IMG/VR virus record: IMGVR_UViG_3300030107_005430
Location: 1-64,000 of that record
Direction: 5' to 3' (one strand)
Origin: a virus
DNA length: 64,000 bases
This document shows, one piece after another, positions 1 through 64,000 of this stretch (positions are counted from its first letter, which is position 1; each line of letters begins with the position of its first letter). The notes beneath the pieces are model-generated. The model ran no database searches and had not been told where the DNA came from. It was given only the letters and a program-made list of their open reading frames with translations. The translations under genes and the position numbers were made by a program.

Positions 1-731
1 CTTGCTTCCGGGTTCGCATGTGCATGTGATCCTCGATGAGAATCAAATTGTATTTTATGATTTCCTCCACCCATGTTCTGATGATGACGATTGATGAATG
101 CAGCAGCATGAGTGATGATTCTCTTTGCTTGTTTTGCTGTGTGTTTTCCGGTGCGTGCGGTTCCTTCACTGTCCACATCGAAATCAACCTTTGATATGTT
201 GCTTCCCTTGTGATGATGTGCTGTCATGTTGACATTGTTTTTGCCAATCTTGCGATCAAGTGAGTGTATCGTGTCGTTGCTATCTGAATCGGTGCTGATG
301 TTTTTGATGTTCATTTTGGTAGACAGACGATTTGCTTTGTCTACAACTGATCTTTGTTTCTTCTCTAGTATCATGTCTCCGATTGTACCATGAAACTCTC
401 CTGCATTCAACTCAATAACATACTTAGCCTTCTCTGCTGGATACGCACCTCGCGTGTCAAATGGCTGTAGTGTCTGAACGTCTACAACTCGTCCGTCTTC
501 ATTGATCCAGATGACATCCAATGGTATACGAGTGTTCTTCATCCACATACCATGTGTGTCCTCTGTTTCGAATACAAAGATCATTCCTCTGTCGTGTTCA
601 AGAGACTCACGAAACATCATTCCCCTCTGAAACGATTGTTCGTCATTCGTAGTGTATACTTTATACGACTTGTCGCCAATCGTCATGGGAATGTATTCTG
701 ATTCTGTGATGTGTCTCTTGAATGATTTCAT
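1..731 (-). CDS. Capsid-targeting-leader protein with DUF192 domain and His-rich C-terminal module (partial, runs off left edge)
   Basis: Hand translation from ATG 731 (ATGA overlap with upstream stop): MKSFKRHITE, then QRGMMFRESL..GMIFVF..GMWMKNTRIPLDVIWI..YVIELNAG (DUF192 motifs), then ILE and a His-rich region open to position 1. Confidence 0.85.
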   Translation of the reverse strand, partial: MKSFKRHITESEYIPMTIGDKSYKVYTTNDEQSFQRGMMFRESLEHDRGMIFVFETEDTHGMWMKNTRIPLDVIWINEDGRVVDVQTLQPFDTRGAYPAEKAKYVIELNAGEFHGTIGDMILEKKQRSVVDKANRLSTKMNIKNISTDSDSNDTIHSLDRKIGKNNVNMTAHHHKGSNISKVDFDVDSEGTARTGKHTAKQAKRIITHAAAFINRHHQNMGGGNHKIQFDSHRGSHAHANPEA

Positions 732-1060
732 TTTCTCTTCCTACTTGGTCCTAAAAATGGCGCAATTGCAAACACTGCAAGTGTACCCGGTGCAGGAGTA
801 ATAACTCCATCGGATATAAGATGTCCTGCTCCTGAATTAAAATTCGATATCGAATCAATCCATTCTACAACTGCGTCAAGTGCTTCCTTTCCAAAGATTG
901 CTCCAATTCCCACGGCGATTGCTGTAAGAATGAATACCTTCTTATCAAGTGCTTTAATTTTTTTGTCCTTCGACTTCTGACTCTCTTTACATTTATGTAG
1001 ATCATTTTTTAGTTGTTGTACTTCGCGTGATTGACAGTTTGAACATACGTTCTTATCCAT
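728..1060 (-). CDS. Small coiled-coil/TM protein with C-terminal PEP-CTERM-like (PAPG) sorting signal
   Basis: CxxC, coiled coil, TM (VFILTAIAVGIGAIFG), C-terminus TPAPGTLAVFAIAPFLGPSRKRK. Confidence 0.7.
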   Translation of the reverse strand: MDKNVCSNCQSREVQQLKNDLHKCKESQKSKDKKIKALDKKVFILTAIAVGIGAIFGKEALDAVVEWIDSISNFNSGAGHLISDGVITPAPGTLAVFAIAPFLGPSRKRK

Positions 1061-1087
1061 CGTGACTTTTCTCCTGTGAAATGTGGT

Positions 1088-1366
1088 TTACTTATCTCCT
1101 CGTACATCGCGTATAATTTGATCTATATTTTTGTCACGATTGTATGATTCTCTCGTCATGAATTCTGATCTTGATTTTGCGAGAGAATATACTCTATCCA
1201 TTACTTTGTCATGTTCACGTTCCATTTTTCTTATTCTTGATCTGTTACTTTCACACTCTTGTTCTAATTTTGTTACCTTATGCGAAAACTTCCACACGAA
1301 ACCTACTAATGAAAATAAGCCCGTAGTGAGAATAGTGATTGCAATATCTACCCAGTCAATTGTCAT
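1088..1366 (-). CDS. Hypothetical membrane-anchored coiled-coil protein
   Basis: N-terminal TM then coiled coil; ATGA coupling with upstream gene; SD aggag. Confidence 0.75.
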   Translation of the reverse strand: MTIDWVDIAITILTTGLFSLVGFVWKFSHKVTKLEQECESNRSRIRKMEREHDKVMDRVYSLAKSRSEFMTRESYNRDKNIDQIIRDVRGDK

Positions 1367-2178
1367 TCGTCTCCTTTGGATTCATGATGAAACATGTTCG
1401 CATGATCGTGTGGGAAATTCAATTTGGGTTGATGTATAGACTTTCCTTTTCCGTCTGTTCCTACATTCATTCTTCTTGCATTGGAATAGAGATGGTGTTC
1501 GAGTGGTTTACCTTTCTTTCCGCCATTGTAGGTGGTTCGGGATACCATGTTCTTTCCATCCATCTCATGATGTCCATGATGTGTGTTGTCTGGATTGTAT
1601 TTGTTTCCATGAAGTGCATGGGATACTTCTGCATGGTTCGCTTGATATGCATCCCATGCTACTGTCTTTCCGTTGGAATAACTGATCGTTCTTGTTGCGC
1701 CACTTGATGTATTGCCGACATGCTTTCGAAGTTGATCTGCGGAATGTATGTGTGTGACTCGAAGAGGTTCACCACCACCAAGATCTAACTTCTCTACCTT
1801 CTCTAAAATGCTTTCACTAGTTTCCTCTGGATGTGGTACATTCTGTTGCCATGCTTGATCTACTTTAGGATGTCTGCCATAACCAGCGCCACTTTTTGCA
1901 CTGATACTCATTCCTCTTTTCTTTTGACGTTGTGCATTGTTTAGACGATTCTTAATTAAATTTGCTGCCACTTTATGAATCTCTTGTCTAACTGGATGAA
2001 TATGATAATCATGATCTCGGTGATGTGCATTGGATGACACTCTTGAAGCAACATGATCACCACGAATTTCAAGGCGATCACCGCCTTTTCCGTCCGCAAA
2101 TCTTCGAACCGCTTTGAATTCTTTCTTAGAGAGTTTATCTTCATTCTCTTCTCTACAAAAGATTATAAATGATTTCAT
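1363..2178 (-). CDS. His-rich putative internal head protein
   Basis: Starts MKSFIIFCREE; internal SESILE linker; downstream of late promoter 2201-2208. Confidence 0.7.
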   Translation of the reverse strand: MKSFIIFCREENEDKLSKKEFKAVRRFADGKGGDRLEIRGDHVASRVSSNAHHRDHDYHIHPVRQEIHKVAANLIKNRLNNAQRQKKRGMSISAKSGAGYGRHPKVDQAWQQNVPHPEETSESILEKVEKLDLGGGEPLRVTHIHSADQLRKHVGNTSSGATRTISYSNGKTVAWDAYQANHAEVSHALHGNKYNPDNTHHGHHEMDGKNMVSRTTYNGGKKGKPLEHHLYSNARRMNVGTDGKGKSIHQPKLNFPHDHANMFHHESKGDE

Positions 2179-2200
2179 TTGCACACTCCTACAGTTATAT

Positions 2201-2212
2201 TATTTATAAATA
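2201..2212. promoter_or_regulatory. Palindromic bidirectional T4-type late promoter TATTTATAAATA
   Basis: TATAAATA on both strands between divergent genes. Confidence 0.75.
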
Positions 2213-2217
2213 TTTTC

Positions 2218-3132
2218 ATGAGAACATTCAAACAATACATCTCAGAAGTAATCGCCAGAAGAGGTTCGGATTACATTGTAATGAACAAAAATCGTTCAAA
2301 GGTTCTTGGTGTTCATAACAGCAAAGACAAAGCACAACGACAACTTGCAGCAATCGAGATCAGTAAACAGGAGTCCGTGTCTGAAGTGTATAAAGATTCA
2401 GGACTTGGTAAGTGGTTCGGTGCTGGTGGTAAGGGTGGAGTAGGTAAAGGTGGATGGGATCGCTACAACACAAAAGGTGAACGCATTGGAAAATGTGGTG
2501 AGGGTAAACCCGGCGAAGGTAAACCAAAGTGCCTGTCCGCAACCAAGGCAAGAAAACTCAAATCTCAAGGTGGTAAGAAAGCGATTGCAAATGCAGTCAA
2601 AAGAAAGAAAGCACAGGATCCGCAGACAGATCGTCCCGGAACCGGAAACAAACCAATCAACGTATCAAACAGGATAGAAGAAGTTATGAAATCATTTAGA
2701 AATCACTTGAACGAAAAGAACGTACCAACTGATCCCGGTAAATGGGCAGCATCAAAAGCAGCAGCAAAGGCAAAGTTTGATGTATACCCATCCGCATATG
2801 CGAACGCATGGGCATCTAAGAACTACAAATCAAAAGGTGGTGGTTGGAGAAAGACAGACGAATCTGTAGATGAAGATTGGCAGAAAGCAAATCGTCAAGA
2901 CAAGACAGACGGTATGAGTCAGAAAGCAGTGAATGCATATCGTCGTGAGAATCCGGGATCAAAACTCAAAACAGCAGTCACCGAGAAAAATCCAAAGGGT
3001 AAGAGAGCAGGCAGAAGAAAGGCTTTTTGCAGCAGAATGAAAGGTATGAAGTCTAAACTCACAAGTGCAGAGACTTCAAGAGATCCAGATTCACGAATCA
3101 ATAAGGCACTTCGCCGTTGGAACTGCAACTAG
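2218..3132 (+). CDS. Modular basic polyprotein (leader plus about 4 modules; DUF5872- and DUF6321-like from recall)
   Basis: MRTFKQYISE..QESVSE..IEE/MKSFRNHLNE..DESVDE separate modules, incl. AKAKFDVYPSAYAN..GGGW and RRKAFCSRMKGMK..DPDSRINKALRRWNC. Confidence 0.75.
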   Translation: MRTFKQYISEVIARRGSDYIVMNKNRSKVLGVHNSKDKAQRQLAAIEISKQESVSEVYKDSGLGKWFGAGGKGGVGKGGWDRYNTKGERIGKCGEGKPGEGKPKCLSATKARKLKSQGGKKAIANAVKRKKAQDPQTDRPGTGNKPINVSNRIEEVMKSFRNHLNEKNVPTDPGKWAASKAAAKAKFDVYPSAYANAWASKNYKSKGGGWRKTDESVDEDWQKANRQDKTDGMSQKAVNAYRRENPGSKLKTAVTEKNPKGKRAGRRKAFCSRMKGMKSKLTSAETSRDPDSRINKALRRWNCN

Positions 3133-3146
3133 GGAGAACAGAATAT

Positions 3147-3677
3147 ATGCAAAGAAATGTCCTCTTGTTAAACTCAAGTGAGGAAATTCTCAAAGTAATT
3201 TCTTGGAAGAAAGCAATCAAATTAATACAAACAGGCAAAGCAAAAAAGCCTTACAACTATAGTAAATCATATTCGATTAGGACGATTCGCGGAGAGTACA
3301 AACTCCCTGCTGCAATCGTCCTTGTTCGTTATGTGTATGTACCACATCTAGAAGACTCATCAACACCCACTCGAAACAATATATTCAAACGAGACAATTG
3401 GACATGTCAGTATTGTGGTGTAAAATCAAAGAACCCCAAGAAACTGACGGTAGATCATGTTTATCCTCGATGCAAAGGTGGAGGAACACAATGGACGAAT
3501 CTTGTCACTGCATGTCCCAAATGCAACTCCAAGAAATCAAACAAGACACTCAAGGAGTGGGGAGTTAAACTAAAGAACAAACCACAACGACCATCTTTCT
3601 ATAAACTACAGGTTGTAGGAATAGACGAGACAGGACAGGAATTATGGAAGCGTTGGATTGACATAAATAGTTTATGA
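3147..3677 (+). CDS. HNH endonuclease (McrA-like)
   Basis: VLLLNSS, RNNIFKRDNWTCQYCG, LTVDHVYPRCKGG, NLVTACPKCNSKK. Confidence 0.9.
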   Translation: MQRNVLLLNSSEEILKVISWKKAIKLIQTGKAKKPYNYSKSYSIRTIRGEYKLPAAIVLVRYVYVPHLEDSSTPTRNNIFKRDNWTCQYCGVKSKNPKKLTVDHVYPRCKGGGTQWTNLVTACPKCNSKKSNKTLKEWGVKLKNKPQRPSFYKLQVVGIDETGQELWKRWIDINSL

Positions 3678-3686
3678 TGGTACAAT
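3658..3686 (+). promoter_or_regulatory. sigma70-type promoter TTGACA-N17-TACAAT, with an embedded CATAAATA late-like box
   Basis: Direct match upstream of the FmdB-like gene with SD aggagg. Confidence 0.6.
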
Positions 3687-3704
3687 ACACAGGAGGAATA
3701 ACCT

Positions 3705-4001
3705 ATGCCAAGTTATGATTACAAATGCGATAAGTGTGAACATGCATTCGAAGCATTTCTATCCTATGACAACAGAGAGAAACCGTGCAACGAACCATGT
3801 CCCGAATGTGGTGAGAAGAATGTTCAGAAAGTGATTGGTGGGTTTCCGGGACTCGGTTGTGATTCCAATGTAACACCAGATAAGAAGACTGGCGGGCAGT
3901 GGAGTCAGATGATGAATAGAGTTAAAGAATACCTACCGGAAAGAAATAAAAAGGTATTGGATCGAGCAACAAATGCATCAGGTAGACGCTGGTATGGTTA
4001 A
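3705..4001 (+). CDS. FmdB-family zinc-ribbon protein
   Basis: MPSYDYKCDKCEHAFE..PCPECG. Confidence 0.85.
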   Translation: MPSYDYKCDKCEHAFEAFLSYDNREKPCNEPCPECGEKNVQKVIGGFPGLGCDSNVTPDKKTGGQWSQMMNRVKEYLPERNKKVLDRATNASGRRWYG

Positions 4002-4492
4002 TCTACATGATACCCCTTGACACCAGTGTTCTCTGCATCATGTTCTTTATATTCTGGGTATGATCTTTGGAGTTGGTTTCTTGTTTTCTTCACAAGTCGA
4101 TTTATAACTCTTGCTTGATGAGTCGTGGATGTCTTTCCTGACTTATCCGGTACAGAGTTATTGATTGTATATTTCTTTGCTTTATGATCTACTCGTCCCT
4201 GAACATAATGTTCAGAATCACCTGCTTGATCCACTGCTTTATTTGGTTTCTTTCTTGGATGCTTCGATACCCACGAATCATGGTTTGCTGAATCTGGATG
4301 ATACACATAACCAGTTTTTCTTTCGTGTGCATCTCTCTGTTTTCTATAAAGATCTAGATGGTTTACTTTACCCCATCCAGAAACAGCACCATTATGATAA
4401 AGATCAACATGCTTCATATCTCTATGAAGAGTGTGATGACCAACATCATAAACACTACTGGCTTCTGATAGAAATTGCAGAAATGATTTCAA
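3998..4492 (-). CDS. His-rich putative internal head protein
   Basis: TTG start with SD aggaggt; MKSFLQFLSE leader. Confidence 0.75.
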   Translation of the reverse strand: MKSFLQFLSEASSVYDVGHHTLHRDMKHVDLYHNGAVSGWGKVNHLDLYRKQRDAHERKTGYVYHPDSANHDSWVSKHPRKKPNKAVDQAGDSEHYVQGRVDHKAKKYTINNSVPDKSGKTSTTHQARVINRLVKKTRNQLQRSYPEYKEHDAENTGVKGYHVD

Positions 4493-4602
4493 GAGTGATA
4501 CCTCCTACCCACCCGTATAACTTATATATTATTCCCTGACAGGCATCAGTATATGTATTAGTTTATTAAATTATACATATATTATCTTCAAGGAGAATAA
4601 AA

Positions 4603-5646
4603 ATGAGCAATTCTTTTTCTGACGCTGTAAATAACATTCTTTCAGAGAACAAAAGCATTAATATTAATCAAAGTGGTAAAACCTTAGTGGAAAAGGTGAA
4701 TGATATCCAGATTGATCGTGATGGGCAGGACAAGTTTCATAGAGAAAAGAAACTTCTTGGTCCGGGTAGATTTAAGAAGTGGTTCAAGAGAAGAACACTC
4801 AAGAAATCAGACATGACTGATCAAGAACAGGAACAGCATCATCAGGATAACAGAAAATTAACAGCATCTGGTGTGAAAGAAGATGTTACACCCGGATCTG
4901 TCGAAATGGTATATCGTGATCATAAAGTGATAGATACCGGAAAAGAAGACAGGTATGGATTTCAGATGTATGATGTACACCACGGTGGTAAAAAAACTCA
5001 TAGCAATGTCAGGCTGCGTACAGCCAAAGACGTACTAGACACTGCTCGTAAGAAGACTATTGAGAAAGCAAACAAGAAACTAGTCTCAAAAGGTTCAGAT
5101 GACAATACAGTAAAATTAAGAAACTTGGCTAGTGGTTCTCCATCGGTTCCTAAAGAATCCGTTGAAGTCGATGAGAATACAGGTCCAACTCGCACTGCTG
5201 TTAACCAAGAATTTAAAAGAGTTCATGGTAAACAAATGGATACGGGTGCAGCAACTCGACATGTTGAAAAGAAATTCAATATCAATAATGTGAAAGTACA
5301 AAAAGATAATGATGGAAACAGGCATGTAATTTCTTTTGAAGAAACGGATGCCACATCCGCAGCAGATGATTTCTTGAACGAACTTTCTCAAGAGTTTGGT
5401 GCAGAGAACATAACACTCGATACAATCATGGAGAATATTGGGGAACTCGAAACCCTATTAACTTCACTAAAAGAGTATTTTGGTATTGACGAAAGTGCAG
5501 AAGGTGATACAATATTGACTGCACATGACATGGCTTCGACAAACAATCCACACGAACATCAAGCGATGGCAGTTCAGAAAATCAAAGATCTTATAAATAA
5601 AGAAAGAAACGAAGAGACTACAAAGGAGTCCAACAATGGAAACTAA
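4603..5646 (+). CDS. Modular hypothetical (putative internal head polyprotein)
   Basis: NILSE, LVE, VKE, KESVEVDE, FEE linkers; TATACATA upstream; SD aaggag. Confidence 0.7.
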   Translation: MSNSFSDAVNNILSENKSININQSGKTLVEKVNDIQIDRDGQDKFHREKKLLGPGRFKKWFKRRTLKKSDMTDQEQEQHHQDNRKLTASGVKEDVTPGSVEMVYRDHKVIDTGKEDRYGFQMYDVHHGGKKTHSNVRLRTAKDVLDTARKKTIEKANKKLVSKGSDDNTVKLRNLASGSPSVPKESVEVDENTGPTRTAVNQEFKRVHGKQMDTGAATRHVEKKFNINNVKVQKDNDGNRHVISFEETDATSAADDFLNELSQEFGAENITLDTIMENIGELETLLTSLKEYFGIDESAEGDTILTAHDMASTNNPHEHQAMAVQKIKDLINKERNEETTKESNNGN

Positions 5647-6016
5647 TTCGTTCAACAATTTACTAGAGTCGATCAACTCTGTTGTTGGTCCCAAATCAGA
5701 AACCGAAGTCGATGAAAACATGTCGCTCGCACCCAAGGGTAAGGGCAGGAAGGCTGCACAGGCCATGTATGGTGATAAGACTGAAGAGACTGAAGATATG
5801 ACTGAAACCTACGAAGCAATCGTAGAAGCATTCTTCACTGAACTCGCTGAAAATGGTCAGTTAACCGAAGATACCTCCGACGATGAAATCATGGATATCG
5901 TTGTCGAGATGAATCTCCTTGCACACGCACTTAATGAAGTGTTTGAGTCCCATGACATCTCAGAAGAACTCAAGAGCAAGAAGTACAGTAAGCCACGCGG
6001 AGATGCTTCATATTGA
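5636..6016 (+). CDS. Acidic hypothetical protein
   Basis: SD aaggag; NNLLES, SETEVDE; followed by terminator. Confidence 0.7.
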   Translation: METNSFNNLLESINSVVGPKSETEVDENMSLAPKGKGRKAAQAMYGDKTEETEDMTETYEAIVEAFFTELAENGQLTEDTSDDEIMDIVVEMNLLAHALNEVFESHDISEELKSKKYSKPRGDASY

Positions 6017-6040
6017 ACAACCACGCTCACTGTAAACAAG

Positions 6041-6070
6041 AAAAGCCCTCCATATGGAGGGCTTTTTCTT
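6041..6070. terminator. Bidirectional intrinsic terminator
   Basis: AAAAGCCCTCCA-TA-TGGAGGGCTTTT between convergent genes. Confidence 0.85.
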
Positions 6071-6092
6071 TGGGAAGGGTGTAACAAATATT

Positions 6093-6422
6093 TTAATTTA
6101 ATATTTTAACATGACAATTTGTAATTCCGCCGACGTTTCCTATACTAATTGGAAGGAACAAAGTATCACCTTGTGCTATAGCAACTTCAGCAGTAGTTCC
6201 CGCTACACCATCAATATTTGCTGCATTATTTCCCTTTACTCCAATGTCTCTTCCGTCTACTGCGCCCGTCTCACCGTTTTCATCAAAGAAACCAATTACA
6301 GCACCTCCAGTTGTACCATTAATATTATTTGGAGATCCAAAAATAACGACACCTTTGTTTCTCTCAACAGGATCAGTGTATGCATTAACTTTTTTTACAT
6401 ACCTATATTGGGGATATGCCAT
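6093..6422 (-). CDS. Hypothetical protein
   Basis: SD aaggag; TATACATA box upstream; ends at terminator. Confidence 0.7.
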   Translation of the reverse strand: MAYPQYRYVKKVNAYTDPVERNKGVVIFGSPNNINGTTGGAVIGFFDENGETGAVDGRDIGVKGNNAANIDGVAGTTAEVAIAQGDTLFLPISIGNVGGITNCHVKILN

Positions 6423-6448
6423 GTAAATTCTCCTTCTGAATCTGCATA

Positions 6449-6460
6449 TATGTATAAATA
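6449..6460. promoter_or_regulatory. Overlapping divergent late promoters (TATAAATA on +, TATACATA on -)
   Basis: TATGTATAAATA between divergent genes. Confidence 0.6.
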
Positions 6461-6481
6461 TCTATAAGACGGGGTATACAG

Positions 6482-7387
6482 ATGGCAAGACTAAGAGCAT
6501 ATAGAAGAAGTGGAACCACAACTTTATTTAAATTCAAGTCTCCTTGGGCCCAGAGAGACTTTATTGGTATACTACAAAAAGCAAACATAACTCCAGACAG
6601 TGTTACAAGAAGAGAAGTTCAAGTGACATTCTTCCCGACAGAGAGACAGCACTATTCGAAACTGAATATTTTTACTACATTTCGTTCAGAAAATGATGCA
6701 GTAAGATTAATTGTTGAGTATATTGAAAAGAAAAATGATGAAATTAATAATAAAAAAGATAGGAGACAAGAAAAAGTTAAGAAGCATGAGAAGGAACTTG
6801 AAGAAGAAAGAAAAAAGATTGAAGAAGAAAACAAAAGGGCAGCAAAAGAACCGTGGACGAAAGAACAAATGGAATTGATTCCCGGCACCAGACCAAAAGG
6901 TAGAGATATAAGCAACAAACCCAGAAATATAGATAATAGTCCAAGATTTCTGTTGGATGAATTTCCAAGAACAACTACACCTCCCGGTGAATTGACTGAT
7001 GCGTGGAATTTAGTAGACGATCCCCAACTACCACATTTCAGAACATCTCCTTCTACATCTAATGTCAGCATGGAAGTTGAAATTATATCTGAAAATGTTC
7101 AAGAAGAAGAGAGAGTGATATCAAAACTTGAAAGTGTAGGAATACCTTTCAGAAAAAAAGGAATATCAGTCATTGCGAGCATCATTGATATACGATCACA
7201 GGGAATATTCACACCACAAGACGCTGAAGAACGTATTCAAAAAATAATAGAGGAAGAGAAACAAGAAGGACAGGTGCCAAGAACCATCGCAGAGTTAAGA
7301 GATGCAGAAAGAAAGATGGGTAAGATTGGCGAATTTAAGCAAACTACTAAATATGGTGACATAGAACCAACTTCCCCAGAAGAATAA
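6482..7387 (+). CDS. Hypothetical protein
   Basis: 301-aa ORF after late promoter; central coiled coil. Confidence 0.7.
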   Translation: MARLRAYRRSGTTTLFKFKSPWAQRDFIGILQKANITPDSVTRREVQVTFFPTERQHYSKLNIFTTFRSENDAVRLIVEYIEKKNDEINNKKDRRQEKVKKHEKELEEERKKIEEENKRAAKEPWTKEQMELIPGTRPKGRDISNKPRNIDNSPRFLLDEFPRTTTPPGELTDAWNLVDDPQLPHFRTSPSTSNVSMEVEIISENVQEEERVISKLESVGIPFRKKGISVIASIIDIRSQGIFTPQDAEERIQKIIEEEKQEGQVPRTIAELRDAERKMGKIGEFKQTTKYGDIEPTSPEE

Positions 7388-7398
7388 GGGAGAAATAA

Positions 7399-7956
7399 AT
7401 GCCAGACAACGACAACAATTATGTACCACTCGAAGATTACTTTAATAGTGACATCGACTTCGGATTCACCGCTGTGGATGCACAGGACGTAGAAGGTGAT
7501 GACGTACCACCACCCCCGAGTACACAAGAAGTAGTTTCAGAAGTATCTTCTGGAATTCTTTCGACTCTAGATGATTCTCTTGAGAACATACAGAGCAAAC
7601 TAAACGCATTACTTCTAAGAAACGACGAAGACGAACCCGGAATCGACAACAGCATTGATTTCTCTCGAATTGAAAGTAAACTGGATCAAATACTTGCAAT
7701 GGAGAATCAAGAACTTCTCACAGCAGTAAATGAACAAGGCGATAACATTCGTGCTGTCATTGATGAAGTAGAGGAACGAAAGAAACAACTCAATGAGCAG
7801 TATATTGTTCGAATGAGAGAAGTAGAAAAACTTATACTTCCTCTTTTATATCACCTCAAAAAGAATCCAGACAAAGAGTATATTTACTGGCCTGATCGAA
7901 CAGAAAAAATAGACGCCCAGATCTCCAAGATTCTACACCTGACAAGAGGACAATGA
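7399..7956 (+). CDS. Conserved T4-like phage hypothetical protein
   Basis: DFGF N-terminus and KLILPLL..LKKNPDKEYIYWPDR C-terminus, recalled from aquatic T4-like phages. Confidence 0.75.
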   Translation: MPDNDNNYVPLEDYFNSDIDFGFTAVDAQDVEGDDVPPPPSTQEVVSEVSSGILSTLDDSLENIQSKLNALLLRNDEDEPGIDNSIDFSRIESKLDQILAMENQELLTAVNEQGDNIRAVIDEVEERKKQLNEQYIVRMREVEKLILPLLYHLKKNPDKEYIYWPDRTEKIDAQISKILHLTRGQ

Positions 7957-8381
7957 TGAGATCATTCGTAAACTTTCTTCGAGAAAACGTATACTTTGGT
8001 TCCTCTGATGTTCAGGGAACTGGCGCTTTCTCGTCGAGAGATATTCCAAAGGGAAATCAGATCGGATTGTTTCTTCGTAAAGTAGAGGACAATCCACATA
8101 GAACATTTGTTCGTAGTGATCTGTGTAGATTAATGAATCACTCCTCCTCCCCGAATGCAGATTTAGTCATGAAAGGTGATGATGCATACGTTGTATCAAA
8201 CAAACCTATAAAAAAGGATGAAGAGATATTTGTAAACTATAATGATATCATGGACAAAGTACAAGCAGATGAGATTAAGAAAAATGAATTTGTACGATTG
8301 TATCCAGATTTGGAGAGAGAACGTCTTGAAGATGATAATGAAGACTTCTATGATGATCTAAAAAGTATGAGGCATAAATAG
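7953..8381 (+). CDS. SET-domain protein (putative lysine methyltransferase) with capsid-targeting leader
   Basis: MRSFVNFLRE; S-x-V-Q-G-x-G-A-F..IPKG; RLMNHSSSPNA; IKKDEEIFVNY. Confidence 0.85.
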   Translation: MMRSFVNFLRENVYFGSSDVQGTGAFSSRDIPKGNQIGLFLRKVEDNPHRTFVRSDLCRLMNHSSSPNADLVMKGDDAYVVSNKPIKKDEEIFVNYNDIMDKVQADEIKKNEFVRLYPDLERERLEDDNEDFYDDLKSMRHK

Positions 8382-8384
8382 AGT

Positions 8385-9434
8385 ATGCGTATAGAAAAAT
8401 TTATATCATTAATAGAAGAAAACAACTCTCCTGAAATTAAGGAGAGTGCTGTTGTTCCAGAAAATATTCATGAAATTAAGGCTCTTGCGAAACTTGGTGC
8501 AAAGGTTATTGGTGGAGGTATTGGACGACTTGCTAGTTCTAGAACGGGACAAAAGGCAGCGGGATTTGCTGCAAAAGAAAAACCAATAAGAGGCCTCGCA
8601 GCAGGTATTTCCAAGGGCGTATCCAAGTTTGCAGGAAGTGGTATAGGAAAAGGTGCGATGAGTGCGGCAGGTATTGAACCGCAGGGTGGATTTTTCAAAA
8701 CGCTTGGAGCAGAAATCAAAGGCAAATATGGTGCGGGTGGTAAATCTCTTCAAACAGCAGTTAAGGGAAGATATGCAGGCGCGGGAAGCCCTGAGGCTGA
8801 GGCACGCGACAAAGCAATGCGGGATGCGGGCGAGGCGTCCGGTAAAAAAGCAAGGGAAAAAATTGGACAATTTAAACAAGCAGTTGGATCCCAAGTGGAT
8901 GTAACTAAACAGAATCTAGAAAAGAGAAGAGAAGAAAAAGCCACCGCAAAGGCTGAAAGAAAAGCAGCAAAGTTTGCAAGATCTCCCGAAGGTCAAAGAC
9001 AGGCTCGAAGTGCAGAAATAAAGGCTAGAGTGCTTGCTAATATTGAGAAGTCAAGAGAGGCAAGACAGTCGAAAGGTATGAGACAAGATCAGGCTGATAT
9101 CTCCACTGCAAAGGACACAGTAAACCAACGGTTAACTCCCGGTGGAGTAAGAACAATAAGGAATATAGCAAACTTCCGAGCGAAGCGAGGTGAGTTAGCA
9201 TACAGAAAACTCCGTCAGGATAACCCGGAAGTTGATAAAATCATTAGAACGTATAGTTCGGAAATCAGTAAAGAAGCAGGAAGAGCAGGAAGAGAACAAA
9301 GAGCAGGCGATGCTGCGGTTGATCGGGCAATAGCACAAGATCGAGTTAGGAAACGAGGCACAGATATCGGTAACACCGGAAGAGATGTTAGTAACAAGGG
9401 TAGATATGTCGGAAACCAACCACGCCAAACTTAA
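8385..9434 (+). CDS. Basic Gly/Ala/Arg-rich hypothetical (putative internal head protein)
   Basis: CATAAATA 4 nt before ATG; LIEE, IKE, IHE then a highly basic body. Confidence 0.7.
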   Translation: MRIEKFISLIEENNSPEIKESAVVPENIHEIKALAKLGAKVIGGGIGRLASSRTGQKAAGFAAKEKPIRGLAAGISKGVSKFAGSGIGKGAMSAAGIEPQGGFFKTLGAEIKGKYGAGGKSLQTAVKGRYAGAGSPEAEARDKAMRDAGEASGKKAREKIGQFKQAVGSQVDVTKQNLEKRREEKATAKAERKAAKFARSPEGQRQARSAEIKARVLANIEKSREARQSKGMRQDQADISTAKDTVNQRLTPGGVRTIRNIANFRAKRGELAYRKLRQDNPEVDKIIRTYSSEISKEAGRAGREQRAGDAAVDRAIAQDRVRKRGTDIGNTGRDVSNKGRYVGNQPRQT

Positions 9435-9469
9435 AATAAACTAAATAGTTTAAGATTAGGAGAAATCAA

Positions 9470-9889
9470 ATGGACATGAATCAATGGAAACGCTGGGCAA
9501 TAGAACAGCAAGAAAATAACTCAACAGAAATTCAAGATGCAAATCGAGAACTTCAAACGCAAGATGAAAATAAAACAACACTCGGTGAGGAAATATATAA
9601 ACTCATGAACGAAAACAACGAGTGTGGTTTACTTGACGATAGAAAAGATCGAACCATTGCAAAGCCTAACACGAAGGCTGGACAATCTCTTGCACCAAAC
9701 AGTGCAGTTTCAACCAAGGAAGAAACTGAACCTGTTAATGAGATTAAGGGATTGTACAACAAGGTTAGAAATGTTGCAAAGGCTGCAATAAATCGTCGAG
9801 ATGCAAAGATGCGTGAAGGTCTTCCCAAGGACACACCTTTGGTAAGAACAGGTCAGGGAACATCACAAGTAGATACTCCTGAAAAGTAA
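9470..9889 (+). CDS. Hypothetical protein
   Basis: CTAAATA and SD aggag upstream; EETEPVNE linker. Confidence 0.7.
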   Translation: MDMNQWKRWAIEQQENNSTEIQDANRELQTQDENKTTLGEEIYKLMNENNECGLLDDRKDRTIAKPNTKAGQSLAPNSAVSTKEETEPVNEIKGLYNKVRNVAKAAINRRDAKMREGLPKDTPLVRTGQGTSQVDTPEK

Positions 9890-9898
9890 AATTAATAT

Positions 9899-9926
9899 TT
9901 GACATTCTTATATAATGATTTATAAT
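9899..9926 (+). promoter_or_regulatory. sigma70-type early promoter TTGACA-N16-TATAAT
   Basis: Perfect hexamers; ATG 9933 lies 6 nt downstream. Confidence 0.75.
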
Positions 9927-9932
9927 ATGCAT

Positions 9933-10601
9933 ATGCGAAAAAAGTATACTCATGTCCCATTGAATGAAGAGATAATATCTCCCACCACTGAATACCAGAA
10001 TGGTGGGAGATATTATTGCATTGGGAATGAGAAGTATCCTAGTGTAACGACAGTGACTGGATGGGAAAAGAGAAACTTCTTTGCAAAGTGGCGAAGAGAA
10101 AATCCCCTAGAGTCGAAGAGAGTTTTGAGTAGAGGAAACAACCTACACGAAGCAATCGAAAAATATATAAACAACGAAGAAGATTTTCTGAATGGTTGTA
10201 ATGATAATGTCATAGATCTATTCAATCAAATGCAACCTATGCTTGATAACATCGACAATGTACACGCACAAGAAGTTGCTCTATGGAGTGGTCTTTTGAA
10301 ACTCGCCGGAAGAGTGGATTGTGTTGCAGAGTATAATGGTAAACTCAGCATCATAGACTTCAAGGGTTCTACGAATGCAAAGAGAGAAAAGCAAATAGAA
10401 AATTACTTTGCTCAAGCGTGTGCATACGCAATCATGTGGCAGGAAAGATTTAATAAACCAATTGAACAAGTAGTGATACTCATATCAAATGAAGATGGAA
10501 TTACACAAGAATTTGTGAGAGATTCTAAGAAGTATGTTCCTACCCTTAAGAAAATGATTGATTTGTACTGGGAGGAAAATACTCAACTGATAAATACCTA
10601 G
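9933..10601 (+). CDS. PD-(D/E)XK (Cas4/RecB-like) exonuclease of T4-like phages
   Basis: YPSVTTV, RGNNLHEAIE, AGRVDCVAE..IIDFKGS, YFAQACAYA. Confidence 0.88.
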   Translation: MRKKYTHVPLNEEIISPTTEYQNGGRYYCIGNEKYPSVTTVTGWEKRNFFAKWRRENPLESKRVLSRGNNLHEAIEKYINNEEDFLNGCNDNVIDLFNQMQPMLDNIDNVHAQEVALWSGLLKLAGRVDCVAEYNGKLSIIDFKGSTNAKREKQIENYFAQACAYAIMWQERFNKPIEQVVILISNEDGITQEFVRDSKKYVPTLKKMIDLYWEENTQLINT

Positions 10602-10607
10602 TAGGAG

Positions 10608-11816
10608 TTGAGTATGTTAGAATTCAACCATTATTTAACCGAAGCGAATACCCACCTTACCCATATAGAAGATCTAGTCTTCGAGGGGGGTGCAAGAGTC
10701 GAAGAGGCGATTGCATTCCTTGAAGAGTTACTTGATATGTTATCAGGTAACGCAAGCGGTAAAATAAACACTACTGTAAAGTGGGACGGCGCACCTGCAA
10801 TTGTGTGTGGAGTAAATCCAGAGAACGGTAAGTTTTTTGTAGGATCAAAAAGCGTATTCAATAAAACGCCAAAAATAAATTATACAAACGCAGATATTCG
10901 CAAGAATCACGGGACGAAAGGTGTTGCAAAGAAATTACAAGTAGCACTCAAGTATTTGCCTAAACTTGGTATTAAAGGAATATACCAAGGTGACATGATG
11001 TTTGGTCCCGGTGATGTAAAACGAAAATCAATCGAGGGTGTTAGTTATCTTACATTTGCACCCAATACAATTACATATGCAGTCCCGATTACAAGTATGC
11101 TTGGACGAAGAATTGCAAGTGCAAAGATGGGTATCATATTTCATACAGAATATACTGGTAGGAATATGAAGTCTCTATCTGCTTCGTTTTCCCCCAAGGT
11201 AAAGTCATTAAGAAAAACAAAAGATGTCTGGTTCGACGATGCAACATATCAAGACACCAGCGGTAACGCTACAATGACAGCGAATGAAACAAGTGCATTT
11301 GAACAGAAAATCACTTCAATAAAAAGAAAATTAAATACCATAAAAACCTTTTTAGATGAATTAAAGGGTGATAAGAAAATCATAGACAAGATAAATATTT
11401 TCGCTAATGCACAAATTCGTAAAGGTGAATCTAAACTAAGCGTCAAAGAGTTCATAAACTGGCTCGATGAAAAGATGCAAGGAGAAATAGATTCAATGAA
11501 ATCGGAGGCGGGCAAGGAACGAAAAGAATTATCAAGGAAAGAATTTATGGATTACATTCAATCCAAAAATAAACAAATGAGTTCTATGTTTTCGCTCCAC
11601 TCCGATCTTTCATCTGCAAAGATTTTTATCATACGAAAATTAGAATCAGTAAAAAACATGGACAGTTTTATTCAAACACCGAATGGATTCAAGGTGACAA
11701 AACCAGAAGGATTCGTTGCAGTCGATAAGATGACAGACAACGCAGTAAAACTAGTAGATAGACTTGAATTTAGTAGAGCAAATTTCAATGCTCCGAAGAA
11801 TTGGATAAAGGGATAA
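10608..11816 (+). CDS. DUF6267-like protein; putative ATP-dependent RNA-ligase-family nucleotidyltransferase with capsid-targeting leader
   Basis: MLEFNHYLTE; NTHLTHIED; TVKWDGAP (motif I KxDG); YQGD (III); PEGFV (IV); VKLVDR (V); GATAAATA upstream. Confidence 0.7.
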   Translation: MSMLEFNHYLTEANTHLTHIEDLVFEGGARVEEAIAFLEELLDMLSGNASGKINTTVKWDGAPAIVCGVNPENGKFFVGSKSVFNKTPKINYTNADIRKNHGTKGVAKKLQVALKYLPKLGIKGIYQGDMMFGPGDVKRKSIEGVSYLTFAPNTITYAVPITSMLGRRIASAKMGIIFHTEYTGRNMKSLSASFSPKVKSLRKTKDVWFDDATYQDTSGNATMTANETSAFEQKITSIKRKLNTIKTFLDELKGDKKIIDKINIFANAQIRKGESKLSVKEFINWLDEKMQGEIDSMKSEAGKERKELSRKEFMDYIQSKNKQMSSMFSLHSDLSSAKIFIIRKLESVKNMDSFIQTPNGFKVTKPEGFVAVDKMTDNAVKLVDRLEFSRANFNAPKNWIKG

Positions 11817-11818
11817 TT

Positions 11819-12181
11819 ATGATTAGGGAACATGTCAATCAAAGAAATACTCGAACATGGGCAATGATGAATGATAATTCCAAAAGCGAGTATAACAGAT
11901 CAAAATTTGTAGAACAACACGGTGGTGAATTTATACATAATTGGGATAAACACGGTGGAATATGGCTGTGGAGAGAAACTACTGAAAAAGCAGAAGAAAA
12001 CTCTTCCCAGAATAATAAAACCGAATATATATTAACGAATTCAAATGGTGAAGAATTTATAGTAGATAATGTGAGTAAGTTTTGCAGGAAAAATGAATTG
12101 AATAAATCAGCACTCTATGAAGTTTTAAAGGGAAATAGATCCCACCACAAAGGCTTCACTATGAGAAGAAAGGATAAGTAA
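11819..12181 (+). CDS. Hypothetical protein with C-terminal NUMOD/HTH-like DNA-binding module
   Basis: YILTNSNGEEFIVDNVSKFCRKNELNKSALYEVLKGNRSHHKGF resembles homing-endonuclease-associated modules. Confidence 0.6.
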   Translation: MIREHVNQRNTRTWAMMNDNSKSEYNRSKFVEQHGGEFIHNWDKHGGIWLWRETTEKAEENSSQNNKTEYILTNSNGEEFIVDNVSKFCRKNELNKSALYEVLKGNRSHHKGFTMRRKDK

Positions 12182-12182
12182 A

Positions 12183-12305
12183 ATGGAATTTTTTAGCAGT
12201 ACATTAGGAACTATATTTTATTCAGTAGTAGTATTTACAGCAGGAGCATTAATTGGAACGCCACTCTGGAAGTGGGTTTCTGGTAAACTTCCTTGGAATA
12301 AATGA
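12183..12305 (+). CDS. 40-aa single-pass membrane peptide
   Basis: Hand translation MEFFSSTLGTIFYSVVVFTAGALIGTPLWKWVSGKLPWNK; SD aagga; directly follows upstream stop. Confidence 0.65.
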   Translation: MEFFSSTLGTIFYSVVVFTAGALIGTPLWKWVSGKLPWNK

Positions 12306-12326
12306 TTTTGTAACTGCTTGACGGCC

Positions 12327-12415
12327 AAAAAACAATACTGGCTTTCAACAGAATTAAATCACTCAAACCGAAGGAGGTGATCCAAAAATTAAACGCACTG
12401 CTGAAAGCCAGTATT
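12327..12415. ncRNA. Candidate structured ncRNA carrying the 16S rRNA 3'-tail sequence (strand uncertain, minus favoured)
   Basis: Perfect 14-bp inverted repeat 12334-12347/12402-12415 enclosing AAGGAGGTGATCCA(A) at 12371-12385, the reverse complement of the 16S 3' end. Confidence 0.55.
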
Positions 12416-12417
12416 TA

Positions 12418-12453
12418 GTCGGGGGGAAGGAAACTTCCCTCCGATGTTTTTTT
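12418..12453 (+). terminator. Intrinsic terminator
   Basis: TCGGGGGGAAG-GAAA-CTTCCCTCCGA followed by TGTTTTTTT. Confidence 0.8.
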
Positions 12454-12490
12454 ATATATATTAGGTATGTATACTACAGGATTATTCTAA

Positions 12491-15400
12491 ATGAAGAAGA
12501 TTGTATTCACATTCGGTAGATTTAACCCACCAACAATCGGGCACAAACTTCTCGCTGATAAGGTGAAGAAGCAGGCTAAGAAATTGGGTGCAGAGTCTAG
12601 AGTATACGCATCCCCGTCATTTGATAAAAAGAAAAATCCATTATCATTTGAGCAGAAATTGAAAGTGATGAGAAAGGTTCTGCGGGGAACAAATTTGGCA
12701 ACCGATTCGAGTATACGAAATCCTTTCCATGCACTCAAACAATTAAGCGATCAGGGATATACTGATGTTACAATGGTAGTTGGTTCTGATCGTGTCGCCG
12801 AATTCAAGAGATTGATTTCAAGGTACATTGGTAAAGATTTCAACTTTGATAAATTTCAAGTTGTCTCTGCTGGTGAAAGAGATCCTGACGCAGAAGGTGT
12901 TTCTGGAATGTCTGCTTCGAAAATGAGAGCAGCGGCAGAGAGCGGAAACTTCTCCGCATTTCGTGTAGGTCTTCCTTCTACTGTTTCTGAAAGAGACGCA
13001 AAAAATATATTCAGCACCGTACAAAAAGGTATGGGTGTCAAACCATTCATTAAGGAATCTTGGTTCGACTATGATGAGTTCGTAGAGTTTGCAGAACAAT
13101 ATGAAGAGGAAAATGTTGAAGAAGGTAGGAGAATGTATAAGGCTAAGGTACAAAGATTTAAAGAGAGAGATAGCCTTTCGAGACAACATGCAATCGAAAA
13201 ATATAGATTGATGGCTACACACCAAAGAAGAAGAATGAAAGCAAGAGAAGCAGACATAAGGGCTGGTGACAATGCACTTGAAAGTGTTGAGTCGAATGAA
13301 AATGAACTCAATGAAATAACGATGCAAGCAAGAAGAAAAATGGCAAGAGCAGCAAAAAGAACTGCGAAGAAAAGAGCAAGAGTTCGTGCGATCAAACAAA
13401 AAAGAAGAAAAACCAGAGGGGAAATTGAAAAGAAAAGTCGAAAGGCTGCTCGCAATTTCTTCAAGAAGAAAATTATAAAATCCATGAAGTGGGAAAAGGT
13501 TCCCATTAAGCAAAGAGAGAATATTGAAAAGATTCTCGATAAAAAGAAAACCGCGATCAATAAACTCTCGAAGAGGATGATTCCAAAAATGCAAAAAGCA
13601 GAACAGGAAAGATTGAAAAGATTGAAATCAAAGATGACATCAAACAATCCACAAAAGGCTCAGGAAAGTTTCGATGATCAATTTGAGAGAATGTTAAATG
13701 AAGAACCCATTCGAAAAGCGATGAAAAAAGATCGTGAAATGAATAGAGGAACTGGTGCATCGAATCCGAAAGAGAAAGACGCTGCTCGTAAACGTGCAGA
13801 GAGAGATACTGCTGGTAAGAAAAAGGACGCAGTGGATCGTTCATGGGAAAAATCTAGCAATCCTTGGGATCATGTCATCATAGTCAAAGATGATCGTGAT
13901 GATTCATATAAATTAGAAATGGCAGATGATTTGAGTGTTGAACATCATGAGTTGATTGCGGGTCCATCCGTATCTCCAGATACAAAGAGTAAAGGTAAAG
14001 TTACTCTCTCTAAAGTTACTAATCTAATTAATAGGGGAGAACCATTTACCGAAACAAAAACATCCAAGAGACTATTGGATCATATGGATGATATGAAGAG
14101 TGAATTGGATAAAGTTTCTGGTGAGGAAGAACAACCGGAACAGCAGCAACAACCGGCGAGTCCTGAAGAGCAACAAGCGGCTGCTGAACAAGAACAGATG
14201 GAAATGGAACAGCAGGCTCAAGAAGAATTCGAAAAGGAATATTTTGTTGGTAAAGAAGGTGCTAGGATACCAAGATCACTCGATCCCAAGACTCTAACTA
14301 AACTTAGAAAAGAAGGACTCGGACAACAAAGAAATTTTGATCAAATTGAACTTCCACAAGCAAGAGTTCCAATCCCGAAAGACGAAGGAAAGCAATTGGA
14401 ATATGCTTTCACATATGTTGGACTTCAACGAAGTGGAATGTCTGAAGAAGACATCGAAGCAAGACTACAACATACTCCAGAATTGACAGCGTTTAATGAA
14501 GATAGTTTAGGTAGAGCAAAGGCTATGATCAAAGCAATGGGAGAATCTGGTTTTGATCCTTCACAAATAGCCGGTTGTGCATACAGCGGAGAACTTGGTA
14601 TTTCGGGCATCAAAGGCGGAGAGCCAAAAACTGATAATGTTATTCTCCTAGAGAAAGATGATCCTATGAATGACTGGGCATTCACCAAAGGTATGCTCGG
14701 TGTCAGTATGAAAAAGGACGGAGACATCCAAGCATCTTCCGCACAGGGACCAAGAGCAAGTTCTGATATGAAAATGGGTGTTCAGGATTCTATTCAGAAT
14801 GGAGAAATGAGCAATAAATTGTCCAAGTCTCTTTCTAAATTGTTAGAAGATGTTAGCAACATGCCAAGTAAAATAATCGCACCCAGAAATGTGGATAAAG
14901 CATTGTCTTCTCCTCAAAATTATACAGATAAAAAACAGGTAGGAAACCCAGAGTACCTAAAACCTGCTGTTCGAGATCTGTTTGTGAACGGAGATCCAAC
15001 ACAAGGAATTCGTGACGAAGTGAATGGTGAGATCTGGACTCAAAAATTAGGAAAACAAATAAGCAAAAAAATAGAGGAAGAGTTTAAAGCAAACCCAGAA
15101 ATGGCATCTAGAGTTCTGTTTGAACAATTAAGTGGTCAAAGTACATTCTCACAAGAAGGAACCGACAGCAGAGCAGCAGCAGATGTTATGGTTACACCCT
15201 ATGGTATGAAAAGAATAACTTTGGATTATTGTCAGAAACTTATTGAGACTGGTGCAATTAGCGTTCGTGTTTCCCAGAAGGGATCTGGTGGTGGACTCGG
15301 AAGAATGACATTAAGAGTCGATGTCAAGGGTGAAGCATCTGGATCTCCTGCAATCAAAAACGTAGCACAGTTCTTGACTGGTGTAGGAATCAATGAATGT

Positions 15401-16069
15401 GTAAACACCATGAGAAGATTCGTAACAGAATCAATGGATGAAACTGGCGTTGCAGACACCGATTTAGTTAGAAACGATCTACAGGACCATGTCGGTGATA
15501 TAGCATCATCACTGTTTATGAAAAATTATGATGTTTCATTAGAAGGTGATTTGTTCAAACCATTTGAAGAGGAACATGACAGTGGAGAATCCAATACTGT
15601 CACTATAGGTAAGAAAACATTTAATATCCCTGTAATGAAAATGGCAGATGATATCACCTATAAGAAGAAGAATTATAGTGACGACACACCAGAAACTCCT
15701 GCGGATCGAAACAGGATGACAGAGGGAAGAAACTATAGAAAAGAATACGAAAACTACCAAGGTACACCTAAACAAAGAGCAAATCGAAGCAAGAGAGTTC
15801 TTGCAAGAAGAAGATTGATGAACCTCGGAAGAGTAAAAAAAGGCGACGGTAAAGACGTTGATCATAAAAACGGAAACCCAAAAGATAACTCTGATGGAAA
15901 TTTAAGAGTAAGATCTGTACATGCAAATAGAAGCGACAATAAACAATCAGTACGAAAAGAAGAACACGGTGCAGGTGAACAGGGAACGAGTAAACTCTTA
16001 AGGAAGTATATGAAAGATACTCCATATGCAAAATTATACAATCTTGATAATGCAAAAGATAAAAAGTAA
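12491..16069 (+). CDS. Multidomain protein: HIGH-family cytidylyltransferase-like domain, basic helical modules, PD-(D/E)XK-like domain, C-terminal HNH-like domain
   Basis: FGRFNPPTIGH, VVGSDR, SAGERDPD, MSASKMR; EPKTD..GVSMKK; KDVDHKNGNPKDNSDGNLRV..ANRS. Confidence 0.8.
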   Translation: MKKIVFTFGRFNPPTIGHKLLADKVKKQAKKLGAESRVYASPSFDKKKNPLSFEQKLKVMRKVLRGTNLATDSSIRNPFHALKQLSDQGYTDVTMVVGSDRVAEFKRLISRYIGKDFNFDKFQVVSAGERDPDAEGVSGMSASKMRAAAESGNFSAFRVGLPSTVSERDAKNIFSTVQKGMGVKPFIKESWFDYDEFVEFAEQYEEENVEEGRRMYKAKVQRFKERDSLSRQHAIEKYRLMATHQRRRMKAREADIRAGDNALESVESNENELNEITMQARRKMARAAKRTAKKRARVRAIKQKRRKTRGEIEKKSRKAARNFFKKKIIKSMKWEKVPIKQRENIEKILDKKKTAINKLSKRMIPKMQKAEQERLKRLKSKMTSNNPQKAQESFDDQFERMLNEEPIRKAMKKDREMNRGTGASNPKEKDAARKRAERDTAGKKKDAVDRSWEKSSNPWDHVIIVKDDRDDSYKLEMADDLSVEHHELIAGPSVSPDTKSKGKVTLSKVTNLINRGEPFTETKTSKRLLDHMDDMKSELDKVSGEEEQPEQQQQPASPEEQQAAAEQEQMEMEQQAQEEFEKEYFVGKEGARIPRSLDPKTLTKLRKEGLGQQRNFDQIELPQARVPIPKDEGKQLEYAFTYVGLQRSGMSEEDIEARLQHTPELTAFNEDSLGRAKAMIKAMGESGFDPSQIAGCAYSGELGISGIKGGEPKTDNVILLEKDDPMNDWAFTKGMLGVSMKKDGDIQASSAQGPRASSDMKMGVQDSIQNGEMSNKLSKSLSKLLEDVSNMPSKIIAPRNVDKALSSPQNYTDKKQVGNPEYLKPAVRDLFVNGDPTQGIRDEVNGEIWTQKLGKQISKKIEEEFKANPEMASRVLFEQLSGQSTFSQEGTDSRAAADVMVTPYGMKRITLDYCQKLIETGAISVRVSQKGSGGGLGRMTLRVDVKGEASGSPAIKNVAQFLTGVGINECVNTMRRFVTESMDETGVADTDLVRNDLQDHVGDIASSLFMKNYDVSLEGDLFKPFEEEHDSGESNTVTIGKKTFNIPVMKMADDITYKKKNYSDDTPETPADRNRMTEGRNYRKEYENYQGTPKQRANRSKRVLARRRLMNLGRVKKGDGKDVDHKNGNPKDNSDGNLRVRSVHANRSDNKQSVRKEEHGAGEQGTSKLLRKYMKDTPYAKLYNLDNAKDKK

Positions 16070-16098
16070 TTTATTCATATCAAGATTGGGAGAATCTT

Positions 16099-16716
16099 AT
16101 GAACTTGGACATAATAGGTTGGTTTGAAGTGGGTGCGGCTGTTGCGGCTGTCATGGGAGGAATATTCTATTCCATTCATAGACGACACAAAAACCACAAG
16201 AAAAGAAAATTAGATAACTTCTGGAAGATTCACACAATTATACATGAATCTTTGACAGAACTAAGAGTACGAACAAATTGTGCAAGGGCTCAAATCGTTC
16301 AGTTTCACAATGGTGAATATTTTATGGATGGTGTTTCGATGAGAAAATTCTCATTAACTCATGAATCTGTAAATAAAGGTGTTTCGAGCGAAGCGGACAA
16401 ATTGCAAAATCTTCTTATATCTAGATTCATACCTCTAATAAATGTGTTGATGGAGGATAAATCTACGATATTATTTACAGATGAAGTGCAGGATGAAACT
16501 TGGAAATCATTTCTTATGTCTGGTAATGTTGTGGCGATGACAGTACTACCACTACACCATAAAGGTGATATAACCGGATATGTTATGTGCCAATGGTGCA
16601 ATTTAGAGAAATTAATAGAAGCGGATTCTGATAAAATAGCAGATGAATGTGTCTATGCAAGAAATCTACTTCAAATTAACCTCGCACAGCAATTGCGGGG
16701 TAAAGAAGGCTTATAA
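16099..16716 (+). CDS. N-terminal TM plus GAF-like domain protein (possible T4 holin T-like)
   Basis: One TM, then RAQIVQFHNG..THE..VLPL..GYVMCQW GAF-like pattern. Confidence 0.5.
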   Translation: MNLDIIGWFEVGAAVAAVMGGIFYSIHRRHKNHKKRKLDNFWKIHTIIHESLTELRVRTNCARAQIVQFHNGEYFMDGVSMRKFSLTHESVNKGVSSEADKLQNLLISRFIPLINVLMEDKSTILFTDEVQDETWKSFLMSGNVVAMTVLPLHHKGDITGYVMCQWCNLEKLIEADSDKIADECVYARNLLQINLAQQLRGKEGL

Positions 16717-16719
16717 ATA
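16712..16719 (+). promoter_or_regulatory. T4-type late promoter TATAAATA
   Basis: Exact match upstream of the 16747 gene. Confidence 0.65.
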
Positions 16720-16746
16720 ATACATATGTTATATTAGGAGTTTTAT

Positions 16747-18210
16747 ATGTCAAGTGTAATATATCTTCAAGGTATTGGGGAAAAGCCAGCAAAGATGGTT
16801 TCAGAACTATCTGAGGGTGATATATTTCTCAAAAACTATGGTTATAAGTATAGAATTATAGCGTGTGAATCGTTGAGTGAAAATGTATACGAACTCACAT
16901 TTGAATCTTTGAATTCAACAGATCCGGGATGTAGATATTCTAAAACCGTTCGAGGATCTACGTTGGTTGGTATTCATGAAGATGAAGGTGTTCAAGACTT
17001 AAATGAAGATATGAGATTGATGCAACAATTGCACATGGCACAAAAAAGAGCGACTGATAGAAAAAGAAGAGAAGACGAAGAAAGAGAGAGAAAAAGAAGA
17101 GAGAATCAAGAACTCTCTGCAAACAAACAAGTTTCTGGTGAATTTGCAGGTGCAAGAGAAGAAACCATCGCTGACAAAATTTTGAACTTCATGTCAGAGA
17201 GAAAATTCAGCAAAGCGGAAATAAAAAAGAGGAAGAAGGTTGGAGATAAACTACCTAAAGGTGAGTTTAAGAAAAATTATCCTAATCCCAGACCTCCTGC
17301 AAAATCATGGAAAGATGTTCTCTGGGCAACAGCAACAAACATCGTGAAGGGTGAGAAGACTGAAGAATCCGTTGAACTGGATGAAACAAGGGATAGGGCT
17401 GAACTCATTAACCTCATGAACAGAACAGGTGAAAAAGTAGCATCCGATACTAAAACAGACAAAGGAAGAGTTACTCCCAAAACGAATCAAGCACTGCGAA
17501 TTAATATCAAAGCAAGAAAAAGACTCGGACTTCCCGTTGAATCCGTTGAACTGGATGAACTCAAGACACCAACATATAAATCTTATAAAAGAAAAGCAGA
17601 TAAACAAGAAAAGGATCTGTTTGATAAGGGCTACTCTGATCTGAGTCCCGAAGAAAAGAAGAAGGCGGACAAGAGAAGAGAAGGAATCAATAGAGCAGAC
17701 AAGTTGATAAGAAAACGCCGTGAAGGTTTACATAGAGATCCTCCAAGACCGGGTAGGGAACGGATTCAAGATGAGGTGGTAAAGGAAGCAATCGCTGATG
17801 GGAAACCAAAGTCCAAGAGTCAAAGAAGAATGGACGTTGCTATATCTAAAATTGATAGAGCGTTTCCTGAGACTAAAAACCAGAAATGGGCAAAGCAAAG
17901 AGGCGGTTTTAGTGGATATGACAGAATACAATCTGCTGCTTCAAGGATGCAAAGAGGACACGATCCTGAAAAGATGAAAAAAGAACCCGATGATGTTTTC
18001 CAGAACACATCAGATGTCAGAGCAGCAGAGAAATTAATGAAGAAGAGAAGACAGAGAAGCAAGAAAGCAAGTATACAAGACAGCGTACAGAAAAACATAC
18101 TCTCCCAATTAAAGAATTTCGATTTATCTGGAGAGGGGCTCGATATTCCTGCTATAAATAATAAGAAGTGGGGAACCGAAGGATTCAAAAACAAAAGGAA
18201 AAACTCATGA
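16747..18210 (+). CDS. Modular basic polyprotein with ESVELDE linkers
   Basis: LNE, MSE, EESVELDE, VESVELDE, VVKE separate Lys/Arg-rich modules. Confidence 0.75.
   Translation: MSSVIYLQGIGEKPAKMVSELSEGDIFLKNYGYKYRIIACESLSENVYELTFESLNSTDPGCRYSKTVRGSTLVGIHEDEGVQDLNEDMRLMQQLHMAQKRATDRKRREDEERERKRRENQELSANKQVSGEFAGAREETIADKILNFMSERKFSKAEIKKRKKVGDKLPKGEFKKNYPNPRPPAKSWKDVLWATATNIVKGEKTEESVELDETRDRAELINLMNRTGEKVASDTKTDKGRVTPKTNQALRINIKARKRLGLPVESVELDELKTPTYKSYKRKADKQEKDLFDKGYSDLSPEEKKKADKRREGINRADKLIRKRREGLHRDPPRPGRERIQDEVVKEAIADGKPKSKSQRRMDVAISKIDRAFPETKNQKWAKQRGGFSGYDRIQSAASRMQRGHDPEKMKKEPDDVFQNTSDVRAAEKLMKKRRQRSKKASIQDSVQKNILSQLKNFDLSGEGLDIPAINNKKWGTEGFKNKRKNS
17365..17559 (+). repeat. 21-nt exact direct repeat GAATCCGTTGAACTGGATGAA (17365-17385 and 17539-17559)
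   Basis: Read directly; encodes ESVELDE; related copy at 5155-5175. Confidence 0.9.
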
Positions 18211-18698
18211 AAAAGTATAAAGAACTAACAGCATTCCTCGCAGAAATGGGTCCAGAAAACACCGAAGTCGGTGGTGGTGACGCACGTTCTGCACACAACG
18301 ATTTTGGTGTACACCGAATCGAAAATCCAGAGCAACTTGGCAGGATAAGTGCATTTCTCAATGCAATGACACAAAGAGAATTTCTTGATCCCAAGGCTGC
18401 TCTTGTACAGATGAGATGGAAGATGAATCAGGCTGGTCTTGATTTTAACTTTACCGGAAAAGAATCAGTAACTGAAGGTACTAGAGATTTTCATCTGACT
18501 CGCTATGGTGGGACTTTTGGTAAGAGTCCAACAACACCCCATGACGAATTCGAAAGAACCGATGGTATAGCAGAATTCAATAATGGCAAAAGTTTAGCAC
18601 TAAGAGTAACAGTAGAACAAGCAAAAACAGGAATGTATAACATAGATGCTTCTATTGTTCCAGTACAAGGAAATGCAAATAAACCAATCAGTCTTTGA
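18207..18698 (+). CDS. Conserved phage hypothetical protein
   Basis: MKKYKELTAFLAE leader; ATGA coupling; TATAAATA at 18153-18160. Confidence 0.75.
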   Translation: MKKYKELTAFLAEMGPENTEVGGGDARSAHNDFGVHRIENPEQLGRISAFLNAMTQREFLDPKAALVQMRWKMNQAGLDFNFTGKESVTEGTRDFHLTRYGGTFGKSPTTPHDEFERTDGIAEFNNGKSLALRVTVEQAKTGMYNIDASIVPVQGNANKPISL

Positions 18699-18716
18699 TT
18701 TAAATTCTATTTTATT

Positions 18717-19091
18717 ATGTTTGATGTTTTAGATAAAAACAACTTTTTGATGTATGCGATGAGGATGTATGACAACCCCAGTTGTACAAGTGTTGATGAA
18801 TTTCATGAAGACTTGAATAGAATTAAATACGTCAAACGACTGTTGGGTAAATTTGAAGCAAAAGGTCTACTGAGAGAAAGGTTAATATTAAATCATATAA
18901 TAATTTTAGGAAATGTATTTGGTTTAGAAGCAACATGTAGAATCTTGTTTTATAAGATAGAAGAAAAATACCATTCTAGTTTAAAAACATTTCTTCACTA
19001 TCTCCAATATCTCCCCAGAACATTGAACGACTTAGATTTAAATAAAATACCACTAGATCATAAAATAATGAAAGCATTAGAGGAACTATAA
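18717..19091 (+). CDS. Conserved T4-like hypothetical (DUF7207-like from recall)
   Basis: NFLMYAMRMYDNPSC..EFHEDLNRIKYVKRL..RERLILNHIIIL. Confidence 0.8.
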   Translation: MFDVLDKNNFLMYAMRMYDNPSCTSVDEFHEDLNRIKYVKRLLGKFEAKGLLRERLILNHIIILGNVFGLEATCRILFYKIEEKYHSSLKTFLHYLQYLPRTLNDLDLNKIPLDHKIMKALEEL

Positions 19092-19661
19092 ATGGCTCAA
19101 TCAGGAATGAAAGAACTAAATAAAGTTGTTAATGCTTTCACTGTTTATAAATTTATACAAAGTATAATAACACCCTTCACTGCAATGCCTGCCTATAAAT
19201 TAGGCATCATTGATAAAAAGGGAAATTTCCTAAAGAAGCAAGAAGATCTAAAAACAGATGCAGAGAAAAAAGCATCCAGCATGTTCTCTCGTCTAATTAT
19301 AAACTTAAAGAAAATAATTGCGAAGGTTCCAGATCCAAAAATGCAAGCACAACTTAAAACTCTTCCTACTGCTATATTTCTAGTGAAGGAAGATTTAGAT
19401 GAGATTGGTGCAGATATAACTCTTATAGAAGAAGCAGTTATTAAGGTTCTGGAAGACAATGGTCTAGAAATCAAGAATCAAATGTTAAATGAGTCATTTG
19501 AATCTAAAGATACTCTTGAACCGGGATCATATAAAACAATAAATGAAAATGAATTTGATGTAAAAATATCAACAAAAGCAATTGATTATATTCTTGGTGT
19601 ACCTATTTTTAAAATAAATAATTCTGTAGTATCGTACTCAGAAATCTCACCACCAGAATAA
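19092..19661 (+). CDS. Conserved T4-like hypothetical protein
   Basis: YKFI..TPFTAMPAYKLGIIDKKGN motif. Confidence 0.75.
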   Translation: MAQSGMKELNKVVNAFTVYKFIQSIITPFTAMPAYKLGIIDKKGNFLKKQEDLKTDAEKKASSMFSRLIINLKKIIAKVPDPKMQAQLKTLPTAIFLVKEDLDEIGADITLIEEAVIKVLEDNGLEIKNQMLNESFESKDTLEPGSYKTINENEFDVKISTKAIDYILGVPIFKINNSVVSYSEISPPE

Positions 19662-19672
19662 GGAATCGTCAC

Positions 19673-19840
19673 ATGGCTTGCAGCAGTTGCAGCAAAGGGA
19701 AAAAAATAAACAGAACCAGTAGTAGAATAAATCAAAAATCGAAAGTGACAATTCCCAAGAGATCATGCACCAAAGTAACAAAAAGAACAAATGAAGTAAC
19801 CGAGAAACGAAAAGTAAAGACCACTCTCAGGAGAAGATAA
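19673..19840 (+). CDS. 55-aa very basic protein with CxxC
   Basis: Hand translation MACSSCSKGKKINR..TLRRR; TAATG coupling to next gene. Confidence 0.55.
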   Translation: MACSSCSKGKKINRTSSRINQKSKVTIPKRSCTKVTKRTNEVTEKRKVKTTLRRR

Positions 19841-20223
19841 TGAAAGAGTTCAACACTTTCAAGCAAGAATTAACAGAAACCATTGCAAATTCTATGGGTG
19901 GTGGTTTTGCTGTCAATCAGGCTGCTGAAACCGGAAATCCTAATCTTGCAGGATATGATCCTGTCATGGGTTTTCAGACAAGGGACAAGGACAGGAAGAA
20001 AAAAGATAAATTTGCAGGGGTTCAAGTATTCAAATTGAATTCGGAAGAATACAACAATTGCATTCAGGGCAGAATGCGATATGAGAGATGGAACAAGAAG
20101 TTAAACATGGAAGACTTCAACAACCAAGAAATTAGAAAATATGCTCACAAAAATCCGGGGCAACCCATAATTGTTATGGATGAGAATACAGGTGTCATGA
20201 GTTACCTTATTCCTAAAAAATGA
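19840..20223 (+). CDS. Hypothetical protein with capsid-targeting leader
   Basis: MKEFNTFKQELTE; SD aggag. Confidence 0.75.
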   Translation: MKEFNTFKQELTETIANSMGGGFAVNQAAETGNPNLAGYDPVMGFQTRDKDRKKKDKFAGVQVFKLNSEEYNNCIQGRMRYERWNKKLNMEDFNNQEIRKYAHKNPGQPIIVMDENTGVMSYLIPKK

Positions 20224-20235
20224 CGGAGAAATATC

Positions 20236-20682
20236 ATGCTTAGTTCTTTCCTCACACCAGAGTTTTTAACATTAACAGCAAGCAGTTTGACTGGTTTTCT
20301 TTTCAAGTTTTGGGCTGAAAAGAGACAAGATCAAAAAGAAATATACGACAGAATGATCGGTGCTTCAAAGCGTTCTGACGAAAGTGCAGACGCAGCGGTG
20401 AAGCGTGTTCCTCTGGATGCAGGTAAACAGGTACGAAGATTAATCGTGCTATGCGTATTGTTTGGTACTATACTTGCACCATTTATTCTTCCATTCTTTG
20501 GTGTTCCTACAGTCGTAGAACTCACCGAGAAGGAAGGATCTTTCCTTGGAATCTTCGGTGGTGGTGAAAAGATATCTTTCCATGAAGTATATGGATATCT
20601 CTTCACAGAAGAAAATCGCCAGATTCTTCTAGCGATTGTTGGTTTTTACTTTGGACAAGCAGTAGGGAAATCTACACGATGA
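20236..20682 (+). CDS. Membrane protein (possible holin-like)
   Basis: 2-3 hydrophobic segments; C-terminal AIVGFYFG. Confidence 0.6.
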   Translation: MLSSFLTPEFLTLTASSLTGFLFKFWAEKRQDQKEIYDRMIGASKRSDESADAAVKRVPLDAGKQVRRLIVLCVLFGTILAPFILPFFGVPTVVELTEKEGSFLGIFGGGEKISFHEVYGYLFTEENRQILLAIVGFYFGQAVGKSTR

Positions 20683-20921
20683 GAATTATAATTATAGCGT
20701 CTTTATTATCTCTTCTTTCAGCATGTTCTGGTTACGTTAAAGTAAACGGAACCGAACAACATGGAAACGTACCAGCCGAAAATCCTGTTATCACAAGAGG
20801 TGAAGAGGGCATTCAACACAACTCTTCAAACTTTTGGTTGTATTACATTCCTGCACTTGGTTTGATTAGTTTTATTACTTATAAAACTTTCCACACACCG
20901 AAACAAACTAAGACCGATTAG
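20679..20921 (+). CDS. Small lipoprotein with C-terminal TM
   Basis: Lipobox LSAC; C-terminal FWLYYIPALGLISFITY. Confidence 0.6.
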   Translation: MRIIIIASLLSLLSACSGYVKVNGTEQHGNVPAENPVITRGEEGIQHNSSNFWLYYIPALGLISFITYKTFHTPKQTKTD

Positions 20922-22695
20922 CACTGCTTAAGATACCAGTTCTTGGATTATATCTAAATCTTTCCTGAATGTTGTATTCCACCTGCTCTGTTTTTGCTAG
21001 AGCAGGAATTAGTCTTCTCAGATACGGTGCTAGAGGCCTAAGAAGATTTGGAACAACACCCGGTCCTATTGGTGGGATAACCATCGGTGGTATATATGGT
21101 TTAAAGTTTGGAGATAGCGGATTTGTATCAGGTCGAGGCTTCGGTTCTGGAAAGAGCGGAGGAACCGTTTGTGGATTGTTTGGATTAAACGGTATTGGTT
21201 GCAATTGTGGATATGGATTATTTGGATCATATCCCGGACGTTTAGGCCATTTTTCGGGACGAGGATCTACTTCCCACGGTGGAATTATATCTCCTGTGTC
21301 ATGTCCTAGTTCAGGCATACCTTCTGTATCGAGGCCAAATGGTGATCCCGGTCCACCCGGAGTTTCATCACCATATGGATCTTGATCCGGTAACGTAGGA
21401 TCTTTTCTTAAAAGTCCCGGACCGAATGGTCGATCTTCAAGATCTTGTGGATCTATAGGTCCATCACCATCAACAGGTTTCGGTGATGTTTCTGGTCGTC
21501 CAGTATCTGGATCAATGCCCGGAGGAATATTTTTCTGTGGTGGTTGGCCAGAACGATTAACACTACTCAATGTACCAGTTCTTGGATTATATCTAAATCC
21601 TTTTTGTCCCGGAGGAATATTTCTGTTTGCACCGGGCACGAAGTCGGGATCAGTTTTCCACGGATCCACAATCGGAGTTCCGGTTGGAAGATCATCGACT
21701 TCGGGTGTTGTTTTATACGGTTTACCCTGAGAATCTGTAGGTTGGCGATACGGAAGCCACTGCCATGGTTTCGGATATCCGGGTTCATCTACAATACCAT
21801 CACCATCGGTATCACCACCCTGCTGACCGGGACCAGATGGTGTAAAACGATCAAACCAACCGGGAGGAAAAATTTGGTAGGGATATGGATTCCGAAGAAA
21901 CGCCGGAGTATTTCCGGGACGATTCGGTGGATATGGATCAACTGTACTGTCTGGTGCGGTGTAGTGACTAGGTATCTCACTGTCACTATATTTGTCTCCA
22001 TCAGCGTCCAACCAGTGTGCTGATTTATCACCTTGCATGATGTCAACGTACCAGTCTGGCAACCGATCATATCCCGGTCCATCATCGCTATCACCACCGG
22101 GTTCGGATTCTGACCTCTGTGTTCCATACTCACCAGTGTCTTTGATATCCCACGCAACATACTTAGATGCATTGTCATTATTAAACTTATCTGGATTTTG
22201 CCATATGTTCTTAACAACATTCGAATTAATCTTTGCAATTCGATCTGCATATGAATCAACATAGGCATGATAAGCATGAGTTTGCTTATCCATTGTTTTA
22301 AGAACATCTTTAATGTCTGCTATTGTTGTTTTTCCGTCCCAAGCAATACCAAATTTACGAGCGAGTTCGGTGGATGCTTGTATTCTGTCATTTAATCTTG
22401 CAGTGTTATATGCTTTATACAATCCTTGAGGATCATTTTCGTCTGCTTCGATTCCTTTATCGGATAATACCTGTTTCACTGTGGTTTCGATTTCAGGTGT
22501 CAATTCCCAACCAAAACCAAATCTCTTTTTAGCACCTGTGACTTTAGGAGTTTTATAAACAGTTCCATCCACACCAGTATTATCAAGACCACCGGATGTA
22601 TTCAATCCAGAAATACTGGACAAACCAGAAGTAGAAGAACCAGCAGAGTTTGTTGATAAAACTTCATTAATGGTAGAATAAAGATCTTTTGACAT
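20908..22695 (-). CDS. Pro/Gly/Asp-rich hypothetical protein
   Basis: 595-aa ORF; TATACATA and SD upstream; duplicated FRYNPRTG motif. Confidence 0.75.
   Translation of the reverse strand: MSKDLYSTINEVLSTNSAGSSTSGLSSISGLNTSGGLDNTGVDGTVYKTPKVTGAKKRFGFGWELTPEIETTVKQVLSDKGIEADENDPQGLYKAYNTARLNDRIQASTELARKFGIAWDGKTTIADIKDVLKTMDKQTHAYHAYVDSYADRIAKINSNVVKNIWQNPDKFNNDNASKYVAWDIKDTGEYGTQRSESEPGGDSDDGPGYDRLPDWYVDIMQGDKSAHWLDADGDKYSDSEIPSHYTAPDSTVDPYPPNRPGNTPAFLRNPYPYQIFPPGWFDRFTPSGPGQQGGDTDGDGIVDEPGYPKPWQWLPYRQPTDSQGKPYKTTPEVDDLPTGTPIVDPWKTDPDFVPGANRNIPPGQKGFRYNPRTGTLSSVNRSGQPPQKNIPPGIDPDTGRPETSPKPVDGDGPIDPQDLEDRPFGPGLLRKDPTLPDQDPYGDETPGGPGSPFGLDTEGMPELGHDTGDIIPPWEVDPRPEKWPKRPGYDPNNPYPQLQPIPFNPNNPQTVPPLFPEPKPRPDTNPLSPNFKPYIPPMVIPPIGPGVVPNLLRPLAPYLRRLIPALAKTEQVEYNIQERFRYNPRTGILSSANRS
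20934..21599. repeat. 27-nt exact repeat TACCAGTTCTTGGATTATATCTAAATC (20934-20960 and 21573-21599)
   Basis: Read directly. Confidence 0.85.
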
Positions 22696-22739
22696 AAAAA
22701 TAACTCCAGAACTTATTTTATATGTATAAAAACGACATA

Positions 22740-23306
22740 TTATGTGTAAGAATCCAGAATCATATCATATAGATGTTTGCATATGTAATAAGAATCTACT
22801 ATATCAGAAACAGGATTATCAACTGTTCCTTTGTCTGGTGTTATGGCAGTTTTTAAATCTACGCCGGTTTCTTCTTTGAAAGATTTATGCATCATGGTTT
22901 TATCTGCATTTCCCTTTCCGGTTGCAAACTTCTTCACGGTGGTTGGTGGGACAACCTCTAGAGGAATTCCTAAATTATGAATCTTATATTTCAGAACTCC
23001 AGTATTCTCTGCTATATGGAAAATTTTACCTTTTGATCCATAGGAATATCCTTCGATGCCGATATGATCACAACCAGTGAGTTGATCTATAGCCCAATCG
23101 GCGATACTTACATATCGCTGATAATCTGTATTCCAATCTTGGAATCTGGAACCTTGAATGTTGTTCAAAAAGAAATCAGCATACTTCTTTGTGTCTGTAA
23201 GAAAGTAAAACTTACATCTTTCAAATGTAAATGCTTCCTTCTCTGTTCCTGTGAAGACACAGATACTCGGACTTCTCATGCTGTAGTCTATTCCTGCTAT
23301 AATCAT
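22740..23306 (-). CDS. RuvC-like Holliday junction resolvase
   Basis: IIAGIDYS, IGIEGYSYG, PPTTVKKFATGKGNADK, SDIVDSYYI. Confidence 0.85.
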   Translation of the reverse strand: MIIAGIDYSMRSPSICVFTGTEKEAFTFERCKFYFLTDTKKYADFFLNNIQGSRFQDWNTDYQRYVSIADWAIDQLTGCDHIGIEGYSYGSKGKIFHIAENTGVLKYKIHNLGIPLEVVPPTTVKKFATGKGNADKTMMHKSFKEETGVDLKTAITPDKGTVDNPVSDIVDSYYICKHLYDMILDSYT

Positions 23307-23412
23307 CGGAACCTCCTACAACTATTTATCCTCCTCTTCCAAGTGACATGCCAAGAATATTAATGAAATCAATAATAGAAGAATTAATAGTTCTTGTTCC
23401 ACACTTGAACTC

Positions 23413-23544
23413 CTATGGGAAATTGAGAATAAATTTTCCGATCAAAATTCCGGCGATAAATCCTAGTATACTAACCGTTGCTCCTATCGGAGTGGAAAGT
23501 AGATGCACCTTATTATTTATCCATTCTTTCCAATAATTTTTCAT
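23413..23544 (-). CDS. 43-aa membrane peptide
   Basis: Hand translation MKNYWKEWINNKVHLLSTPIGATVSILGFIAGILIGKFILNFP. Confidence 0.5.
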   Translation of the reverse strand: MKNYWKEWINNKVHLLSTPIGATVSILGFIAGILIGKFILNFP

Positions 23545-24280
23545 TTTTTATTCCTTCAATCCAATCTTTATAGTATTCTACACTTGCACAACCGTTTTCA
23601 AATATGACACCATCTGTCGTGCTAAAGTATGACATGATTCCTATAAGTTTATTTTCTTTTGTTAAAACTGCACCACCCGAATCACCAAACCAAATAGAAG
23701 CCTTGAGTGGGAGCATGACCATGAATTGTGGGTTTGAAACCAGTCTTCCATAGTACCAAAAGACACCCGGATTACTATGTCTCTTTATTCCATGTCCATG
23801 TCCCACCGTTGTTAATGGCATTCTTTTACGAATAGAGTCTTGTTCTGAATCTATTAGTTCCACAGGAAACTCATCCGATTCGTGTTCTAAAACTATAATT
23901 GCAATATCATGTAAACCGTAAAAACCGGGAAGATGTTCTGGGTAGTATATTACTTCTTCTACACAAATTTTATCGCCGTCTGCTTCTATCCAGACTAAAT
24001 CTTCTCTTCCTTCTGGAACATGTGCAGCAGTAAGAACAAGAGACGGAGTTATAAGAACACCTGTACCAATTAGAGTATTGTTTTCTGAGTAATTGACGGA
24101 ACCAACAAATTGATATGGATCTGGCCATAAATCTCTAAGCAGATAAGTAAACGGACCCGGTGGTTTCGGAGTCACCTCTACAATTTTTTGTGGTTTTTGT
24201 GGTTGTGGATTTGGTTTCGTTGCTGTGCAACTTGATAAGCATAATATAGATGCTAAAACATATCCAATTTTGAGTAACAT
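23513..24280 (-). CDS. Lipoprotein trypsin-like (S1) serine protease
   Basis: Lipobox LSSC; triad LTAAH, HDIA, GDSGG. Confidence 0.88.
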   Translation of the reverse strand: MLLKIGYVLASILCLSSCTATKPNPQPQKPQKIVEVTPKPPGPFTYLLRDLWPDPYQFVGSVNYSENNTLIGTGVLITPSLVLTAAHVPEGREDLVWIEADGDKICVEEVIYYPEHLPGFYGLHDIAIIVLEHESDEFPVELIDSEQDSIRKRMPLTTVGHGHGIKRHSNPGVFWYYGRLVSNPQFMVMLPLKASIWFGDSGGAVLTKENKLIGIMSYFSTTDGVIFENGCASVEYYKDWIEGIKNEKLLERMDK

Positions 24281-24336
24281 CTATAATATATAGGGGAAAA
24301 GTGGCTGTTTTGTTCGTTCAAATTCTATATTTAATT

Positions 24337-24368
24337 AAAAAACAACCCCCGTCCGAAGACGAGGGTTG
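24337..24368 (-). terminator. Intrinsic terminator after porin
   Basis: Minus strand CAACCCTCGTC-TTCG-GACGGGGGTTG-TTTTTT (UUCG loop). Confidence 0.85.
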
Positions 24369-24395
24369 CTGAAGTGTCGGGATAAATCCCGTGAA

Positions 24396-25550
24396 TCAGA
24401 ATTCTACCTGAATCTGAGTACGAACGAGGTACTCTCCACTATCGACACTGTTATTCCAACCAGTGTCTGCTACATTCCAACCAGCACCAATACCATCAAA
24501 GGCGTAACCAATATCGGTTGTCCACTTGACGCTATCATTTAGCCAGTAGTTTGCACCAACAGTAACAACGCTAAGGTCGTTTCCTGCTGCCTCTGTTGTA
24601 CCATACTCGTACTGGACGTAACCCTGTAGGTTGTCCATGCACTGGTATGCAGCAGAGAATGTAGTTGCCCAGTTATCACCTGCATCTTGGTTTACACCAA
24701 CGAATGCTGCGGTGAGATCTAGAGCGCCAAACTTAAGACCTGTATCAAAAGTATAGGTCCAGTAATCAGTGACATCAAGATCATTCCATGAAATTGCTGC
24801 ACCAAGGTTCCACCAATCGGTGACATCCCAATCGACTCTACCCGTGAGAGCATAACCGTTTGGAACACCTGCACCATTTGCAGAATTGAATCCATCAGTA
24901 TATGCGGCACGAACATTGAGTCCACCGAAATCCTTACCAAGTTGAATACCCTGTGAACGGCCTTGTCCATAGGTGTACGCAACGATGGAACGATCAGCAG
25001 CGAGAGTGTCAGCCCGTGACACAAGAACTTCCTTCATGAATGGACTCTTGAATTGTCCAAACTGAAAATCGAGTCCTGCAAGATCAAAGGTGCCATATGC
25101 ATCCTTCAATTCAAAATCTCCACCATCATTCCACTGACCGCTAACCTTATAACCAACATCATAGACTTTACCACTAAGGACAAGTCTTGCAACGGGGACA
25201 CCGAAACCATGATTAGCCTCAACACCACCACCACTGTTATAAGTGTAACGAGTCTGGAAGAAACCACCAACATTCACTGTGATGGGATTTGCATCTGCAA
25301 GCATCATTGTGCGAGCATCAGCATCAGCCATCACTTCACGAATCATAGCCTTAGTTTCTTCACTTCGACGAGTTTCCAACCAAGTTGGTTCACTCTGTTC
25401 ATCGAGTTGAGCAATTCGTGCTTCTGCTGCGTCCAGACGAGACTGAAGATCCTCATACGAGGGGGTATCAGAAAGTGCGGGTGCAGCAAATGCTGCGATT
25501 ACTACAGCAGCAGCGATTGCTCCATACATTGTCCATTTTTTCTTGCTCAT
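24396..25550 (-). CDS. Outer-membrane porin (OprO/P-like, Phycisphaerae-type)
   Basis: Signal peptide, N-terminal coiled coil, WLETRRSEE..VMADADAR, ELKDAY, GQFKSPF, amphipathic strands, terminal QVEF. Confidence 0.85.
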   Translation of the reverse strand: MSKKKWTMYGAIAAAVVIAAFAAPALSDTPSYEDLQSRLDAAEARIAQLDEQSEPTWLETRRSEETKAMIREVMADADARTMMLADANPITVNVGGFFQTRYTYNSGGGVEANHGFGVPVARLVLSGKVYDVGYKVSGQWNDGGDFELKDAYGTFDLAGLDFQFGQFKSPFMKEVLVSRADTLAADRSIVAYTYGQGRSQGIQLGKDFGGLNVRAAYTDGFNSANGAGVPNGYALTGRVDWDVTDWWNLGAAISWNDLDVTDYWTYTFDTGLKFGALDLTAAFVGVNQDAGDNWATTFSAAYQCMDNLQGYVQYEYGTTEAAGNDLSVVTVGANYWLNDSVKWTTDIGYAFDGIGAGWNVADTGWNNSVDSGEYLVRTQIQVEF

Positions 25551-25579
25551 AGGATTACCTCCTTGAATCGAAAAACGAC

Positions 25580-25768
25580 TCAGGTTCCCACTGCATTAGT
25601 GGCAGCATTCCAAAGAGACTGTACAGCATCTGCTACCCAAACAACACCGTTCCATGCATATGGAAGAAGTGCAAGGGTGATCAACATGCTACGAGTGATG
25701 CCGACCTTACCAATAGTTTTTGTTACAACGTCGTTTCCACATGATGTGGAACATTCTTTAGTAGGCAT
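25580..25768 (-). CDS. 62-aa membrane protein
   Basis: SD aaaggag; hydrophobic LITLALLPYAWNGVVWV; same strand directly upstream of porin. Confidence 0.65.
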   Translation of the reverse strand: MPTKECSTSCGNDVVTKTIGKVGITRSMLITLALLPYAWNGVVWVADAVQSLWNAATNAVGT

Positions 25769-25832
25769 ATTATTTCTCCTTTTAAGAAATGAAACCCTCG
25801 CCTAAAGGGGTGGAGCGATATGCTCCGATAAT

Positions 25833-25854
25833 AAAAATGGGCTTTCGCCCATTT
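25833..25854 (-). terminator. GAAA-loop hairpin with U tract (terminator or attenuator)
   Basis: Minus strand AAATGGGC-GAAA-GCCCATTT-TT. Confidence 0.6.
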
Positions 25855-25917
25855 GTTAAAACAAATTGTGTTCTTTATATAGACTTGTTAATTTCTACAA
25901 CTTAAAACGAATAACTG

Positions 25918-25945
25918 ATTATACTACTAAAAACAGCGTAGTCAA
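25918..25945 (-). promoter_or_regulatory. sigma70-type promoter TTGACT-N16-TATAAT
   Basis: Direct match upstream of the porin operon. Confidence 0.7.
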
Positions 25946-25961
25946 TAAAAAAATCAAATTT

Positions 25962-27905
25962 TTATCGGATCGGACAAGCCCCACCTTCGCACTCAACACC
26001 CTCTAAAACCTCTCCAGTAGCAACTGGCTTAATCTCTTTCAGACGAGAAACACGCTTGTCATATTCCTCTGAAGTAATCTCTTCGTATGGCGCTTGTGCA
26101 AAACCGTGATCGCTGTGAAGTAAGAAACTCACTGTTTTCAAGGACTTTTCATAGTTCTTTTTCATCCACTCCTTGATTTCATCAAGTTCCTCAAGATGAT
26201 AATAAACAGTAACCGATACAGAATTATCCGACCACTTTGTCTGCAATTCTTTTACTAGTTCCAATTGCTTCACCGCTGTCATATCCTTTGCGAGAATGGT
26301 ACTGCCATTTATATGACATGGGAATTCCACTACAACGGTGCTATGATCTTCTGATCCATCAAAGTTCTTTGCATACTCAACGGGATAATTTGCATCTCTA
26401 CAAATATCTACCAGTGCGTCATCACTGGACATTCTTACCCTGCGAATATAGTGACTTGAGTACGCTGGATGCACTCCCGGTGTGCTTCCAGAGAGCAAGG
26501 AGAGCGTCCCTGAGGGCTTCACAGTCGTTAATCTGACAGAAGTGGGGTATCCCTTCCTTGTAGACCAACTTTCATCAAATTCACGCAGATAGTCGTAACA
26601 TTCCTCTAGCCATTCTATCTTATCAAGTGATTGACAGATACCAGTAACACCTACACCAATTCTCATGTTTCGATGAACAACTTCTTCTGTCTTCTTATGA
26701 ATAAATGGCAAGGCGCAAATTGCTTTTTGTGTTTTATACAGAAGTTTTGCACATTCTTTCAACTCAGTCTTTGATTCAACATTGTTGAGATAGATCTCTG
26801 AAAGATTGCAACATTCATGTGATTCCAAAAGAATTTCTGCACATGGATTGATAATCTCACACTTGTCCTTTGATCTTTCTCCAAGTCTACCAGTCTTCTG
26901 TGCAAGTGGCAGATTGAAGAAACCATAAGGTTCACCAGAACCATCATAACCTTTCCACACAGTGTCGCTGATGTGATCGTATGAATCTGCATAGATTGTG
27001 TTGTTTGACATTGCACGCCAGTTTGGAATGTTTCCTAAGTCCCAACGCTTTGCACGAAGATAGAGATAATCATCTGGATCACCTACAGCAATCTCAGCCG
27101 AACGACGAACATTTCCTGCAACGACAATGGAACCAATGATATTACAAATGTCAAGAACATCAAGAGATCGTAACTTCTTTCCTTCTCGTTCACGAACCAC
27201 ACCAGCAATCTTCTCAATACCATCAATGAGAATACCGGGACCGGAAGCCTTTCCTCCGAAACCATGAATGTGTTCCCCCGATGAACGAACAAGAATTGTA
27301 GAGTATGTGAAGGACTCACCTGTATAGAACAGAGACTTCAAACACTTCTTCAGAAGTTTCACCCAACCCTCACGGGAATCAGGAACAATGTAATCTGCAT
27401 CGTTTGTCTTTTCATGAGTGATCACCACACCCTCTTTGACGCGAGGAAGTTCATGAACGTCTTCCTTACGAATAGAGAATCCAACACCACCACCAAGCAT
27501 CAAGTTCTCAAAGATGAAGCAGAAGTCATCAATGTCACGAATGCAAACACCCCAACAATTCAAAAGGGAATTACCACCGAAGCGATCAACTGTTGAAGTT
27601 CCAAGTTGCCAAAGCATTCTTCCTGCGAAGTTACACTTTAGATTGAAAACATAATCATACAACTTCTGTGCTTCTGCTTTTGTGTAATCTGCACCGATCT
27701 TCTGTGCGCCGTTGATACAACGTGCTACAGTTTCCCACCACTCTTCGTTGGTTCCGTCTTCTTTGATTCGGGAATATGTTCGTTTATAAACAATCTCACC
27801 CAATCCGTTGTAACCCCAGTTTGGCTTCTTTGTTTTATATGGGGAGAGAAATTCTTCGGTGAGGATGTCACTAATATAAGTCATAATATACTTTCCTTTG
27901 ATCAT
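25962..27905 (-). CDS. nrdJ: Class II (B12-dependent) ribonucleotide reductase
   Basis: YKRTYSR, LLNC, GGGVGFS, VVAGNVRRSA, NPCAEI, TTVKPSGT, C-terminal CEGGACPIR. Confidence 0.95.
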   Translation of the reverse strand: MIKGKYIMTYISDILTEEFLSPYKTKKPNWGYNGLGEIVYKRTYSRIKEDGTNEEWWETVARCINGAQKIGADYTKAEAQKLYDYVFNLKCNFAGRMLWQLGTSTVDRFGGNSLLNCWGVCIRDIDDFCFIFENLMLGGGVGFSIRKEDVHELPRVKEGVVITHEKTNDADYIVPDSREGWVKLLKKCLKSLFYTGESFTYSTILVRSSGEHIHGFGGKASGPGILIDGIEKIAGVVREREGKKLRSLDVLDICNIIGSIVVAGNVRRSAEIAVGDPDDYLYLRAKRWDLGNIPNWRAMSNNTIYADSYDHISDTVWKGYDGSGEPYGFFNLPLAQKTGRLGERSKDKCEIINPCAEILLESHECCNLSEIYLNNVESKTELKECAKLLYKTQKAICALPFIHKKTEEVVHRNMRIGVGVTGICQSLDKIEWLEECYDYLREFDESWSTRKGYPTSVRLTTVKPSGTLSLLSGSTPGVHPAYSSHYIRRVRMSSDDALVDICRDANYPVEYAKNFDGSEDHSTVVVEFPCHINGSTILAKDMTAVKQLELVKELQTKWSDNSVSVTVYYHLEELDEIKEWMKKNYEKSLKTVSFLLHSDHGFAQAPYEEITSEEYDKRVSRLKEIKPVATGEVLEGVECEGGACPIR

Positions 27906-27928
27906 TTATTTCGGATGTAATATCTATA

Positions 27929-28672
27929 TTACTTTGTAAGTTGTTTCCATGAAACCGGGAAGAATGGTTCAATAATTCTTCCAACTGCATACGCATATTG
28001 TCCTATTTCCCATTGTGCATGATTATCAATTCTCTGCTTATAGAACCTTGCATACGCAGCGAGCGAACCAGTCCAATACCATTCGGTGTACATTCCTTGT
28101 GGAAGAGCAAATCGTGCCTGCTCTGGTGCAACATTTGCAGCAATCAAATCTTCGTACATACTTTCTGCTTGTTTCATAAGACTATCGTATTTACGATATA
28201 GAGGATGGGTTGCAAATCCACCAGAAGTGTCACCTTCTCCCGAACACTCCATCCAACCGTCACTACCTTGTTTAGCGTTATTCGTTGGTTTCTTTCTCCA
28301 CTTAGGATGATAGAATTCTGGAGGGTTATCTACATATCTACGACTAATTTCGTTCTCCACAAACCCCTGCTTGTGCTTGAAGAATTGTGTGCGAATAGAG
28401 ATCGGTGCTTTGATTCTTAGAGTAATTTGTGGGTGTGCAAATGGTGTCCAGTGATTATGCTTTGCAAGATAACGAATTAGTTTTTCGTCTTTCTCCTTCA
28501 GAATCATTCTATCTTTTGTGTGATCATCCCATTCACTTTCATTTGAAAATGAAACTCTTGCAGCGTTAACCACAGTGAGATCTGTTCCCATCACATCTAC
28601 AAGTTGAACAAACCCATGATCTAAAACTCGAACATCTGTCATATATCTTTCTGGAATATTACTCATTATCAC
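27929..28672 (-). CDS. thyX: Flavin-dependent thymidylate synthase
   Basis: VVNAARVSF, HWTPF, KHK..NEISRRY, EQARFALPQ, HAQWEI. Confidence 0.95.
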   Translation of the reverse strand: MIMSNIPERYMTDVRVLDHGFVQLVDVMGTDLTVVNAARVSFSNESEWDDHTKDRMILKEKDEKLIRYLAKHNHWTPFAHPQITLRIKAPISIRTQFFKHKQGFVENEISRRYVDNPPEFYHPKWRKKPTNNAKQGSDGWMECSGEGDTSGGFATHPLYRKYDSLMKQAESMYEDLIAANVAPEQARFALPQGMYTEWYWTGSLAAYARFYKQRIDNHAQWEIGQYAYAVGRIIEPFFPVSWKQLTK

Positions 28673-29655
28673 TACCTCTTTTTCAAATTATAATTAGATT
28701 CCAATTCATGATCAATCATTTCATCAATCATTTGTTCAAAAGTATAATCTGGAGTCCATCCCAACTTCTCTTTGAGTTTTGTGCAATCTCCCTTGAGTTC
28801 ATCTAATTCTTCGGGACGAAAATACTTTTCATCAATAACAACATAATCTTCATAATTCATATCAAGTGCTTCGAATGTATACTTACAGAAATCTCTTACT
28901 GTATGAGAAATGCCTGTGGAACAAACAAAGTCATCTGGTTCATCCTGCTGTAGCATCATCCACATCGCCTTAACATAATCCTTTGCATGTCCCCAATCTC
29001 GACTTGCTTCTAAATTACCGAGTGCAAGTTTTTCCTGTTCGCCCATCTTGATTGCACATGCACCCTTAACAATCTTTTCAGTCACAAAATTTGAACCTCT
29101 GCGGGGAGATTCGTGATTGAAAAGAATACCATTTGAGATGAACATCTTATATGAATGTCTATAGTTTCTACCGATGTTGTAGGCGAAAACCTTTGCACAA
29201 CCATAAGGACTAACTGGACGCATGGGTGTAGTTTCCCTTTGGAACCCATCGTCATCAATGCAGTTTCCAAACATTTCTGATGAAGATGCTTGATATATTT
29301 TTGTCCAAGGACAAACAATACGACATGCTTCAAAGACATTCAACACACCAAGTCCGGTTGCAGTTGCAGTATAAACTGGAATGTCGAAACTGATACGAAC
29401 ATGTGATTGTGCCGCTAAGTTGTAAACCTCGTCCGGTTCCACTTTCTGAAGAATATGAATCAGTGATGCTAAGTCTGTCAAGTCACCATAATACAAATGT
29501 AACTTATCATAACATTCATCAAGTCTTGCGGTTTGATTCTCTGCTACAGAATTTCTTTTAAGAATACCATGAACTTCGTAACCCTTTTCCAAAAGAAATT
29601 CTGCAAGATAAGAACCATCTTGTCCATTAATTCCCGTAATCAATGCTTTTTTCAT
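28672..29655 (-). CDS. gmd: GDP-mannose 4,6-dehydratase
   Basis: ITGINGQDGSYLAE, NLAAQSHV, QASSSE, SPYGCAK, FNHESPRRG, RDWGHA. Confidence 0.96.
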   Translation of the reverse strand: MKKALITGINGQDGSYLAEFLLEKGYEVHGILKRNSVAENQTARLDECYDKLHLYYGDLTDLASLIHILQKVEPDEVYNLAAQSHVRISFDIPVYTATATGLGVLNVFEACRIVCPWTKIYQASSSEMFGNCIDDDGFQRETTPMRPVSPYGCAKVFAYNIGRNYRHSYKMFISNGILFNHESPRRGSNFVTEKIVKGACAIKMGEQEKLALGNLEASRDWGHAKDYVKAMWMMLQQDEPDDFVCSTGISHTVRDFCKYTFEALDMNYEDYVVIDEKYFRPEELDELKGDCTKLKEKLGWTPDYTFEQMIDEMIDHELESNYNLKKR

Positions 29656-30563
29656 TTTCTAGCCTTCTCATAATTTTCTATAAACCACTCAATTGTTTTT
29701 ACAAGTCCCACTTCAATTGGAACAAATGCATAATTAGGAAGCAACGACTTTAATTTACTATTATCTGATGGTTTCTTAAGAATTCCATCTCTTTCTTGAT
29801 TAAAAATAATATTTCCTTCAAATCCCATCCTCCATGAAATTTCTTGTGCAATTGTTGCGATGGAAATTTCTTGATCTGGAGAAATAATTACAGGATCAGG
29901 ATCATCGTAATTTTCTAACACCCACTGAGTTATATATCCTACATCTTCAGAGTAGACAAATTCACGATATGCTTTTCCTGTTCCCCACACTTCAAAGTCT
30001 GTATTATTTTGTTTTGCTAAATAACATTTATGAATTAAAGCAGGAATCACATGACTGGACTCCAAATTAAAATTATCATTTGGACCGTAAATGTTACAGG
30101 GAATCACTGTGACAAAGTTACACCCGTGTTGATCTCTATATGCTCTACTCTGAACTTCTAACATTCTTTTTGCATATGCATATGCATAGTTTGTCGGGTG
30201 CGGTTCTCCAGAGTGAAGTTGATCTGTTGTTAATGGATAGTTAGCATCTGTTGGAAAAACACAACTAGACATAAACGAAACAACTTTAGACAGACGACAA
30301 AGCCTAGCGGCTTCAAGAACATTTGTGTTTATTCTAATATTGTCATAAAAAAAATCACCAAGATAATCTGAATTTGCTTTAATGCCACCAACCTTTGCAG
30401 CACAATGTACGATACGATCAATATTATTGTCTTGAATATAATTTATTATATCTTGTAGATTGAATAAATTAAGATCTTTGGATGAAGGTTTAAAATCAGA
30501 TTCCAAACAAGAACCAACAAGTCCACTGCCTCCGGTAATTAAAGTATTCATATTTTTCTCCAA
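29652..30563 (-). CDS. fcl: GDP-L-fucose synthase
   Basis: GGSGLVG, AAKVGGI, SSCVFP, YAYAK, PCNIYGPNDNF, SHVIPALI. Confidence 0.93.
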   Translation of the reverse strand: MEKNMNTLITGGSGLVGSCLESDFKPSSKDLNLFNLQDIINYIQDNNIDRIVHCAAKVGGIKANSDYLGDFFYDNIRINTNVLEAARLCRLSKVVSFMSSCVFPTDANYPLTTDQLHSGEPHPTNYAYAYAKRMLEVQSRAYRDQHGCNFVTVIPCNIYGPNDNFNLESSHVIPALIHKCYLAKQNNTDFEVWGTGKAYREFVYSEDVGYITQWVLENYDDPDPVIISPDQEISIATIAQEISWRMGFEGNIIFNQERDGILKKPSDNSKLKSLLPNYAFVPIEVGLVKTIEWFIENYEKARK

Positions 30564-31615
30564 TCACGAAATCTAAGAGTGGCTTCCAACCCACTAAATG
30601 TATTTTCATCAATTAACTTTTGTATCTTACGAGTAGACATGTTGTATGCCATATCATTAATATCTTTCTCTTTTATATTATCAGGCCATATACAAACTTC
30701 TCGTCCCAGTTCAATTAGTTTTTCAATATATGCACAGATTTGTTTGTTCCGTGGTTCATTGTCTAGAATATATGTCATAGATGTATTGTCAAATCTAGTC
30801 GGTGTTTCTTTTAATGCGCCTGCTCCAACCATTGCTACTGCATTCTGGAGGAACAGAGAATCAATCGGTCCTTCTACAGCGTACACACGCTTCTTTGGAT
30901 CTGTTCTCCATAAACCATACCAAAGACGATCAATACTTTTATCTGCTTTTACAGTAATATACTTTGCAGTTGTTCTTGCTTCCGCTTCATCTTTCATATT
31001 CAATGCTCTACCCTGACAAGCAACGACATCTCCATGACTGTTAAAAAAAGGAATCACTAATCTTTCTTCTTTTCCGACAGTAAGACAATCAGGATCTAAC
31101 TTTCTCATGAAGTTTCCAAAATCTTCTGTGTAGTATAAAAGTTTCCAATGTTGTTTTGGAATAATTCTCATATTAGCGAACTGCACAGCAACATGATCTT
31201 CTGGTAGATCGCACAAACGATCAAGACCATCCAACAACTCATCTTTCTTTTTAAACACTGGTTTCTTATCTTTGAATCGGAACAAATCTTCTTCCTTTGG
31301 TTTCTTATAATTTGATCGTCCGTTTTCTCCATTACGAAATCTCTCAAGAGAATACTCTTTACATAACGAAGGAGACACATCCTTTAAGAAATTATATAGG
31401 TTGAGTCCGACACCACAGTTGTGACATTTATAGAAAAAATCATTACCTTTTTGGTAAAAGAATCCTCTTGCTTTATTTTTATTTTTTGTAGAGTCTCCGC
31501 ATATGGGACACCTGCAATTTGCGAGGTTTTCTTTCTTCCATTTGAACTTCTCAAGTTGAGGAGAAACCATGTTTATAAACTTTTTATCAATAAAGGTACT
31601 CATCAAATATTCCAA
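30548..31615 (-). CDS. 61: T4 gp61-like DNA primase
   Basis: CRCPICGDS..KCHNCG zinc finger; VEGPIDSLF; DNEPRN; KDIND. Confidence 0.95.
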   Translation of the reverse strand: MEYLMSTFIDKKFINMVSPQLEKFKWKKENLANCRCPICGDSTKNKNKARGFFYQKGNDFFYKCHNCGVGLNLYNFLKDVSPSLCKEYSLERFRNGENGRSNYKKPKEEDLFRFKDKKPVFKKKDELLDGLDRLCDLPEDHVAVQFANMRIIPKQHWKLLYYTEDFGNFMRKLDPDCLTVGKEERLVIPFFNSHGDVVACQGRALNMKDEAEARTTAKYITVKADKSIDRLWYGLWRTDPKKRVYAVEGPIDSLFLQNAVAMVGAGALKETPTRFDNTSMTYILDNEPRNKQICAYIEKLIELGREVCIWPDNIKEKDINDMAYNMSTRKIQKLIDENTFSGLEATLRFRDWRKI

Positions 31616-33015
31616 CTAGTAAATTTTTCCTTAGTCATTTTAAATTTGTCATCAAAATTATCACCATCGAAACCAGAACCCAATGTACTTGTGTTGGTTT
31701 GATTTGATTCCACCAAACCTTGTTGATCATCGCGTTTGACATCCGACAACTTCATCTTTGCACGATTGATTCCAAGAATAAATTTACGATTCGCAACTGT
31801 ATCATTATAGCGATTCTTTAATTGCTTCACAAGCACTTGATTCTGTTCATCTAATTCTTCAGTCGAAATCAGAGCAACCATGAAGTCTGCTGTTGCCGGA
31901 AGTCCAAATGATTCGGATGTGTCTTCCAGTCCAACATCACTGCTGGAGAATCCGGTTCTATTGGTTTGAGTTGCAGACCAAACTGGAACATTATATTCCA
32001 CTGCAAGTCCTCGAAGTTCCTCTGCAATAGATTTAACATACTGATATGTGTTGATATTTCCACCATTCTTCAATCTCGCGGATGCACATATATTTAAATA
32101 ATCTATAAAGATAATATCAGGTTTAAACTTTTTCTTGATATTTAGTTCATCAAGGAGAATTCTAAAATGATTTGAATTTGCTGTAGCAGTTGGATACTCT
32201 TTAATGATAAGTTTACCGCTGATACCAGCAGTCATGGTGTTCAATTTACTGTCGTACATTTGCTTCGGAAGATCCTTAAGATCATCCATCGTAATGTCCA
32301 TGAGGTTTGCATCAATTCTTTCTGCAATTCGTTCTTCTGCCATCTCACATGTAATATACAGAACATTTAGATTCTGTGAAAGGCAATTTGCTGCATGGTG
32401 ACACATGAACAATGACTTACCAACACCCGTTCCCGCCATTACAATGTTTAATGTTTTTTGTGGTGTCCCACCATTTGTAATGGTATTAAAGAAGTCTAAA
32501 TCGAAAGGGACTCGTTTTTCAACTCTATGATAGAACTCAAATCGTTCGTCCGAGTCTTCAATGTAATCATGTCCAATGTGAGTATCAAATGATACAGATA
32601 AAGCATCAGATAAAATATTTGGTATAGCGTTTTCTGTCTGAGTATTTGATTTACCATCAATGATATGAATAGATTCCATAATGGCATTATAGATTGCTTT
32701 GTCTTTACAAAATCTTTCTGTTTCTTCTGTTATCCAATTCAGATCAGGTTCTTTGTGGTCCTGTGATATATCTTCAACAAGAGAAATAGCATCCTTATAT
32801 TCATCCTCATTTATAGTATTGTCCTTCTGTAAAGAAAGAACAATTGCTTCCTTTGTAGGAATACCATTATAAGAGATGATATATTCTCTTACGATTGAAA
32901 ATACTTTCTTATCAATCTTGTTGTGAAAATATTCATCTTTGATGAATGGAATAACACGACGAGAGTATTCATCATTCGATATTAAATTTTGTAAAATAAC
33001 TTTTTCTTCAGTCAT
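31603..33015 (-). CDS. 41: T4 gp41-like replicative helicase
   Basis: AGTGVGKS, IIKEYPT, IDYLNI, IAEELRG, SATQTNR, SESFGLPATAD. Confidence 0.96.
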   Translation of the reverse strand: MTEEKVILQNLISNDEYSRRVIPFIKDEYFHNKIDKKVFSIVREYIISYNGIPTKEAIVLSLQKDNTINEDEYKDAISLVEDISQDHKEPDLNWITEETERFCKDKAIYNAIMESIHIIDGKSNTQTENAIPNILSDALSVSFDTHIGHDYIEDSDERFEFYHRVEKRVPFDLDFFNTITNGGTPQKTLNIVMAGTGVGKSLFMCHHAANCLSQNLNVLYITCEMAEERIAERIDANLMDITMDDLKDLPKQMYDSKLNTMTAGISGKLIIKEYPTATANSNHFRILLDELNIKKKFKPDIIFIDYLNICASARLKNGGNINTYQYVKSIAEELRGLAVEYNVPVWSATQTNRTGFSSSDVGLEDTSESFGLPATADFMVALISTEELDEQNQVLVKQLKNRYNDTVANRKFILGINRAKMKLSDVKRDDQQGLVESNQTNTSTLGSGFDGDNFDDKFKMTKEKFTSWNI

Positions 33016-33343
33016 TCGATTCTTCGTTCACGCTTCTTAGAAAATCCTGTTCGTTTTGTGTCAATTCTGATCCAATTATATCTACCAGAATGTCCCCAAT
33101 TTCACTATGAAACTTTTCACTCTTTTCCAATTCATCGGTAGAAAAGGAAGAAGGGTTTTCAATAATATCATAATCAAAAACTAACTTCATATGTTCTTGT
33201 TCTTCATCAAATCGAATAGAACCATATTGATATGAAATTCCTTCATAATCTCCTTCTGTGATTATGATAGGAACTGGTTCTGATCCAGAAGCATCGTCAA
33301 ATTTATAGTTCTTCGTTGTCATCGTTTTCTCCTTCGTTTTCAT
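33008..33343 (-). CDS. Hypothetical protein at the T4 gp40 position
   Basis: Between uvsX and 41; YQYG..LVFDYDI. Confidence 0.55.
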
Positions 33344-34364
33344 CTGTCATGTTACCATACTTGAATTCTTTTGCAACTGCCGATTCCAAAGCCCACATAA
33401 CTTCATCCGTAAAATATTTTTCAGGTTCGTTATTGATTGACTTTTCGAAAGCAGTCTTCCCATCAGGCAACTCGATGCGAGTAGAAACCTTTTTAAATAT
33501 TCCATGTTTAACTGCTAATGGAACAAGACCATAATAAGGATTCAATCCGGTATCATAATTCAACTGGACTTCGACTTCCTTGTTCTCTTTGGTGAATCTA
33601 CCCTTGAACAATTTACATTTAATAATATTACCAACAATGTCAGTTCCGTCTTTGTCCTTCTTCTTTGAAAGATAGACAATCGTAGAAGCAGCGTACTTCA
33701 AACCAGAACCACCACCCATCTCTTTCATTGGAACATAAGCACCAACAACTTGGTATGTGTGATTTGTCATGACAAGAGGGATTCCCGCTCTACCCAACTT
33801 AAGAGTAAGCACACGGAATGTTGCTTTGATGACCTGAGCCCGCGTCATGTCTCGGGTTGACTTACCTTCTGCGGTATCTGTCATTTCTTTTTCGGTTGAA
33901 AGCATACCAAGAGAATCAAGAACGATCAATACGGGCTTCTTCTCTCCAGACTCGATGTATTTGTCAACAATATTAATTGCTTGGTGTCTAAAATCTTCCA
34001 CTGTAGCAACAGGAAAAATTGCAACTCTAGAAGAATCCATTCCTCTCTCTTCAATCATTTGACTGGTTACTGCTTGTTCAGTATCAAAATATAAAATGAC
34101 ACCATCTGGATTATCATCAAGAAATTTATTACAAATTCCCATTGCAAAATATGTCTTGCCGGTTGAAGACTCACCTGCAATTGCTAGGATTTTATTATCT
34201 GGCATACCACCATAAAGTGAACCAGACAAAAGTGCATTAAACGCATAACTTCCAGTGTCAACAAAATCTGTTACGTCTGCACCTTCTATGCCGTCTGAAG
34301 CAATACCTGCATAATCATTACCAGATTCTTTAATTAAAGTATTAAGAAAATCGCTATTGCTCAT
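33303..34364 (-). CDS. uvsX: RecA-like recombinase
   Basis: [35 protein letters not shown]. Confidence 0.95.
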
Positions 34365-34521
34365 TACGCTTTACCTTCTTTCTTTTCTTTTTGTTTTTAC
34401 TCTTTGGTTTAGTTTCTTTCTTTTTATCTTCTTCAGTTTCTGTAAAACCAAGAATTTTCGCCCAACCATCTACAGTCCTATCAATTAATGCTTCTAAATT
34501 TGTACCTTTAATATAACTCAT
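34354..34521 (-). CDS. 55-aa hypothetical protein with Lys-rich tail
   Basis: Hand translation [23 protein letters not shown]; ATGA coupling. Confidence 0.55.
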
Positions 34522-34712
34522 CTTAATCTCTCCATTTGCTTTATAGAATACTCTAATTCATCACATATGTCTAGAGTTTTCTCATAGGTTTCTACCGGAC
34601 AATCTTTATCTTTTTGTTGTTCCTTGAGTATTGATCTATATTTTTCTAATTGTTTTTGTAAAACTTCCTTTATAAACAATACTGTTTTATATTCAATGTA
34701 TCCCTGATTCAT
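34518..34712 (-). CDS. Small hypothetical protein
   Basis: MNQGY start overlaps the polymerase stop (ATGA). Confidence 0.6.
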   Translation of the reverse strand: MNQGYIEYKTVLFIKEVLQKQLEKYRSILKEQQKDKDCPVETYEKTLDICDELEYSIKQMERLR

Positions 34713-37282
34713 GCAAAAAACTCCTCTAGAGTAGAAACGTGTTCGTGGTTCCACCCTATCTTCTCTAATATGTTCTTGATGGGTTCAAGGAATGATTTTT
34801 CAAATTGAGTATCATAATCTATAAACTCACTCAATCCAAATTCTTTTGGAAGGCTGTTTGGAAAAGCAACAACCTGATCCTGTCCTGCAACTCCACCCAA
34901 TGGATTTGGTTTTCTCAAATGCAGGAACTTGATCTTGTCTCCATCAATAATCTTTCTGTACTTCTTATTTAGATCCAGTTTGTCCAAGTAGTGATTATAA
35001 ATCAAAGAACCTTTTACTGCAATCGGTGTTGACTTTGTATAAATGCTCGTCATGTCACTATACTTGTTCATACCATTCACGCCGCGAGGAAAGGCAATCT
35101 CCTCTGGATCAAACGAATTGAACTTACTGCGAAAGTCTTCGATGAACTCGATCACCGTGTTCTCGTCTGTCGTTAGAATCAACTGAATCGCTTCCTTCAG
35201 TGAATCCCGAACAACCTGTGGTGTGGAACTACGAGTCGTTTCAATGCCCATGATCTTCAACTTAGGTTCATCGTAACGAATACCCTCTGAGTCATGTACA
35301 CGCATCATGTATCGTTTCTTTGCAGTCCACACTGCTTTGTCTGCAATACACTCACGATCCATAACCATTTTGTTTTCGTATGCGTTCATCATAGATGCAA
35401 GTTCATCGTACTGCTTCTTGATGAAGGGAAGAATTATTTCTTCCGACGCTTTGTCGAGGAATTCAACCACCTTCGATTTGGAGGTATCCCCACATACTTT
35501 GTCCACCAATAACCCAAGGCGAAGATACACAGAATCTGTATCACTTGCTGTAACATAATCGTAGTCCTCCGTACCGACTGTCTTATTTAGAAATTCGTTC
35601 AGTTTGTCGGCGATCCAACGAATGCTCAACTGTCCCGACAGAGTGATTGCTTCCGCCATGTCAACATTGAAATAACGAAACCATTCATTACCAATCGCAC
35701 CATAAGCAGAGTTCAATTGAATCTTACGAACCAACTGGAAGTTATTGTACTTCGCAATCTCTTTATCGAGTCTCGCACACGCAGCACCCTTACCCATCGC
35801 AGGTGCATTCAACTTCATCACTTTCTGCTTTTCCTTCTGACACTCAATCATCTTCTTCTTGTACATCTTTCGTTCTTTGTACAATTTCTCCATGAGTGCA
35901 GGAAGAAACCCCTGATGCTCTTTTGTGTAGCAGGTTCCGTTCGCTGCTATTGAATAATTATTATCTGTGTTCTGCTTTAGTGCTTTCTCAACCCATTCGC
36001 TCTGTTCGCCAAGAACACCATCGGGGGTTATCGTGTAATCCTTCTGTTGATTAATCATAGTCTCTGGACTAATGTTGTATTGCATAATCAAGTGAGGATA
36101 CAGACTGTTCAAGTCAAATGACACAACCCAGTCGTGCATACCGACAATCGGATCTTTTACATACGCACCCGCATACTGAGCATCCTTCTTGCTCGTTCGC
36201 TTTGGTGGAATGACAATGTTATGTTCCATTAGATAATGGTAGATGATGCTATCCCATGTTCTCACCTGTCCAAACACATCCATATAATTTACTTTGGCAG
36301 AATATGCGAGAGATACTGCAAGTTCAAGCAACTTCATTTTGTCTTCAAGTTTCTTGACGAGTTCAACATCTTTGACATTGTATTCTATAAATTTCTCAAA
36401 ATCATTTTTATAGAATGTTGCCATGCTATCGTACTCATCATACGACAACTTCTTCTCACCAAGTTCCACGAATGCAATATGATCCAGACGATATGATTCC
36501 TGATTCACATAGGTGAATGTCTGATACAATTCATAATAGTCAAGAGTCGAAACACCAGCGATTTCATAAGTCTGATTCTCACGATTCATTTTACGAATAC
36601 TACGTTCCTTGAGAAACTTCCAAGGCGACAATCGCTTTGCATCAGATTCACCAAGCACATTTGTAATTCTATTAACAAGATAAGGAATGTCAAAGAACCG
36701 AACATTCCAACCAGTGACAACATCAGGAGACTCCAACTCCCATGTGGACAAGAAAGAATCCAGAAGTTCTTCTTCAGTTTCAAACTTAAACTGTCTCAGT
36801 TTTCCATCATAGGGAGAGACTGCAAGATTAAAATCTCCCAAACCATAAACATAAATCCAACCATTGAAATCAACAGTAATTGCATTGATTCGTTCGTTTG
36901 CATTTTCTGGTTTGGGAAACCCATACTCCGATTCGCATTCAATATCAATCGTTGCAACTTTGATTTTCGAGAAGTCGTAATCAATCTCACCTTTATAGTT
37001 TTCCCCGATGAATTGATAAATGAAATCACTGTTACCATAAATGTCAAAACCTTTGACATCCTGATACTTGCTTATAAATTCACGGGTATCATGAATGTTA
37101 CCGGGTTGAATTGGTTCAACGTATAAACCATCGAGGGTTCTATATTCTGTCTTGTTCTGTGAAGGAACAAACATGGTAGGACGGAACTCCTCCCGTCTTT
37201 GGAAAGGAGTTCCGTCCTCCGAAACACCACGGGAAAGAATAAACTTTCCTCGTTGAGTTATGCTAGTGTAGAATTCACCCAT
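34709..37282 (-). CDS. 43: T4 gp43-like family B DNA polymerase
   Basis: DIE, GWNVRFFD, YNVKD, SFDLNSLYP, KIQLNSAYG, SDTDS, KKRY. Confidence 0.97.
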   Translation of the reverse strand: MGEFYTSITQRGKFILSRGVSEDGTPFQRREEFRPTMFVPSQNKTEYRTLDGLYVEPIQPGNIHDTREFISKYQDVKGFDIYGNSDFIYQFIGENYKGEIDYDFSKIKVATIDIECESEYGFPKPENANERINAITVDFNGWIYVYGLGDFNLAVSPYDGKLRQFKFETEEELLDSFLSTWELESPDVVTGWNVRFFDIPYLVNRITNVLGESDAKRLSPWKFLKERSIRKMNRENQTYEIAGVSTLDYYELYQTFTYVNQESYRLDHIAFVELGEKKLSYDEYDSMATFYKNDFEKFIEYNVKDVELVKKLEDKMKLLELAVSLAYSAKVNYMDVFGQVRTWDSIIYHYLMEHNIVIPPKRTSKKDAQYAGAYVKDPIVGMHDWVVSFDLNSLYPHLIMQYNISPETMINQQKDYTITPDGVLGEQSEWVEKALKQNTDNNYSIAANGTCYTKEHQGFLPALMEKLYKERKMYKKKMIECQKEKQKVMKLNAPAMGKGAACARLDKEIAKYNNFQLVRKIQLNSAYGAIGNEWFRYFNVDMAEAITLSGQLSIRWIADKLNEFLNKTVGTEDYDYVTASDTDSVYLRLGLLVDKVCGDTSKSKVVEFLDKASEEIILPFIKKQYDELASMMNAYENKMVMDRECIADKAVWTAKKRYMMRVHDSEGIRYDEPKLKIMGIETTRSSTPQVVRDSLKEAIQLILTTDENTVIEFIEDFRSKFNSFDPEEIAFPRGVNGMNKYSDMTSIYTKSTPIAVKGSLIYNHYLDKLDLNKKYRKIIDGDKIKFLHLRKPNPLGGVAGQDQVVAFPNSLPKEFGLSEFIDYDTQFEKSFLEPIKNILEKIGWNHEHVSTLEEFFA

Positions 37283-37601
37283 TCTTTTCTTCTATAATAC
37301 CATTCAAAAGAACACAATAATTAATAATATCAACAATAGCATCCTGATAACCTTCGTTATCAACTTTAAGTTTTCCCGCTTCAACAAACGTACTTAGTCG
37401 GGAGATCTTATCTACCATTCTAACAAGTACACCCGCTTCTGTCGAGCAAATTCCCATTGCTTCTGTTCTTTCAAAGTTGGCGAAAGGCGAATCTCCACCA
37501 CTTCCAGCATAGTCATGATTCTTCTTTTTCATGAGTTCTTTTGCTTCACTGCAAATTTTATCATGACTCATTAACAATTCTTCACGATTCATCTTTTTCA
37601 T
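37275..37601 (-). CDS. DUF1599/nucleotide-modification-associated all-alpha NTP pyrophosphohydrolase-like protein
   Basis: KKNHDYA, PFANF, RMVDKISRL, DAIVDIINY. Confidence 0.75.
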   Translation of the reverse strand: MKKMNREELLMSHDKICSEAKELMKKKNHDYAGSGGDSPFANFERTEAMGICSTEAGVLVRMVDKISRLSTFVEAGKLKVDNEGYQDAIVDIINYCVLLNGIIEEKNG

Positions 37602-38185
37602 TATTTAACTCCTGTCGAACCAAATCCTCCAACTCGATTAGTTGTTTGTTCTGGAAGTATTGGTGTTTCTTCAAGAGAATATGAAAGGCGAGATACCAAT
37701 TCACCTTGACATATTCTTTCACCATGTTCGATTCTTACTGTGTCTGCACTAGCATTATAAAGCATTACAAAAACTTCATGGTAATAATCTGAATCAATAA
37801 TTCCTTCTCCGTTCGGCATTATAAGACCTCTCTTCAAAGAAACGCTTGATCTGGTGTGCAAACGAACGGAATGATTTTCTGGAATATTAAATATTAGTCC
37901 CGTAGGAACAAGGACTCGTTCAGCAGGTAAGATATCAATTCCCACAGCAAATGTGGAATTTGTTTTTGCTTTCATTGTACATTCTCGTTCTTCCTTTTTA
38001 TTCTCCATTGTATAAACAACAACTCTTGGAGCAGGAACACCGACTCTGATTGATTCAGAAAAATGAGCATGAAGATCGAAACATGCAGATTGATCCGTTG
38101 CAAAAATAGGATCCATTACTGTTTCGTGCTTCTTGTAATATTTTAAATCAGTTTCATGATACAACTGCTTGATCCTGACTGACAT
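37601..38185 (-). CDS. dut: Trimeric dUTPase
   Basis: SACFDL, VPTGL, RSS, GIIDSDY, GERICQ, RVGGFGSTG; start uncertain. Confidence 0.92.
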   Translation of the reverse strand: MSVRIKQLYHETDLKYYKKHETVMDPIFATDQSACFDLHAHFSESIRVGVPAPRVVVYTMENKKEERECTMKAKTNSTFAVGIDILPAERVLVPTGLIFNIPENHSVRLHTRSSVSLKRGLIMPNGEGIIDSDYYHEVFVMLYNASADTVRIEHGERICQGELVSRLSYSLEETPILPEQTTNRVGGFGSTGVK

Positions 38186-38399
38186 ATTCAAAAATCTCAG
38201 AAGCAGATTCAAAAATTTCTACCATTTCAGGAGGAGCAGGTGGTTCACCTTGTGGGGGGATGCCGGCTTGTCCTTGTGATGGAGGAGTACCTGTTCGCAT
38301 CCACTGTTGTGTGTCATATTGATGCTTCATTGAACTGACGTTCATTGCAATACCGATGCAACGAAGACGAATATCTTGATTTCGATTATTTTCATCCAT
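38154..38399 (-). CDS. Small hypothetical protein
   Basis: SD aaagga; first gene after promoter 38502-38529. Confidence 0.7.
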   Translation of the reverse strand: MDENNRNQDIRLRCIGIAMNVSSMKHQYDTQQWMRTGTPPSQGQAGIPPQGEPPAPPEMVEIFESASEIFEYVSQDQAVVS

Positions 38400-38425
38400 T
38401 TTATATTCCTTTCATAATAATGGAT

Positions 38426-38481
38426 TTTAGGTAGAGTAGGGGGGGAGGCAACGCACCTCCCTAACCATACCCCTACCTAAA
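38426..38481 (-). promoter_or_regulatory. Long imperfect hairpin in the leader of the dut-polymerase operon
   Basis: TTTAGGTAG/CTACCTAAA outer stem and GGGAGG/CCTCCC inner stem. Confidence 0.55.
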
Positions 38482-38501
38482 TTTCTTAAGAGAACATATG
38501 T

Positions 38502-38529
38502 AATATACATTATTTTTAAACATTGTCAA
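38502..38529 (-). promoter_or_regulatory. sigma70-type promoter TTGACA-N16-TATATT
   Basis: Direct match upstream of replication genes. Confidence 0.65.
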
Positions 38530-38544
38530 CAGTAATATTTAGAA

Positions 38545-39285
38545 TCATCCAAATGCTTTTACAATAACTTTTCCATTTCCACCTGCACCGGGATCTCCTC
38601 CAGTTCCCTTTGCAGTACCACCACCACCTCCGCCGGGAACTGCTCCATCATCACCATCACGATTTCCTACAGTATTTACTCCACCATCGCCTCCTGCACC
38701 ACCATCTGGACCCCCTGCATCTCCACCATCACCACCAGCAACTGAGAAGTTTGAAACATTACCTCCTGCGGAACCACTGGTGTTTGTATCTCCGTTGGTT
38801 GAAGTTCCACCTGCACCTCCGTGGACTGGATTGGTGTTGTGACCACCTTCTCCACCATCTCCGCCGCCTGCTATAACATTAGTATATCCGTGAAGAGCGA
38901 AGCCTCCAGAAGTTTGTATTTGAATTAACTGGGTGTTTCCTCCATCTCCACCTGCACCTGCGACTTCACCATTACCATCTCCTGCCGCACCACCTGCACC
39001 GACAGTAAATTTTAGTTGATTGTTTTGTGCTACATGAGCATGTTGTATTTTGTATTTAAGATAGCCTCCACCACCACCACCTGCACCCGCCTGCGAAGCC
39101 GCACTTTTACCACTACCTTGGGAACCTCTATCACCACCACCTCCACCACCACCATACATCTCTACTTCAAGATACACTACACCTGCGGGTATAGAATAAG
39201 TCTGAGTACCAGTGCTTGTGATATTAGTGGTACTTAATACTTGATACTCTCTCGTACTCGCTGCTCTTGCTGCACCTAAACTCAT
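38545..39285 (-). CDS. Glycine-rich tail-fibre-associated (adhesin-like) protein
   Basis: VEMYGGGGGGG, TVGAGG, polyglycine runs, GGNGKVIV. Confidence 0.8.
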   Translation of the reverse strand: MSLGAARAASTREYQVLSTTNITSTGTQTYSIPAGVVYLEVEMYGGGGGGGDRGSQGSGKSAASQAGAGGGGGGYLKYKIQHAHVAQNNQLKFTVGAGGAAGDGNGEVAGAGGDGGNTQLIQIQTSGGFALHGYTNVIAGGGDGGEGGHNTNPVHGGAGGTSTNGDTNTSGSAGGNVSNFSVAGGDGGDAGGPDGGAGGDGGVNTVGNRDGDDGAVPGGGGGGTAKGTGGDPGAGGNGKVIVKAFG

Positions 39286-40883
39286 GCGAAGTTCAATCCA
39301 CCTACGAATCCGTAAATGTTAGTACCACCATCGGTAGTCAAGAATGAAAGTACGTCTGTACCTGATGATGATAGAGATGGTGCAGCACCACCCGGCCAAT
39401 CAACCGCTGAATGCCATGTTGTAGTATTTGCTCCACCGTTTGTGATGATGAGAGTAACCGTTCCTGCAAGTCCAGATGCGGGTGGATTTGTAAAAGTGAA
39501 TAGACAATCTCCATTTCCGGTTACTGTCTGAACAGTACCATCATTGAAATCAATACTGGTATTGGTAGTGATGGTTCCAATGTCATATACTGTTTCTCGA
39601 TATGGTTTTTCGAAGGTGACGCCAGCACCGCTAACATCTATCACATCCTGACGAGTACCACCAGTACTTGCTGATATAGTCAATCTTCCTGATTGCATGT
39701 CAATAGCAGTTGAACTGTCTCCGAAGTGTTGTATATAACGATCAACTGAAAGTTCATTTGCTCTGATGTTTATTTCTGCACCACCACCGTTGAATGCAAT
39801 ATGTTCAGTATCACCACCAATTGTAATAATCTGATCTTCTTGCATGATCAGATCACCACTAAGAGTTAATTTATCGAATGTAGCACCATCTGCGGATATT
39901 CCTCCGCCTTCAAGGTGTAATAAATGTTGAGGATTATTATTATTAATCCCAATATTACCATTTCCCAGAATTGTCATTCTGTCTTGATTGTCTGTTGCAA
40001 ATTGAATATATTGATTAGCAGATCCCGAAGATGACTCTGATTCAATATAGAATGCATTTCCTTGTGCGCCATCAAATTGATTATTCGATTCACCATTGAT
40101 TCCGATGTTACAACTGACTACTCCTCCGTCTTGTTCTAAACGAATGAGTGGGTTGTCGTTTTCACCAGAGTTGTCTGTATCTCCTTTAAGTGTAAGAGCA
40201 ACGTCACCTGCATTCTCGACCACCACATTACTACCGAATGTTGCTCCTTTACTGACATTTAGACCTCCAATAATATCCATTGTTGATCCGGGAGTATTGG
40301 TTCCAATTCCGACATTTCCAGAATCAAGAATTGTCATCTTCATATCACCATACACACCAAACTGTAAATCATTGTGACCCCATTTGGTATTTAAATACGC
40401 AGCATTACTTAATGAATTGGTAAATATCTGTCCAGCGTTACCTACAATACCCAGAGTGAAGTTACCTTCATCGCCATCTTGTCCCATTGATATGAGTGGA
40501 TTATCATTTTCACCGGAGTTGTCTGTGTCTGCGATTAGGTTGAGTGTTACATCACCCGTACTAATTGCTGTTATTTTTCCTCCAAATGTTGCTCCACCCT
40601 TTGCGTTAATTCCACCAGTCATTTCTAGTGTATGTTCGAGATTGGGACCAGTAATTCCTATTCCAACTCTGAGGTTGACAGCATCATAATAGAATGCAGT
40701 GGCACCCTGAATGATAGAACCAGTTGCATCATAGTATGCAATTTCTCCCGTGTTTCCCTGTTCGTTTCCAGTCTCTGTGGATGCACTTACTTCCCACGCA
40801 CCTTGAGCATTGTACTTCCAAGTTTTACCCTCGTAAGTATAGGTACTGTTTAATGATGCTGATGATGGGAAATTAATTGCCAT
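39282..40883 (-). CDS. Tail fibre protein
   Basis: MAINFP..TWKY N-terminus; repeated GNVGIGT units; duplicated DTDNSGENDNPLI; WPGGAAPSLS..DVLSF C-terminus. Confidence 0.8.
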   Translation of the reverse strand: MAINFPSSASLNSTYTYEGKTWKYNAQGAWEVSASTETGNEQGNTGEIAYYDATGSIIQGATAFYYDAVNLRVGIGITGPNLEHTLEMTGGINAKGGATFGGKITAISTGDVTLNLIADTDNSGENDNPLISMGQDGDEGNFTLGIVGNAGQIFTNSLSNAAYLNTKWGHNDLQFGVYGDMKMTILDSGNVGIGTNTPGSTMDIIGGLNVSKGATFGSNVVVENAGDVALTLKGDTDNSGENDNPLIRLEQDGGVVSCNIGINGESNNQFDGAQGNAFYIESESSSGSANQYIQFATDNQDRMTILGNGNIGINNNNPQHLLHLEGGGISADGATFDKLTLSGDLIMQEDQIITIGGDTEHIAFNGGGAEINIRANELSVDRYIQHFGDSSTAIDMQSGRLTISASTGGTRQDVIDVSGAGVTFEKPYRETVYDIGTITTNTSIDFNDGTVQTVTGNGDCLFTFTNPPASGLAGTVTLIITNGGANTTTWHSAVDWPGGAAPSLSSSGTDVLSFLTTDGGTNIYGFVGGLNFA

Positions 40884-40907
40884 GTCTAATGTCCTTTACA
40901 CTATTTA

Positions 40908-42272
40908 TCAAAATTCTATCCAGTTACTTTGAGAAGAAACATATGTATATAATTTTGATCTGATGGGATCATACCAGCGATCACCGTCTTGGGGACCCGA
41001 TGGTGCTGATTCCGACTCAGTAAATTTTCCGGTGTCGCTGATTGTCATTTCTATGTCTTTTCCTTTTTGAGCCAAAGTTACCCCGGTTCCTCTGAATATT
41101 AGATCAGAAACAGATTTTATCATTTGTTTATCATTCACACCATCCGTCTTGTCACGAATACCAACAGCACCACCCGCTGCTGCTAACCAATCTCTTGTTC
41201 CTGCCCAATCAAAATCTTGTGATGACGGTTGAATGTTTAATATATTTGCAAGTGTTTTTGTGTCGAGATATACCTTGTCTTCCTCTTCATCTAATCGAAG
41301 AGGGAACTGAAATTTAGTTTTATCAAATGCATTCGTTCCATCTTGTCCGGGATCACCTTTGTCGCCTTTTATTCCTTTCTTTCCTTCTACTCCTCTTTCG
41401 CCCCGATCCCCCCTTTGTCCTTTTGCTCCTTGCTTTCCTTTTGTCCCTTGCTTTCCGGGATCGCCTTTGTCGCCTTTCGGACCTTTTAGTCCAATAGGTC
41501 CTTGAGGACCGACTTCACCCTGTATTCCTTGCTCGCCTTGAGGACCGACTTCACCCTGTATTCCTTGCTCACCTTGAGGACCGACTTCACCTCTTGGACC
41601 TATTTCTCCGGGAATTCCCTGTTCTCCGGGATCGCCTTTGTCGCCTTTATCTCCAATTTCTCCCCGAATTCCCTGTTTACCTTCAAACCCCTTCGGTCCT
41701 TTTGGTAACTTTACTTCAAACAGAGTTTTATCTGTCATATGGATCAATGCAGTTTCAGAATCTAAGTTTTCTACATAACGAACACCAACACCCCTCTCGC
41801 CGTGTTCTCCCTGTTCTCCTTTATCACCTTTCTCACCGGGAATTCCGGGAAGTCCGGGTTTACCGTCATCTCCTCTTTGACCTCTTTCTCCTTGGACACC
41901 TTGAATTGGTTGCTCTTTAATCTCTATTATCTTTTCAACCACCTCTGGTTCTTTTGGTTGTTCTTGTTTTGGTGTTATGAATTTATTGAAACTTTGATTT
42001 ATTTGTGTAAAGGAACCTTCAAGAAGGAAAGGACTTTCGTTCTCATCCACCACAAAAATTTCACTCACACCATTTCCAAAAGAAATTATGTTTGCATTAT
42101 CATTTTCTTCTGTAATGGTAAAAATATGTCCTGCTTCGAATAAATTTTCAATAGGACGAATCAAAACAAATTTATCACCAATACCATTCGAAGAACTTAA
42201 AATATTAAATTCGTCTTTGTTTGGTTCTGTGTTTGATTCAACTTTCAGAAAATTATTAAACGGGAGAGGCAT
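40908..42272 (-). CDS. Collagen-like fibre protein
   Basis: Two long Gly-X-Y tracts; C-terminal P..GDRWYD..LYTY..W. Confidence 0.88.
   Translation of the reverse strand: MPLPFNNFLKVESNTEPNKDEFNILSSSNGIGDKFVLIRPIENLFEAGHIFTITEENDNANIISFGNGVSEIFVVDENESPFLLEGSFTQINQSFNKFITPKQEQPKEPEVVEKIIEIKEQPIQGVQGERGQRGDDGKPGLPGIPGEKGDKGEQGEHGERGVGVRYVENLDSETALIHMTDKTLFEVKLPKGPKGFEGKQGIRGEIGDKGDKGDPGEQGIPGEIGPRGEVGPQGEQGIQGEVGPQGEQGIQGEVGPQGPIGLKGPKGDKGDPGKQGTKGKQGAKGQRGDRGERGVEGKKGIKGDKGDPGQDGTNAFDKTKFQFPLRLDEEEDKVYLDTKTLANILNIQPSSQDFDWAGTRDWLAAAGGAVGIRDKTDGVNDKQMIKSVSDLIFRGTGVTLAQKGKDIEMTISDTGKFTESESAPSGPQDGDRWYDPIRSKLYTYVSSQSNWIEF
41500..41591. repeat. 36-nt tandem repeat (about 2.5 copies) in the collagen gene
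   Basis: CCTTGAGGACCGACTTCACCCTGTATTCCTTGCTC(G/A), encoding GEQGIQGEVGPQ. Confidence 0.85.
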
Positions 42273-42274
42273 GA

Positions 42275-42403
42275 TTATCCTATAAATTTAGTTGTTTGTT
42301 CTTTCTTCGTTTTAACAACAACACTTAAAACTGTTCCAAGAGTTGTTCTTCTTTTTCTTGGCGTTTTCAATTCTAAAACTTTATGAGTTATCTTTACCTT
42401 CAT
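42275..42403 (-). CDS. 42-aa basic protein
   Basis: Hand translation MKVKITHKVLELK..KFIG; fills the gap with ATGA coupling. Confidence 0.5.
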   Translation of the reverse strand: MKVKITHKVLELKTPRKRRTTLGTVLSVVVKTKKEQTTKFIG

Positions 42404-42837
42404 CGGGTTATCTCCCCAACGCACTCAAATCTTCCTTGCAACAAACGAATACTTCCGCCCGTTGCTGTGATTTCTAAGTCGTATAAATGTCGGCCGGTTG
42501 GAACGTATCCCATTGCAGTAGCACCTGCAAATATATAAATTCCACCGTTTAAATCTCCGGTATCACCCTCTGATCTATTCATCACGATACCACCAGTACA
42601 GGAAGTCCTTGCCGTACCACCTCCGGTTATTCCTGCGGTGCATCCCAGAATAGAACTATATGGGTTGGATGTTAGATTTAGAAGAATTTTTGATGCATCC
42701 GTAGATCTTCTTACCTGCATATTTGCAGAATAAGTTGGTGATGGAACACTAATACTATTTCCATTTTCATCTTGATAATGAACATGGAGAATAAAATTAT
42801 CTCCCTGATATGCAACTATATCATGTTTTGCAGGCAT
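42400..42837 (-). CDS. Putative virion structural protein (LtfC/BppU-like Ig fold)
   Basis: HDIVAYQGD..ANMQVR..YDLEI..RLLQGRF..EITR. Confidence 0.7.
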   Translation of the reverse strand: MPAKHDIVAYQGDNFILHVHYQDENGNSISVPSPTYSANMQVRRSTDASKILLNLTSNPYSSILGCTAGITGGGTARTSCTGGIVMNRSEGDTGDLNGGIYIFAGATAMGYVPTGRHLYDLEITATGGSIRLLQGRFECVGEITR

Positions 42838-42870
42838 GAAAAACTCCTTATATATTACTATATATCCCTA

Positions 42871-44220
42871 TTATCTCTTTCGTTTCTTACCTTTCTTTGG
42901 AGATTGAGTCTTTGTTCCTACCTTTACTTTATTTCTTTTAGCCTCTTTTTCTGCTTTTTTCTTTTCTTTTGCTTTAGCCTTTTCTTGCATTTCCTTTACA
43001 AGTTGTTCTTTTGCATTTTCTGTGTGCATCTTACCAAGCAATTGTTCATATTGAATGAGATTATTCGCTACCCTTTCTCGTTCAGATTCTGGGATTAAAT
43101 TTTCATCAATCAACCTCTTACATGCATGATATCCGACATGTGGTTTTCCTGCTGCCCATGCACTTGCACCAAGTTCGTCGAGAATTTGATACTTATAAAC
43201 TTCATCACTGATGAACAAAATATCGTCATGTGGATATGGTATCTCTATAGCCATTTTTGCAAAAATATAACCAAGTCGTGGCTTATCGTGCATTTGACGA
43301 TATATTCTTGCTAATTGATATAGAGGTTCTGCTCTGGTTGGTCTGGAATCATAACAATCTAAAAACTTTTGCTGAATCTCTTCCCAAGGCTTATTTAAAA
43401 TTGCAGTAATCAAAGCAACACGATAAAGAGAATAATAGACTTCCTCTTCCCATCCTCCCATTTCTGCTCGTCTTTGATACTGTTCTATTGATTTTTCGTA
43501 TTGCTGAGAATCAAAATAACTCTGTGCAAGGTAGAAAACATATCTAGAATTATCAGGATCATAGAATTGAGATTCTTCATTATATAATGCATCGTATAAT
43601 TTCTCTGCATCCTTTGAGTATTTTTCTTGTGTTGAAATTCCCACGTTTCTTGCACCCAAAGTTCTTGCAGTGATTTTATAATCACTCATCAATTTACCAA
43701 TTTTAGGTTGAGGATTTCCTTGACAGTTAGCATATTCATGAAGAACTCCAACATAGTGCCAGTCAGAATCTAGACGGAATATTTGATTTCTCCACCAAAG
43801 AAAATCTTCTCTTCCTAGACGAAGACTGTATGCATCTTCTTTCATTTCTTCAGGATAGATAAGATCACCTTCGATGTAATCGTCTGCATCAATCATCCAT
43901 GCATATTCTGCATTTCCTTTTGCATTTTGAAGTGCTTCTGTTCTTGAACCAATTCCCTGAGAACCATCACCGAATCCTTTCCAGTCGGAAAGATAAACTT
44001 CTCCGGGAATCCCATGTTCATCCATAAATTCCGTAATGAGTTCCGGTGTTCCATCGGTAGAACCAGTGTCTGTAATGTCATAACGATCAATGTATGGAAG
44101 CATTGATTTGAGACATTCTTTAATGATGTGGGATTCATCTTTCACAATCATACAAAGAGTTACAGTTGTTGGTTTTTTTACCTTCTTGACAGTTTTTACT
44201 GTTTTCATTTCACTATCCAT
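42871..44220 (-). CDS. GT2 glycosyltransferase with TPR repeats
   Basis: LCMIVKDE, DTGSTDGT, IDADD, GVLHE, FYLAQSY, RPTRAEP. Confidence 0.9.
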   Translation of the reverse strand: MDSEMKTVKTVKKVKKPTTVTLCMIVKDESHIIKECLKSMLPYIDRYDITDTGSTDGTPELITEFMDEHGIPGEVYLSDWKGFGDGSQGIGSRTEALQNAKGNAEYAWMIDADDYIEGDLIYPEEMKEDAYSLRLGREDFLWWRNQIFRLDSDWHYVGVLHEYANCQGNPQPKIGKLMSDYKITARTLGARNVGISTQEKYSKDAEKLYDALYNEESQFYDPDNSRYVFYLAQSYFDSQQYEKSIEQYQRRAEMGGWEEEVYYSLYRVALITAILNKPWEEIQQKFLDCYDSRPTRAEPLYQLARIYRQMHDKPRLGYIFAKMAIEIPYPHDDILFISDEVYKYQILDELGASAWAAGKPHVGYHACKRLIDENLIPESERERVANNLIQYEQLLGKMHTENAKEQLVKEMQEKAKAKEKKKAEKEAKRNKVKVGTKTQSPKKGKKRKR

Positions 44221-44234
44221 TTATTATCACCTTT

Positions 44235-45152
44235 CTATGATGTCACTTCTTTATATGAAGAAATCCAATCTTGAAGTTTTACTTTGGGATTCCATCCTAA
44301 CATTATTTTAATCTTATTGATATTTGCTTTTGATATTCTAACCTCTGCAAGTCTGGGTGGGATATGTTGAAATTTTGCATCATCTCCCCCTATCATTCGA
44401 ATTAAATCAAATATATTCCAATTAACTCCAGTTCCAACATTGAAAATTTCCCCAAACACATCCTCATTCTTTGTTATTGCAGCATTAATATTCGCTTGTA
44501 CAACATCACTCACATGAGTAAAATCTCTTCGTTGCATTCCATCACCAACAACTGTCATTTCTTCATTATTTTCGTGTTGTCGGAGGAATAATCCAATCAC
44601 AGGAGCATACTGTCCTTTTACTGGTTGTCTTTCTCCATAAACATTGAAGTAACGGAATATGATGGTTTCCATCCCATACATGTCGTGGAACATCTTACAC
44701 AGATTTTCGCCCGATACCTTTGTGATAGAATATGCATTCAGACAATCTGGAATCATATCTTCAGTTACGGGTGCTTGATTATTCAAACCGTAAGAAGAAG
44801 AAGTAGAAGAATATACAAATCTCTTCACTCCATGTTCTCTTGCCGCTTGCAGAACATTGCATGTCCCATAAACATTTGTTTTTGCGGTGAGTGTTGGATT
44901 ATGAATTGCGGGTTGAATTCTTGCTTCTGCTGCCAGATGAAATACACAATCTACATCTTCAAATAAAGATTCTATCTTGTCATAATCACAAATGTCATAC
45001 TTGTAGTTATCTGCCTTATTGTTCCAATAAAAAGAATCATGACAATCAGTTGATTCGTTGTCTATAACGATAACAGAATGATCAAGTTCCAATAGTTCAT
45101 CTACTAAATTAGAACCAATAAATCCTGCTCCTCCTGTCACTAAATAACGCAT
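44235..45152 (-). CDS. NAD-dependent sugar epimerase/dehydratase
   Basis: VTGGAGFIGS, YSITK, RYFNVYG, RDFTHV. Confidence 0.92.
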   Translation of the reverse strand: MRYLVTGGAGFIGSNLVDELLELDHSVIVIDNESTDCHDSFYWNNKADNYKYDICDYDKIESLFEDVDCVFHLAAEARIQPAIHNPTLTAKTNVYGTCNVLQAAREHGVKRFVYSSTSSSYGLNNQAPVTEDMIPDCLNAYSITKVSGENLCKMFHDMYGMETIIFRYFNVYGERQPVKGQYAPVIGLFLRQHENNEEMTVVGDGMQRRDFTHVSDVVQANINAAITKNEDVFGEIFNVGTGVNWNIFDLIRMIGGDDAKFQHIPPRLAEVRISKANINKIKIMLGWNPKVKLQDWISSYKEVTS

Positions 45153-46126
45153 TTCAAAATCTCCACAATTTTTTCACTAGAAGTACCATCACCATAAGGG
45201 CACTCTTCATCTACTATATAGTCGTCTTTTATTCGATTGAATATTTCCTTCAAATCATTTGGTTCTTTGCATAGTATAGAAGACGTTCCTACAGAAGCAA
45301 GTCTCTCTGTTTTCTTTCGACAAACAATTATTTTCTTTTTAAAGAAAGATGCTTCCTCCTGTATGCCCCCACTATCTGAAATTATAAATCTGCATTTTGA
45401 AATCGCATTGATCATATCATCATATGATAAAGGTTCAATTACTGACACATCCTTCAACAGATCTCTATGTTTTCTTATCTCTGGGTTTGGATGTATGGGT
45501 AATACAAATTGTAAATCGGGATTGTTGGATGCAAGTTCTGATATTTTTTCAAAATATTCTGGTATTAATTTTAAATTCTCTCTTCTGTGTAGAGTTACCA
45601 AAACCACATTGTCATATGATATAGGAATTCCTTTTAAATTATCCAGCACAGTATTTCCTACGACATGAACATCTCCTACGACATGATCTTGACTCAAGAA
45701 TCCTGCTTCAAAGGCTGTTGGTGCTAGATGAATAGTCGCTATCTTTGATATACTTTGTCTATAAAATTCTTCTGGATATGGATTCTCGATGTCATATGTT
45801 CTCATTCCCGCTTCCAGATGTATCACAGGAATCTTATGATGGAAAGCAGACAGAGCAACAGCATAAGCAGTAGCAGTATCTCCTTGCACTAGAACATGAG
45901 AAACCCATTCTTCCTCAAAATCAAAAGAATTCATAACAGAAGAAACAATCGAATCTAATCTGTTTCTACCATCCGAGATTTTAATTAGATGATCATATTC
46001 ACCATCAACCATATCATTGTGTTGTGAAACTCTTAAAATTTCAAACGGAACAACCCCCGTCATTTTTTTAATGAGGGGTTTGACTTTAATATACTCTGGT
46101 CTTGTTCCGTAACAAACTAATATCAT
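45140..46126 (-). CDS. wecB: UDP-GlcNAc 2-epimerase (non-hydrolysing type)
   Basis: GTRPE, QGDT, HLEAGMRT, PEE, GNT, HRREN, DSGGIQEE. Confidence 0.9.
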   Translation of the reverse strand: MILVCYGTRPEYIKVKPLIKKMTGVVPFEILRVSQHNDMVDGEYDHLIKISDGRNRLDSIVSSVMNSFDFEEEWVSHVLVQGDTATAYAVALSAFHHKIPVIHLEAGMRTYDIENPYPEEFYRQSISKIATIHLAPTAFEAGFLSQDHVVGDVHVVGNTVLDNLKGIPISYDNVVLVTLHRRENLKLIPEYFEKISELASNNPDLQFVLPIHPNPEIRKHRDLLKDVSVIEPLSYDDMINAISKCRFIISDSGGIQEEASFFKKKIIVCRKKTERLASVGTSSILCKEPNDLKEIFNRIKDDYIVDEECPYGDGTSSEKIVEILKCVI

Positions 46127-46129
46127 AAT

Positions 46130-46444
46130 CTACTCATTTTCAAAAAATTCAGATGCGTTTATTGCTTTGTCGTCAATATAATGATCTGCTGCGTGTTTGG
46201 TTCCTGTTCGAAGGGTGTGATATTTTACACCCCAATTTCTCAATTGTCTTTCAGTAACTTCGTGCCAATCTTTTCCAGAAACTGATCCTCTCGCAGTCTC
46301 TATGATAATTTTGTTTCCTTTATCATAGAGAGAATTTACCTTTTCAATTCTCTTCAAAATGGGATATGATTTATCATACTGTTGACGATGCCATCCCTCA
46401 TCAAGTTTACAAAGAGTCCCGTCCAAGTCGAAACAATAAATCAT
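46130..46444 (-). CDS. Small HAD-family phosphatase
   Basis: FDLDGTL, TARG, YIDDKA. Confidence 0.85.
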   Translation of the reverse strand: MIYCFDLDGTLCKLDEGWHRQQYDKSYPILKRIEKVNSLYDKGNKIIIETARGSVSGKDWHEVTERQLRNWGVKYHTLRTGTKHAADHYIDDKAINASEFFENE

Positions 46445-47076
46445 AATAATCTCTCCACAAATTTCATGTCGTCATAAGTATCAATTTGAACACTATCCGC
46501 AAAAGGCATTTCTACTACTGCTATCTTCCCACTCACTCTTGTCTTGTTTGCGATTAAACTCTTTTTAGTTGTGGTGTATGCAGCACCATTCTCAACATAA
46601 ACTTCATTTCTATCCTGTCTTCTTGGACGTTTTTCATTTCTAAAACCAATGGGTTGAACATCTAATGTCCATCGAGGATACCAATGTTCCCTGTATGCAG
46701 TAAAAGAAGAATCGTATCCTTCTTTGATTCTTTCTAAACTCTCGTTTATATATTTTGGAGACAACAAAGGAGAAGTTGGTTGAATGGAAACCAGAATATC
46801 AAAATCAACATTGTCGCAAAAATGTAATAGTGATTCTTCGTTTGGAGAATTATCTTTGGCAAATTCCTCTGGTCTGTCGATTACTTTTGCTCCAAACTTC
46901 TTTGCTATTGTTTTTATGTTTGAAGAATCTGTGCTAACCCAAACTTCATCCACATCAGAATATTTTGCTGCGTTAATGGTATATGCAATCAAAGGTTCTC
47001 CTCCCAATAACTGAATATTCTTATTGGGTATTCCTTTGCTTCCACCTCTCGCAAGAATTAATGCAATTGATTTCAT
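46441..47076 (-). CDS. neuA: CMP-nonulosonate (acylneuraminate) cytidylyltransferase
   Basis: ARGGSKGIPNKN, VSTD, QPTSP, RRQD, ENGA, IDT. Confidence 0.92.
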   Translation of the reverse strand: MKSIALILARGGSKGIPNKNIQLLGGEPLIAYTINAAKYSDVDEVWVSTDSSNIKTIAKKFGAKVIDRPEEFAKDNSPNEESLLHFCDNVDFDILVSIQPTSPLLSPKYINESLERIKEGYDSSFTAYREHWYPRWTLDVQPIGFRNEKRPRRQDRNEVYVENGAAYTTTKKSLIANKTRVSGKIAVVEMPFADSVQIDTYDDMKFVERLL

Positions 47077-47897
47077 CCTCTGAGTGCCTTTCTCTTTTTC
47101 ATTTCAGAATCAAACAATTCTCTCGGTCCACCTTCGCCGAATGATTTTTCTATATCTCTTATTCCCTTCACCAGTTTAATCAGTCCCATTGGTTCTACCG
47201 AAGATACATGATCCGAACCCCACATGGTTCGATCTAATGTAATGTGTCGTTCTACCCAAGATGCTCCCATTGCTACAGCAGCAAATGTTGTAACTAATCC
47301 ATATTCATGTCCACTATATCCTATCTCCTTTGATGGATATTTTTCTTTCAACCAATTAATATAGTTCAGATTCAATTCTCCGATTGGAGATGGATATGTA
47401 GAATTAGTATGAAAGATTAGATCGGGGTTTGATATCATTGTAGCATTTTCAATTTCTTTTTCTTCACTCATTCCAGTAGAAATCATTAAATAATCTGATT
47501 TATCTCTTGCATAAAATAAAAGATTATTATTTGTAATAAGAGCAGATGGAACTTTCATTGTCCCTGTATATCTTCTCATGAAGTCAACAGAGTCTATGTC
47601 CCAAACAGATGCAAATATTCCTATTCCTTTTGATTCAGCATATGAAAATAACTCATCATATTGAGAATCATCAAACTCCATTTTATATTTGTATTCAATA
47701 TAGGACATCTCTCCCCAAGGAGTATCTCTTCTCTTATATTTTTGATCTTCTGGAACACAAACGTCTGGATTTCTTTTTTGAAACTTTACAAAATCACAAC
47801 CAGAGATTGATGCAACATCAATCAATTTCTTTGCTGTCTCAACACTACCATTATGATTAATGCCGATCTCTGCAATAATTTTTGTGGTCATAATCAT
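47073..47897 (-). CDS. neuB: Nonulosonic acid (N-acetylneuraminate) synthase, no C-terminal AFP-like domain
   Basis: IAEIGINHNG, VKFQKR, ISTGM, GYSGH, ERHITLDR..GSDH. Confidence 0.92.
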   Translation of the reverse strand: MIMTTKIIAEIGINHNGSVETAKKLIDVASISGCDFVKFQKRNPDVCVPEDQKYKRRDTPWGEMSYIEYKYKMEFDDSQYDELFSYAESKGIGIFASVWDIDSVDFMRRYTGTMKVPSALITNNNLLFYARDKSDYLMISTGMSEEKEIENATMISNPDLIFHTNSTYPSPIGELNLNYINWLKEKYPSKEIGYSGHEYGLVTTFAAVAMGASWVERHITLDRTMWGSDHVSSVEPMGLIKLVKGIRDIEKSFGEGGPRELFDSEMKKRKALRG

Positions 47898-48553
47898 TCA
47901 GTCCTTTCAAAGACAACTGTAGTATTATTATAAATCCATTTATCATAAGCAGGTGGTTCCTTCATCCAATAAACTTTATGTTTAATTTCATCCCAAACTT
48001 CTGGAGTTATTGTATAGATTAATTTCCAATCTTCAAGATTTAAAGATTCAAAAAACTCCATCCACTTTTCATGTGTCCAACATGTTAAATGTAGAGGTCC
48101 AACTCCATATTTATTTCCTTCGAGTGTGTTTACTATTTTATGTGCAACATACTTCCTTGATGTTCTAAAACACTCTCTGTGTGCTTTTTCTTGATCTTCT
48201 GGTCGCAAATGCTCAATCACATCAGTTGAACATACCAAATCAAAAGAATTATCATCAAAAGGAATATCTGTAATAGAAGCAACCTGTGCAGATACACCAC
48301 GTTCTATTGCTCGATCTATAGCAGTTTTAGAAACATCTATACCTTTACACTCTTTATCCAATGGTTCAAAAAAAGATTTTATACCAATTCCTGTAGAGCA
48401 TCCAACATCCAAAACGGATTTATATTCTATTTGTGATGGATGTAAACAGCAATTCAAAAATGCATCATAATGTGTAGATTTCAATTCATTACTGGAATGA
48501 TACCCATGTTTACTATACAATTCTTCATACAATTCTTCATAAAATTTAGTCAT
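47894..48553 (-). CDS. Class I SAM methyltransferase
   Basis: VLDVGCSTG, FDLV..DVIEHL. Confidence 0.85.
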   Translation of the reverse strand: MTKFYEELYEELYSKHGYHSSNELKSTHYDAFLNCCLHPSQIEYKSVLDVGCSTGIGIKSFFEPLDKECKGIDVSKTAIDRAIERGVSAQVASITDIPFDDNSFDLVCSTDVIEHLRPEDQEKAHRECFRTSRKYVAHKIVNTLEGNKYGVGPLHLTCWTHEKWMEFFESLNLEDWKLIYTITPEVWDEIKHKVYWMKEPPAYDKWIYNNTTVVFERTE

Positions 48554-49194
48554 CGGTTTGCCTTTTCGTATATTGGAAACTCTGATAAATCCTTATGCAT
48601 ACCAGAAGTTTCCAAGTCCTCATTATAATCTTCAATATCTTTAAACAATTCCAAACCCTCTGCTGCTTGTTCAGGAGGCATATACATGTTCCAACCGATC
48701 ATATCAAAGGAATCGTCTTTGTATAGTTTATCCATATGTCTTCCTTCATAACGAGCAACCTTGAACCACTCATATGCATCCTTGTCGTTTGTCAGGATCA
48801 TTCCACCCTTGCCGATTGGGATGTGCTTTCTCCTGTGGAAAGACAAACAGTAATATGAATCTTGGACATACATTCCTCTACGCATTCTTGTAGCACCATC
48901 CCAAACAGGATATGGATTCAATTGGTATGCTCCGCTCCACTCAATGTCTTCAAACTTAACTTGGCAGCCTGCGTGTATCACTGTACATGGTACGGAGACA
49001 TATGTTCTTTTTGGTAGAGTAATCTCCCCGTCTGCTTTTAGATACTTCAAACACAAAAACATTGCATCTGTGCAATTGTCTATAGCGACAGCATACTTAC
49101 TGCCTGCATATTTTGCAAGGCTTTTCTCAAATAAATCTACCACATCCCAAGGATCAGATAGATTATAATCCATCATATATTTTTCTACTAACAT
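48550..49194 (-). CDS. Short DegT/DnrJ-family PLP aminotransferase
   Basis: FEKSLA..YAVAIDNCT, WDGA, SFHRRKHI..GKGG. Confidence 0.8.
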   Translation of the reverse strand: MLVEKYMMDYNLSDPWDVVDLFEKSLAKYAGSKYAVAIDNCTDAMFLCLKYLKADGEITLPKRTYVSVPCTVIHAGCQVKFEDIEWSGAYQLNPYPVWDGATRMRRGMYVQDSYYCLSFHRRKHIPIGKGGMILTNDKDAYEWFKVARYEGRHMDKLYKDDSFDMIGWNMYMPPEQAAEGLELFKDIEDYNEDLETSGMHKDLSEFPIYEKANR

Positions 49195-49898
49195 GCAGAA
49201 CCTAACTTTGCATTTTCAATTGGATCAAATGTATCTGGAGTTTCATCACGACTCATTTTATCATAATACCCACCAACTGTAAAGGGTTGTTTTGTTGTGC
49301 ATGTGACTTTATCACATTTATCATCATACGCGAAACCGGGCATAACTCTAAAATCAAAACTGACTCTTGTTTTACCAGTTTCATTGTCTTTATTTCCATG
49401 ACGGCATTGATTTAAATAACCAATCATAAACTGACCATATTCTAAATTAACCGGAGAGAAATCTCCAAGTCCCGGAAGACTCTCTACCCAAACAGTATTT
49501 GTGTCAAAGGATTTTGTAAGTGGCAAAAATACATTCAACTCGCCGAGAGGATGCTTATGGTGAGAGTCACCATCTGAGTGCCACCTGTAAACTGCCTTTG
49601 CTCCGGGTCTGTTGAAACGAATACCGGGAGTCTTCTGGTAGATCAACTCGTCATCCTCAAACAACGGAAAGATAACTTCTCTAACGAATGCTTTGTATAA
49701 GTTATCAAATTCTGGCCATCCTCCATCAGCATCTATCTTTCCATAATAAATTTTATGAAGAGATGTGTGGGTGTCTTTACCAAGTGTCAAGTTTGTTTTT
49801 TGATCTTCACTGTCTAACTCTGATAGATCTATATTATAAAGACTTCCTACCAACTCAGCAAAGTAGTATTTCTTTGTATCATAATTTATTATTTTCAT
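49188..49898 (-). CDS. StrG-like / 2OG-Fe(II) oxygenase-fold protein
   Basis: YQKTP..R, WHSD..HP, RHGN..N.TGKTRVSFDFR. Confidence 0.7.
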   Translation of the reverse strand: MKIINYDTKKYYFAELVGSLYNIDLSELDSEDQKTNLTLGKDTHTSLHKIYYGKIDADGGWPEFDNLYKAFVREVIFPLFEDDELIYQKTPGIRFNRPGAKAVYRWHSDGDSHHKHPLGELNVFLPLTKSFDTNTVWVESLPGLGDFSPVNLEYGQFMIGYLNQCRHGNKDNETGKTRVSFDFRVMPGFAYDDKCDKVTCTTKQPFTVGGYYDKMSRDETPDTFDPIENAKLGSAC

Positions 49899-50628
49899 TA
49901 TCGTTTCCTAATAAAAATGTATAGTTATCTCTGTCCTGATGCAAAAGAGTATATTCTGAAAATAATAAATTACCCAACTCGTTTTGTAATTTTTCATTCT
50001 CGACGGAACGCTTATCTCTCATCAACTCAAATTTTACAGAAATTAAACTGGGACGAATCTTAGTCTCCTTCATCATGTACAGAAGTGATGCAACCTCTGC
50101 TCCTTCGATGTTCAACTTTATAGCATCAACATGATCATGATTTAAAGTTTCCATAATAGAATCTATTTTCATTACTTTTAATGTTGTGAATCTATCCGTC
50201 CCTTGAAGATTATCAATACTCATACTAACATGATCTTCGTTTTGTGGATGGAAAAATTTAATATCAGTATCTTCACTATAAATACCGTAATCATGAAAGA
50301 ACATTCGATTAATGTCTGCTTTTGATTCTCGAATATACCTTGTATAATTTACATCTCCTCCTCCGAAACTAGAATCGTATGGAGGATCTATTTCTTTACC
50401 AACAAGATCGCAGCAAAAATCAAAATGTGGTTTGGATCTGGGAGTCGGATCAAAAATATGAATTTCAGATGATGTTAATCCCGACAGTAAAAACTCATAA
50501 CATAGATCTTCCCCCGCACCAAAAGAATACACCACTGATTCTTTTTTGATGTGATCTATCGGTAGATTAGACCAACAACCATACTGAGTTCCTTTAATTG
50601 TATTTAATGTTTTCATACAAATCTCCAT
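49879..50628 (-). CDS. FkbM-family methyltransferase
   Basis: VYSFGAGED, FDPTP, IKLNIEGAE. Confidence 0.8.
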   Translation of the reverse strand: MEICMKTLNTIKGTQYGCWSNLPIDHIKKESVVYSFGAGEDLCYEFLLSGLTSSEIHIFDPTPRSKPHFDFCCDLVGKEIDPPYDSSFGGGDVNYTRYIRESKADINRMFFHDYGIYSEDTDIKFFHPQNEDHVSMSIDNLQGTDRFTTLKVMKIDSIMETLNHDHVDAIKLNIEGAEVASLLYMMKETKIRPSLISVKFELMRDKRSVENEKLQNELGNLLFSEYTLLHQDRDNYTFLLGNDNENNKL

Positions 50629-51455
50629 ACATTGTAATATTCATTTCCACCTTTATACAAATCTGTCCAGAAATTATCATATGACAACTGCCATTTTCTA
50701 ACATGTTCTGGATCTTCTGTGAGATGCCATGGTGTGTGATTTAAATTCTTTTCTATCCATTCTAATGAATGTATTATCTTTTTATCATTTTTCCCAACAA
50801 AACCAGCACAAACAACAAAAGTGCTTGACGATGCAATCAGAACATCACATTCAGTTAATGTAGAAAAATCTTTAAAATGATCTGGACTTCCCAATTCGAA
50901 GTTCAACCCGCGTTCTTTCAAATATTCTACAGTCCTCACATAACTCTCAAATGATTTATCATCTGTACAAACATAATAAAATGTATTATCAAACTCATCT
51001 TCTACAGTATTTATTGCAGTTCTGTAATACTCAGGACTGTGAATCTCTCTTCCATTATTTCCATCTCTTCCAAGAATATCATCACCACGAATATGTATCC
51101 CCACATTCGTTTTATCTTCTGGTAAGTTTCTCTTATACTTGTCATTTATTTGAATGAATTTTCTTGGATCTGTTTTAGTTACTTTCCAAAAAACATTATG
51201 AATAGAATTAGGACAAATACAATAATCTTTATCAGAATCTAAATGTAAATCTTCTAGTAAATCACTCCATATTATAGATGACTTTTCCGAATTACCACCA
51301 CTCTTTCTATTAACTAGATTTGAGAAAATGTCATGCCCTTCCCATCGAACACAAGATGCATCATTATTTGTAGTGAAAGATAATTGCATTAATGTGTTGT
51401 ATTGAAGGATTCTATTCCCAAATCTACCTCTAGTAATTTCATCTATTCTTATCAT
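50613..51455 (-). CDS. GT11-like alpha-1,2-fucosyltransferase
   Basis: GRFGN, HIRGDD, YY, TDD, DF..SSSTF. Confidence 0.8.
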   Translation of the reverse strand: MIRIDEITRGRFGNRILQYNTLMQLSFTTNNDASCVRWEGHDIFSNLVNRKSGGNSEKSSIIWSDLLEDLHLDSDKDYCICPNSIHNVFWKVTKTDPRKFIQINDKYKRNLPEDKTNVGIHIRGDDILGRDGNNGREIHSPEYYRTAINTVEDEFDNTFYYVCTDDKSFESYVRTVEYLKERGLNFELGSPDHFKDFSTLTECDVLIASSSTFVVCAGFVGKNDKKIIHSLEWIEKNLNHTPWHLTEDPEHVRKWQLSYDNFWTDLYKGGNEYYNVWRFV

Positions 51456-52215
51456 TGCTATAATTCCAAATCCAGTCTGGATTTATTTTTTCTAAAGTTA
51501 AAGTTTCTTCTGACCTACAACCTTCATGGTGCTTTATTCTTTCCTGAATACTACCTCCCAAAGTATGAGATCTCATTATAGAATAATGATGATCTTTTTC
51601 TCCCGACTTAAAATGATCAGAGAGTTTTCCATAATGTAAAATGCCTGTTTCATGTGTAGTCTGATGAGGTTCTGGTACGTTGTATGGTTCCATAGGTAAA
51701 AGATGTTTATCTAAACGGTATTTATAGTCAAAACCATTTATCCATTTAAAAAGAGAACCTTTAATCGGACCATTATTAAAAGCATTCCAGTTTATATTCG
51801 TTCCTTCTTCCGTCCTAAAACTGTCAGTCCTATGATGAAATTCATCTCCCCACAATTGCACGAAGGGAAGTTTCCATAAATTGATAGAATCGTCTAAATC
51901 ATCTATAAACTCAGGCATATTTCTAAACGGAATCTCATCAGCGTCTAATGATAAAACATAATCTGGATTGTGGGGTTTGATCGCTTCAATTGCTATCATG
52001 TGCTGATGGCCATCACATCTAACTCTCCAATCATGTTCGATATTTTTGTGCCACTCAACTTTCTCATAACCTCTGCAAATTTCTTCTGTTCCATCTGTGC
52101 TTCCATCATCGACTATGATGATCTTTTCACAAAACTGATCAAGAGCAGAAAGCAACCTGTCTATAATTACTTCTTCATCTTTAACTCCTACTTTTGCGAT
52201 CACAGATTTTTTCAT
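51439..52215 (-). CDS. GT2-like glycosyltransferase
   Basis: VDDGSTDGT, LDADE, LHYG. Confidence 0.85.
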   Translation of the reverse strand: MKKSVIAKVGVKDEEVIIDRLLSALDQFCEKIIIVDDGSTDGTEEICRGYEKVEWHKNIEHDWRVRCDGHQHMIAIEAIKPHNPDYVLSLDADEIPFRNMPEFIDDLDDSINLWKLPFVQLWGDEFHHRTDSFRTEEGTNINWNAFNNGPIKGSLFKWINGFDYKYRLDKHLLPMEPYNVPEPHQTTHETGILHYGKLSDHFKSGEKDHHYSIMRSHTLGGSIQERIKHHEGCRSEETLTLEKINPDWIWNYSNDKNR

Positions 52216-52216
52216 T

Positions 52217-54778
52217 CTATCTCTCCATCAATTCATTCATGTTTATAAATTTACAACCTGCATCAATCAAATCTTGATTCTGCTCTTTTATATAATCAAA
52301 GAAATTCCAAGCCAATACTATGATAACATCTGGTAAATTTTCCTTACAATATTTTTTGTCTTTGATAGGAATATTAACGCAAGGGATAAACTTTTCATGT
52401 TTTAATGAATTATCTTCTACGACATATTCAATGTCATTACTGTCAATTCCAAAAAAGTTTAACGCAGTGGTTGCTTTCGCAGGAGCAGCATAACCAGCAA
52501 TTCTGTTATATTTCTTTTTTAAATCGTCTATATTTTTCCTAACATTCAACTTCATTTTATACACTTCTTCAGCAAATTGTTTATATGTGGAAAATTCTGT
52601 TACACCGTATTCCTTTTCATCTGATAGAAAATTTTCCACACTAGAATCTATGTCTGACTTACCATTTCTTTTTACATATACTCGAATAGAACCACCATGT
52701 GTATCAACGTATTCAACTTTATATACAGAAAGTCCCATATTATTAAAGAAATTGTTTATAGATGTTACAGACCAATAATTGGTATGTTCGTGATAAATGT
52801 TATCAAAGGTTAAATCCTTTAAAGTAGATAACAAGTATTGCACCTCAACAACAAACGCACCATCTTCATCTAAAAGATTAAAAGCATTTACCGCCATTTC
52901 ATATAATTTATCAGAGTGAGCAAACACATTTGATGCAGTTACTAAATCTGCCTTTCCATACTTGGAAATTAAATCATCAACTATATCTTTATCAAAATAT
53001 TCATTGTATGTCGGGATTCCATTTTCATTTGCTAAACTTGAAATGTTTTTAGCAGGATCAACTCCAAGAATTTTAATTCCTTTTTCTTTCAAAGGCTTCA
53101 ATCCAACACCATCATTACTGCCAACATCAACTACAAAACTATCTTCATTTAAATCAAACTCTTCAATTAACCTTTCAGAGGCTTCCTTGAAATGTTTAAC
53201 AAACTTTGAAGAGGTAGAAGAAACATAAAGATAATTTTCAAACATATCCTCTGGGGGGACCACAACCGACAATTGACAATTATTACACTTAGAACAATAG
53301 TTCATTTCTAATGGATATGTAATAACCTTTTCATCTTTTGAGTCAACAAGATTGTTTGCAAGAGGAGAAGATCCCAAAGATACACAACGATCAAGATGAA
53401 TATTACCACAAGAACGACAAGAAATTTTATATGTCTCTAGAAGTCTGTCTCTCATTTCATCGTCAACTAATTTGTAAGGAATGGTGTGTGTTATTCCATA
53501 ATTTTCGTGTTCTCTTTCTCCTCTGACTAAATTTAAAAACACAGAATCTTCCGTGAACACCATAGTATGTGCAACATTAGGTTTTATGATAGCAATATCA
53601 CCCTTATTGATAACTCTAGTTTCAATAGGTGCATTCGGAACAGACAAGTCTTTAATTACACTTATATATTGACCTTCAACTAAAAGACATTTTTGTTCTT
53701 GAATTGGATGGTAGTGATTTGCTCTTACGGTTCCTTTCTTGGAATCAATCATCCCAATCAAATTAATAGGTTCTGTTAATTCGTAATTAATGATTCTTCC
53801 ACGATCATCAACATATTCCTTACCACCTTTATCAATGTATTCTAAATCAGGATTAATATTTTTATCTGACCAATTCTCTATCATCTCTCGAATACAATCT
53901 TTAACATTATATCTAAATTCAAATCCTGTAGATAAGAGTTTGTCGTTAGAGATAGAATATCCAAGATTAGGAATTTCATCATCAGTTTCTATGATATTCA
54001 ATTTAGGATTTATATCCTTACACATTTCGGCAACTTCCTTTACCGTCATGTTTTCTTTGGATAGATGAAATATATCTCTACTGATATCCTTTTTTTCTGC
54101 CATAAATTTCATACATCTGGCGACATCCACAACTGGAACAACACTTTTCAGTTGAACACCTCCTGAAAATAATTTAATAGTTCCATTTAGAGACGATATC
54201 TTAGAAAACAAATTGGGCATGATATTTATTCGCATTGTATCTGATGAATAACCACATACACTTGCTAATCTTAAAATGACATAATTTTTATTTGATTCTA
54301 TTAAATCATTTTCTGATTGAAACTTTCCTTTAGCATAGGATAGAACCGGACATGGTTTTTCAGATTCATTTATGTTGAGTTTTGTTTCTTCAAATCCTTC
54401 AAATACAACATGAGTAGAAGGAAAAATTAATTTACAATCATCTTTGATGTTGTTGATAATGTTTCTTGTACCAACAATTGCAGTATCCTTAATTAACTTA
54501 TCTTGTTCTGGATTAGATTCAGTCTTAGTGTATGCAACATCTGTTATACCTGCAAGGTGGATTACAATGTCTGCATCAGAAACTATGTCCTTTATAGTTT
54601 CTTCTAGGATTGAACATTGAATAAAATTAATACCCCAATCTCGAAGTTGTTTTACTCTTCCAGAAACAAATCTAGCATCAACTGCAATGATATTATCAAA
54701 ACGTGATTGACCGGAATATAATTTACAAAGTTCTGTTCCAATATATCCCAATGCACCTGTAATTACAATTTTTTTCAT
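52217..54778 (-). CDS. Trifunctional NDP-sugar enzyme: SDR epimerase/dehydratase, cupin isomerase and C-methyltransferase
   Basis: TGALGYIG..YAKGK; DDRG..RANHYH..AH; CRSCG..PLAN..CSKC, DVGSNDG, NVFAH, IYHEH, HGGSIR, AWNF. Confidence 0.88.
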   Translation of the reverse strand: MKKIVITGALGYIGTELCKLYSGQSRFDNIIAVDARFVSGRVKQLRDWGINFIQCSILEETIKDIVSDADIVIHLAGITDVAYTKTESNPEQDKLIKDTAIVGTRNIINNIKDDCKLIFPSTHVVFEGFEETKLNINESEKPCPVLSYAKGKFQSENDLIESNKNYVILRLASVCGYSSDTMRINIMPNLFSKISSLNGTIKLFSGGVQLKSVVPVVDVARCMKFMAEKKDISRDIFHLSKENMTVKEVAEMCKDINPKLNIIETDDEIPNLGYSISNDKLLSTGFEFRYNVKDCIREMIENWSDKNINPDLEYIDKGGKEYVDDRGRIINYELTEPINLIGMIDSKKGTVRANHYHPIQEQKCLLVEGQYISVIKDLSVPNAPIETRVINKGDIAIIKPNVAHTMVFTEDSVFLNLVRGEREHENYGITHTIPYKLVDDEMRDRLLETYKISCRSCGNIHLDRCVSLGSSPLANNLVDSKDEKVITYPLEMNYCSKCNNCQLSVVVPPEDMFENYLYVSSTSSKFVKHFKEASERLIEEFDLNEDSFVVDVGSNDGVGLKPLKEKGIKILGVDPAKNISSLANENGIPTYNEYFDKDIVDDLISKYGKADLVTASNVFAHSDKLYEMAVNAFNLLDEDGAFVVEVQYLLSTLKDLTFDNIYHEHTNYWSVTSINNFFNNMGLSVYKVEYVDTHGGSIRVYVKRNGKSDIDSSVENFLSDEKEYGVTEFSTYKQFAEEVYKMKLNVRKNIDDLKKKYNRIAGYAAPAKATTALNFFGIDSNDIEYVVEDNSLKHEKFIPCVNIPIKDKKYCKENLPDVIIVLAWNFFDYIKEQNQDLIDAGCKFINMNELMER

Positions 54779-55731
54779 ATTAAATGCCTCAACGAATCAA
54801 ATTCTTCAAATAATTTCACACCATATGTATTTTGAATTTCTTTCACTTCATTTCTCCAATCTTCTACAAATCGAATTCTAGTTTCTGGTTGAGGTTCTTC
54901 TTCTCTTTTTTTAACAACAAATCCATGTGTAAATTTACAATCTAAAAATTCATTTGAGCGAAACAATCCATGTGTTCCTCCCCATTTGTGATATGGAAGC
55001 CATGGTCTAGACAATAAGAAATGAACAAAATTAATTTCTTTCTTAAGAGTATTATAATCTTTTCGAATAAACTTGTCAAGATCTTTATTATCTGGAATGC
55101 TATTGAATTGATAATTCCAAGTCATGTCAAGATTTTTCAAATCGAAGATTCCATCACAACCAAGAAACTCAGAGTAATTATTATTCTTTCCCATTGCACA
55201 TAGAACTTGTTGATCGTGGACTCTTCCTCCATGCCATTGAATATATTCTGGAGTTGCCATCTTTTGATATGCTTTCATAAACTCTTCATTCAAATTCATA
55301 TCTACCATCTTTTCATTATTGAAAAGGATGACTCCAGAATTAAATTTATTTTCAATATCTCCTGCTCTAGCAGCAATCTCTAAATCGTCATTGAAAAATG
55401 ATGTGTCTATTTTTCTTATACAATAAACATCTGCATCTATAAAGATACTATATTTGTATCCCTTTTCATGTAGCATTTTAGGTCCAATGTGCCACCAGAA
55501 ACTATGAGAAGGCCACTGATCATTTATATAACCATTAATATCATCTTTAAGATCTACCTTTAAAGAACTAATTCCTAATCTTTCGAACTTCTCAACCCCC
55601 TCTTCTGATGCATCAGTAATTATCCACGGATCAAAATTTGAATTATACTTACACGCAATCAATAAAGCAGAGATCATGTTTGGAATATATCCTTCGTCTC
55701 CTGAGCAAAATATAGCAATCTTATCTTTCAT
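54775..55731 (-). CDS. GT8-like glycosyltransferase
   Basis: FIDADV, FNSGV, DQ, WN, VHF..RPW. Confidence 0.8.
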   Translation of the reverse strand: MKDKIAIFCSGDEGYIPNMISALLIACKYNSNFDPWIITDASEEGVEKFERLGISSLKVDLKDDINGYINDQWPSHSFWWHIGPKMLHEKGYKYSIFIDADVYCIRKIDTSFFNDDLEIAARAGDIENKFNSGVILFNNEKMVDMNLNEEFMKAYQKMATPEYIQWHGGRVHDQQVLCAMGKNNNYSEFLGCDGIFDLKNLDMTWNYQFNSIPDNKDLDKFIRKDYNTLKKEINFVHFLLSRPWLPYHKWGGTHGLFRSNEFLDCKFTHGFVVKKREEEPQPETRIRFVEDWRNEVKEIQNTYGVKLFEEFDSLRHLI

Positions 55732-56834
55732 TATAAAATCTCCATTACATCATTTTTATCAATTGTATATCTAACTAACTTTCCTTTATGGGTAAAATAG
55801 TTTTCATTTACATATAAAGCAAATTTATCATTCTCTTCTCTAAAAGTGCATACATGGGGTTGATGTAAATGTTTACCTGTATTTGCTTCAAAAATTCTTG
55901 CTTTCGTTTCCCAATTGATACCATCAGAAGAAATCATTACGGGTGTATGTTCGTCATGATAAGTTCTACGATTACCGTTAGGATCATGAATTTTATTAAT
56001 AAAGTGTGGTGGGAATGCGATATATTTGTCACCTAATGGATAGATACCAGAATAGTAAAAATTTTTCTTGATCTCTGTATCAAATTCTGGATTGTGTTTT
56101 ATTAATTTGGGTTTCGTCCAATTAATCAAATCTTTGGATCTACTATACATTATATTCCTACAACCCAATCCAATATTTGCTCTGAGATAAATTACATATT
56201 CATTGATGTTATGATCAAAGAAAATACTAGGCATCCAATCTAAACCCAATGTACCTAATTGTAGGTTCTCACACTCAGTGAGAATACTAAACACTGGTTT
56301 ATCGTGATACTCCTCCCAGTTTATTCCATCGGGGGAAACAAAAACATAAAGACCATTTGCGTGCCTTGGATGGTGAAAGTCATCTTTAAATATTAATTTT
56401 ACAGAATCAGGCCACACAGGATCAATAACCTTTACTACTTCTAAATCTTTACTAATTGGACAGTCTATTAAACTGGAGTATAATTTTTCTTGAAATTTTC
56501 CGGTTGCAGAAGAAGTGATCGCTACTGATCCTCTACCAACATGATAACCTCCAACTGCTTTGTATTTTTCTTCGGATGGTGTATTTGGATTATCATCAAC
56601 GAAAACTTTCCAGTTATGTACAGAGAGTGAGTTTCTGATGATAATATTGTCTTTTGGTTTATTGTAATTTTCACCATCCCAGATAGCATAAGCAATTTCA
56701 GTGGGTTCTGCTAGTTGCCAATAAATTTTATCTTCTACCACATGAGGATACGTTCCCGAAAGAATTCCCATTCTTTCTCTATCAGTTTCTCTGAAATTTA
56801 AAATTTCCTTATCTCTTTGAATATTCATTGTCAC
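55731..56834 (-). CDS. Beta-propeller glycoside-hydrolase-like protein
   Basis: Asp-box repeats SPDGINW, SKDLINW, SSDGINW. Confidence 0.65.
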   Translation of the reverse strand: MTMNIQRDKEILNFRETDRERMGILSGTYPHVVEDKIYWQLAEPTEIAYAIWDGENYNKPKDNIIIRNSLSVHNWKVFVDDNPNTPSEEKYKAVGGYHVGRGSVAITSSATGKFQEKLYSSLIDCPISKDLEVVKVIDPVWPDSVKLIFKDDFHHPRHANGLYVFVSPDGINWEEYHDKPVFSILTECENLQLGTLGLDWMPSIFFDHNINEYVIYLRANIGLGCRNIMYSRSKDLINWTKPKLIKHNPEFDTEIKKNFYYSGIYPLGDKYIAFPPHFINKIHDPNGNRRTYHDEHTPVMISSDGINWETKARIFEANTGKHLHQPHVCTFREENDKFALYVNENYFTHKGKLVRYTIDKNDVMEIL

Positions 56835-57663
56835 CCTTTACAAATTTTGCAAATAATGTATCGCATGATCCAACTTTAGATAACGCAGAAGAATAAGCAG
56901 CATTCAGTTCTTGATCATTAAGAAAATCATATTTCACCTGTCCGAGTGGTTTACTATCTTGAAGCCATACAATGTGATTTGAAAGCGGATATCTTTGAAT
57001 CTGTTTCACATAACCAACCTCTAATCCAGCCTTGTTCGCAATGCATTTTAAATTTTCTGAATTGAATGTATAAAGGTGTTCTTCATTTGCATTAAATATT
57101 TTAAAGTCTTCTGATTTATAAATTGTCAACAATGCATCATTTGCATTTGGTACTTCAATATAAATAGAACCACCCGGTTTTAATAGTGTTTTCAATTCTA
57201 TTAATTGTTGTATTGGATCTTCAATGTGTTCCAATACATGAAACATAACAATAGAGTCAAAAGAATCATTTTTCAAATCATCTATATCATGGAAAAATGG
57301 AATATTGTTTTTATCATAAACATTTTTTGCTTGGGAATCCAAATCAACACCAACTATTTTATTTACATACTTTTTAATTCCACAGCAAAAACTTCCTAAA
57401 CCGGAACCAAATTCTAATACATCCTTTTGTAATAATACTTCCTTTAACTGATCAATTCTTCTCTCTTCATCTAACAAACACTTGAGAGGATATGTCATGG
57501 TTGATTCTTCATAATATTTTTCCGACATGTGCTGAAATGAATCTAATTGTTCCAGACCACAACGGGAACATTTAAGTATGTTTACTTTTGGATTAGTTCT
57601 TGTACCTTCCTTTAATAATTTCAAATCATCAGAGGAACACAAATAGCAATTATTATTCTTCAT
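56809..57663 (-). CDS. Class I SAM methyltransferase with N-terminal zinc motif
   Basis: CYLC..CSRCG, LEFGSG, FHVLEHI, IEVPN. Confidence 0.85.
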   Translation of the reverse strand: MKNNNCYLCSSDDLKLLKEGTRTNPKVNILKCSRCGLEQLDSFQHMSEKYYEESTMTYPLKCLLDEERRIDQLKEVLLQKDVLEFGSGLGSFCCGIKKYVNKIVGVDLDSQAKNVYDKNNIPFFHDIDDLKNDSFDSIVMFHVLEHIEDPIQQLIELKTLLKPGGSIYIEVPNANDALLTIYKSEDFKIFNANEEHLYTFNSENLKCIANKAGLEVGYVKQIQRYPLSNHIVWLQDSKPLGQVKYDFLNDQELNAAYSSALSKVGSCDTLFAKFVKGDNEYSKR

Positions 57664-57664
57664 A

Positions 57665-58447
57665 CTATAATCTCTTAATTCTGTAAATAATTTCTGCGCC
57701 TGAACTTTCTGTTCTTGCGTAATAATTGTTTGATTCTTTCAACCACTTTAATAGTTTATCAACATTGTTGTTTGGTAGTCCAGCATCTCTTAATGCGTTC
57801 ACTAATCTTTTCTTAAAATCTTCTATTAAACCGTCTCCTGATGCCCAGTCGTGATGAATAGATCTCCATTCGAGAGAGAGTTTATTTTTGGAACAGAATT
57901 TTTTAAAATCCTCCACATCAAGAAAATGTAAATCAGTGAGAGACATCGGAACATCGAATAATAATGATAGGGTCATCCACACATATCCTCTAGGATTATA
58001 AAAGGCAGGACAACTGTTTATTATTAATCCATCATCCTTTAAAAACTTTTCAATAATTTGTGTAAGAGATGAAAATGGATTGTCAAAATGTTCCAAAGTT
58101 CCTTGCATAATAACAATATCAAATTTTTCATTGAAGTTTAAATTATGAGAATCATCACAAATAAATTCCAAGTTCTCTATATTTTGATATGAATTGTTTG
58201 CTTTATCTATTGATTCCTTTGAATAGTCACATGCAGTAACATTTTTTGCACCAGACTCTGCAATCATTGCTGCTAAGTCTCCCACCCCGCAACCAATTTC
58301 CAATACATTCATACCTGACCAATCAGAAATTTCTTTAAATATTTCAATTGATTCGATTATGGGTGGTACGGTAAAAAACTGTTCTTCAGCAGCATGTACA
58401 GAATCATATATCTTTTTTAAATCATAGTTAGTTTTATCTGCAATCAT
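57665..58447 (-). CDS. Class I SAM methyltransferase
   Basis: VLEIGCGVG, GTLEHF. Confidence 0.85.
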   Translation of the reverse strand: MIADKTNYDLKKIYDSVHAAEEQFFTVPPIIESIEIFKEISDWSGMNVLEIGCGVGDLAAMIAESGAKNVTACDYSKESIDKANNSYQNIENLEFICDDSHNLNFNEKFDIVIMQGTLEHFDNPFSSLTQIIEKFLKDDGLIINSCPAFYNPRGYVWMTLSLLFDVPMSLTDLHFLDVEDFKKFCSKNKLSLEWRSIHHDWASGDGLIEDFKKRLVNALRDAGLPNNNVDKLLKWLKESNNYYARTESSGAEIIYRIKRL

Positions 58448-59088
58448 TCTGGTTTCCTTATTGTAACATTATAAAGTTCACTAGTCTCTTTGATATAATT
58501 TTCCATCAACTCTGTAGATCCATGTAATGTCGGTGTTCTTCTAACGCCGTCCTTAGTATATGGAGTGTCTCCATCTGTATACAAATATTTTAATGTGGGT
58601 TGAACTTCATCTACCGAATAATAGTAAGCCTTCTCCCCCACTTTAAAATTATCAAAACCAACCAATCCTATGGTATCATATTCTGGATTCTTAACGAAAA
58701 AGTTAAATGCTTGGATTCCTGTTGATGGATCAAAACCATATTTTGTTTTAATTTCCTCTATTGTAGTGGTTCCATAATCTGGAGTATATTTCATGTCAGG
58801 ATTACTAAACAACCTAACTATAATTGGATTCTCCATAATGTTATCATATGGTTTGATGTGTGTGTTTAACAAATGTTTAATTTGTATTTTTTCAAAAACG
58901 AACTGTTGATATGGATTTGGATCCCACATATTTGCAAACATCCAATCACAACGAGTCCCAATGTATTTTTCATATCCCTCTATTGGAGGGAAATTGCAAA
59001 AAGCAACCTCGTCAAAAGAATTCATAAATTCTCTTGTAGATTTTAAAACACCAATTCCCTTACCAACTATTACAACAGATTTACTCAC
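58444..59088 (-). CDS. GT29-like sialyltransferase
   Basis: VVIVGKG..FDEV..CN..GYEKYIGTR (sialylmotif L-like), PSTG..LVGFD (S-like), H..E (VS-like). Confidence 0.65.
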   Translation of the reverse strand: MSKSVVIVGKGIGVLKSTREFMNSFDEVAFCNFPPIEGYEKYIGTRCDWMFANMWDPNPYQQFVFEKIQIKHLLNTHIKPYDNIMENPIIVRLFSNPDMKYTPDYGTTTIEEIKTKYGFDPSTGIQAFNFFVKNPEYDTIGLVGFDNFKVGEKAYYYSVDEVQPTLKYLYTDGDTPYTKDGVRRTPTLHGSTELMENYIKETSELYNVTIRKPE

Positions 59089-59906
59089 ACAAATGCTCCA
59101 TTTTGCATTGACTTTGGAATTATAGGATCGTCTTCTTCTAATTCTTGAATTCTAAAATCTGTATCAGGATCGAATGGATATTCCTTATTTTCAATAGCAT
59201 TCTCTAATAGTTCTTTATTTGCACAGAACCTATATCTAGGATGACTGTATGTGTGTAATTTATGAACCATTTCTTCTGGTGTCATACACCATGAAAAATG
59301 ACATCCCATATATTCCTCTGTCACTTTTCCGATATCTCTCCAATTGTATGGATACTTTACTGGTATTGCCCCATAGTATGTTGCAATTGGGGATATAAAA
59401 TCTTTATCTTTCCAAAGATAAGTTTTTTTATAAAAGAATTGTCTGAGTTTAAGTGCGACAATTCCATGTTTTTGGACTTCGGTTACAAGATAATCTATCT
59501 TATCTCCATAAATTATTTCATCAGCATCTATTGATATGATGATATCATCATCATTAAAATCATATAGTTTTGTAAAATAACTTCTCATCACTGGTTCATT
59601 TATATTGTGGATTGCATCCTCGTCCTCATATGCTCTTGCAGTTTCATTAAAAACTTCACATGAATGATAATCTAATTTATCACGAAGATGTTCTGGAATC
59701 CTATCCTTTAAATTTGTATATTCAAAATCTCTTTTCACTCCAGTGTGATTGATATCAAATTCACACACAATCATTTTCTCAATATGATCGTAACATTCAC
59801 TTAAATTCGCAACAATGAAATCAATTTCATGTGGTGCGTAACAATACGTTTTTAAATATATTTTACTCATTGCATTACCCTCAATATAGATTCTCCTAAA
59901 ACCCAA
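59085..59906 (-). CDS. GT17-like (MGAT3-type) glycosyltransferase
   Basis: VCEFDINHTG, DIIISIDADEI, GCHFSW..KL.TYSH. Confidence 0.7.
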   Translation of the reverse strand: MGFRRIYIEGNAMSKIYLKTYCYAPHEIDFIVANLSECYDHIEKMIVCEFDINHTGVKRDFEYTNLKDRIPEHLRDKLDYHSCEVFNETARAYEDEDAIHNINEPVMRSYFTKLYDFNDDDIIISIDADEIIYGDKIDYLVTEVQKHGIVALKLRQFFYKKTYLWKDKDFISPIATYYGAIPVKYPYNWRDIGKVTEEYMGCHFSWCMTPEEMVHKLHTYSHPRYRFCANKELLENAIENKEYPFDPDTDFRIQELEEDDPIIPKSMQNGAFV

Positions 59907-60508
59907 GGTTGAATTATATCTTTACTTAAATCATATTCCTTTTCTTCGTAAAAATATTTTTCATCTCCCATTTCAAAATCTATAGAATCTTCCCAATATA
60001 GTTCTAAGACAAAACTAGATCGGAAGAAAGGATATAGTTTATTTAATTCGGGTATATCTAAAGTCCTATGAACTATATGTCTTCTTGGCCTTAGAATTAA
60101 TTTACCCTCAAAATCATTGAAAAAACACCACCACTTATGTCCATTAGGATCAGTTCGATCATTACCAGAAACTAAATTATCAATCAGTGCAGTGGGAACT
60201 TCTATATAACCAGACTTGGATATTCGTACAACTTCTTTCAAAAAAGGAATTGGTTCTTTAATATGTTCCAGAATATGACTCGTAAAGGAAAAGTCAAATT
60301 CATTATCCCCAAACGGAAAAGGTGTATCATTTAAGTCATGGACAACAAATTTCTTACCTTCAAATTTAGATGAATGATCATATAGATCAACTAGAACATC
60401 TGCGAACGGACATGCTCCAGCAGCACCACACCCTAAATCCACAACATTCAATTCGGGATTTACTTCCAAGTGATCTAAAACATCATACCTACTTCTTCTC
60501 TTAATCAT
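59867..60508 (-). CDS. Class I SAM methyltransferase
   Basis: VDLGCG, FDF..SHILEH, GYIEVP. Confidence 0.82.
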   Translation of the reverse strand: MIKRRSRYDVLDHLEVNPELNVVDLGCGAAGACPFADVLVDLYDHSSKFEGKKFVVHDLNDTPFPFGDNEFDFSFTSHILEHIKEPIPFLKEVVRISKSGYIEVPTALIDNLVSGNDRTDPNGHKWWCFFNDFEGKLILRPRRHIVHRTLDIPELNKLYPFFRSSFVLELYWEDSIDFEMGDEKYFYEEKEYDLSKDIIQPWVLGESILRVMQ

Positions 60509-61140
60509 GATTGTACCTCCATGATTGCATAATTAAATAAAGGATGCACAGTAGAATCTTTCTCATGGATTATTACCTCTGCATCTAAAACCTGCTTACA
60601 TCTTTCTATGAAATCATGATGATCGGAATCATCTATAACTATAAAACTTTTTTCTGATAATTTATTTTGAAGATGTAAAAATGAAATACTTCTTCCGTTT
60701 CCATTTGGACCATCCAAAACAACTAAATCTATGTTCTCTGGTAAATCATCAGATGTAATATCATAAAAAGAGTTTTTAACCCTGAAGTTATTTTTTTCAT
60801 ATTGACAATTTACAAATTTTTCTTTGTTATATGTTTTTGTTTCAAACATTTCTTCAAAATTTTCGTCGTTGCATTTGGTTATTTCAACGATATTCAAATT
60901 TAAAAAATCATGCGTCTTGGGGTATGAATATTCTTCATTGTGATCGAAAGAATGAATAGAGTAATTTAGATTTTTCTCTTGTCTGAGATCTACAAAAAAC
61001 TTAGTAGACTTACCAGAACCAAATTCTACTATTGTTTTGATACCATTCTCTATTATTATTTTTTCTAGATGTTTTAATTGTGATGAGTATAACCCCATTC
61101 CACCTAACCAATAACTTTCATAATTCATATCAATCTCCAC
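60505..61140 (-). CDS. SAM methyltransferase-like protein
   Basis: VEFGSGKST, DLVVLDGP, IDD. Confidence 0.75.
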   Translation of the reverse strand: MEIDMNYESYWLGGMGLYSSQLKHLEKIIIENGIKTIVEFGSGKSTKFFVDLRQEKNLNYSIHSFDHNEEYSYPKTHDFLNLNIVEITKCNDENFEEMFETKTYNKEKFVNCQYEKNNFRVKNSFYDITSDDLPENIDLVVLDGPNGNGRSISFLHLQNKLSEKSFIVIDDSDHHDFIERCKQVLDAEVIIHEKDSTVHPLFNYAIMEVQS

Positions 61141-61841
61141 AGGGAATAATCTTCATTCCCACCATTAAGTAAATCTACCCAAAATTTATCTTCTTTATTT
61201 ACTCTATCATCTATCCAGTTTTTGGAATGGATAATTTTCTTTTTCTTTCCAATAAACCCTGCACATATACAATATGTAGACGGACTAGAGATGATATAAT
61301 CACATTCACTTATGGTAGAAAAATCTTGAATGTAATTCGTTCTGTCTGGTGTATTCATACCGAATTTAATATTCTTTGATCTTTTCTCTAAACATTCTAC
61401 CACGGATTGGTATGATTTCAAATTTTTATCGTCAGTAAATATATAAAATGTTTCTGCGGTAACTTCATCTATTGCGTTCAAATAATACTCTTCATCTAAA
61501 ACCGCATCAGCATTCCATTGAAAAAAATCAGTTCCTCGAAAATGAATAGCAACTGAATTTTCCTCTACCTTTGGTTTTGTTTTCAATTCAAATATTGATC
61601 GTGTTGAAATAGAATTCCATTCAAAAAATTTCTCACCCAAGCAAAGACGTAATTCTTGATTCGCTATCTGAGAACCGTTTAGCATATCACCTTTGAAGAA
61701 TTGAAACCCATCCCAAGGAACACAAGACCACGTTTCCCCTTCTTTCTCTGCTAGTTGTCGTAGATTGTTGTAATATAAAATTCTATTACCGAATCCACCA
61801 CTCGTCATATTATTGATTGAAATCACGGATTTGTCTCCCAA
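61125..61841 (-). CDS. GT11-like fucosyltransferase (second copy)
   Basis: GGFGN, HFRGTD, YY, TDD, DF..SPSTY; paralogous to 50613-51455. Confidence 0.78.
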   Translation of the reverse strand: MGDKSVISINNMTSGGFGNRILYYNNLRQLAEKEGETWSCVPWDGFQFFKGDMLNGSQIANQELRLCLGEKFFEWNSISTRSIFELKTKPKVEENSVAIHFRGTDFFQWNADAVLDEEYYLNAIDEVTAETFYIFTDDKNLKSYQSVVECLEKRSKNIKFGMNTPDRTNYIQDFSTISECDYIISSPSTYCICAGFIGKKKKIIHSKNWIDDRVNKEDKFWVDLLNGGNEDYSLWRLI

Positions 61842-62521
61842 CCTTTATCAATCCAATAATCATAAAGAGACCATCGAAAGTCATCGTGGTTTGATTTTCT
61901 CCATGTTGCATGTTCATCTGAACCAAGATATGTTAAAGTGTCTCCCCAAACTTCAGGTCTGTCCATCGGTTGAGATGGGAAATAAGAATCTATATTTCCA
62001 TGTATTTTGCAAGAGGCACAGAAATGAATATCTTCACCATTGTCATATGTGGGAGGATTTTCTTTCCACATATAATGAATCCACTCTGTCTTAAAGAACC
62101 AACAATGTCCAACTATATCACATTTAATATGCTCTGTGTTTCCGTCACCGCAGCCATATCCTGTTCGATTGTAATTTCTACAATTACCTCCTACAATGCA
62201 ATTTTTCTCATCGCATAAATTCTTACAGTGTTCCAACCATTTTGGATTTGGAATTGTGTCGTCATCAAAAATAACAGTATATTCAGTATCGAATAGTAAA
62301 GGTAGAGTGAATCTTCCGTGGAATTTAAAATTAACATCCTTAGAATGAATATGATTGAATTTATATTTTTCTTTTAGGTATTCAATATCAACATGAGATT
62401 CATTTTGATAGACATAGATTTCATTTATATTTGCAGTTTGTTGTTGAATAGCCTTTAATTGTAATTCTAAATTATTTCTTTTCCAAACTGTTAGTATCAC
62501 ATTTATCATTTCATACTCCAA
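61823..62521 (-). CDS. GT-A fold glycosyltransferase
   Basis: ILTVWKR, IFDDDTIP, GEDIHF. Confidence 0.7.
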   Translation of the reverse strand: MEYEMINVILTVWKRNNLELQLKAIQQQTANINEIYVYQNESHVDIEYLKEKYKFNHIHSKDVNFKFHGRFTLPLLFDTEYTVIFDDDTIPNPKWLEHCKNLCDEKNCIVGGNCRNYNRTGYGCGDGNTEHIKCDIVGHCWFFKTEWIHYMWKENPPTYDNGEDIHFCASCKIHGNIDSYFPSQPMDRPEVWGDTLTYLGSDEHATWRKSNHDDFRWSLYDYWIDKGWETNP

Positions 62522-63338
62522 TATTATTCTTTTCTAATATTTCCATAGTGGTATTAAACGAACCCTCAATGGAAGAATTCTTTTCAAACCAACGAATGCA
62601 ATTATTCGACAAAGTTTCCCAGTCTTCTTTGGAACAATTGTTGACAAGTTCGATTGCTTCCTCTGGTGAATTCGCTTTCAGATAATGGACGTTCTCTTCA
62701 ATTTGATTGTAGTGAGCAACAGAACACCCCGGAGTTATTATAGGAACAACTCCGAGTCCCATATACTCAATATCTCTTAAACATTTAGGTCCAACACCCG
62801 GTAAGCAAAGTCCGAATTTCATTTTAGATAATACTTTTAAATATTCAGCAGGTGAATATGCATCTCCGCCCGTAGTTAATATAAAAAAGTCACAACACTG
62901 TTTCCAATTTAAAGTTCTCATTGGAGTTGTCTTGCTCCCAACAAAACCCAATAAAACTTCTCTATCATCGTATGAAAGTCTGTTACTTATTTTAAAGTCT
63001 TCGTATAGTTTCGAATGTTTGGGCCAGAAAGACCAAGGACTTGATCTTTCCCCTTCTAGAATACTGTTTGCCCATAGAGAAAACTTCCAATTCTGATCTG
63101 GAGGTATTCTATCCAACAAAGCAAAATCATATAACATGATGTTACCAACTTCACCTATCCAACATTTTGCTTCTGGTAAATTTAGCACATCTGTATTAAA
63201 ATTGTAAGTGGGAACCGGACAAGGTTTCACTTCACAAAAACCCCTCTCTTCCCAAGCATCAACCAAACCACGAAACGAATCAGTGTTGTGTTCACAGAAA
63301 TATGGTTTTAATATAGTAATCTTATTTGGAATTTTCAT
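62511..63338 (-). CDS. Exostosin/GT47-like glycosyltransferase
   Basis: GFVG..R, YL..KFGLCLPG.G..RDIE..GVVPII. Confidence 0.65.
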   Translation of the reverse strand: MKIPNKITILKPYFCEHNTDSFRGLVDAWEERGFCEVKPCPVPTYNFNTDVLNLPEAKCWIGEVGNIMLYDFALLDRIPPDQNWKFSLWANSILEGERSSPWSFWPKHSKLYEDFKISNRLSYDDREVLLGFVGSKTTPMRTLNWKQCCDFFILTTGGDAYSPAEYLKVLSKMKFGLCLPGVGPKCLRDIEYMGLGVVPIITPGCSVAHYNQIEENVHYLKANSPEEAIELVNNCSKEDWETLSNNCIRWFEKNSSIEGSFNTTMEILEKNNIGV

Positions 63339-64000
63339 ATTCTTTAGTATCCACTCCGCTCAAAACTAAATTAACTAACTTATCAATTTCATCTTTATGA
63401 TCCTGATATGGTCGAAGAGAATGTGAATCGTAATAATAATCATTCGGAACCAATGCTTCGTCGTATCCCCAATTAGGTCTATCTATTCTAAATCCATTCT
63501 GTCCACCATTACGTTTAATTAACACCACATCACCTACAGTGTGCATTCTTTCTATAACTTTTTTGCTTCCCCAATATTCATCTGCAAACCAATGATTTTT
63601 TCCTGCAAGATGTCCACCGGGATCATTACCCATATTCAATCCGAATAAAAATTTTATAGAGTCTTCCCAATTATCATGTAGATCTAAAACTTCTTTGTAT
63701 TTGGAACCCTTTGCTATGTGATAGCAACTTGGTATTATTCCATATGTCTCTATACAGGGATTAATATGAACGTAAGAATTATCATCTATATCAGCAATAG
63801 TATCTACAAAGTATTTCTTGGATAATGGTAACATATCAATATCACTTATGATGTTTACTGAATCTGGTTTCTGTGAAGTGTACCAATACCTCACCCATAG
63901 ATTTTGTAAATATAAAGGTATACCTTCTATGGGTTTCATTTTTACAACTTCCCCATAAGTATCATCTATGTTTATACTATGATCTTCGTCTATGTAAATT
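63322..64000 (-). CDS. Putative glycosyltransferase-like protein (N-terminus outside window)
   Basis: ISDIDMLP DxD motif, DE, RIDR, DSH..RPY; frame appears open to the window edge. Confidence 0.55.
   Translation of the reverse strand, partial: IYIDEDHSINIDDTYGEVVKMKPIEGIPLYLQNLWVRYWYTSQKPDSVNIISDIDMLPLSKKYFVDTIADIDDNSYVHINPCIETYGIIPSCYHIAKGSKYKEVLDLHDNWEDSIKFLFGLNMGNDPGGHLAGKNHWFADEYWGSKKVIERMHTVGDVVLIKRNGGQNGFRIDRPNWGYDEALVPNDYYYDSHSLRPYQDHKDEIDKLVNLVLSGVDTKEYENSK

Follow-up and report, generated by a model that had tools for sequence, protein, structure and literature searches.

The window analysed here, a stretch of 64,000 nucleotides from the genome of an uncultured marine T4-like phage (positions 1 to 64,000 of the IMG/VR record IMGVR_UViG_3300030107_005430), contains a group of genes with a shared N-terminus, which most probably (we put the probability at about 0.75) is a T4-type capsid-targeting propeptide: judging from their sequences, the proteins bearing it would be packed into the head, trimmed and delivered with the DNA. 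Eight such genes are found within positions 1–20223 and a ninth at genome position 146867 (minus strand), which bears out the count of eight or more in the initial annotation; all eight N-termini that it had listed are present at their coordinates. The ends of the contig overlap by 161 nt and the 157-kb genome was therefore circularised, whereupon the ninth gene becomes a neighbour of those in the window. Cargo carrying the T4 capsid-targeting tag (CTS) is a kind already known, and the conserved positions of the peptide, the head machinery, the gp23 maturation site, the portability of the tag and a precedent in phage S-SM1 all fit this reading.

The leader genes start with M-[KR]-x-[FY]-x-x-[FYH]-[IL]-x-E or with a 13-residue variant (below, a slash marks the predicted cut after Glu). 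Leader gene 1 (3..731, minus strand; MKSFKRHITE/S) encodes a DUF192 protein (8e-27) with a basic, His-rich C-terminal module; its ORF leaves the start of the window and crosses the circular junction to genome position 156414 (409 aa in total), and an internal ILE/KK aligns with the leader of a separate gene, L013_1042. The product of leader gene 2 (1363..2178, minus strand; MKSFIIFCRE/E), with Cys at position 8, is a His-rich protein of 271 aa (pI 9.6) for which no known family was matched. Leader gene 3 (2218..3132, plus strand; MRTFKQYISE/V; 304 aa, pI 10.3) has a C-terminal DUF6321 domain and looks as if two modules, each with its tag, had been fused. The complete second leader noted initially within it, MKSFRNHLNE/K, is confirmed at 2686..2715 (plus strand; residues 157–166), relative L021 has MRSFREYLNE/K at the equivalent place, and this element may be either a junction at which the protein is cleaved or a start within the gene. 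Leader gene 4 (3998..4492, minus strand; KSFLQFLSE/A; 164 aa, pI 9.6) has a TTG start preceded by an AGGAGG Shine-Dalgarno sequence, and its orthologue in relative L013 has an ATG start and reads MKSFRQYIT. Its C-terminal module is common to leader gene 1, so the description of the cargoes as unrelated is nearly right but does not extend to these two.

In leader gene 5 (7956..8381, plus strand), a minimal SET-domain lysine methyltransferase comes immediately after MRSFVNFLRE/N, and leader gene 6 (10614..11816, plus strand; MLEFNHYLTE/A) encodes a DUF6267 protein (1.8e-120; 400 aa, pI 9.5). Leader gene 7 (18207..18698, plus strand; 163 aa) begins with the 13-residue variant MKKYKELTAFLAE/M and is conserved upstream of DUF7207 in HTVC008M; Melnitz and metagenomic relatives also have a tagged gene at its position. 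Leader gene 8 (19840..20223, plus strand; 127 aa) starts with MKEFNTFKQELTE/T, and leader gene 9 (genome 146028–146867, minus strand, outside the window) couples MRSFKQHLEE to a P-loop kinase. The sets of tagged genes differ among relatives.

Concerning the statistics of the motif, the strict pattern M[KR]x[FY]xx[FYH][IL]xE has six matches when the 157-kb genome is read in its six frames; at called N-termini five are observed, compared with 0.011 expected from the internal rate. A looser pattern gives seven N-terminal matches (0.015 expected), and when the N-termini were shuffled 2000 times the mean was 0.004. The motif had been described as absent from the replication and glycan genes, and there are indeed no matches among these genes at 23–80 kb. 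In T4, used as a control with the same pattern, only IPII, IPIII and gene 61.1 match. The weaker cases that had been proposed fare differently: those at 4603, 5636 and 22695 are not supported, because [IL]xE near the N-terminus is common by chance (about 12% of proteins would have it in the first 15 residues, as estimated from residue frequencies), and at 4603 and 5636 the Glu is, moreover, not conserved in the orthologues of relatives. The remaining one (8385..9434, plus strand; 349 aa, Gly/Ala/Lys-rich, pI 10.5) starts with MRIEKFISLIE/E (MRIEKFISLIEE) and is a weak candidate for a shifted leader variant, which is kept only in the close relative L016.

The N-terminal match statistics (five strict matches against 0.011 expected) exclude chance as the source of the resemblance, and it is very improbable that it reflects a signal at the nucleotide level, such as a translation-initiation region or a mobile promoter–RBS–leader cassette. 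Such a signal would agree with the use of TCA for Ser3 in 6/6 leaders, compared with its genome-wide share of 24%, and with the presence of TATAAATA 4–5 nt ahead of the ATG in two leader genes. However, synonymous sites vary freely across the leaders and their relatives (TCA/TCG/TCT/AGT, TTC/TTT, ATC/ATT/ATA, GAA/GAG), and no relatedness is seen in the DNA upstream of them. Since positions 4, 7, 8 and 10 are held while the codons vary, selection acts on the peptide and not on the DNA.

The leader genes are also associated with late promoters. An ATAAATA box is present at most 70 nt upstream of 5/9 leader genes and of 15/179 others (Fisher p = 8e-4), an enrichment of the kind that the initial annotation had proposed to look for, and three of the remaining leader genes are inside operons headed by a late box. 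The claim that most of these genes follow late boxes is therefore correct for five directly and for three through their operons, but not for leader gene 4 (4492), upstream of which no late box is recognisable. Overlapping, near-palindromic TATAAATA late boxes (2201..2212) lie between the divergent leader genes 2 (2178, minus strand) and 3 (2218, plus strand), serving both; TATAAATA is found 30 nt upstream of leader gene 2, which opens a minus-strand late operon whose last gene is leader gene 1, and a Shine-Dalgarno sequence is absent ahead of leader gene 3. A late-promoter-like box, GATAAATA, precedes the DUF6267 gene (10590..10596, plus strand), and a TATAAATA late box precedes leader gene 7 (18154..18160, plus strand). 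A homologue of the late sigma factor gp55 is encoded (1e-59), and the leader genes are predicted to be expressed late under its control.

In T4, the CTS of IPII and IPIII (MKTYQEFIAE) is removed by the prohead protease gp21 (PMC3012670, PMC9026906), and mutagenesis has linked positions 4 and 7 to targeting and positions 8 and 10 to processing (PMC9026906). The leaders are alike in length, in the aromatics at positions 4 and 7, in I/L at position 8 and in Glu at position 10; the split layout of T4 IPI (MKTFKEF...ITE/A) is a precedent for the 13-residue variants. Further likenesses to the T4 internal proteins are the predicted late expression, the mostly basic and otherwise unrelated cargo, the variability of the gene set among relatives, and the presence in the genome of genes for a gp21-type prohead protease (Peptidase_S77, 3.6e-37; 43% identity to T4 gp21) and a gp22-type scaffold (phrog_237, 7e-73). 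The pI is at least 9.2 in 6/9 cargo proteins, as expected of internal proteins lying with the DNA. The differences are that this phage belongs to a distant marine T4-like lineage (its major capsid protein shares about 60% identity with those of the Melnitz phages and cyanophages), that it has nine tagged genes whereas T4 has three, that entire enzymes, as long as 400 aa, are among its candidate cargo, and that some of its genes look like fusions retaining internal tags.

The gp23 of the phage contains YITE56/Q at the place equivalent to the T4 gp23 cut FLTE65/A, and no other [FYH][IL]xE occurs in this gp23; a protease specificity of the form [hydrophobic]-x-Glu would match this maturation site. 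Residues 8–43 of leader gene 8 copy the gp23 segment spanning the predicted maturation site (53% identity, E = 2e-9), with ELTE/T aligned onto YITE/Q. In the giant phages phiKZ and SPN3US a gp21-related protease likewise cuts many head-internal proteins after Glu in a short motif (PMC9026906, PMC5694885), but these phages have their own cleavage logos and no IP-type ten-residue N-terminal tag has been described in them (PMC9026906).

Docking, packaging, cleavage and injection are all steps that we infer for this phage. The tagged proteins would be synthesised late in infection, the aromatics at positions 4 and 7 would dock the short leader on the gp22-based prohead core, and the proteins would be enclosed as the gp23 shell forms. 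The gp21-type protease would cut after the Glu of [FYH]-[IL]-x-E, at residue 10 or, in the long variants, at residue 13, and possibly also at the internal tag copies of the fused genes. The mature, mostly basic proteins would remain with the DNA and would be expected to exit the head alongside it at infection. It is quite improbable that the shared N-terminus is instead an amphipathic helix with a non-capsid role, as a docking peptide for a phage or host partner or in membrane association, since this leaves unexplained the invariant terminal Glu, the match to the targeting and processing residues defined by mutation in T4, the recurrence of the element where gp23 is matured and the detection of a tagged S-SM1 enzyme in virions. 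In such a helix positions 4, 7 and 8, all hydrophobic, would share one face, and T4 gene 61.1, annotated as hypothetical and located among early-region genes, has the motif without known packaging; the motif by itself is thus no proof of packaging.

With the N-terminus read as a capsid-targeting propeptide, the proteins that are candidates for cargo are a SET methyltransferase, an RNA-ligase-like DUF6267 protein, a P-loop kinase, a DUF192 protein and several small His/Lys-rich ones. The SET match of leader gene 5 (PF00856; 1.4e-11, 45.1 bits vs a cut-off of 22.4) has GxG, NHSxxPN and EEIFVNY intact in an alignment to KMT2C, and the ExxxxY catalytic Tyr motif is present; by these residues the product is predicted to be a SET-domain lysine methyltransferase. 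Its homologues retain the tag, one of them with a 58-aa insert behind it. In DUF6267 the KxDG motif (K56, D58, G59), a candidate for motif I of the covalent nucleotidyltransferases (RNA/DNA ligase superfamily), is invariant in 35 sequences. Its alpha/beta domain reaches Z scores of only 6.4 and 6.1 with RNA editing ligase 1 and Trl1-LIG, and the top Foldseek match is T4 Rnl1 (E = 0.1); the modelled protein appears RNA-ligase-like, and residues 1–15 of the AlphaFold model are unstructured (pLDDT < 50). The kinase of leader gene 9 contains a GGAGSGKG Walker A motif and matches Zeta_toxin with 22.5 bits (cut-off 22.3); an NT5C domain (PF06941) is present at the C-terminus of many homologues with a length near 450 aa, but not in the copy of this phage. 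A Walker A kinase domain partnered by a HAD-type phosphatase would be expected of polynucleotide kinase-phosphatase-like proteins.

In two enzyme families, hundreds of metagenomic homologues keep the tag, which is a portable add-on. Of the 120 metagenomic proteins closest to the DUF6267 protein, nearly all are tagged, and the few exceptions look like truncated gene calls; among the 120 closest homologues of the kinase, 85 match an N-terminal leader pattern and most others have shifted or variant tags. Five cyanophage DUF6267 proteins have no tag and start directly past the point where it would end. Also untagged in this phage is a 1192-aa protein (12491..16069, plus strand) with an N-terminal cytidylyltransferase/NMNAT-like domain; a conserved HNH gene (11819–12181) lies between it and DUF6267. 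The protein belongs to the T4-GC190 family, whose cytidylyltransferase was detected in purified S-SM1 virions (Sullivan et al. 2010, PMC3037559); that paper mentions neither a tag nor a loading route. Homology links the S-SM1 protein to the N-terminal domain of the 1192-aa protein; it also adjoins DUF6267, but differs in being tagged: it starts with MKKFSAFLNE, and the S-RIM8 version with MKKFSAFLTE. From the untagged cytidylyltransferase of this phage and the untagged cyanophage DUF6267 proteins it follows that the tag is not the sole route into the virion and is not needed for the activity of these enzymes.

The leader could also bring its proteins into the core as accessories of assembly (components of the core or scaffold, or fillers that condense DNA) which are degraded or retained, with no injected anti-host payload. 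In T4, IPIII has an effect on head assembly and gp21 cleaves the core proteins gp67 and gp68 (PMC9026906), several of the cargo proteins are small, basic and of low complexity, and the gp23 segment copied in leader gene 8 (19840) suggests a structural role. In the non-T4 phage DSL-LC04, moreover, the modules of leader gene 3 (DUF6321 and PSAYANA) are separate, untagged small genes within the head-structure module. We nevertheless consider this unlikely: the SET protein, the putative KxDG nucleotidyltransferase and the Walker A kinase have intact catalytic motifs and no obvious assembly role, many relatives fuse the kinase to a phosphatase domain, and the tagged set varies between relatives, as published for T-even internal proteins. 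Large enzymes are packaged, trimmed by gp21 and delivered in the case of T4 Alt (an ADP-ribosyltransferase) and of engineered CTS fusions (beta-galactosidase, GFP, nucleases) (PMC9026906), and it is by analogy with these that ejection of enzymes of at least 45 kDa is assumed. Alt has its own short propeptides and not an IP-type CTS, and the fusions were made by engineering; in this phage the IP-type tag sits on natural enzymes.

A more far-reaching version of the capsid-targeting reading, which we regard as tentative and on the whole rather doubtful, is that the head is pre-loaded with an enzyme kit (ligase-like, polynucleotide-kinase-like, nucleotidyltransferase and SET proteins) that is injected ahead of all phage gene expression, as an opening attack; its RNA enzymes would mend tRNAs cleaved by host anticodon nucleases, and a host protein would be the substrate of its SET enzyme. 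The vSET protein of Chlorella virus PBCV-1 is, like the product of leader gene 5, a minimal viral SET-domain methyltransferase, and it is reportedly carried in the virion and acts early on host chromatin; PBCV-1 is a eukaryotic virus, the targets are histones, and no CTS or prohead protease is known in it. If the kit does exist, the tag would be the hallmark of an extensive, ocean-wide class of phage effectors delivered by injection, given that DUF6267 and kinase homologues number in the thousands and that nearly all of their closest members bear it.

Capsid targeting by the T4 tag has entered the textbooks, mainly through three small proteins of coliphages, and our literature search found no paper describing CTS cargo in marine T4-like phages. 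If the shared N-terminus is such a tag, the mechanism would be shown to operate across abundant ocean phages, and the occurrence of the cytidylyltransferase and similar enzymes in purified cyanophage particles would be accounted for. Packaged, and probably injected, products of unknown phage genes could then be predicted by a simple rule on sequence, and natural tags could be suggested for loading foreign proteins into marine phage capsids. It would also name concrete enzyme cargo (a SET methyltransferase, a ligase-like and a kinase-like protein) whose targets in marine hosts could be sought.

The window covers the initial 64 kb of a contig of 157,073 bp from an uncultured virus. The contig ends (window 1-161 and genome 156913-157073) overlap over 161 nt at an identity of 98.8%, which makes the genome effectively circular and places its 146-157 kb region next to window position 1. 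Although classed as linear, the genome is thus essentially complete and either circular or circularly permuted. It belongs to a marine T4-like myovirus, with a major capsid protein that shares about 60% identity with that of the Methylophilales phages Melnitz and with gp23 of cyanophages; the phage also encodes a Peptidase_S77 prohead protease with 43% identity to T4 gp21, a gp22-type scaffold, a portal and a gp55 late sigma factor. No match to near-identical DNA was found in the phage collection searched. Two adjacent paralogous gene pairs with near-identical N-termini (genome 88807-92669; 441 and 446 aa, 191 and 183 aa) look tail sheath- and tube-like, judged by their place in the structural module. 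Three giant proteins (genome 100093-115117; 2052, 1920 and 1016 aa), each opening with repeats of the GPTGPTGPT type, probably form collagen-like fibres. A 6-kb island (genome 150000-156000, positions 10001-16000 of L003, a piece of the same genome) has a G+C content of 51-56% vs about 37% genome-wide. It codes for a 400-aa MoxR/CbbQ-type AAA_5 ATPase and for a protein of 715 aa that belongs to no family, and may stem from horizontal acquisition or from a chimeric assembly. About 25 kb of sugar-nucleotide and glycosyltransferase-like genes (window 42000-64000, extending to genome 68000) is an unusually large run for a 157-kb phage.

Nine genes carry a leader resembling the T4 capsid-targeting sequence (CTS). 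For its detection we used the strict pattern M[KR]x[FY]xx[FYH][IL]xE, derived from T4 MKTYQEFIAE and not fitted to the present genome. The pattern occurs six times across the six reading frames of the whole genome; five matches are at N-termini vs 0.011 expected from the internal rate, a looser pattern gives seven vs 0.015, and shuffled N-termini yield a mean of 0.004. All N-termini listed in the initial annotation were located at the coordinates given there, and no pattern match is seen in the replication and glycan genes, where it had reported the motif to be absent. The weaker leaders it had added at 4603 and 5636 were rejected on comparison with relatives and on chance expectation, and that at 22695 on chance expectation. 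The start codon at 4492 is TTG, preceded by a strong AGGAGG Shine-Dalgarno sequence, and the start of the SET gene is most likely 7956, matching the starts of its homologues. The ninth tagged gene, at genome 146867(-), begins MRSFKQHLEE. As a positive control, the pattern searched as DNA in T4 recovers IPII, IPIII and gene 61.1 only. The last of these (NC_000866, 18966-19130) encodes a 54-aa hypothetical protein whose start, MKTFKEFIKE, agrees with the CTS pattern at every position; we know of no report of gp61.1 packaging. Strict matches are fewer in relatives (Melnitz 2, S-RIM8 2, HTVC008M 1, S-SSM7 1, the last doubtful), with none in Syn1 and S-8S53.

In the CTS of T4 IPIII, residues 4 and 7 serve targeting, and residues 8 and 10 processing (PMC9026906). 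The leaders conserve exactly these positions (F/Y4, F/Y/H7, I/L8 and E10) and vary at 2, 3, 5, 6 and 9. The two 13-residue variants, MKKYKELTAFLAE and MKEFNTFKQELTE, have a precedent in the 19-residue propeptide of T4 IPI (MKTFKEF...ITE|A). Cleavage of T4 gp23 takes place at FLTE65|A; gp23 of the present phage has YITE56|Q, the sole [FYH][IL]xE anywhere in this protein, similarly spaced from the conserved VRR-PNL block. In the tagged protein of 19840-20223(+), ELTE|T and the next 30 residues align to the gp23 segment (53% identity, E = 2e-9). Thus the phage's own protease substrate shares an element with the leaders. The 19840-20223 product copies about 35 gp23 residues around the predicted maturation site, is annotated in cyanophages as 'major head protein' (T4-GC426), and might slot into the capsid lattice.

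The other tagged proteins are a DUF192 protein with a His-rich module (409 aa; 3-731(-), continuing over the contig junction, which the gene straddles), a basic, His-rich protein of 271 aa (1363-2178(-)), a basic protein with a C-terminal DUF6321 (2218-3132(+)), a basic protein of 164 aa (3998-4492(-)), a minimal SET methyltransferase with intact motifs (7956-8381(+)), DUF6267 (10614-11816(+)), which has an invariant KxDG and a weak fold match to RNA ligases, a protein of 163 aa (18207-18698(+)), and a P-loop kinase (genome 146028-146867(-)), many homologues of which have a C-terminal NT5C/HAD phosphatase domain. The pI is at least 9.2 in six of the nine. The cargoes had been described as unrelated; this applies to most of them, but two, and only two, have a common module. 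No relatives of the 271-aa protein were found in viral contigs, DUF6267, the kinase and the 1192-aa protein (12491..16069) gave no useful hits when their sequences were searched against solved structures, and Foldseek returned no significant match for the DUF6267 model. Two further genes flank the cluster, encoding a trypsin-like serine protease with an apparent lipoprotein signal (23513-24280(-)) and a small protein whose N-terminus resembles a lipobox (20679-20921(+)).

Synonymous codons and upstream DNA vary between leaders and between relatives; the tag is an add-on at the peptide level, and a portable one. Among the 120 metagenomic homologues closest to DUF6267, nearly all have the tag followed by a conserved KNTHLxHLED motif, and the few untagged ones resemble truncated gene calls; the cyanophage proteins (Syn1, S-8S53, S-RIM8, S-SSM7 and S-SM1) start right at this motif, without a tag. 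Residues 1-15 of the DUF6267 AlphaFold model are under pLDDT 50. The leader pattern is present in 85 of the 120 closest kinase homologues, most others having shifted or variant tags, and SET homologues retain the tag, one with a 58-residue spacer ahead of the domain. The tagged gene sets differ across syntenic metagenomic loci, Melnitz and HTVC008M, with four consecutive tagged genes at one locus. This recalls the diversity of the T-even internal proteins, which have the CTS alone in common (PMC3012670).

A cytidylyltransferase, T4-GC190, was detected in purified S-SM1 virions and left unexplained (Sullivan et al. 2010, PMC3037559). The N-terminus of this protein (SSM1_190) is MKKFSAFLNE, and that of its S-RIM8 homologue MKKFSAFLTE (GC190 and GC71 were assigned via GenBank notes). 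SSM1_190 has its homologue in the N-terminal domain of the 1192-aa protein, a giant cytidylyltransferase, which is itself without a tag. All seven of the metagenomic relatives (L013-L016, L021-L023) keep the order DUF6267, HNH/NUMOD-like gene (11819-12181), giant cytidylyltransferase (window 10614-16069). The HNH gene is a permanent member of this locus and not a recent insertion. The profile phrog_455 spans DUF6267 and the cytidylyltransferase, which indicates that both are fused in some phages. In two of these relatives the SET domain is inside the giant protein (L021:12547-17538, 1663 aa; L022:10051-14355, 1434 aa) instead of in a stand-alone tagged gene.

Concerning internal tags, a second tag, complete in itself, is found at residue 157 of gene 2218-3132, and a relative keeps such a tag at this position. 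The non-T4 phage DSL-LC04 encodes the equivalent modules as individual small genes, which lack tags and lie between those for the capsid and the adaptor. Within the DUF192 protein, ILE|KK can be aligned to the leader that, in a relative, belongs to a gene of its own. Both genes give the impression of a head-to-tail fusion of tagged genes, the retained internal tag being probably a cleavage junction or an internal start. A polyprotein reading, retained as a possibility for these two genes only, was dropped for the 1192-aa, 487-aa, 347-aa, 349-aa and 595-aa proteins, where [FYH][IL]xE junctions are not in excess.

The proposed association with late promoters was borne out: a late box (TATAAATA or NATAAATA) lies at most 70 nt upstream of 5/9 leader genes vs 15/179 others (Fisher p = 8e-4). 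Three further leader genes are in operons with such a box at the head; none was found for 4492. In two leader genes TATAAATA ends 5 nt (window 2205-2220) and 4 nt (genome 146867-146879) before the ATG, and neither has a Shine-Dalgarno sequence; their late mRNAs may be leaderless.

This genome shows both the logic of the leader sequences and the genes of the machinery. The physical steps, by analogy with T4 and the S-SM1 proteome, would be as follows: the tagged proteins would be synthesised late, dock onto the gp22 core via the leader and be enclosed beneath the gp23 shell; the protease would cut the leader off after Glu, and the mature proteins would stay with the DNA and be ejected at infection. 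Cargo of this kind is already known from T4, and the assignment of the window's tagged set to T4 CTS cargo is well supported. The loading of varied proteins by CTS in T4-like phages has been speculated on in a review (PMC9026906), and our literature search found no paper describing CTS cargo in marine T4-like phages. To this kind the window contributes a DUF192 cargo, a stand-alone tagged SET protein, the alignment of a tagged protein to the phage's own gp23 and a direct reading of the S-SM1 N-terminus.

Follow-up and report, generated by a model that had tools for sequence, protein, structure and literature searches.

The locus at positions 10,608 to 16,069 of a T4-like myophage genome raises the question of whether an RNA-ligase-like gene, an RNA element related to the 3' tail of 16S rRNA, and a gene for a HIGH nucleotidyltransferase form one system, and if so what that system acts on. 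The first-pass annotation of the locus had read them as a three-part RNA repair or counter-defence module comparable to the Pnk/Rnl1 enzymes of T4. Of that idea the pairing of the two enzymes stood; the RNA did not hold up as a component, and no end-healing enzyme is recognizable in the genome. The account that we favor, to which we would give roughly an even chance, is that T4-like marine myophages share a conserved set of two enzymes that would be delivered from the phage head and act on nucleic-acid ends, with the RNA hairpin as a separate element.

Organization of the locus

The source record is a single contig of 157,073 bp with a GC content of 37.9%, and "the window" is the whole stretch of DNA analyzed here, its first 64 kb (64,000 nucleotides). 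The record is 87% complete, and gene absences from the genome are therefore not absolute. All five parts of the locus that had been read previously are present on the plus strand, including both small ORFs described between the enzyme genes. The first (11819..12181, with an alternative start at 11801) encodes a small NUMOD-like DNA-binding protein (Pfam PF22083, E = 1.9e-6; phrog_2081), in which an I-HmuI NUMOD-like domain is matched in the C-terminal part only and a nuclease domain is absent. Its orthologues, of 106-116 aa, occur in the related loci L055-L070, and it is kept across the window's sub-clade. The second (12183..12305) translates into a 40-aa hydrophobic single-pass membrane peptide, and homologous peptides lie between both enzyme genes in several clades (L003, L067-L070, L007 and L010). 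Directly upstream of the ligase-like gene is a plus-strand gene of the PD-(D/E)XK nuclease family (9915..10601; Pfam PDDEXK_1, E = 5.1e-9), an arrangement also found in relatives L055-L062 and L068-L070.

The DUF6267 protein resembles RNA ligases in fold and motifs

The ligase-like gene (10614..11816, plus strand) encodes a 400-aa protein of the Pfam family DUF6267 (E = 1.9e-120). We took the ATG at 10614, and not position 10608, as the true start because the homologues are 400 aa long. A full-text literature search found no paper naming DUF6267, and an old misspelt gene name likewise returned nothing. Across 52 homologues the residues K58/D60/G61, QGD127-129, E367/G368 and K381/R385 are near-invariant. 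The first of these groups belongs to a motif of the KxDG type (K58-W-D60-G61), in which K, D and G are each at least 90% conserved, and E367-G368 and K381/R385, mapped by inspection, stand at the place expected for motifs IV and V, for which they are candidates.

The structure model of the protein (pLDDT 90) has a 120-residue helical insert that splits the nucleotidyltransferase domain, and after the core it has one short helix alone, with no OB domain. In an exhaustive comparison with VIA-align, the best structural match was NgrRnl (5cot; Z 9.2, rmsd 3.8, 188 residues), and further RNA-ligase matches were Trl1 (Z 8.3 and 8.0), REL1 (7.9), T4 Rnl2 (7.6) and T4 Rnl1 (7.5). Ranks 1-14 were all ligases, and RNA ligases accounted for 10 of the top 11, rank 10 being a putative DNA ligase; DNA ligases scored Z 5.7-7, below the RNA ligases. 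Z values of 7-9 are only moderately above the background of this aligner, which counts against the ligase reading. Foldseek against the PDB gave nothing at E = 0.001 or better for the model, and its weak list, with E values of at least 0.066, consisted mostly of ligases. Searches of all PDB chains with the single sequence and with the 52-sequence profile found nothing meaningful, and a Pfam scan of the protein found no family besides DUF6267, the RNA_ligase profile PF09414 being unmatched.

The protein is thus like Rnl2/Rnl5-type and tRNA-type RNA ligases in its fold (Z 7.5-9.2 over 177-203 aligned residues), its KxDG motif, its candidate EG and K motifs near the C-terminus and the absence of an OB domain, but it is unlike the solved RNA ligases in sequence, with about 8-16% identity and no sequence match to any, and in carrying both the helical insert and a capsid-targeting-like leader. 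In addition, one DUF6267 representative is fused to a P-loop kinase of the AAA_33/Zeta (PNK) type, a fusion that fits nucleic-acid end repair. No mini-PolX fusion of DUF6267 was found, and one N-terminal extension in the family matched a nucleotidyltransferase-like DUF at no better than 0.037. Taken together, the motifs, the model and the structural matches support the identification of the DUF6267 protein as a putative RNA-ligase-like covalent nucleotidyltransferase, in line with the original reading of the gene.

A predicted HIGH nucleotidyltransferase with additional domains

The gene at 12491-16069 (plus strand) encodes a 1192-aa protein with a CTP_transf_like N-terminus (Pfam E = 6.5e-6) and an HNH_3 C-terminus; an upstream in-frame start was ruled out by a TAA directly before its ATG. 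Residues 1-225 (12491..13165) form a HIGH-motif nucleotidyltransferase domain with a NadD/PPAT-like fold (Pfam PF01467; phrog_3041/395, "cytidyltransferase"). The remainder (13166..16069) consists of a low-complexity linker rich in Lys, Arg and Glu, a middle region, and the C-terminal HNH_3 domain (about 15827-15925; Pfam E = 1.3e-4, phrog_4590), and for residues 590-1060 an Atlas feature search matched only viral hypothetical clusters.

The model of the transferase domain (pLDDT 88.7) was matched by Foldseek to NaMN adenylyltransferases (NadD; E = 1e-5, prob 1.00) and to PPAT (E = 9e-5), with TM values of 0.5-0.67. The family has the motif F-G-R-F-N-P-P-T-x-G-H (G-R-F-x-P-x-x-x-G-H), a second motif, S-x-S-K-x-R, and an invariant SAGxRDPD block that is specific to it. 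Pfam and Foldseek together support a HIGH nucleotidyltransferase as the probable identity of this second enzyme, and so bear out the HIGH-nucleotidyltransferase reading of the first-pass annotation. NaMN/NMN and phosphopantetheine adenylyltransferases move AMP onto a phosphate. With NadD, NadM/NadR and CoaD the protein shares the Rossmann-type HIGH fold and both motifs, but it differs from them in its SAGxRDPD block, its extra fused domains, the lack of a salvage partner in the genome, where no PF04095 match (Nampt/NAPRTase) was found, and its score, which at 20.1 bits is far below the curated NadD/NMNAT cut-offs of 164 (PRK08887) and 112 (TIGR00482). Single-sequence and profile searches of all PDB chains gave marginal matches to PPAT and MJ0951 only. 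Elsewhere the family is fused to SET, HNH_3 and DUF5824 domains, and also to DUF6267. The transferase has so far carried guessed annotations only; cyanophage papers call it NMNAT-like (PMC9602691, PMC10665884).

Fusion and synteny link the two enzymes

The functional link between the enzymes had been said to rest on adjacency alone, and the comparative evidence goes beyond this. Among 150 family representatives, 14 are fusions of a DUF6267 with a transferase domain, and both domain orders occur; the two genes adjoin in HTVC008M, DSL-LC02 and S-SZBM1, and they are adjacent in about 27 of the 42 IMG/VR loci with enough flank. Because they are fused both ways and their synteny is conserved, the enzymes would work together, and by these sequence comparisons they are clearly partners, with a predicted functional tie well beyond adjacency. 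Both families, each with about 460 records, are found in essentially every T4-like cyanophage record. They also occur in HTVC008M, a phage of SAR11, and metagenomic sequences that carry them run into the thousands. By host, the phage records of the two families divide almost identically, with 371 vs 375 for Synechococcus, 61 vs 61 for Cyanophage and 24 vs 24 for Prochlorococcus. Two observations count against the favored account: the genes of one whole DUF6267 clade, at about 40% identity, have no transferase gene nearer than 7 kb, and in some cyanophages the matches to the two families lie far apart. Complex prediction for DUF6267 with the transferase domain gave a score of 0.00 and is counted neither for nor against the pairing. 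The pair stands in a nuclease context, with the PD-(D/E)XK gene upstream and the HNH domain at the end of the transferase protein.

Candidate signals of packaging into the phage head

Packaging signals, which the first-pass annotation had missed, shift the reading of the pair to a virion-delivered enzyme set. The window's DUF6267 protein begins with the capsid-targeting-like leader MLEFNHYLTE, and the pattern M-x-x-F-x-x-[FY]-L-x-E is present in most of the 52 DUF6267 homologues and in many transferase homologues; the window's own transferase is without it, which counts against delivery of the pair. A motif scan located the T4-late-promoter-like motif GATAAATA at 10589..10596 on the plus strand, 18 nt before the DUF6267 ATG, and the (T/G)ATAAATA motif also precedes other plus-strand ORFs with leader-like N-termini. 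TATAAATA is the late promoter of T4. The internal proteins and Alt of T4 are packaged via a capsid-targeting sequence (MKTYQEFIAE) and cut by the prohead protease, and leaders of this type end in (L/I)-x-E. The locus is like that system in the leader pattern, the late-promoter-like motif and the presence of the transferase in cyanophage virions, but unlike it in the predicted cargo, a ligase-type/nucleotidyltransferase pair in place of an ADP-ribosyltransferase or restriction inhibitor.

The transferase has been found in virions of S-CREM2 (PMC10665884) and S-SCSM1 (PMC9602691), and the latter paper cites its detection in virions of S-CBWM1. It also appears in the virion list quoted from the S-SZBM1 study (PMC9146016); that quoted list does not include gene 141, the DUF6267 orthologue of S-SZBM1, which argues against joint packaging. 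From the leaders, the late-promoter motifs and the published virion proteomes of relatives, the pair is most likely made late, packaged in the head and injected.

A conserved hairpin displays the complement of the 16S tail

Between the peptide gene and the transferase gene lies an RNA hairpin (12334..12415, plus strand), whose 18-bp stem (arms 12334-12351 and 12398-12415) closes a large loop. At 12371-12383 the loop holds AAGGAGGTGATCC, which complements the 3' tail of 16S rRNA exactly; the tail sequence itself is that of the minus strand, and the RNA of the plus strand, the strand on which the terminator is oriented, is its complement. The element recognized earlier is thus a real and conserved hairpin, but as a transcribed complement of the tail and not a copy of it, which excludes the role of "donor" that had been suggested for it. 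The 157-kb genome contains this 13-mer only once. When up to 1 mismatch is allowed, the window has 2 matches vs 0.08 expected. Another near-perfect extended Shine-Dalgarno in the window acts as a normal ribosome-binding site. The fold has a z-score of -5.5, and in 16 distinct homologues 92% of the cells are paired and 6 pairs show compensatory changes, against at most 51% paired in slid controls. The hairpin, present in a single copy in the genome, is a real, covarying RNA element. Every variant can pair through its loop with the terminal 9-13 nt of 16S rRNA, and where many relatives have G in place of A, a G-U pair preserves the pairing. Rfam 15 gave no match at the gathering score, the best sub-threshold match being an animal miRNA model (26 bits vs 47).

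The stem begins 5-12 nt past the stop codon of the peptide gene in most relatives (5-28 nt overall). It is followed by an intrinsic terminator (12418..12455, plus strand; terminator scan), a 12-bp GC-rich stem plus T-run that ends the upstream transcription unit and has an equivalent 3' of the hairpin in every relative. No alternative hairpin-terminator pairing of the attenuator kind was found. An sRNA transcribed separately from a promoter of its own is unlikely, as no sigma-70-like site was reported and only 5-12 nt separate the hairpin from the peptide stop. The 16S complement was also considered as the ribosome-binding site of a small ORF and rejected, the only nearby start candidates being ATT (window) and ATA (L003); the frames downstream of it have no mutual similarity and run through the terminator, and were rejected as well.

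The hairpin occurs in the window's sub-clade only. A covariance-model search found it in 0 of 13 other DUF6267-transferase lineages, and it is absent from HTVC008M and the cyanophages. It is one sub-lineage's element and not a general component of the enzyme module, contrary to the earlier proposal. All 16 of the 16 true instances sit between the two enzyme genes, as one inherited lineage and not as independent cases. The same extended Shine-Dalgarno recurs in sister clades as an ordinary ribosome-binding site, from which the peptide gene is translated in the L007 group and the transferase gene in the L010 group. The hairpin appears to be derived from such a site.

Considered as an RNA alone, the hairpin may be a cis-acting, 30S-binding element of the 3' UTR that stabilizes the upstream mRNA or holds terminating ribosomes and is unrelated to the enzyme chemistry, a possibility that we rate at a little under even. 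Its constant place between the peptide stop and the terminator in all relatives, the translational role of the same sequence in the sister clades, and the ordinary use of another extended Shine-Dalgarno in the window all argue for this. In Bacillus, "stabilizer" Shine-Dalgarno sequences that lack an ORF bind ribosomes at the 5' end of transcripts, and the hairpin is like them a strong 16S-tail complement without a start codon behind it. It is unlike them in that its loop lies at the 3' end of a transcript, by a terminator, in a marine phage, and stabilizers are known to act 5' and not 3'. Further points against a cis-acting role are that the sequence is followed neither by a start codon at a usable spacing nor by a conserved ORF, and that the terminator and an in-frame stop separate the hairpin from the transferase gene. 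As a structure that offers ribosomes a binding sequence but no ORF to translate, the hairpin is by itself a small, testable puzzle.

Discussion

In the account that we favor, DUF6267 would be a lysine-adenylylating ligase-type enzyme whose shape comes nearest to that of nick-sealing and tRNA-type RNA ligases, and the transferase a HIGH enzyme like the NaMN/NMN and phosphopantetheine adenylyltransferases, which in this phage continues into a long basic linker and an HNH domain. Both would be late products that a capsid-targeting leader of the T4 type brings into the head, from which they would enter the cell together with the DNA. There, as infection begins, they would most likely close or re-join breaks in nucleic acids; candidate substrates are phage DNA that is damaged or has been nicked by the host, and RNA that has been cleaved. 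The transferase might contribute an adenylyl-transfer step or a cofactor. The hairpin would be a separate, lineage-specific element in the 3' UTR of the small-peptide gene, predicted to display a strong 16S-tail-binding sequence. We know of no established role of HIGH transferases in nucleic-acid repair, which counts against this account.

Like T4 with its Pnkp and Rnl1, this T4-like phage encodes an enzyme of the ligase type by which damage from nucleases could be undone, and the fusion of one DUF6267 family member to a PNK-type kinase adds to the likeness. Unlike in T4, there is no kinase-phosphatase here, the partner is a HIGH transferase without T4 counterpart, and the proteins look late-made and packaged, not early. 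A profile search of the 87%-complete genome found no recognizable Pnkp-type end-healing enzyme, and on this point the analogy to T4 Pnk/Rnl1 that had been drawn is not supported; AAA_33 reached no more than 15 bits, at the P-loop of an unrelated frame of 312 aa that lies at 70 kb.

A different explanation would make the pair the missing replication and repair DNA ligase with its cofactor supply (NAD+ or another adenylyl donor), in which DUF6267 seals Okazaki fragments and nicks and packaging is incidental. Profile searches of the 87%-complete genome found no PF01068 (ATP-dependent DNA ligase) match, no NAD-dependent DNA ligase and no match to the Pfam RNA_ligase family PF09414 anywhere. In addition, the DUF6267 gene always lies just downstream of primase-helicase/UvsX replication genes in the loci examined, and the transferase fold is nearest to the NaMN/NMN adenylyltransferases, in keeping with its NMNAT-like annotation. 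We nevertheless regard this explanation as unlikely: DUF6267 has no OB domain and scores lower with DNA ligases than with RNA ligases, the transferase reaches 20 bits where 112-164 are required, and no Nampt/NAPRTase partner is encoded. Moreover, the leaders and the late-promoter motif misfit a replication enzyme needed early and in quantity, and a canonical ligase could sit in the part missing from the record.

Less probable again is a role away from nucleic acids, in which the enzymes, once injected, would disarm host functions at entry by nucleotidylating a protein of the host or a small molecule, through effector-type AMPylation or through the making or destruction of a nucleotide signal, and the ligase fold would serve lysine-adenylyl chemistry only. 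The capsid-targeting-like leaders in both families are consistent with such effectors, as are the transferase fusions to SET, HNH_3 and DUF5824, which resemble injected multi-domain phage proteins, and the fact that neither enzyme reaches a curated family cut-off for a known substrate. Against this, all characterized members of the KxDG superfamily act, to our knowledge, on nucleic-acid 5' ends, and the kinase fusion and the nuclease neighbors likewise point to nucleic acids.

RelE/MazF-type toxins leave 5'-OH and cyclic-phosphate ends. That the three parts form one system for repair or counter-defence at the 16S 3' end, in which the hairpin masks the tail from toxins or splints its halves for the ligase, is very improbable: the loop does pair with the 16S tail in every variant, G-U included, the best structural match of DUF6267 is a nick-sealing RNA ligase, and all 16 hairpins lie between the enzyme genes, but these are a single inherited lineage, and their origin in a ribosome-binding site at the same place accounts for where they lie; the pair does not need the hairpin, existing without it in 13 lineages, HTVC008M and the cyanophages; the hairpin is a 3'-UTR element for which no separate promoter is apparent; and the toxin-made ends would need a kinase/phosphatase, of which none was recognized in the 87%-complete genome. 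The splint or mask for the 16S tail is speculation, and we give slightly less credence still to a hairpin that binds the host anti-Shine-Dalgarno tail and shields it from abortive-infection toxins or splints it for the co-encoded ligase. If the tail were shielded or splinted in this way, this would be the first viral system for ribosomal-RNA repair or protection.

T4-like marine phages count among the sea's most abundant viruses. If the favored account of a virion-delivered sealing kit is true, it would represent a new way for phages to import repair or counter-defence chemistry before gene expression, and it may bear on the infectivity of sunlight-damaged marine virions and on why these phages seem to be ligase-less.

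Two linked enzymes in a one-strand gene block

The window covers the first 64 kb of a phage genome recorded as a single contig of 157,073 bp (37.9% GC); among isolates, Pelagibacter phage HTVC008M and T4-like cyanophages of the Kyanoviridae are the closest. From 9.9 to 16.1 kb every gene lies on the + strand: a PD-(D/E)XK nuclease-family gene is followed by the gene for a 400-aa DUF6267 protein (10614-11816; Pfam E 1.9e-120), a small protein with a NUMOD-like DNA-binding domain only (11819-12181), a 40-aa membrane peptide, a 185-nt spacer and a 1192-aa transferase (12491-16069), which has a cytidylyltransferase-like HIGH domain at residues 1-~225 and HNH_3 in its last ~80 residues. The first-pass annotation had listed a ligase-like gene, a small DNA-binding-like ORF, a membrane peptide, a 16S-tail element and a HIGH transferase, and all are present.

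Evidence beyond adjacency links DUF6267 and the transferase. HTVC008M, DSL-LC02 and S-SZBM1 all have replication genes first, then DUF6267, then the transferase, and in DSL-LC02 the two genes overlap. When 52 IMG/VR loci were screened by HMM, the transferase lay 67-2264 nt downstream of DUF6267 in about 27 of the 42 loci with at least 2.5 kb of flank. Both domains occur in one protein in 14 of the 150 best family representatives, with the ligase-like part first in some and the transferase first in others; these fusions in both orders, quantified here, are new, and the PHROG 455 profile is itself a fusion. Among GenBank phages the two families occupy nearly identical record sets, the exceptions being a DUF6267 clade at about 40% identity with no transferase within 7 kb and jumbo enterobacterial phages with the transferase and no DUF6267. 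Given the kept gene order and the fusions, the tie between the two enzymes is firmer than the first-pass annotation supposed. Also new is the fusion of an AAA_33/Zeta-type P-loop kinase, the kinase type of polynucleotide kinases, to the N-terminus of one DUF6267 representative.

The NUMOD-like protein lacks a nuclease domain and is kept at 106-116 aa throughout the sub-clade; it has the look of a homing endonuclease whose DNA-binding part was domesticated, not of a gene in decay. Some close relatives carry an extra glycosyltransferase gene (Gly_transf_sug / Caps_synth; L067:1346-1966 and L070:4301-4936) between DUF6267 and the NUMOD-like gene, and this interval is therefore a gene-insertion hotspot. 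Five tRNA genes, Lys(UUU), Met(CAU), Ile(UAU), Arg(UCU) and Leu(UAA), cluster on the - strand beyond the window (142678-145712 of the full record), ~130 kb from the locus and with no linkage to the ligase-like gene.

DUF6267 resembles RNA ligases and the transferase has an adenylyltransferase fold

DUF6267 is a very large family, with over 8000 close sequences and, at 50% identity, 2644 representatives. Across 52 diverse members, little or no variation is seen in K58-x-D60-G61, Q127-G128-D129, an F-x-P-N-T block, E367-G368-F-V and K381...D384-R385. Their order is the one expected of covalent nucleotidyltransferases, in which they would correspond to motifs I, III, IIIa, IV and V; these names are assigned by inspection. 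A confident AlphaFold model (pLDDT 90, pTM 0.85) has a beta-rich core split by a helical insert (residues 225-346) and lacks an OB domain. The matches from Foldseek were weak, nearly all to ligases; in an exhaustive structural search ranks 1-14 were all ligases, with RNA ligases on top (NgrRnl, Z 9.2; Trl1, 8.3 and 8.0; REL1, 7.9; T4 Rnl2, 7.6; T4 Rnl1, 7.5) and DNA ligases below them (Z 5.7-7). Taken together, the moderate Z values of the model and the conserved lysine motif justify the description "ligase-type, RNA-ligase-like". Neither profile searches nor sequence searches of solved structures tied DUF6267 to any described ligase family, and it is therefore a family of its own, named in no paper of the full-text literature searched.

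The N-terminal domain of the transferase carries the motifs G-R-F-x-P-x-x-x-G-H and S-x-S-K-x-R, together with an invariant S-A-G-x-R-D-P-D block specific to its family. In structure comparison the domain model (pLDDT 88.7) hits both NaMN adenylyltransferases (E 1e-5) and phosphopantetheine adenylyltransferases (E 9e-5) at a probability of 1.00; against curated NadD/NMNAT models the protein scores only 20 bits, with cut-offs of 112-164 bits. The phage genome has no Nampt/NAPRTase. The fold class is certain, a grade that does not extend to any putative substrate. Fusion partners in the family are HNH, SET or DUF5824 domains. A SET methyltransferase domain lies within the transferase polypeptide in relatives (proteins P0294, P0303, P0306 and P0307; loci L067, L068 and L070), and the SET protein of the window (7953-8381) is a separate, leader-bearing gene, which points to modular shuffling of injected-effector-like domains. 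A long, low-complexity Lys/Arg/Glu-rich stretch follows the transferase domain (13100-14300, residues ~210-600) and may serve a packaged protein as a linker that associates with DNA.

Putative packaging signals

In T4, the capsid-targeting sequence MKTYQEFIAE is cleaved after Glu by the prohead protease. Leaders of this pattern, such as MKSFKQYL.E or MKTFKQF..E, open most DUF6267 homologues, and the protein of the window begins MLEFNHYLTE. A few homologues have no leader and begin right at the conserved core, so the leader behaves like an added tag. Leaders of this kind also open many transferase homologues, although the transferase of the window has none. A GATAAATA motif lies 18 nt upstream of the DUF6267 start, and similar motifs precede other leader-bearing + strand ORFs.

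The transferase was detected in purified cyanophage virions in three studies, whose authors suggest that it enters the cell with the phage (PMC9146016, PMC10665884, PMC9602691). We confirmed that the S-SZBM1 gene adjoining the virion-detected transferase is a DUF6267 orthologue; the virion list as quoted from that paper does not include it (PMC9146016), and the case for DUF6267 packaging therefore comes from the leader alone.

On the + strand of 2205-20300 many ORFs start with T4 capsid-targeting-like leaders: MRTFKQYISE (2218), MRSFVNFLRE of the SET-domain protein (7956), MRIEKFISLIEE (8385), MKKYKELTAFLAE (18207) and MKEFNTFKQELTE (19840). Late-promoter-like (T/G)ATAAATA motifs precede most of them (2205, 5592, 6453, 8374, 16712 and 18153, +). 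The entire block may specify cargo packaged in the head.

A conserved hairpin complementary to the 16S tail

The spacer contains a long hairpin (12334-12415, +) followed by a clear intrinsic terminator (12418-12455, +). The loop sequence AAGGAGGTGATCC, a 13-mer occurring once in the genome, is a perfect complement of the 16S 3' tail. The match behind the name "16S-tail RNA" is thus real, but the transcribed RNA is the complement of the tail and not a copy. At up to one mismatch the window has 2 such matches against 0.08 expected, far above chance; the second is an ordinary ribosome-binding site. A second near-perfect extended Shine-Dalgarno, AAGGAGGTAATCC (25552-25564, -), abuts the ATG of a 384-aa ORF (24396-25550), so very long 16S complements also serve as ordinary ribosome-binding sites in this phage.

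The hairpin is real and conserved. Its fold z-score is -5.5, and all 16 distinct versions, gathered by protein identity and an IMG/VR pattern scan, are found on the coding strand in the interval from DUF6267 to the transferase; two further pattern-scan hits were chance matches. The 18-bp stem has 92% of its cells paired in a model-based alignment, against at most 51% in slid controls, and six pairs are changed on both sides; seven sequences aligned with MAFFT gave the same result. Every version has the 3' terminator and keeps GGAGGTG plus 2-6 more loop bases complementary to the tail; a frequent A-to-G difference still pairs with the 16S U. Neither the window nor its relatives have a start codon at working distance after the complement or a conserved frame, and TAA immediately precedes the transferase ATG. 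In most relatives the stem begins 5-12 nt past the peptide stop codon, so the hairpin is part of the 3' UTR and not a small RNA with its own promoter.

The hairpin is clade-specific: a covariance model found one copy in the phage genome and no match in 13 other lineages with the gene pair. In a more divergent group (L059-L062) the spacer folds differently and has the same core. Sister clades retain the small membrane peptide gene between both enzyme genes. The L007 group uses the same extended Shine-Dalgarno as ribosome-binding site for this peptide gene, and there the peptide stop codon and the start of the transferase overlap (ATGA-type coupling, L007:8430-8600); the L010 group uses it for the transferase itself (L010:5330-5560), which carries an N-terminal extension. 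This spot has therefore long had a very strong 16S-binding site. In the clade of the window this sequence appears to have become detached from any start codon, yet to be held under selection inside the hairpin. That the hairpin covaries, is confined to this clade and descends from a ribosome-binding site is a new finding here.

Discussion

The first-pass annotation had combined both enzymes and the RNA into one candidate RNA repair or counter-defence module. Its observation of the locus is confirmed, and of its interpretation the enzyme pair stands while the RNA component falls, the hairpin being absent from most loci with the pair. The two enzymes may still act in RNA repair, as the RNA-ligase-like fold and one relative's kinase fusion allow. 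In the phage record, which is 87% complete, neither a Pnkp-type enzyme nor a canonical DNA or RNA ligase is encoded, the neighbours of the pair are DNA-type nucleases, and both proteins look like late-made, packaged cargo; action on the injected DNA is thus no less probable than action on RNA. A three-part 16S repair system is unlikely. The idea that the hairpin splints or masks the 16S tail has taken a more definite shape, but complementarity to the tail is its sole argument, and it is very improbable. We regard the locus as an uncharacterised new variant inside known enzyme superfamilies, one that is widespread and merits bench work.
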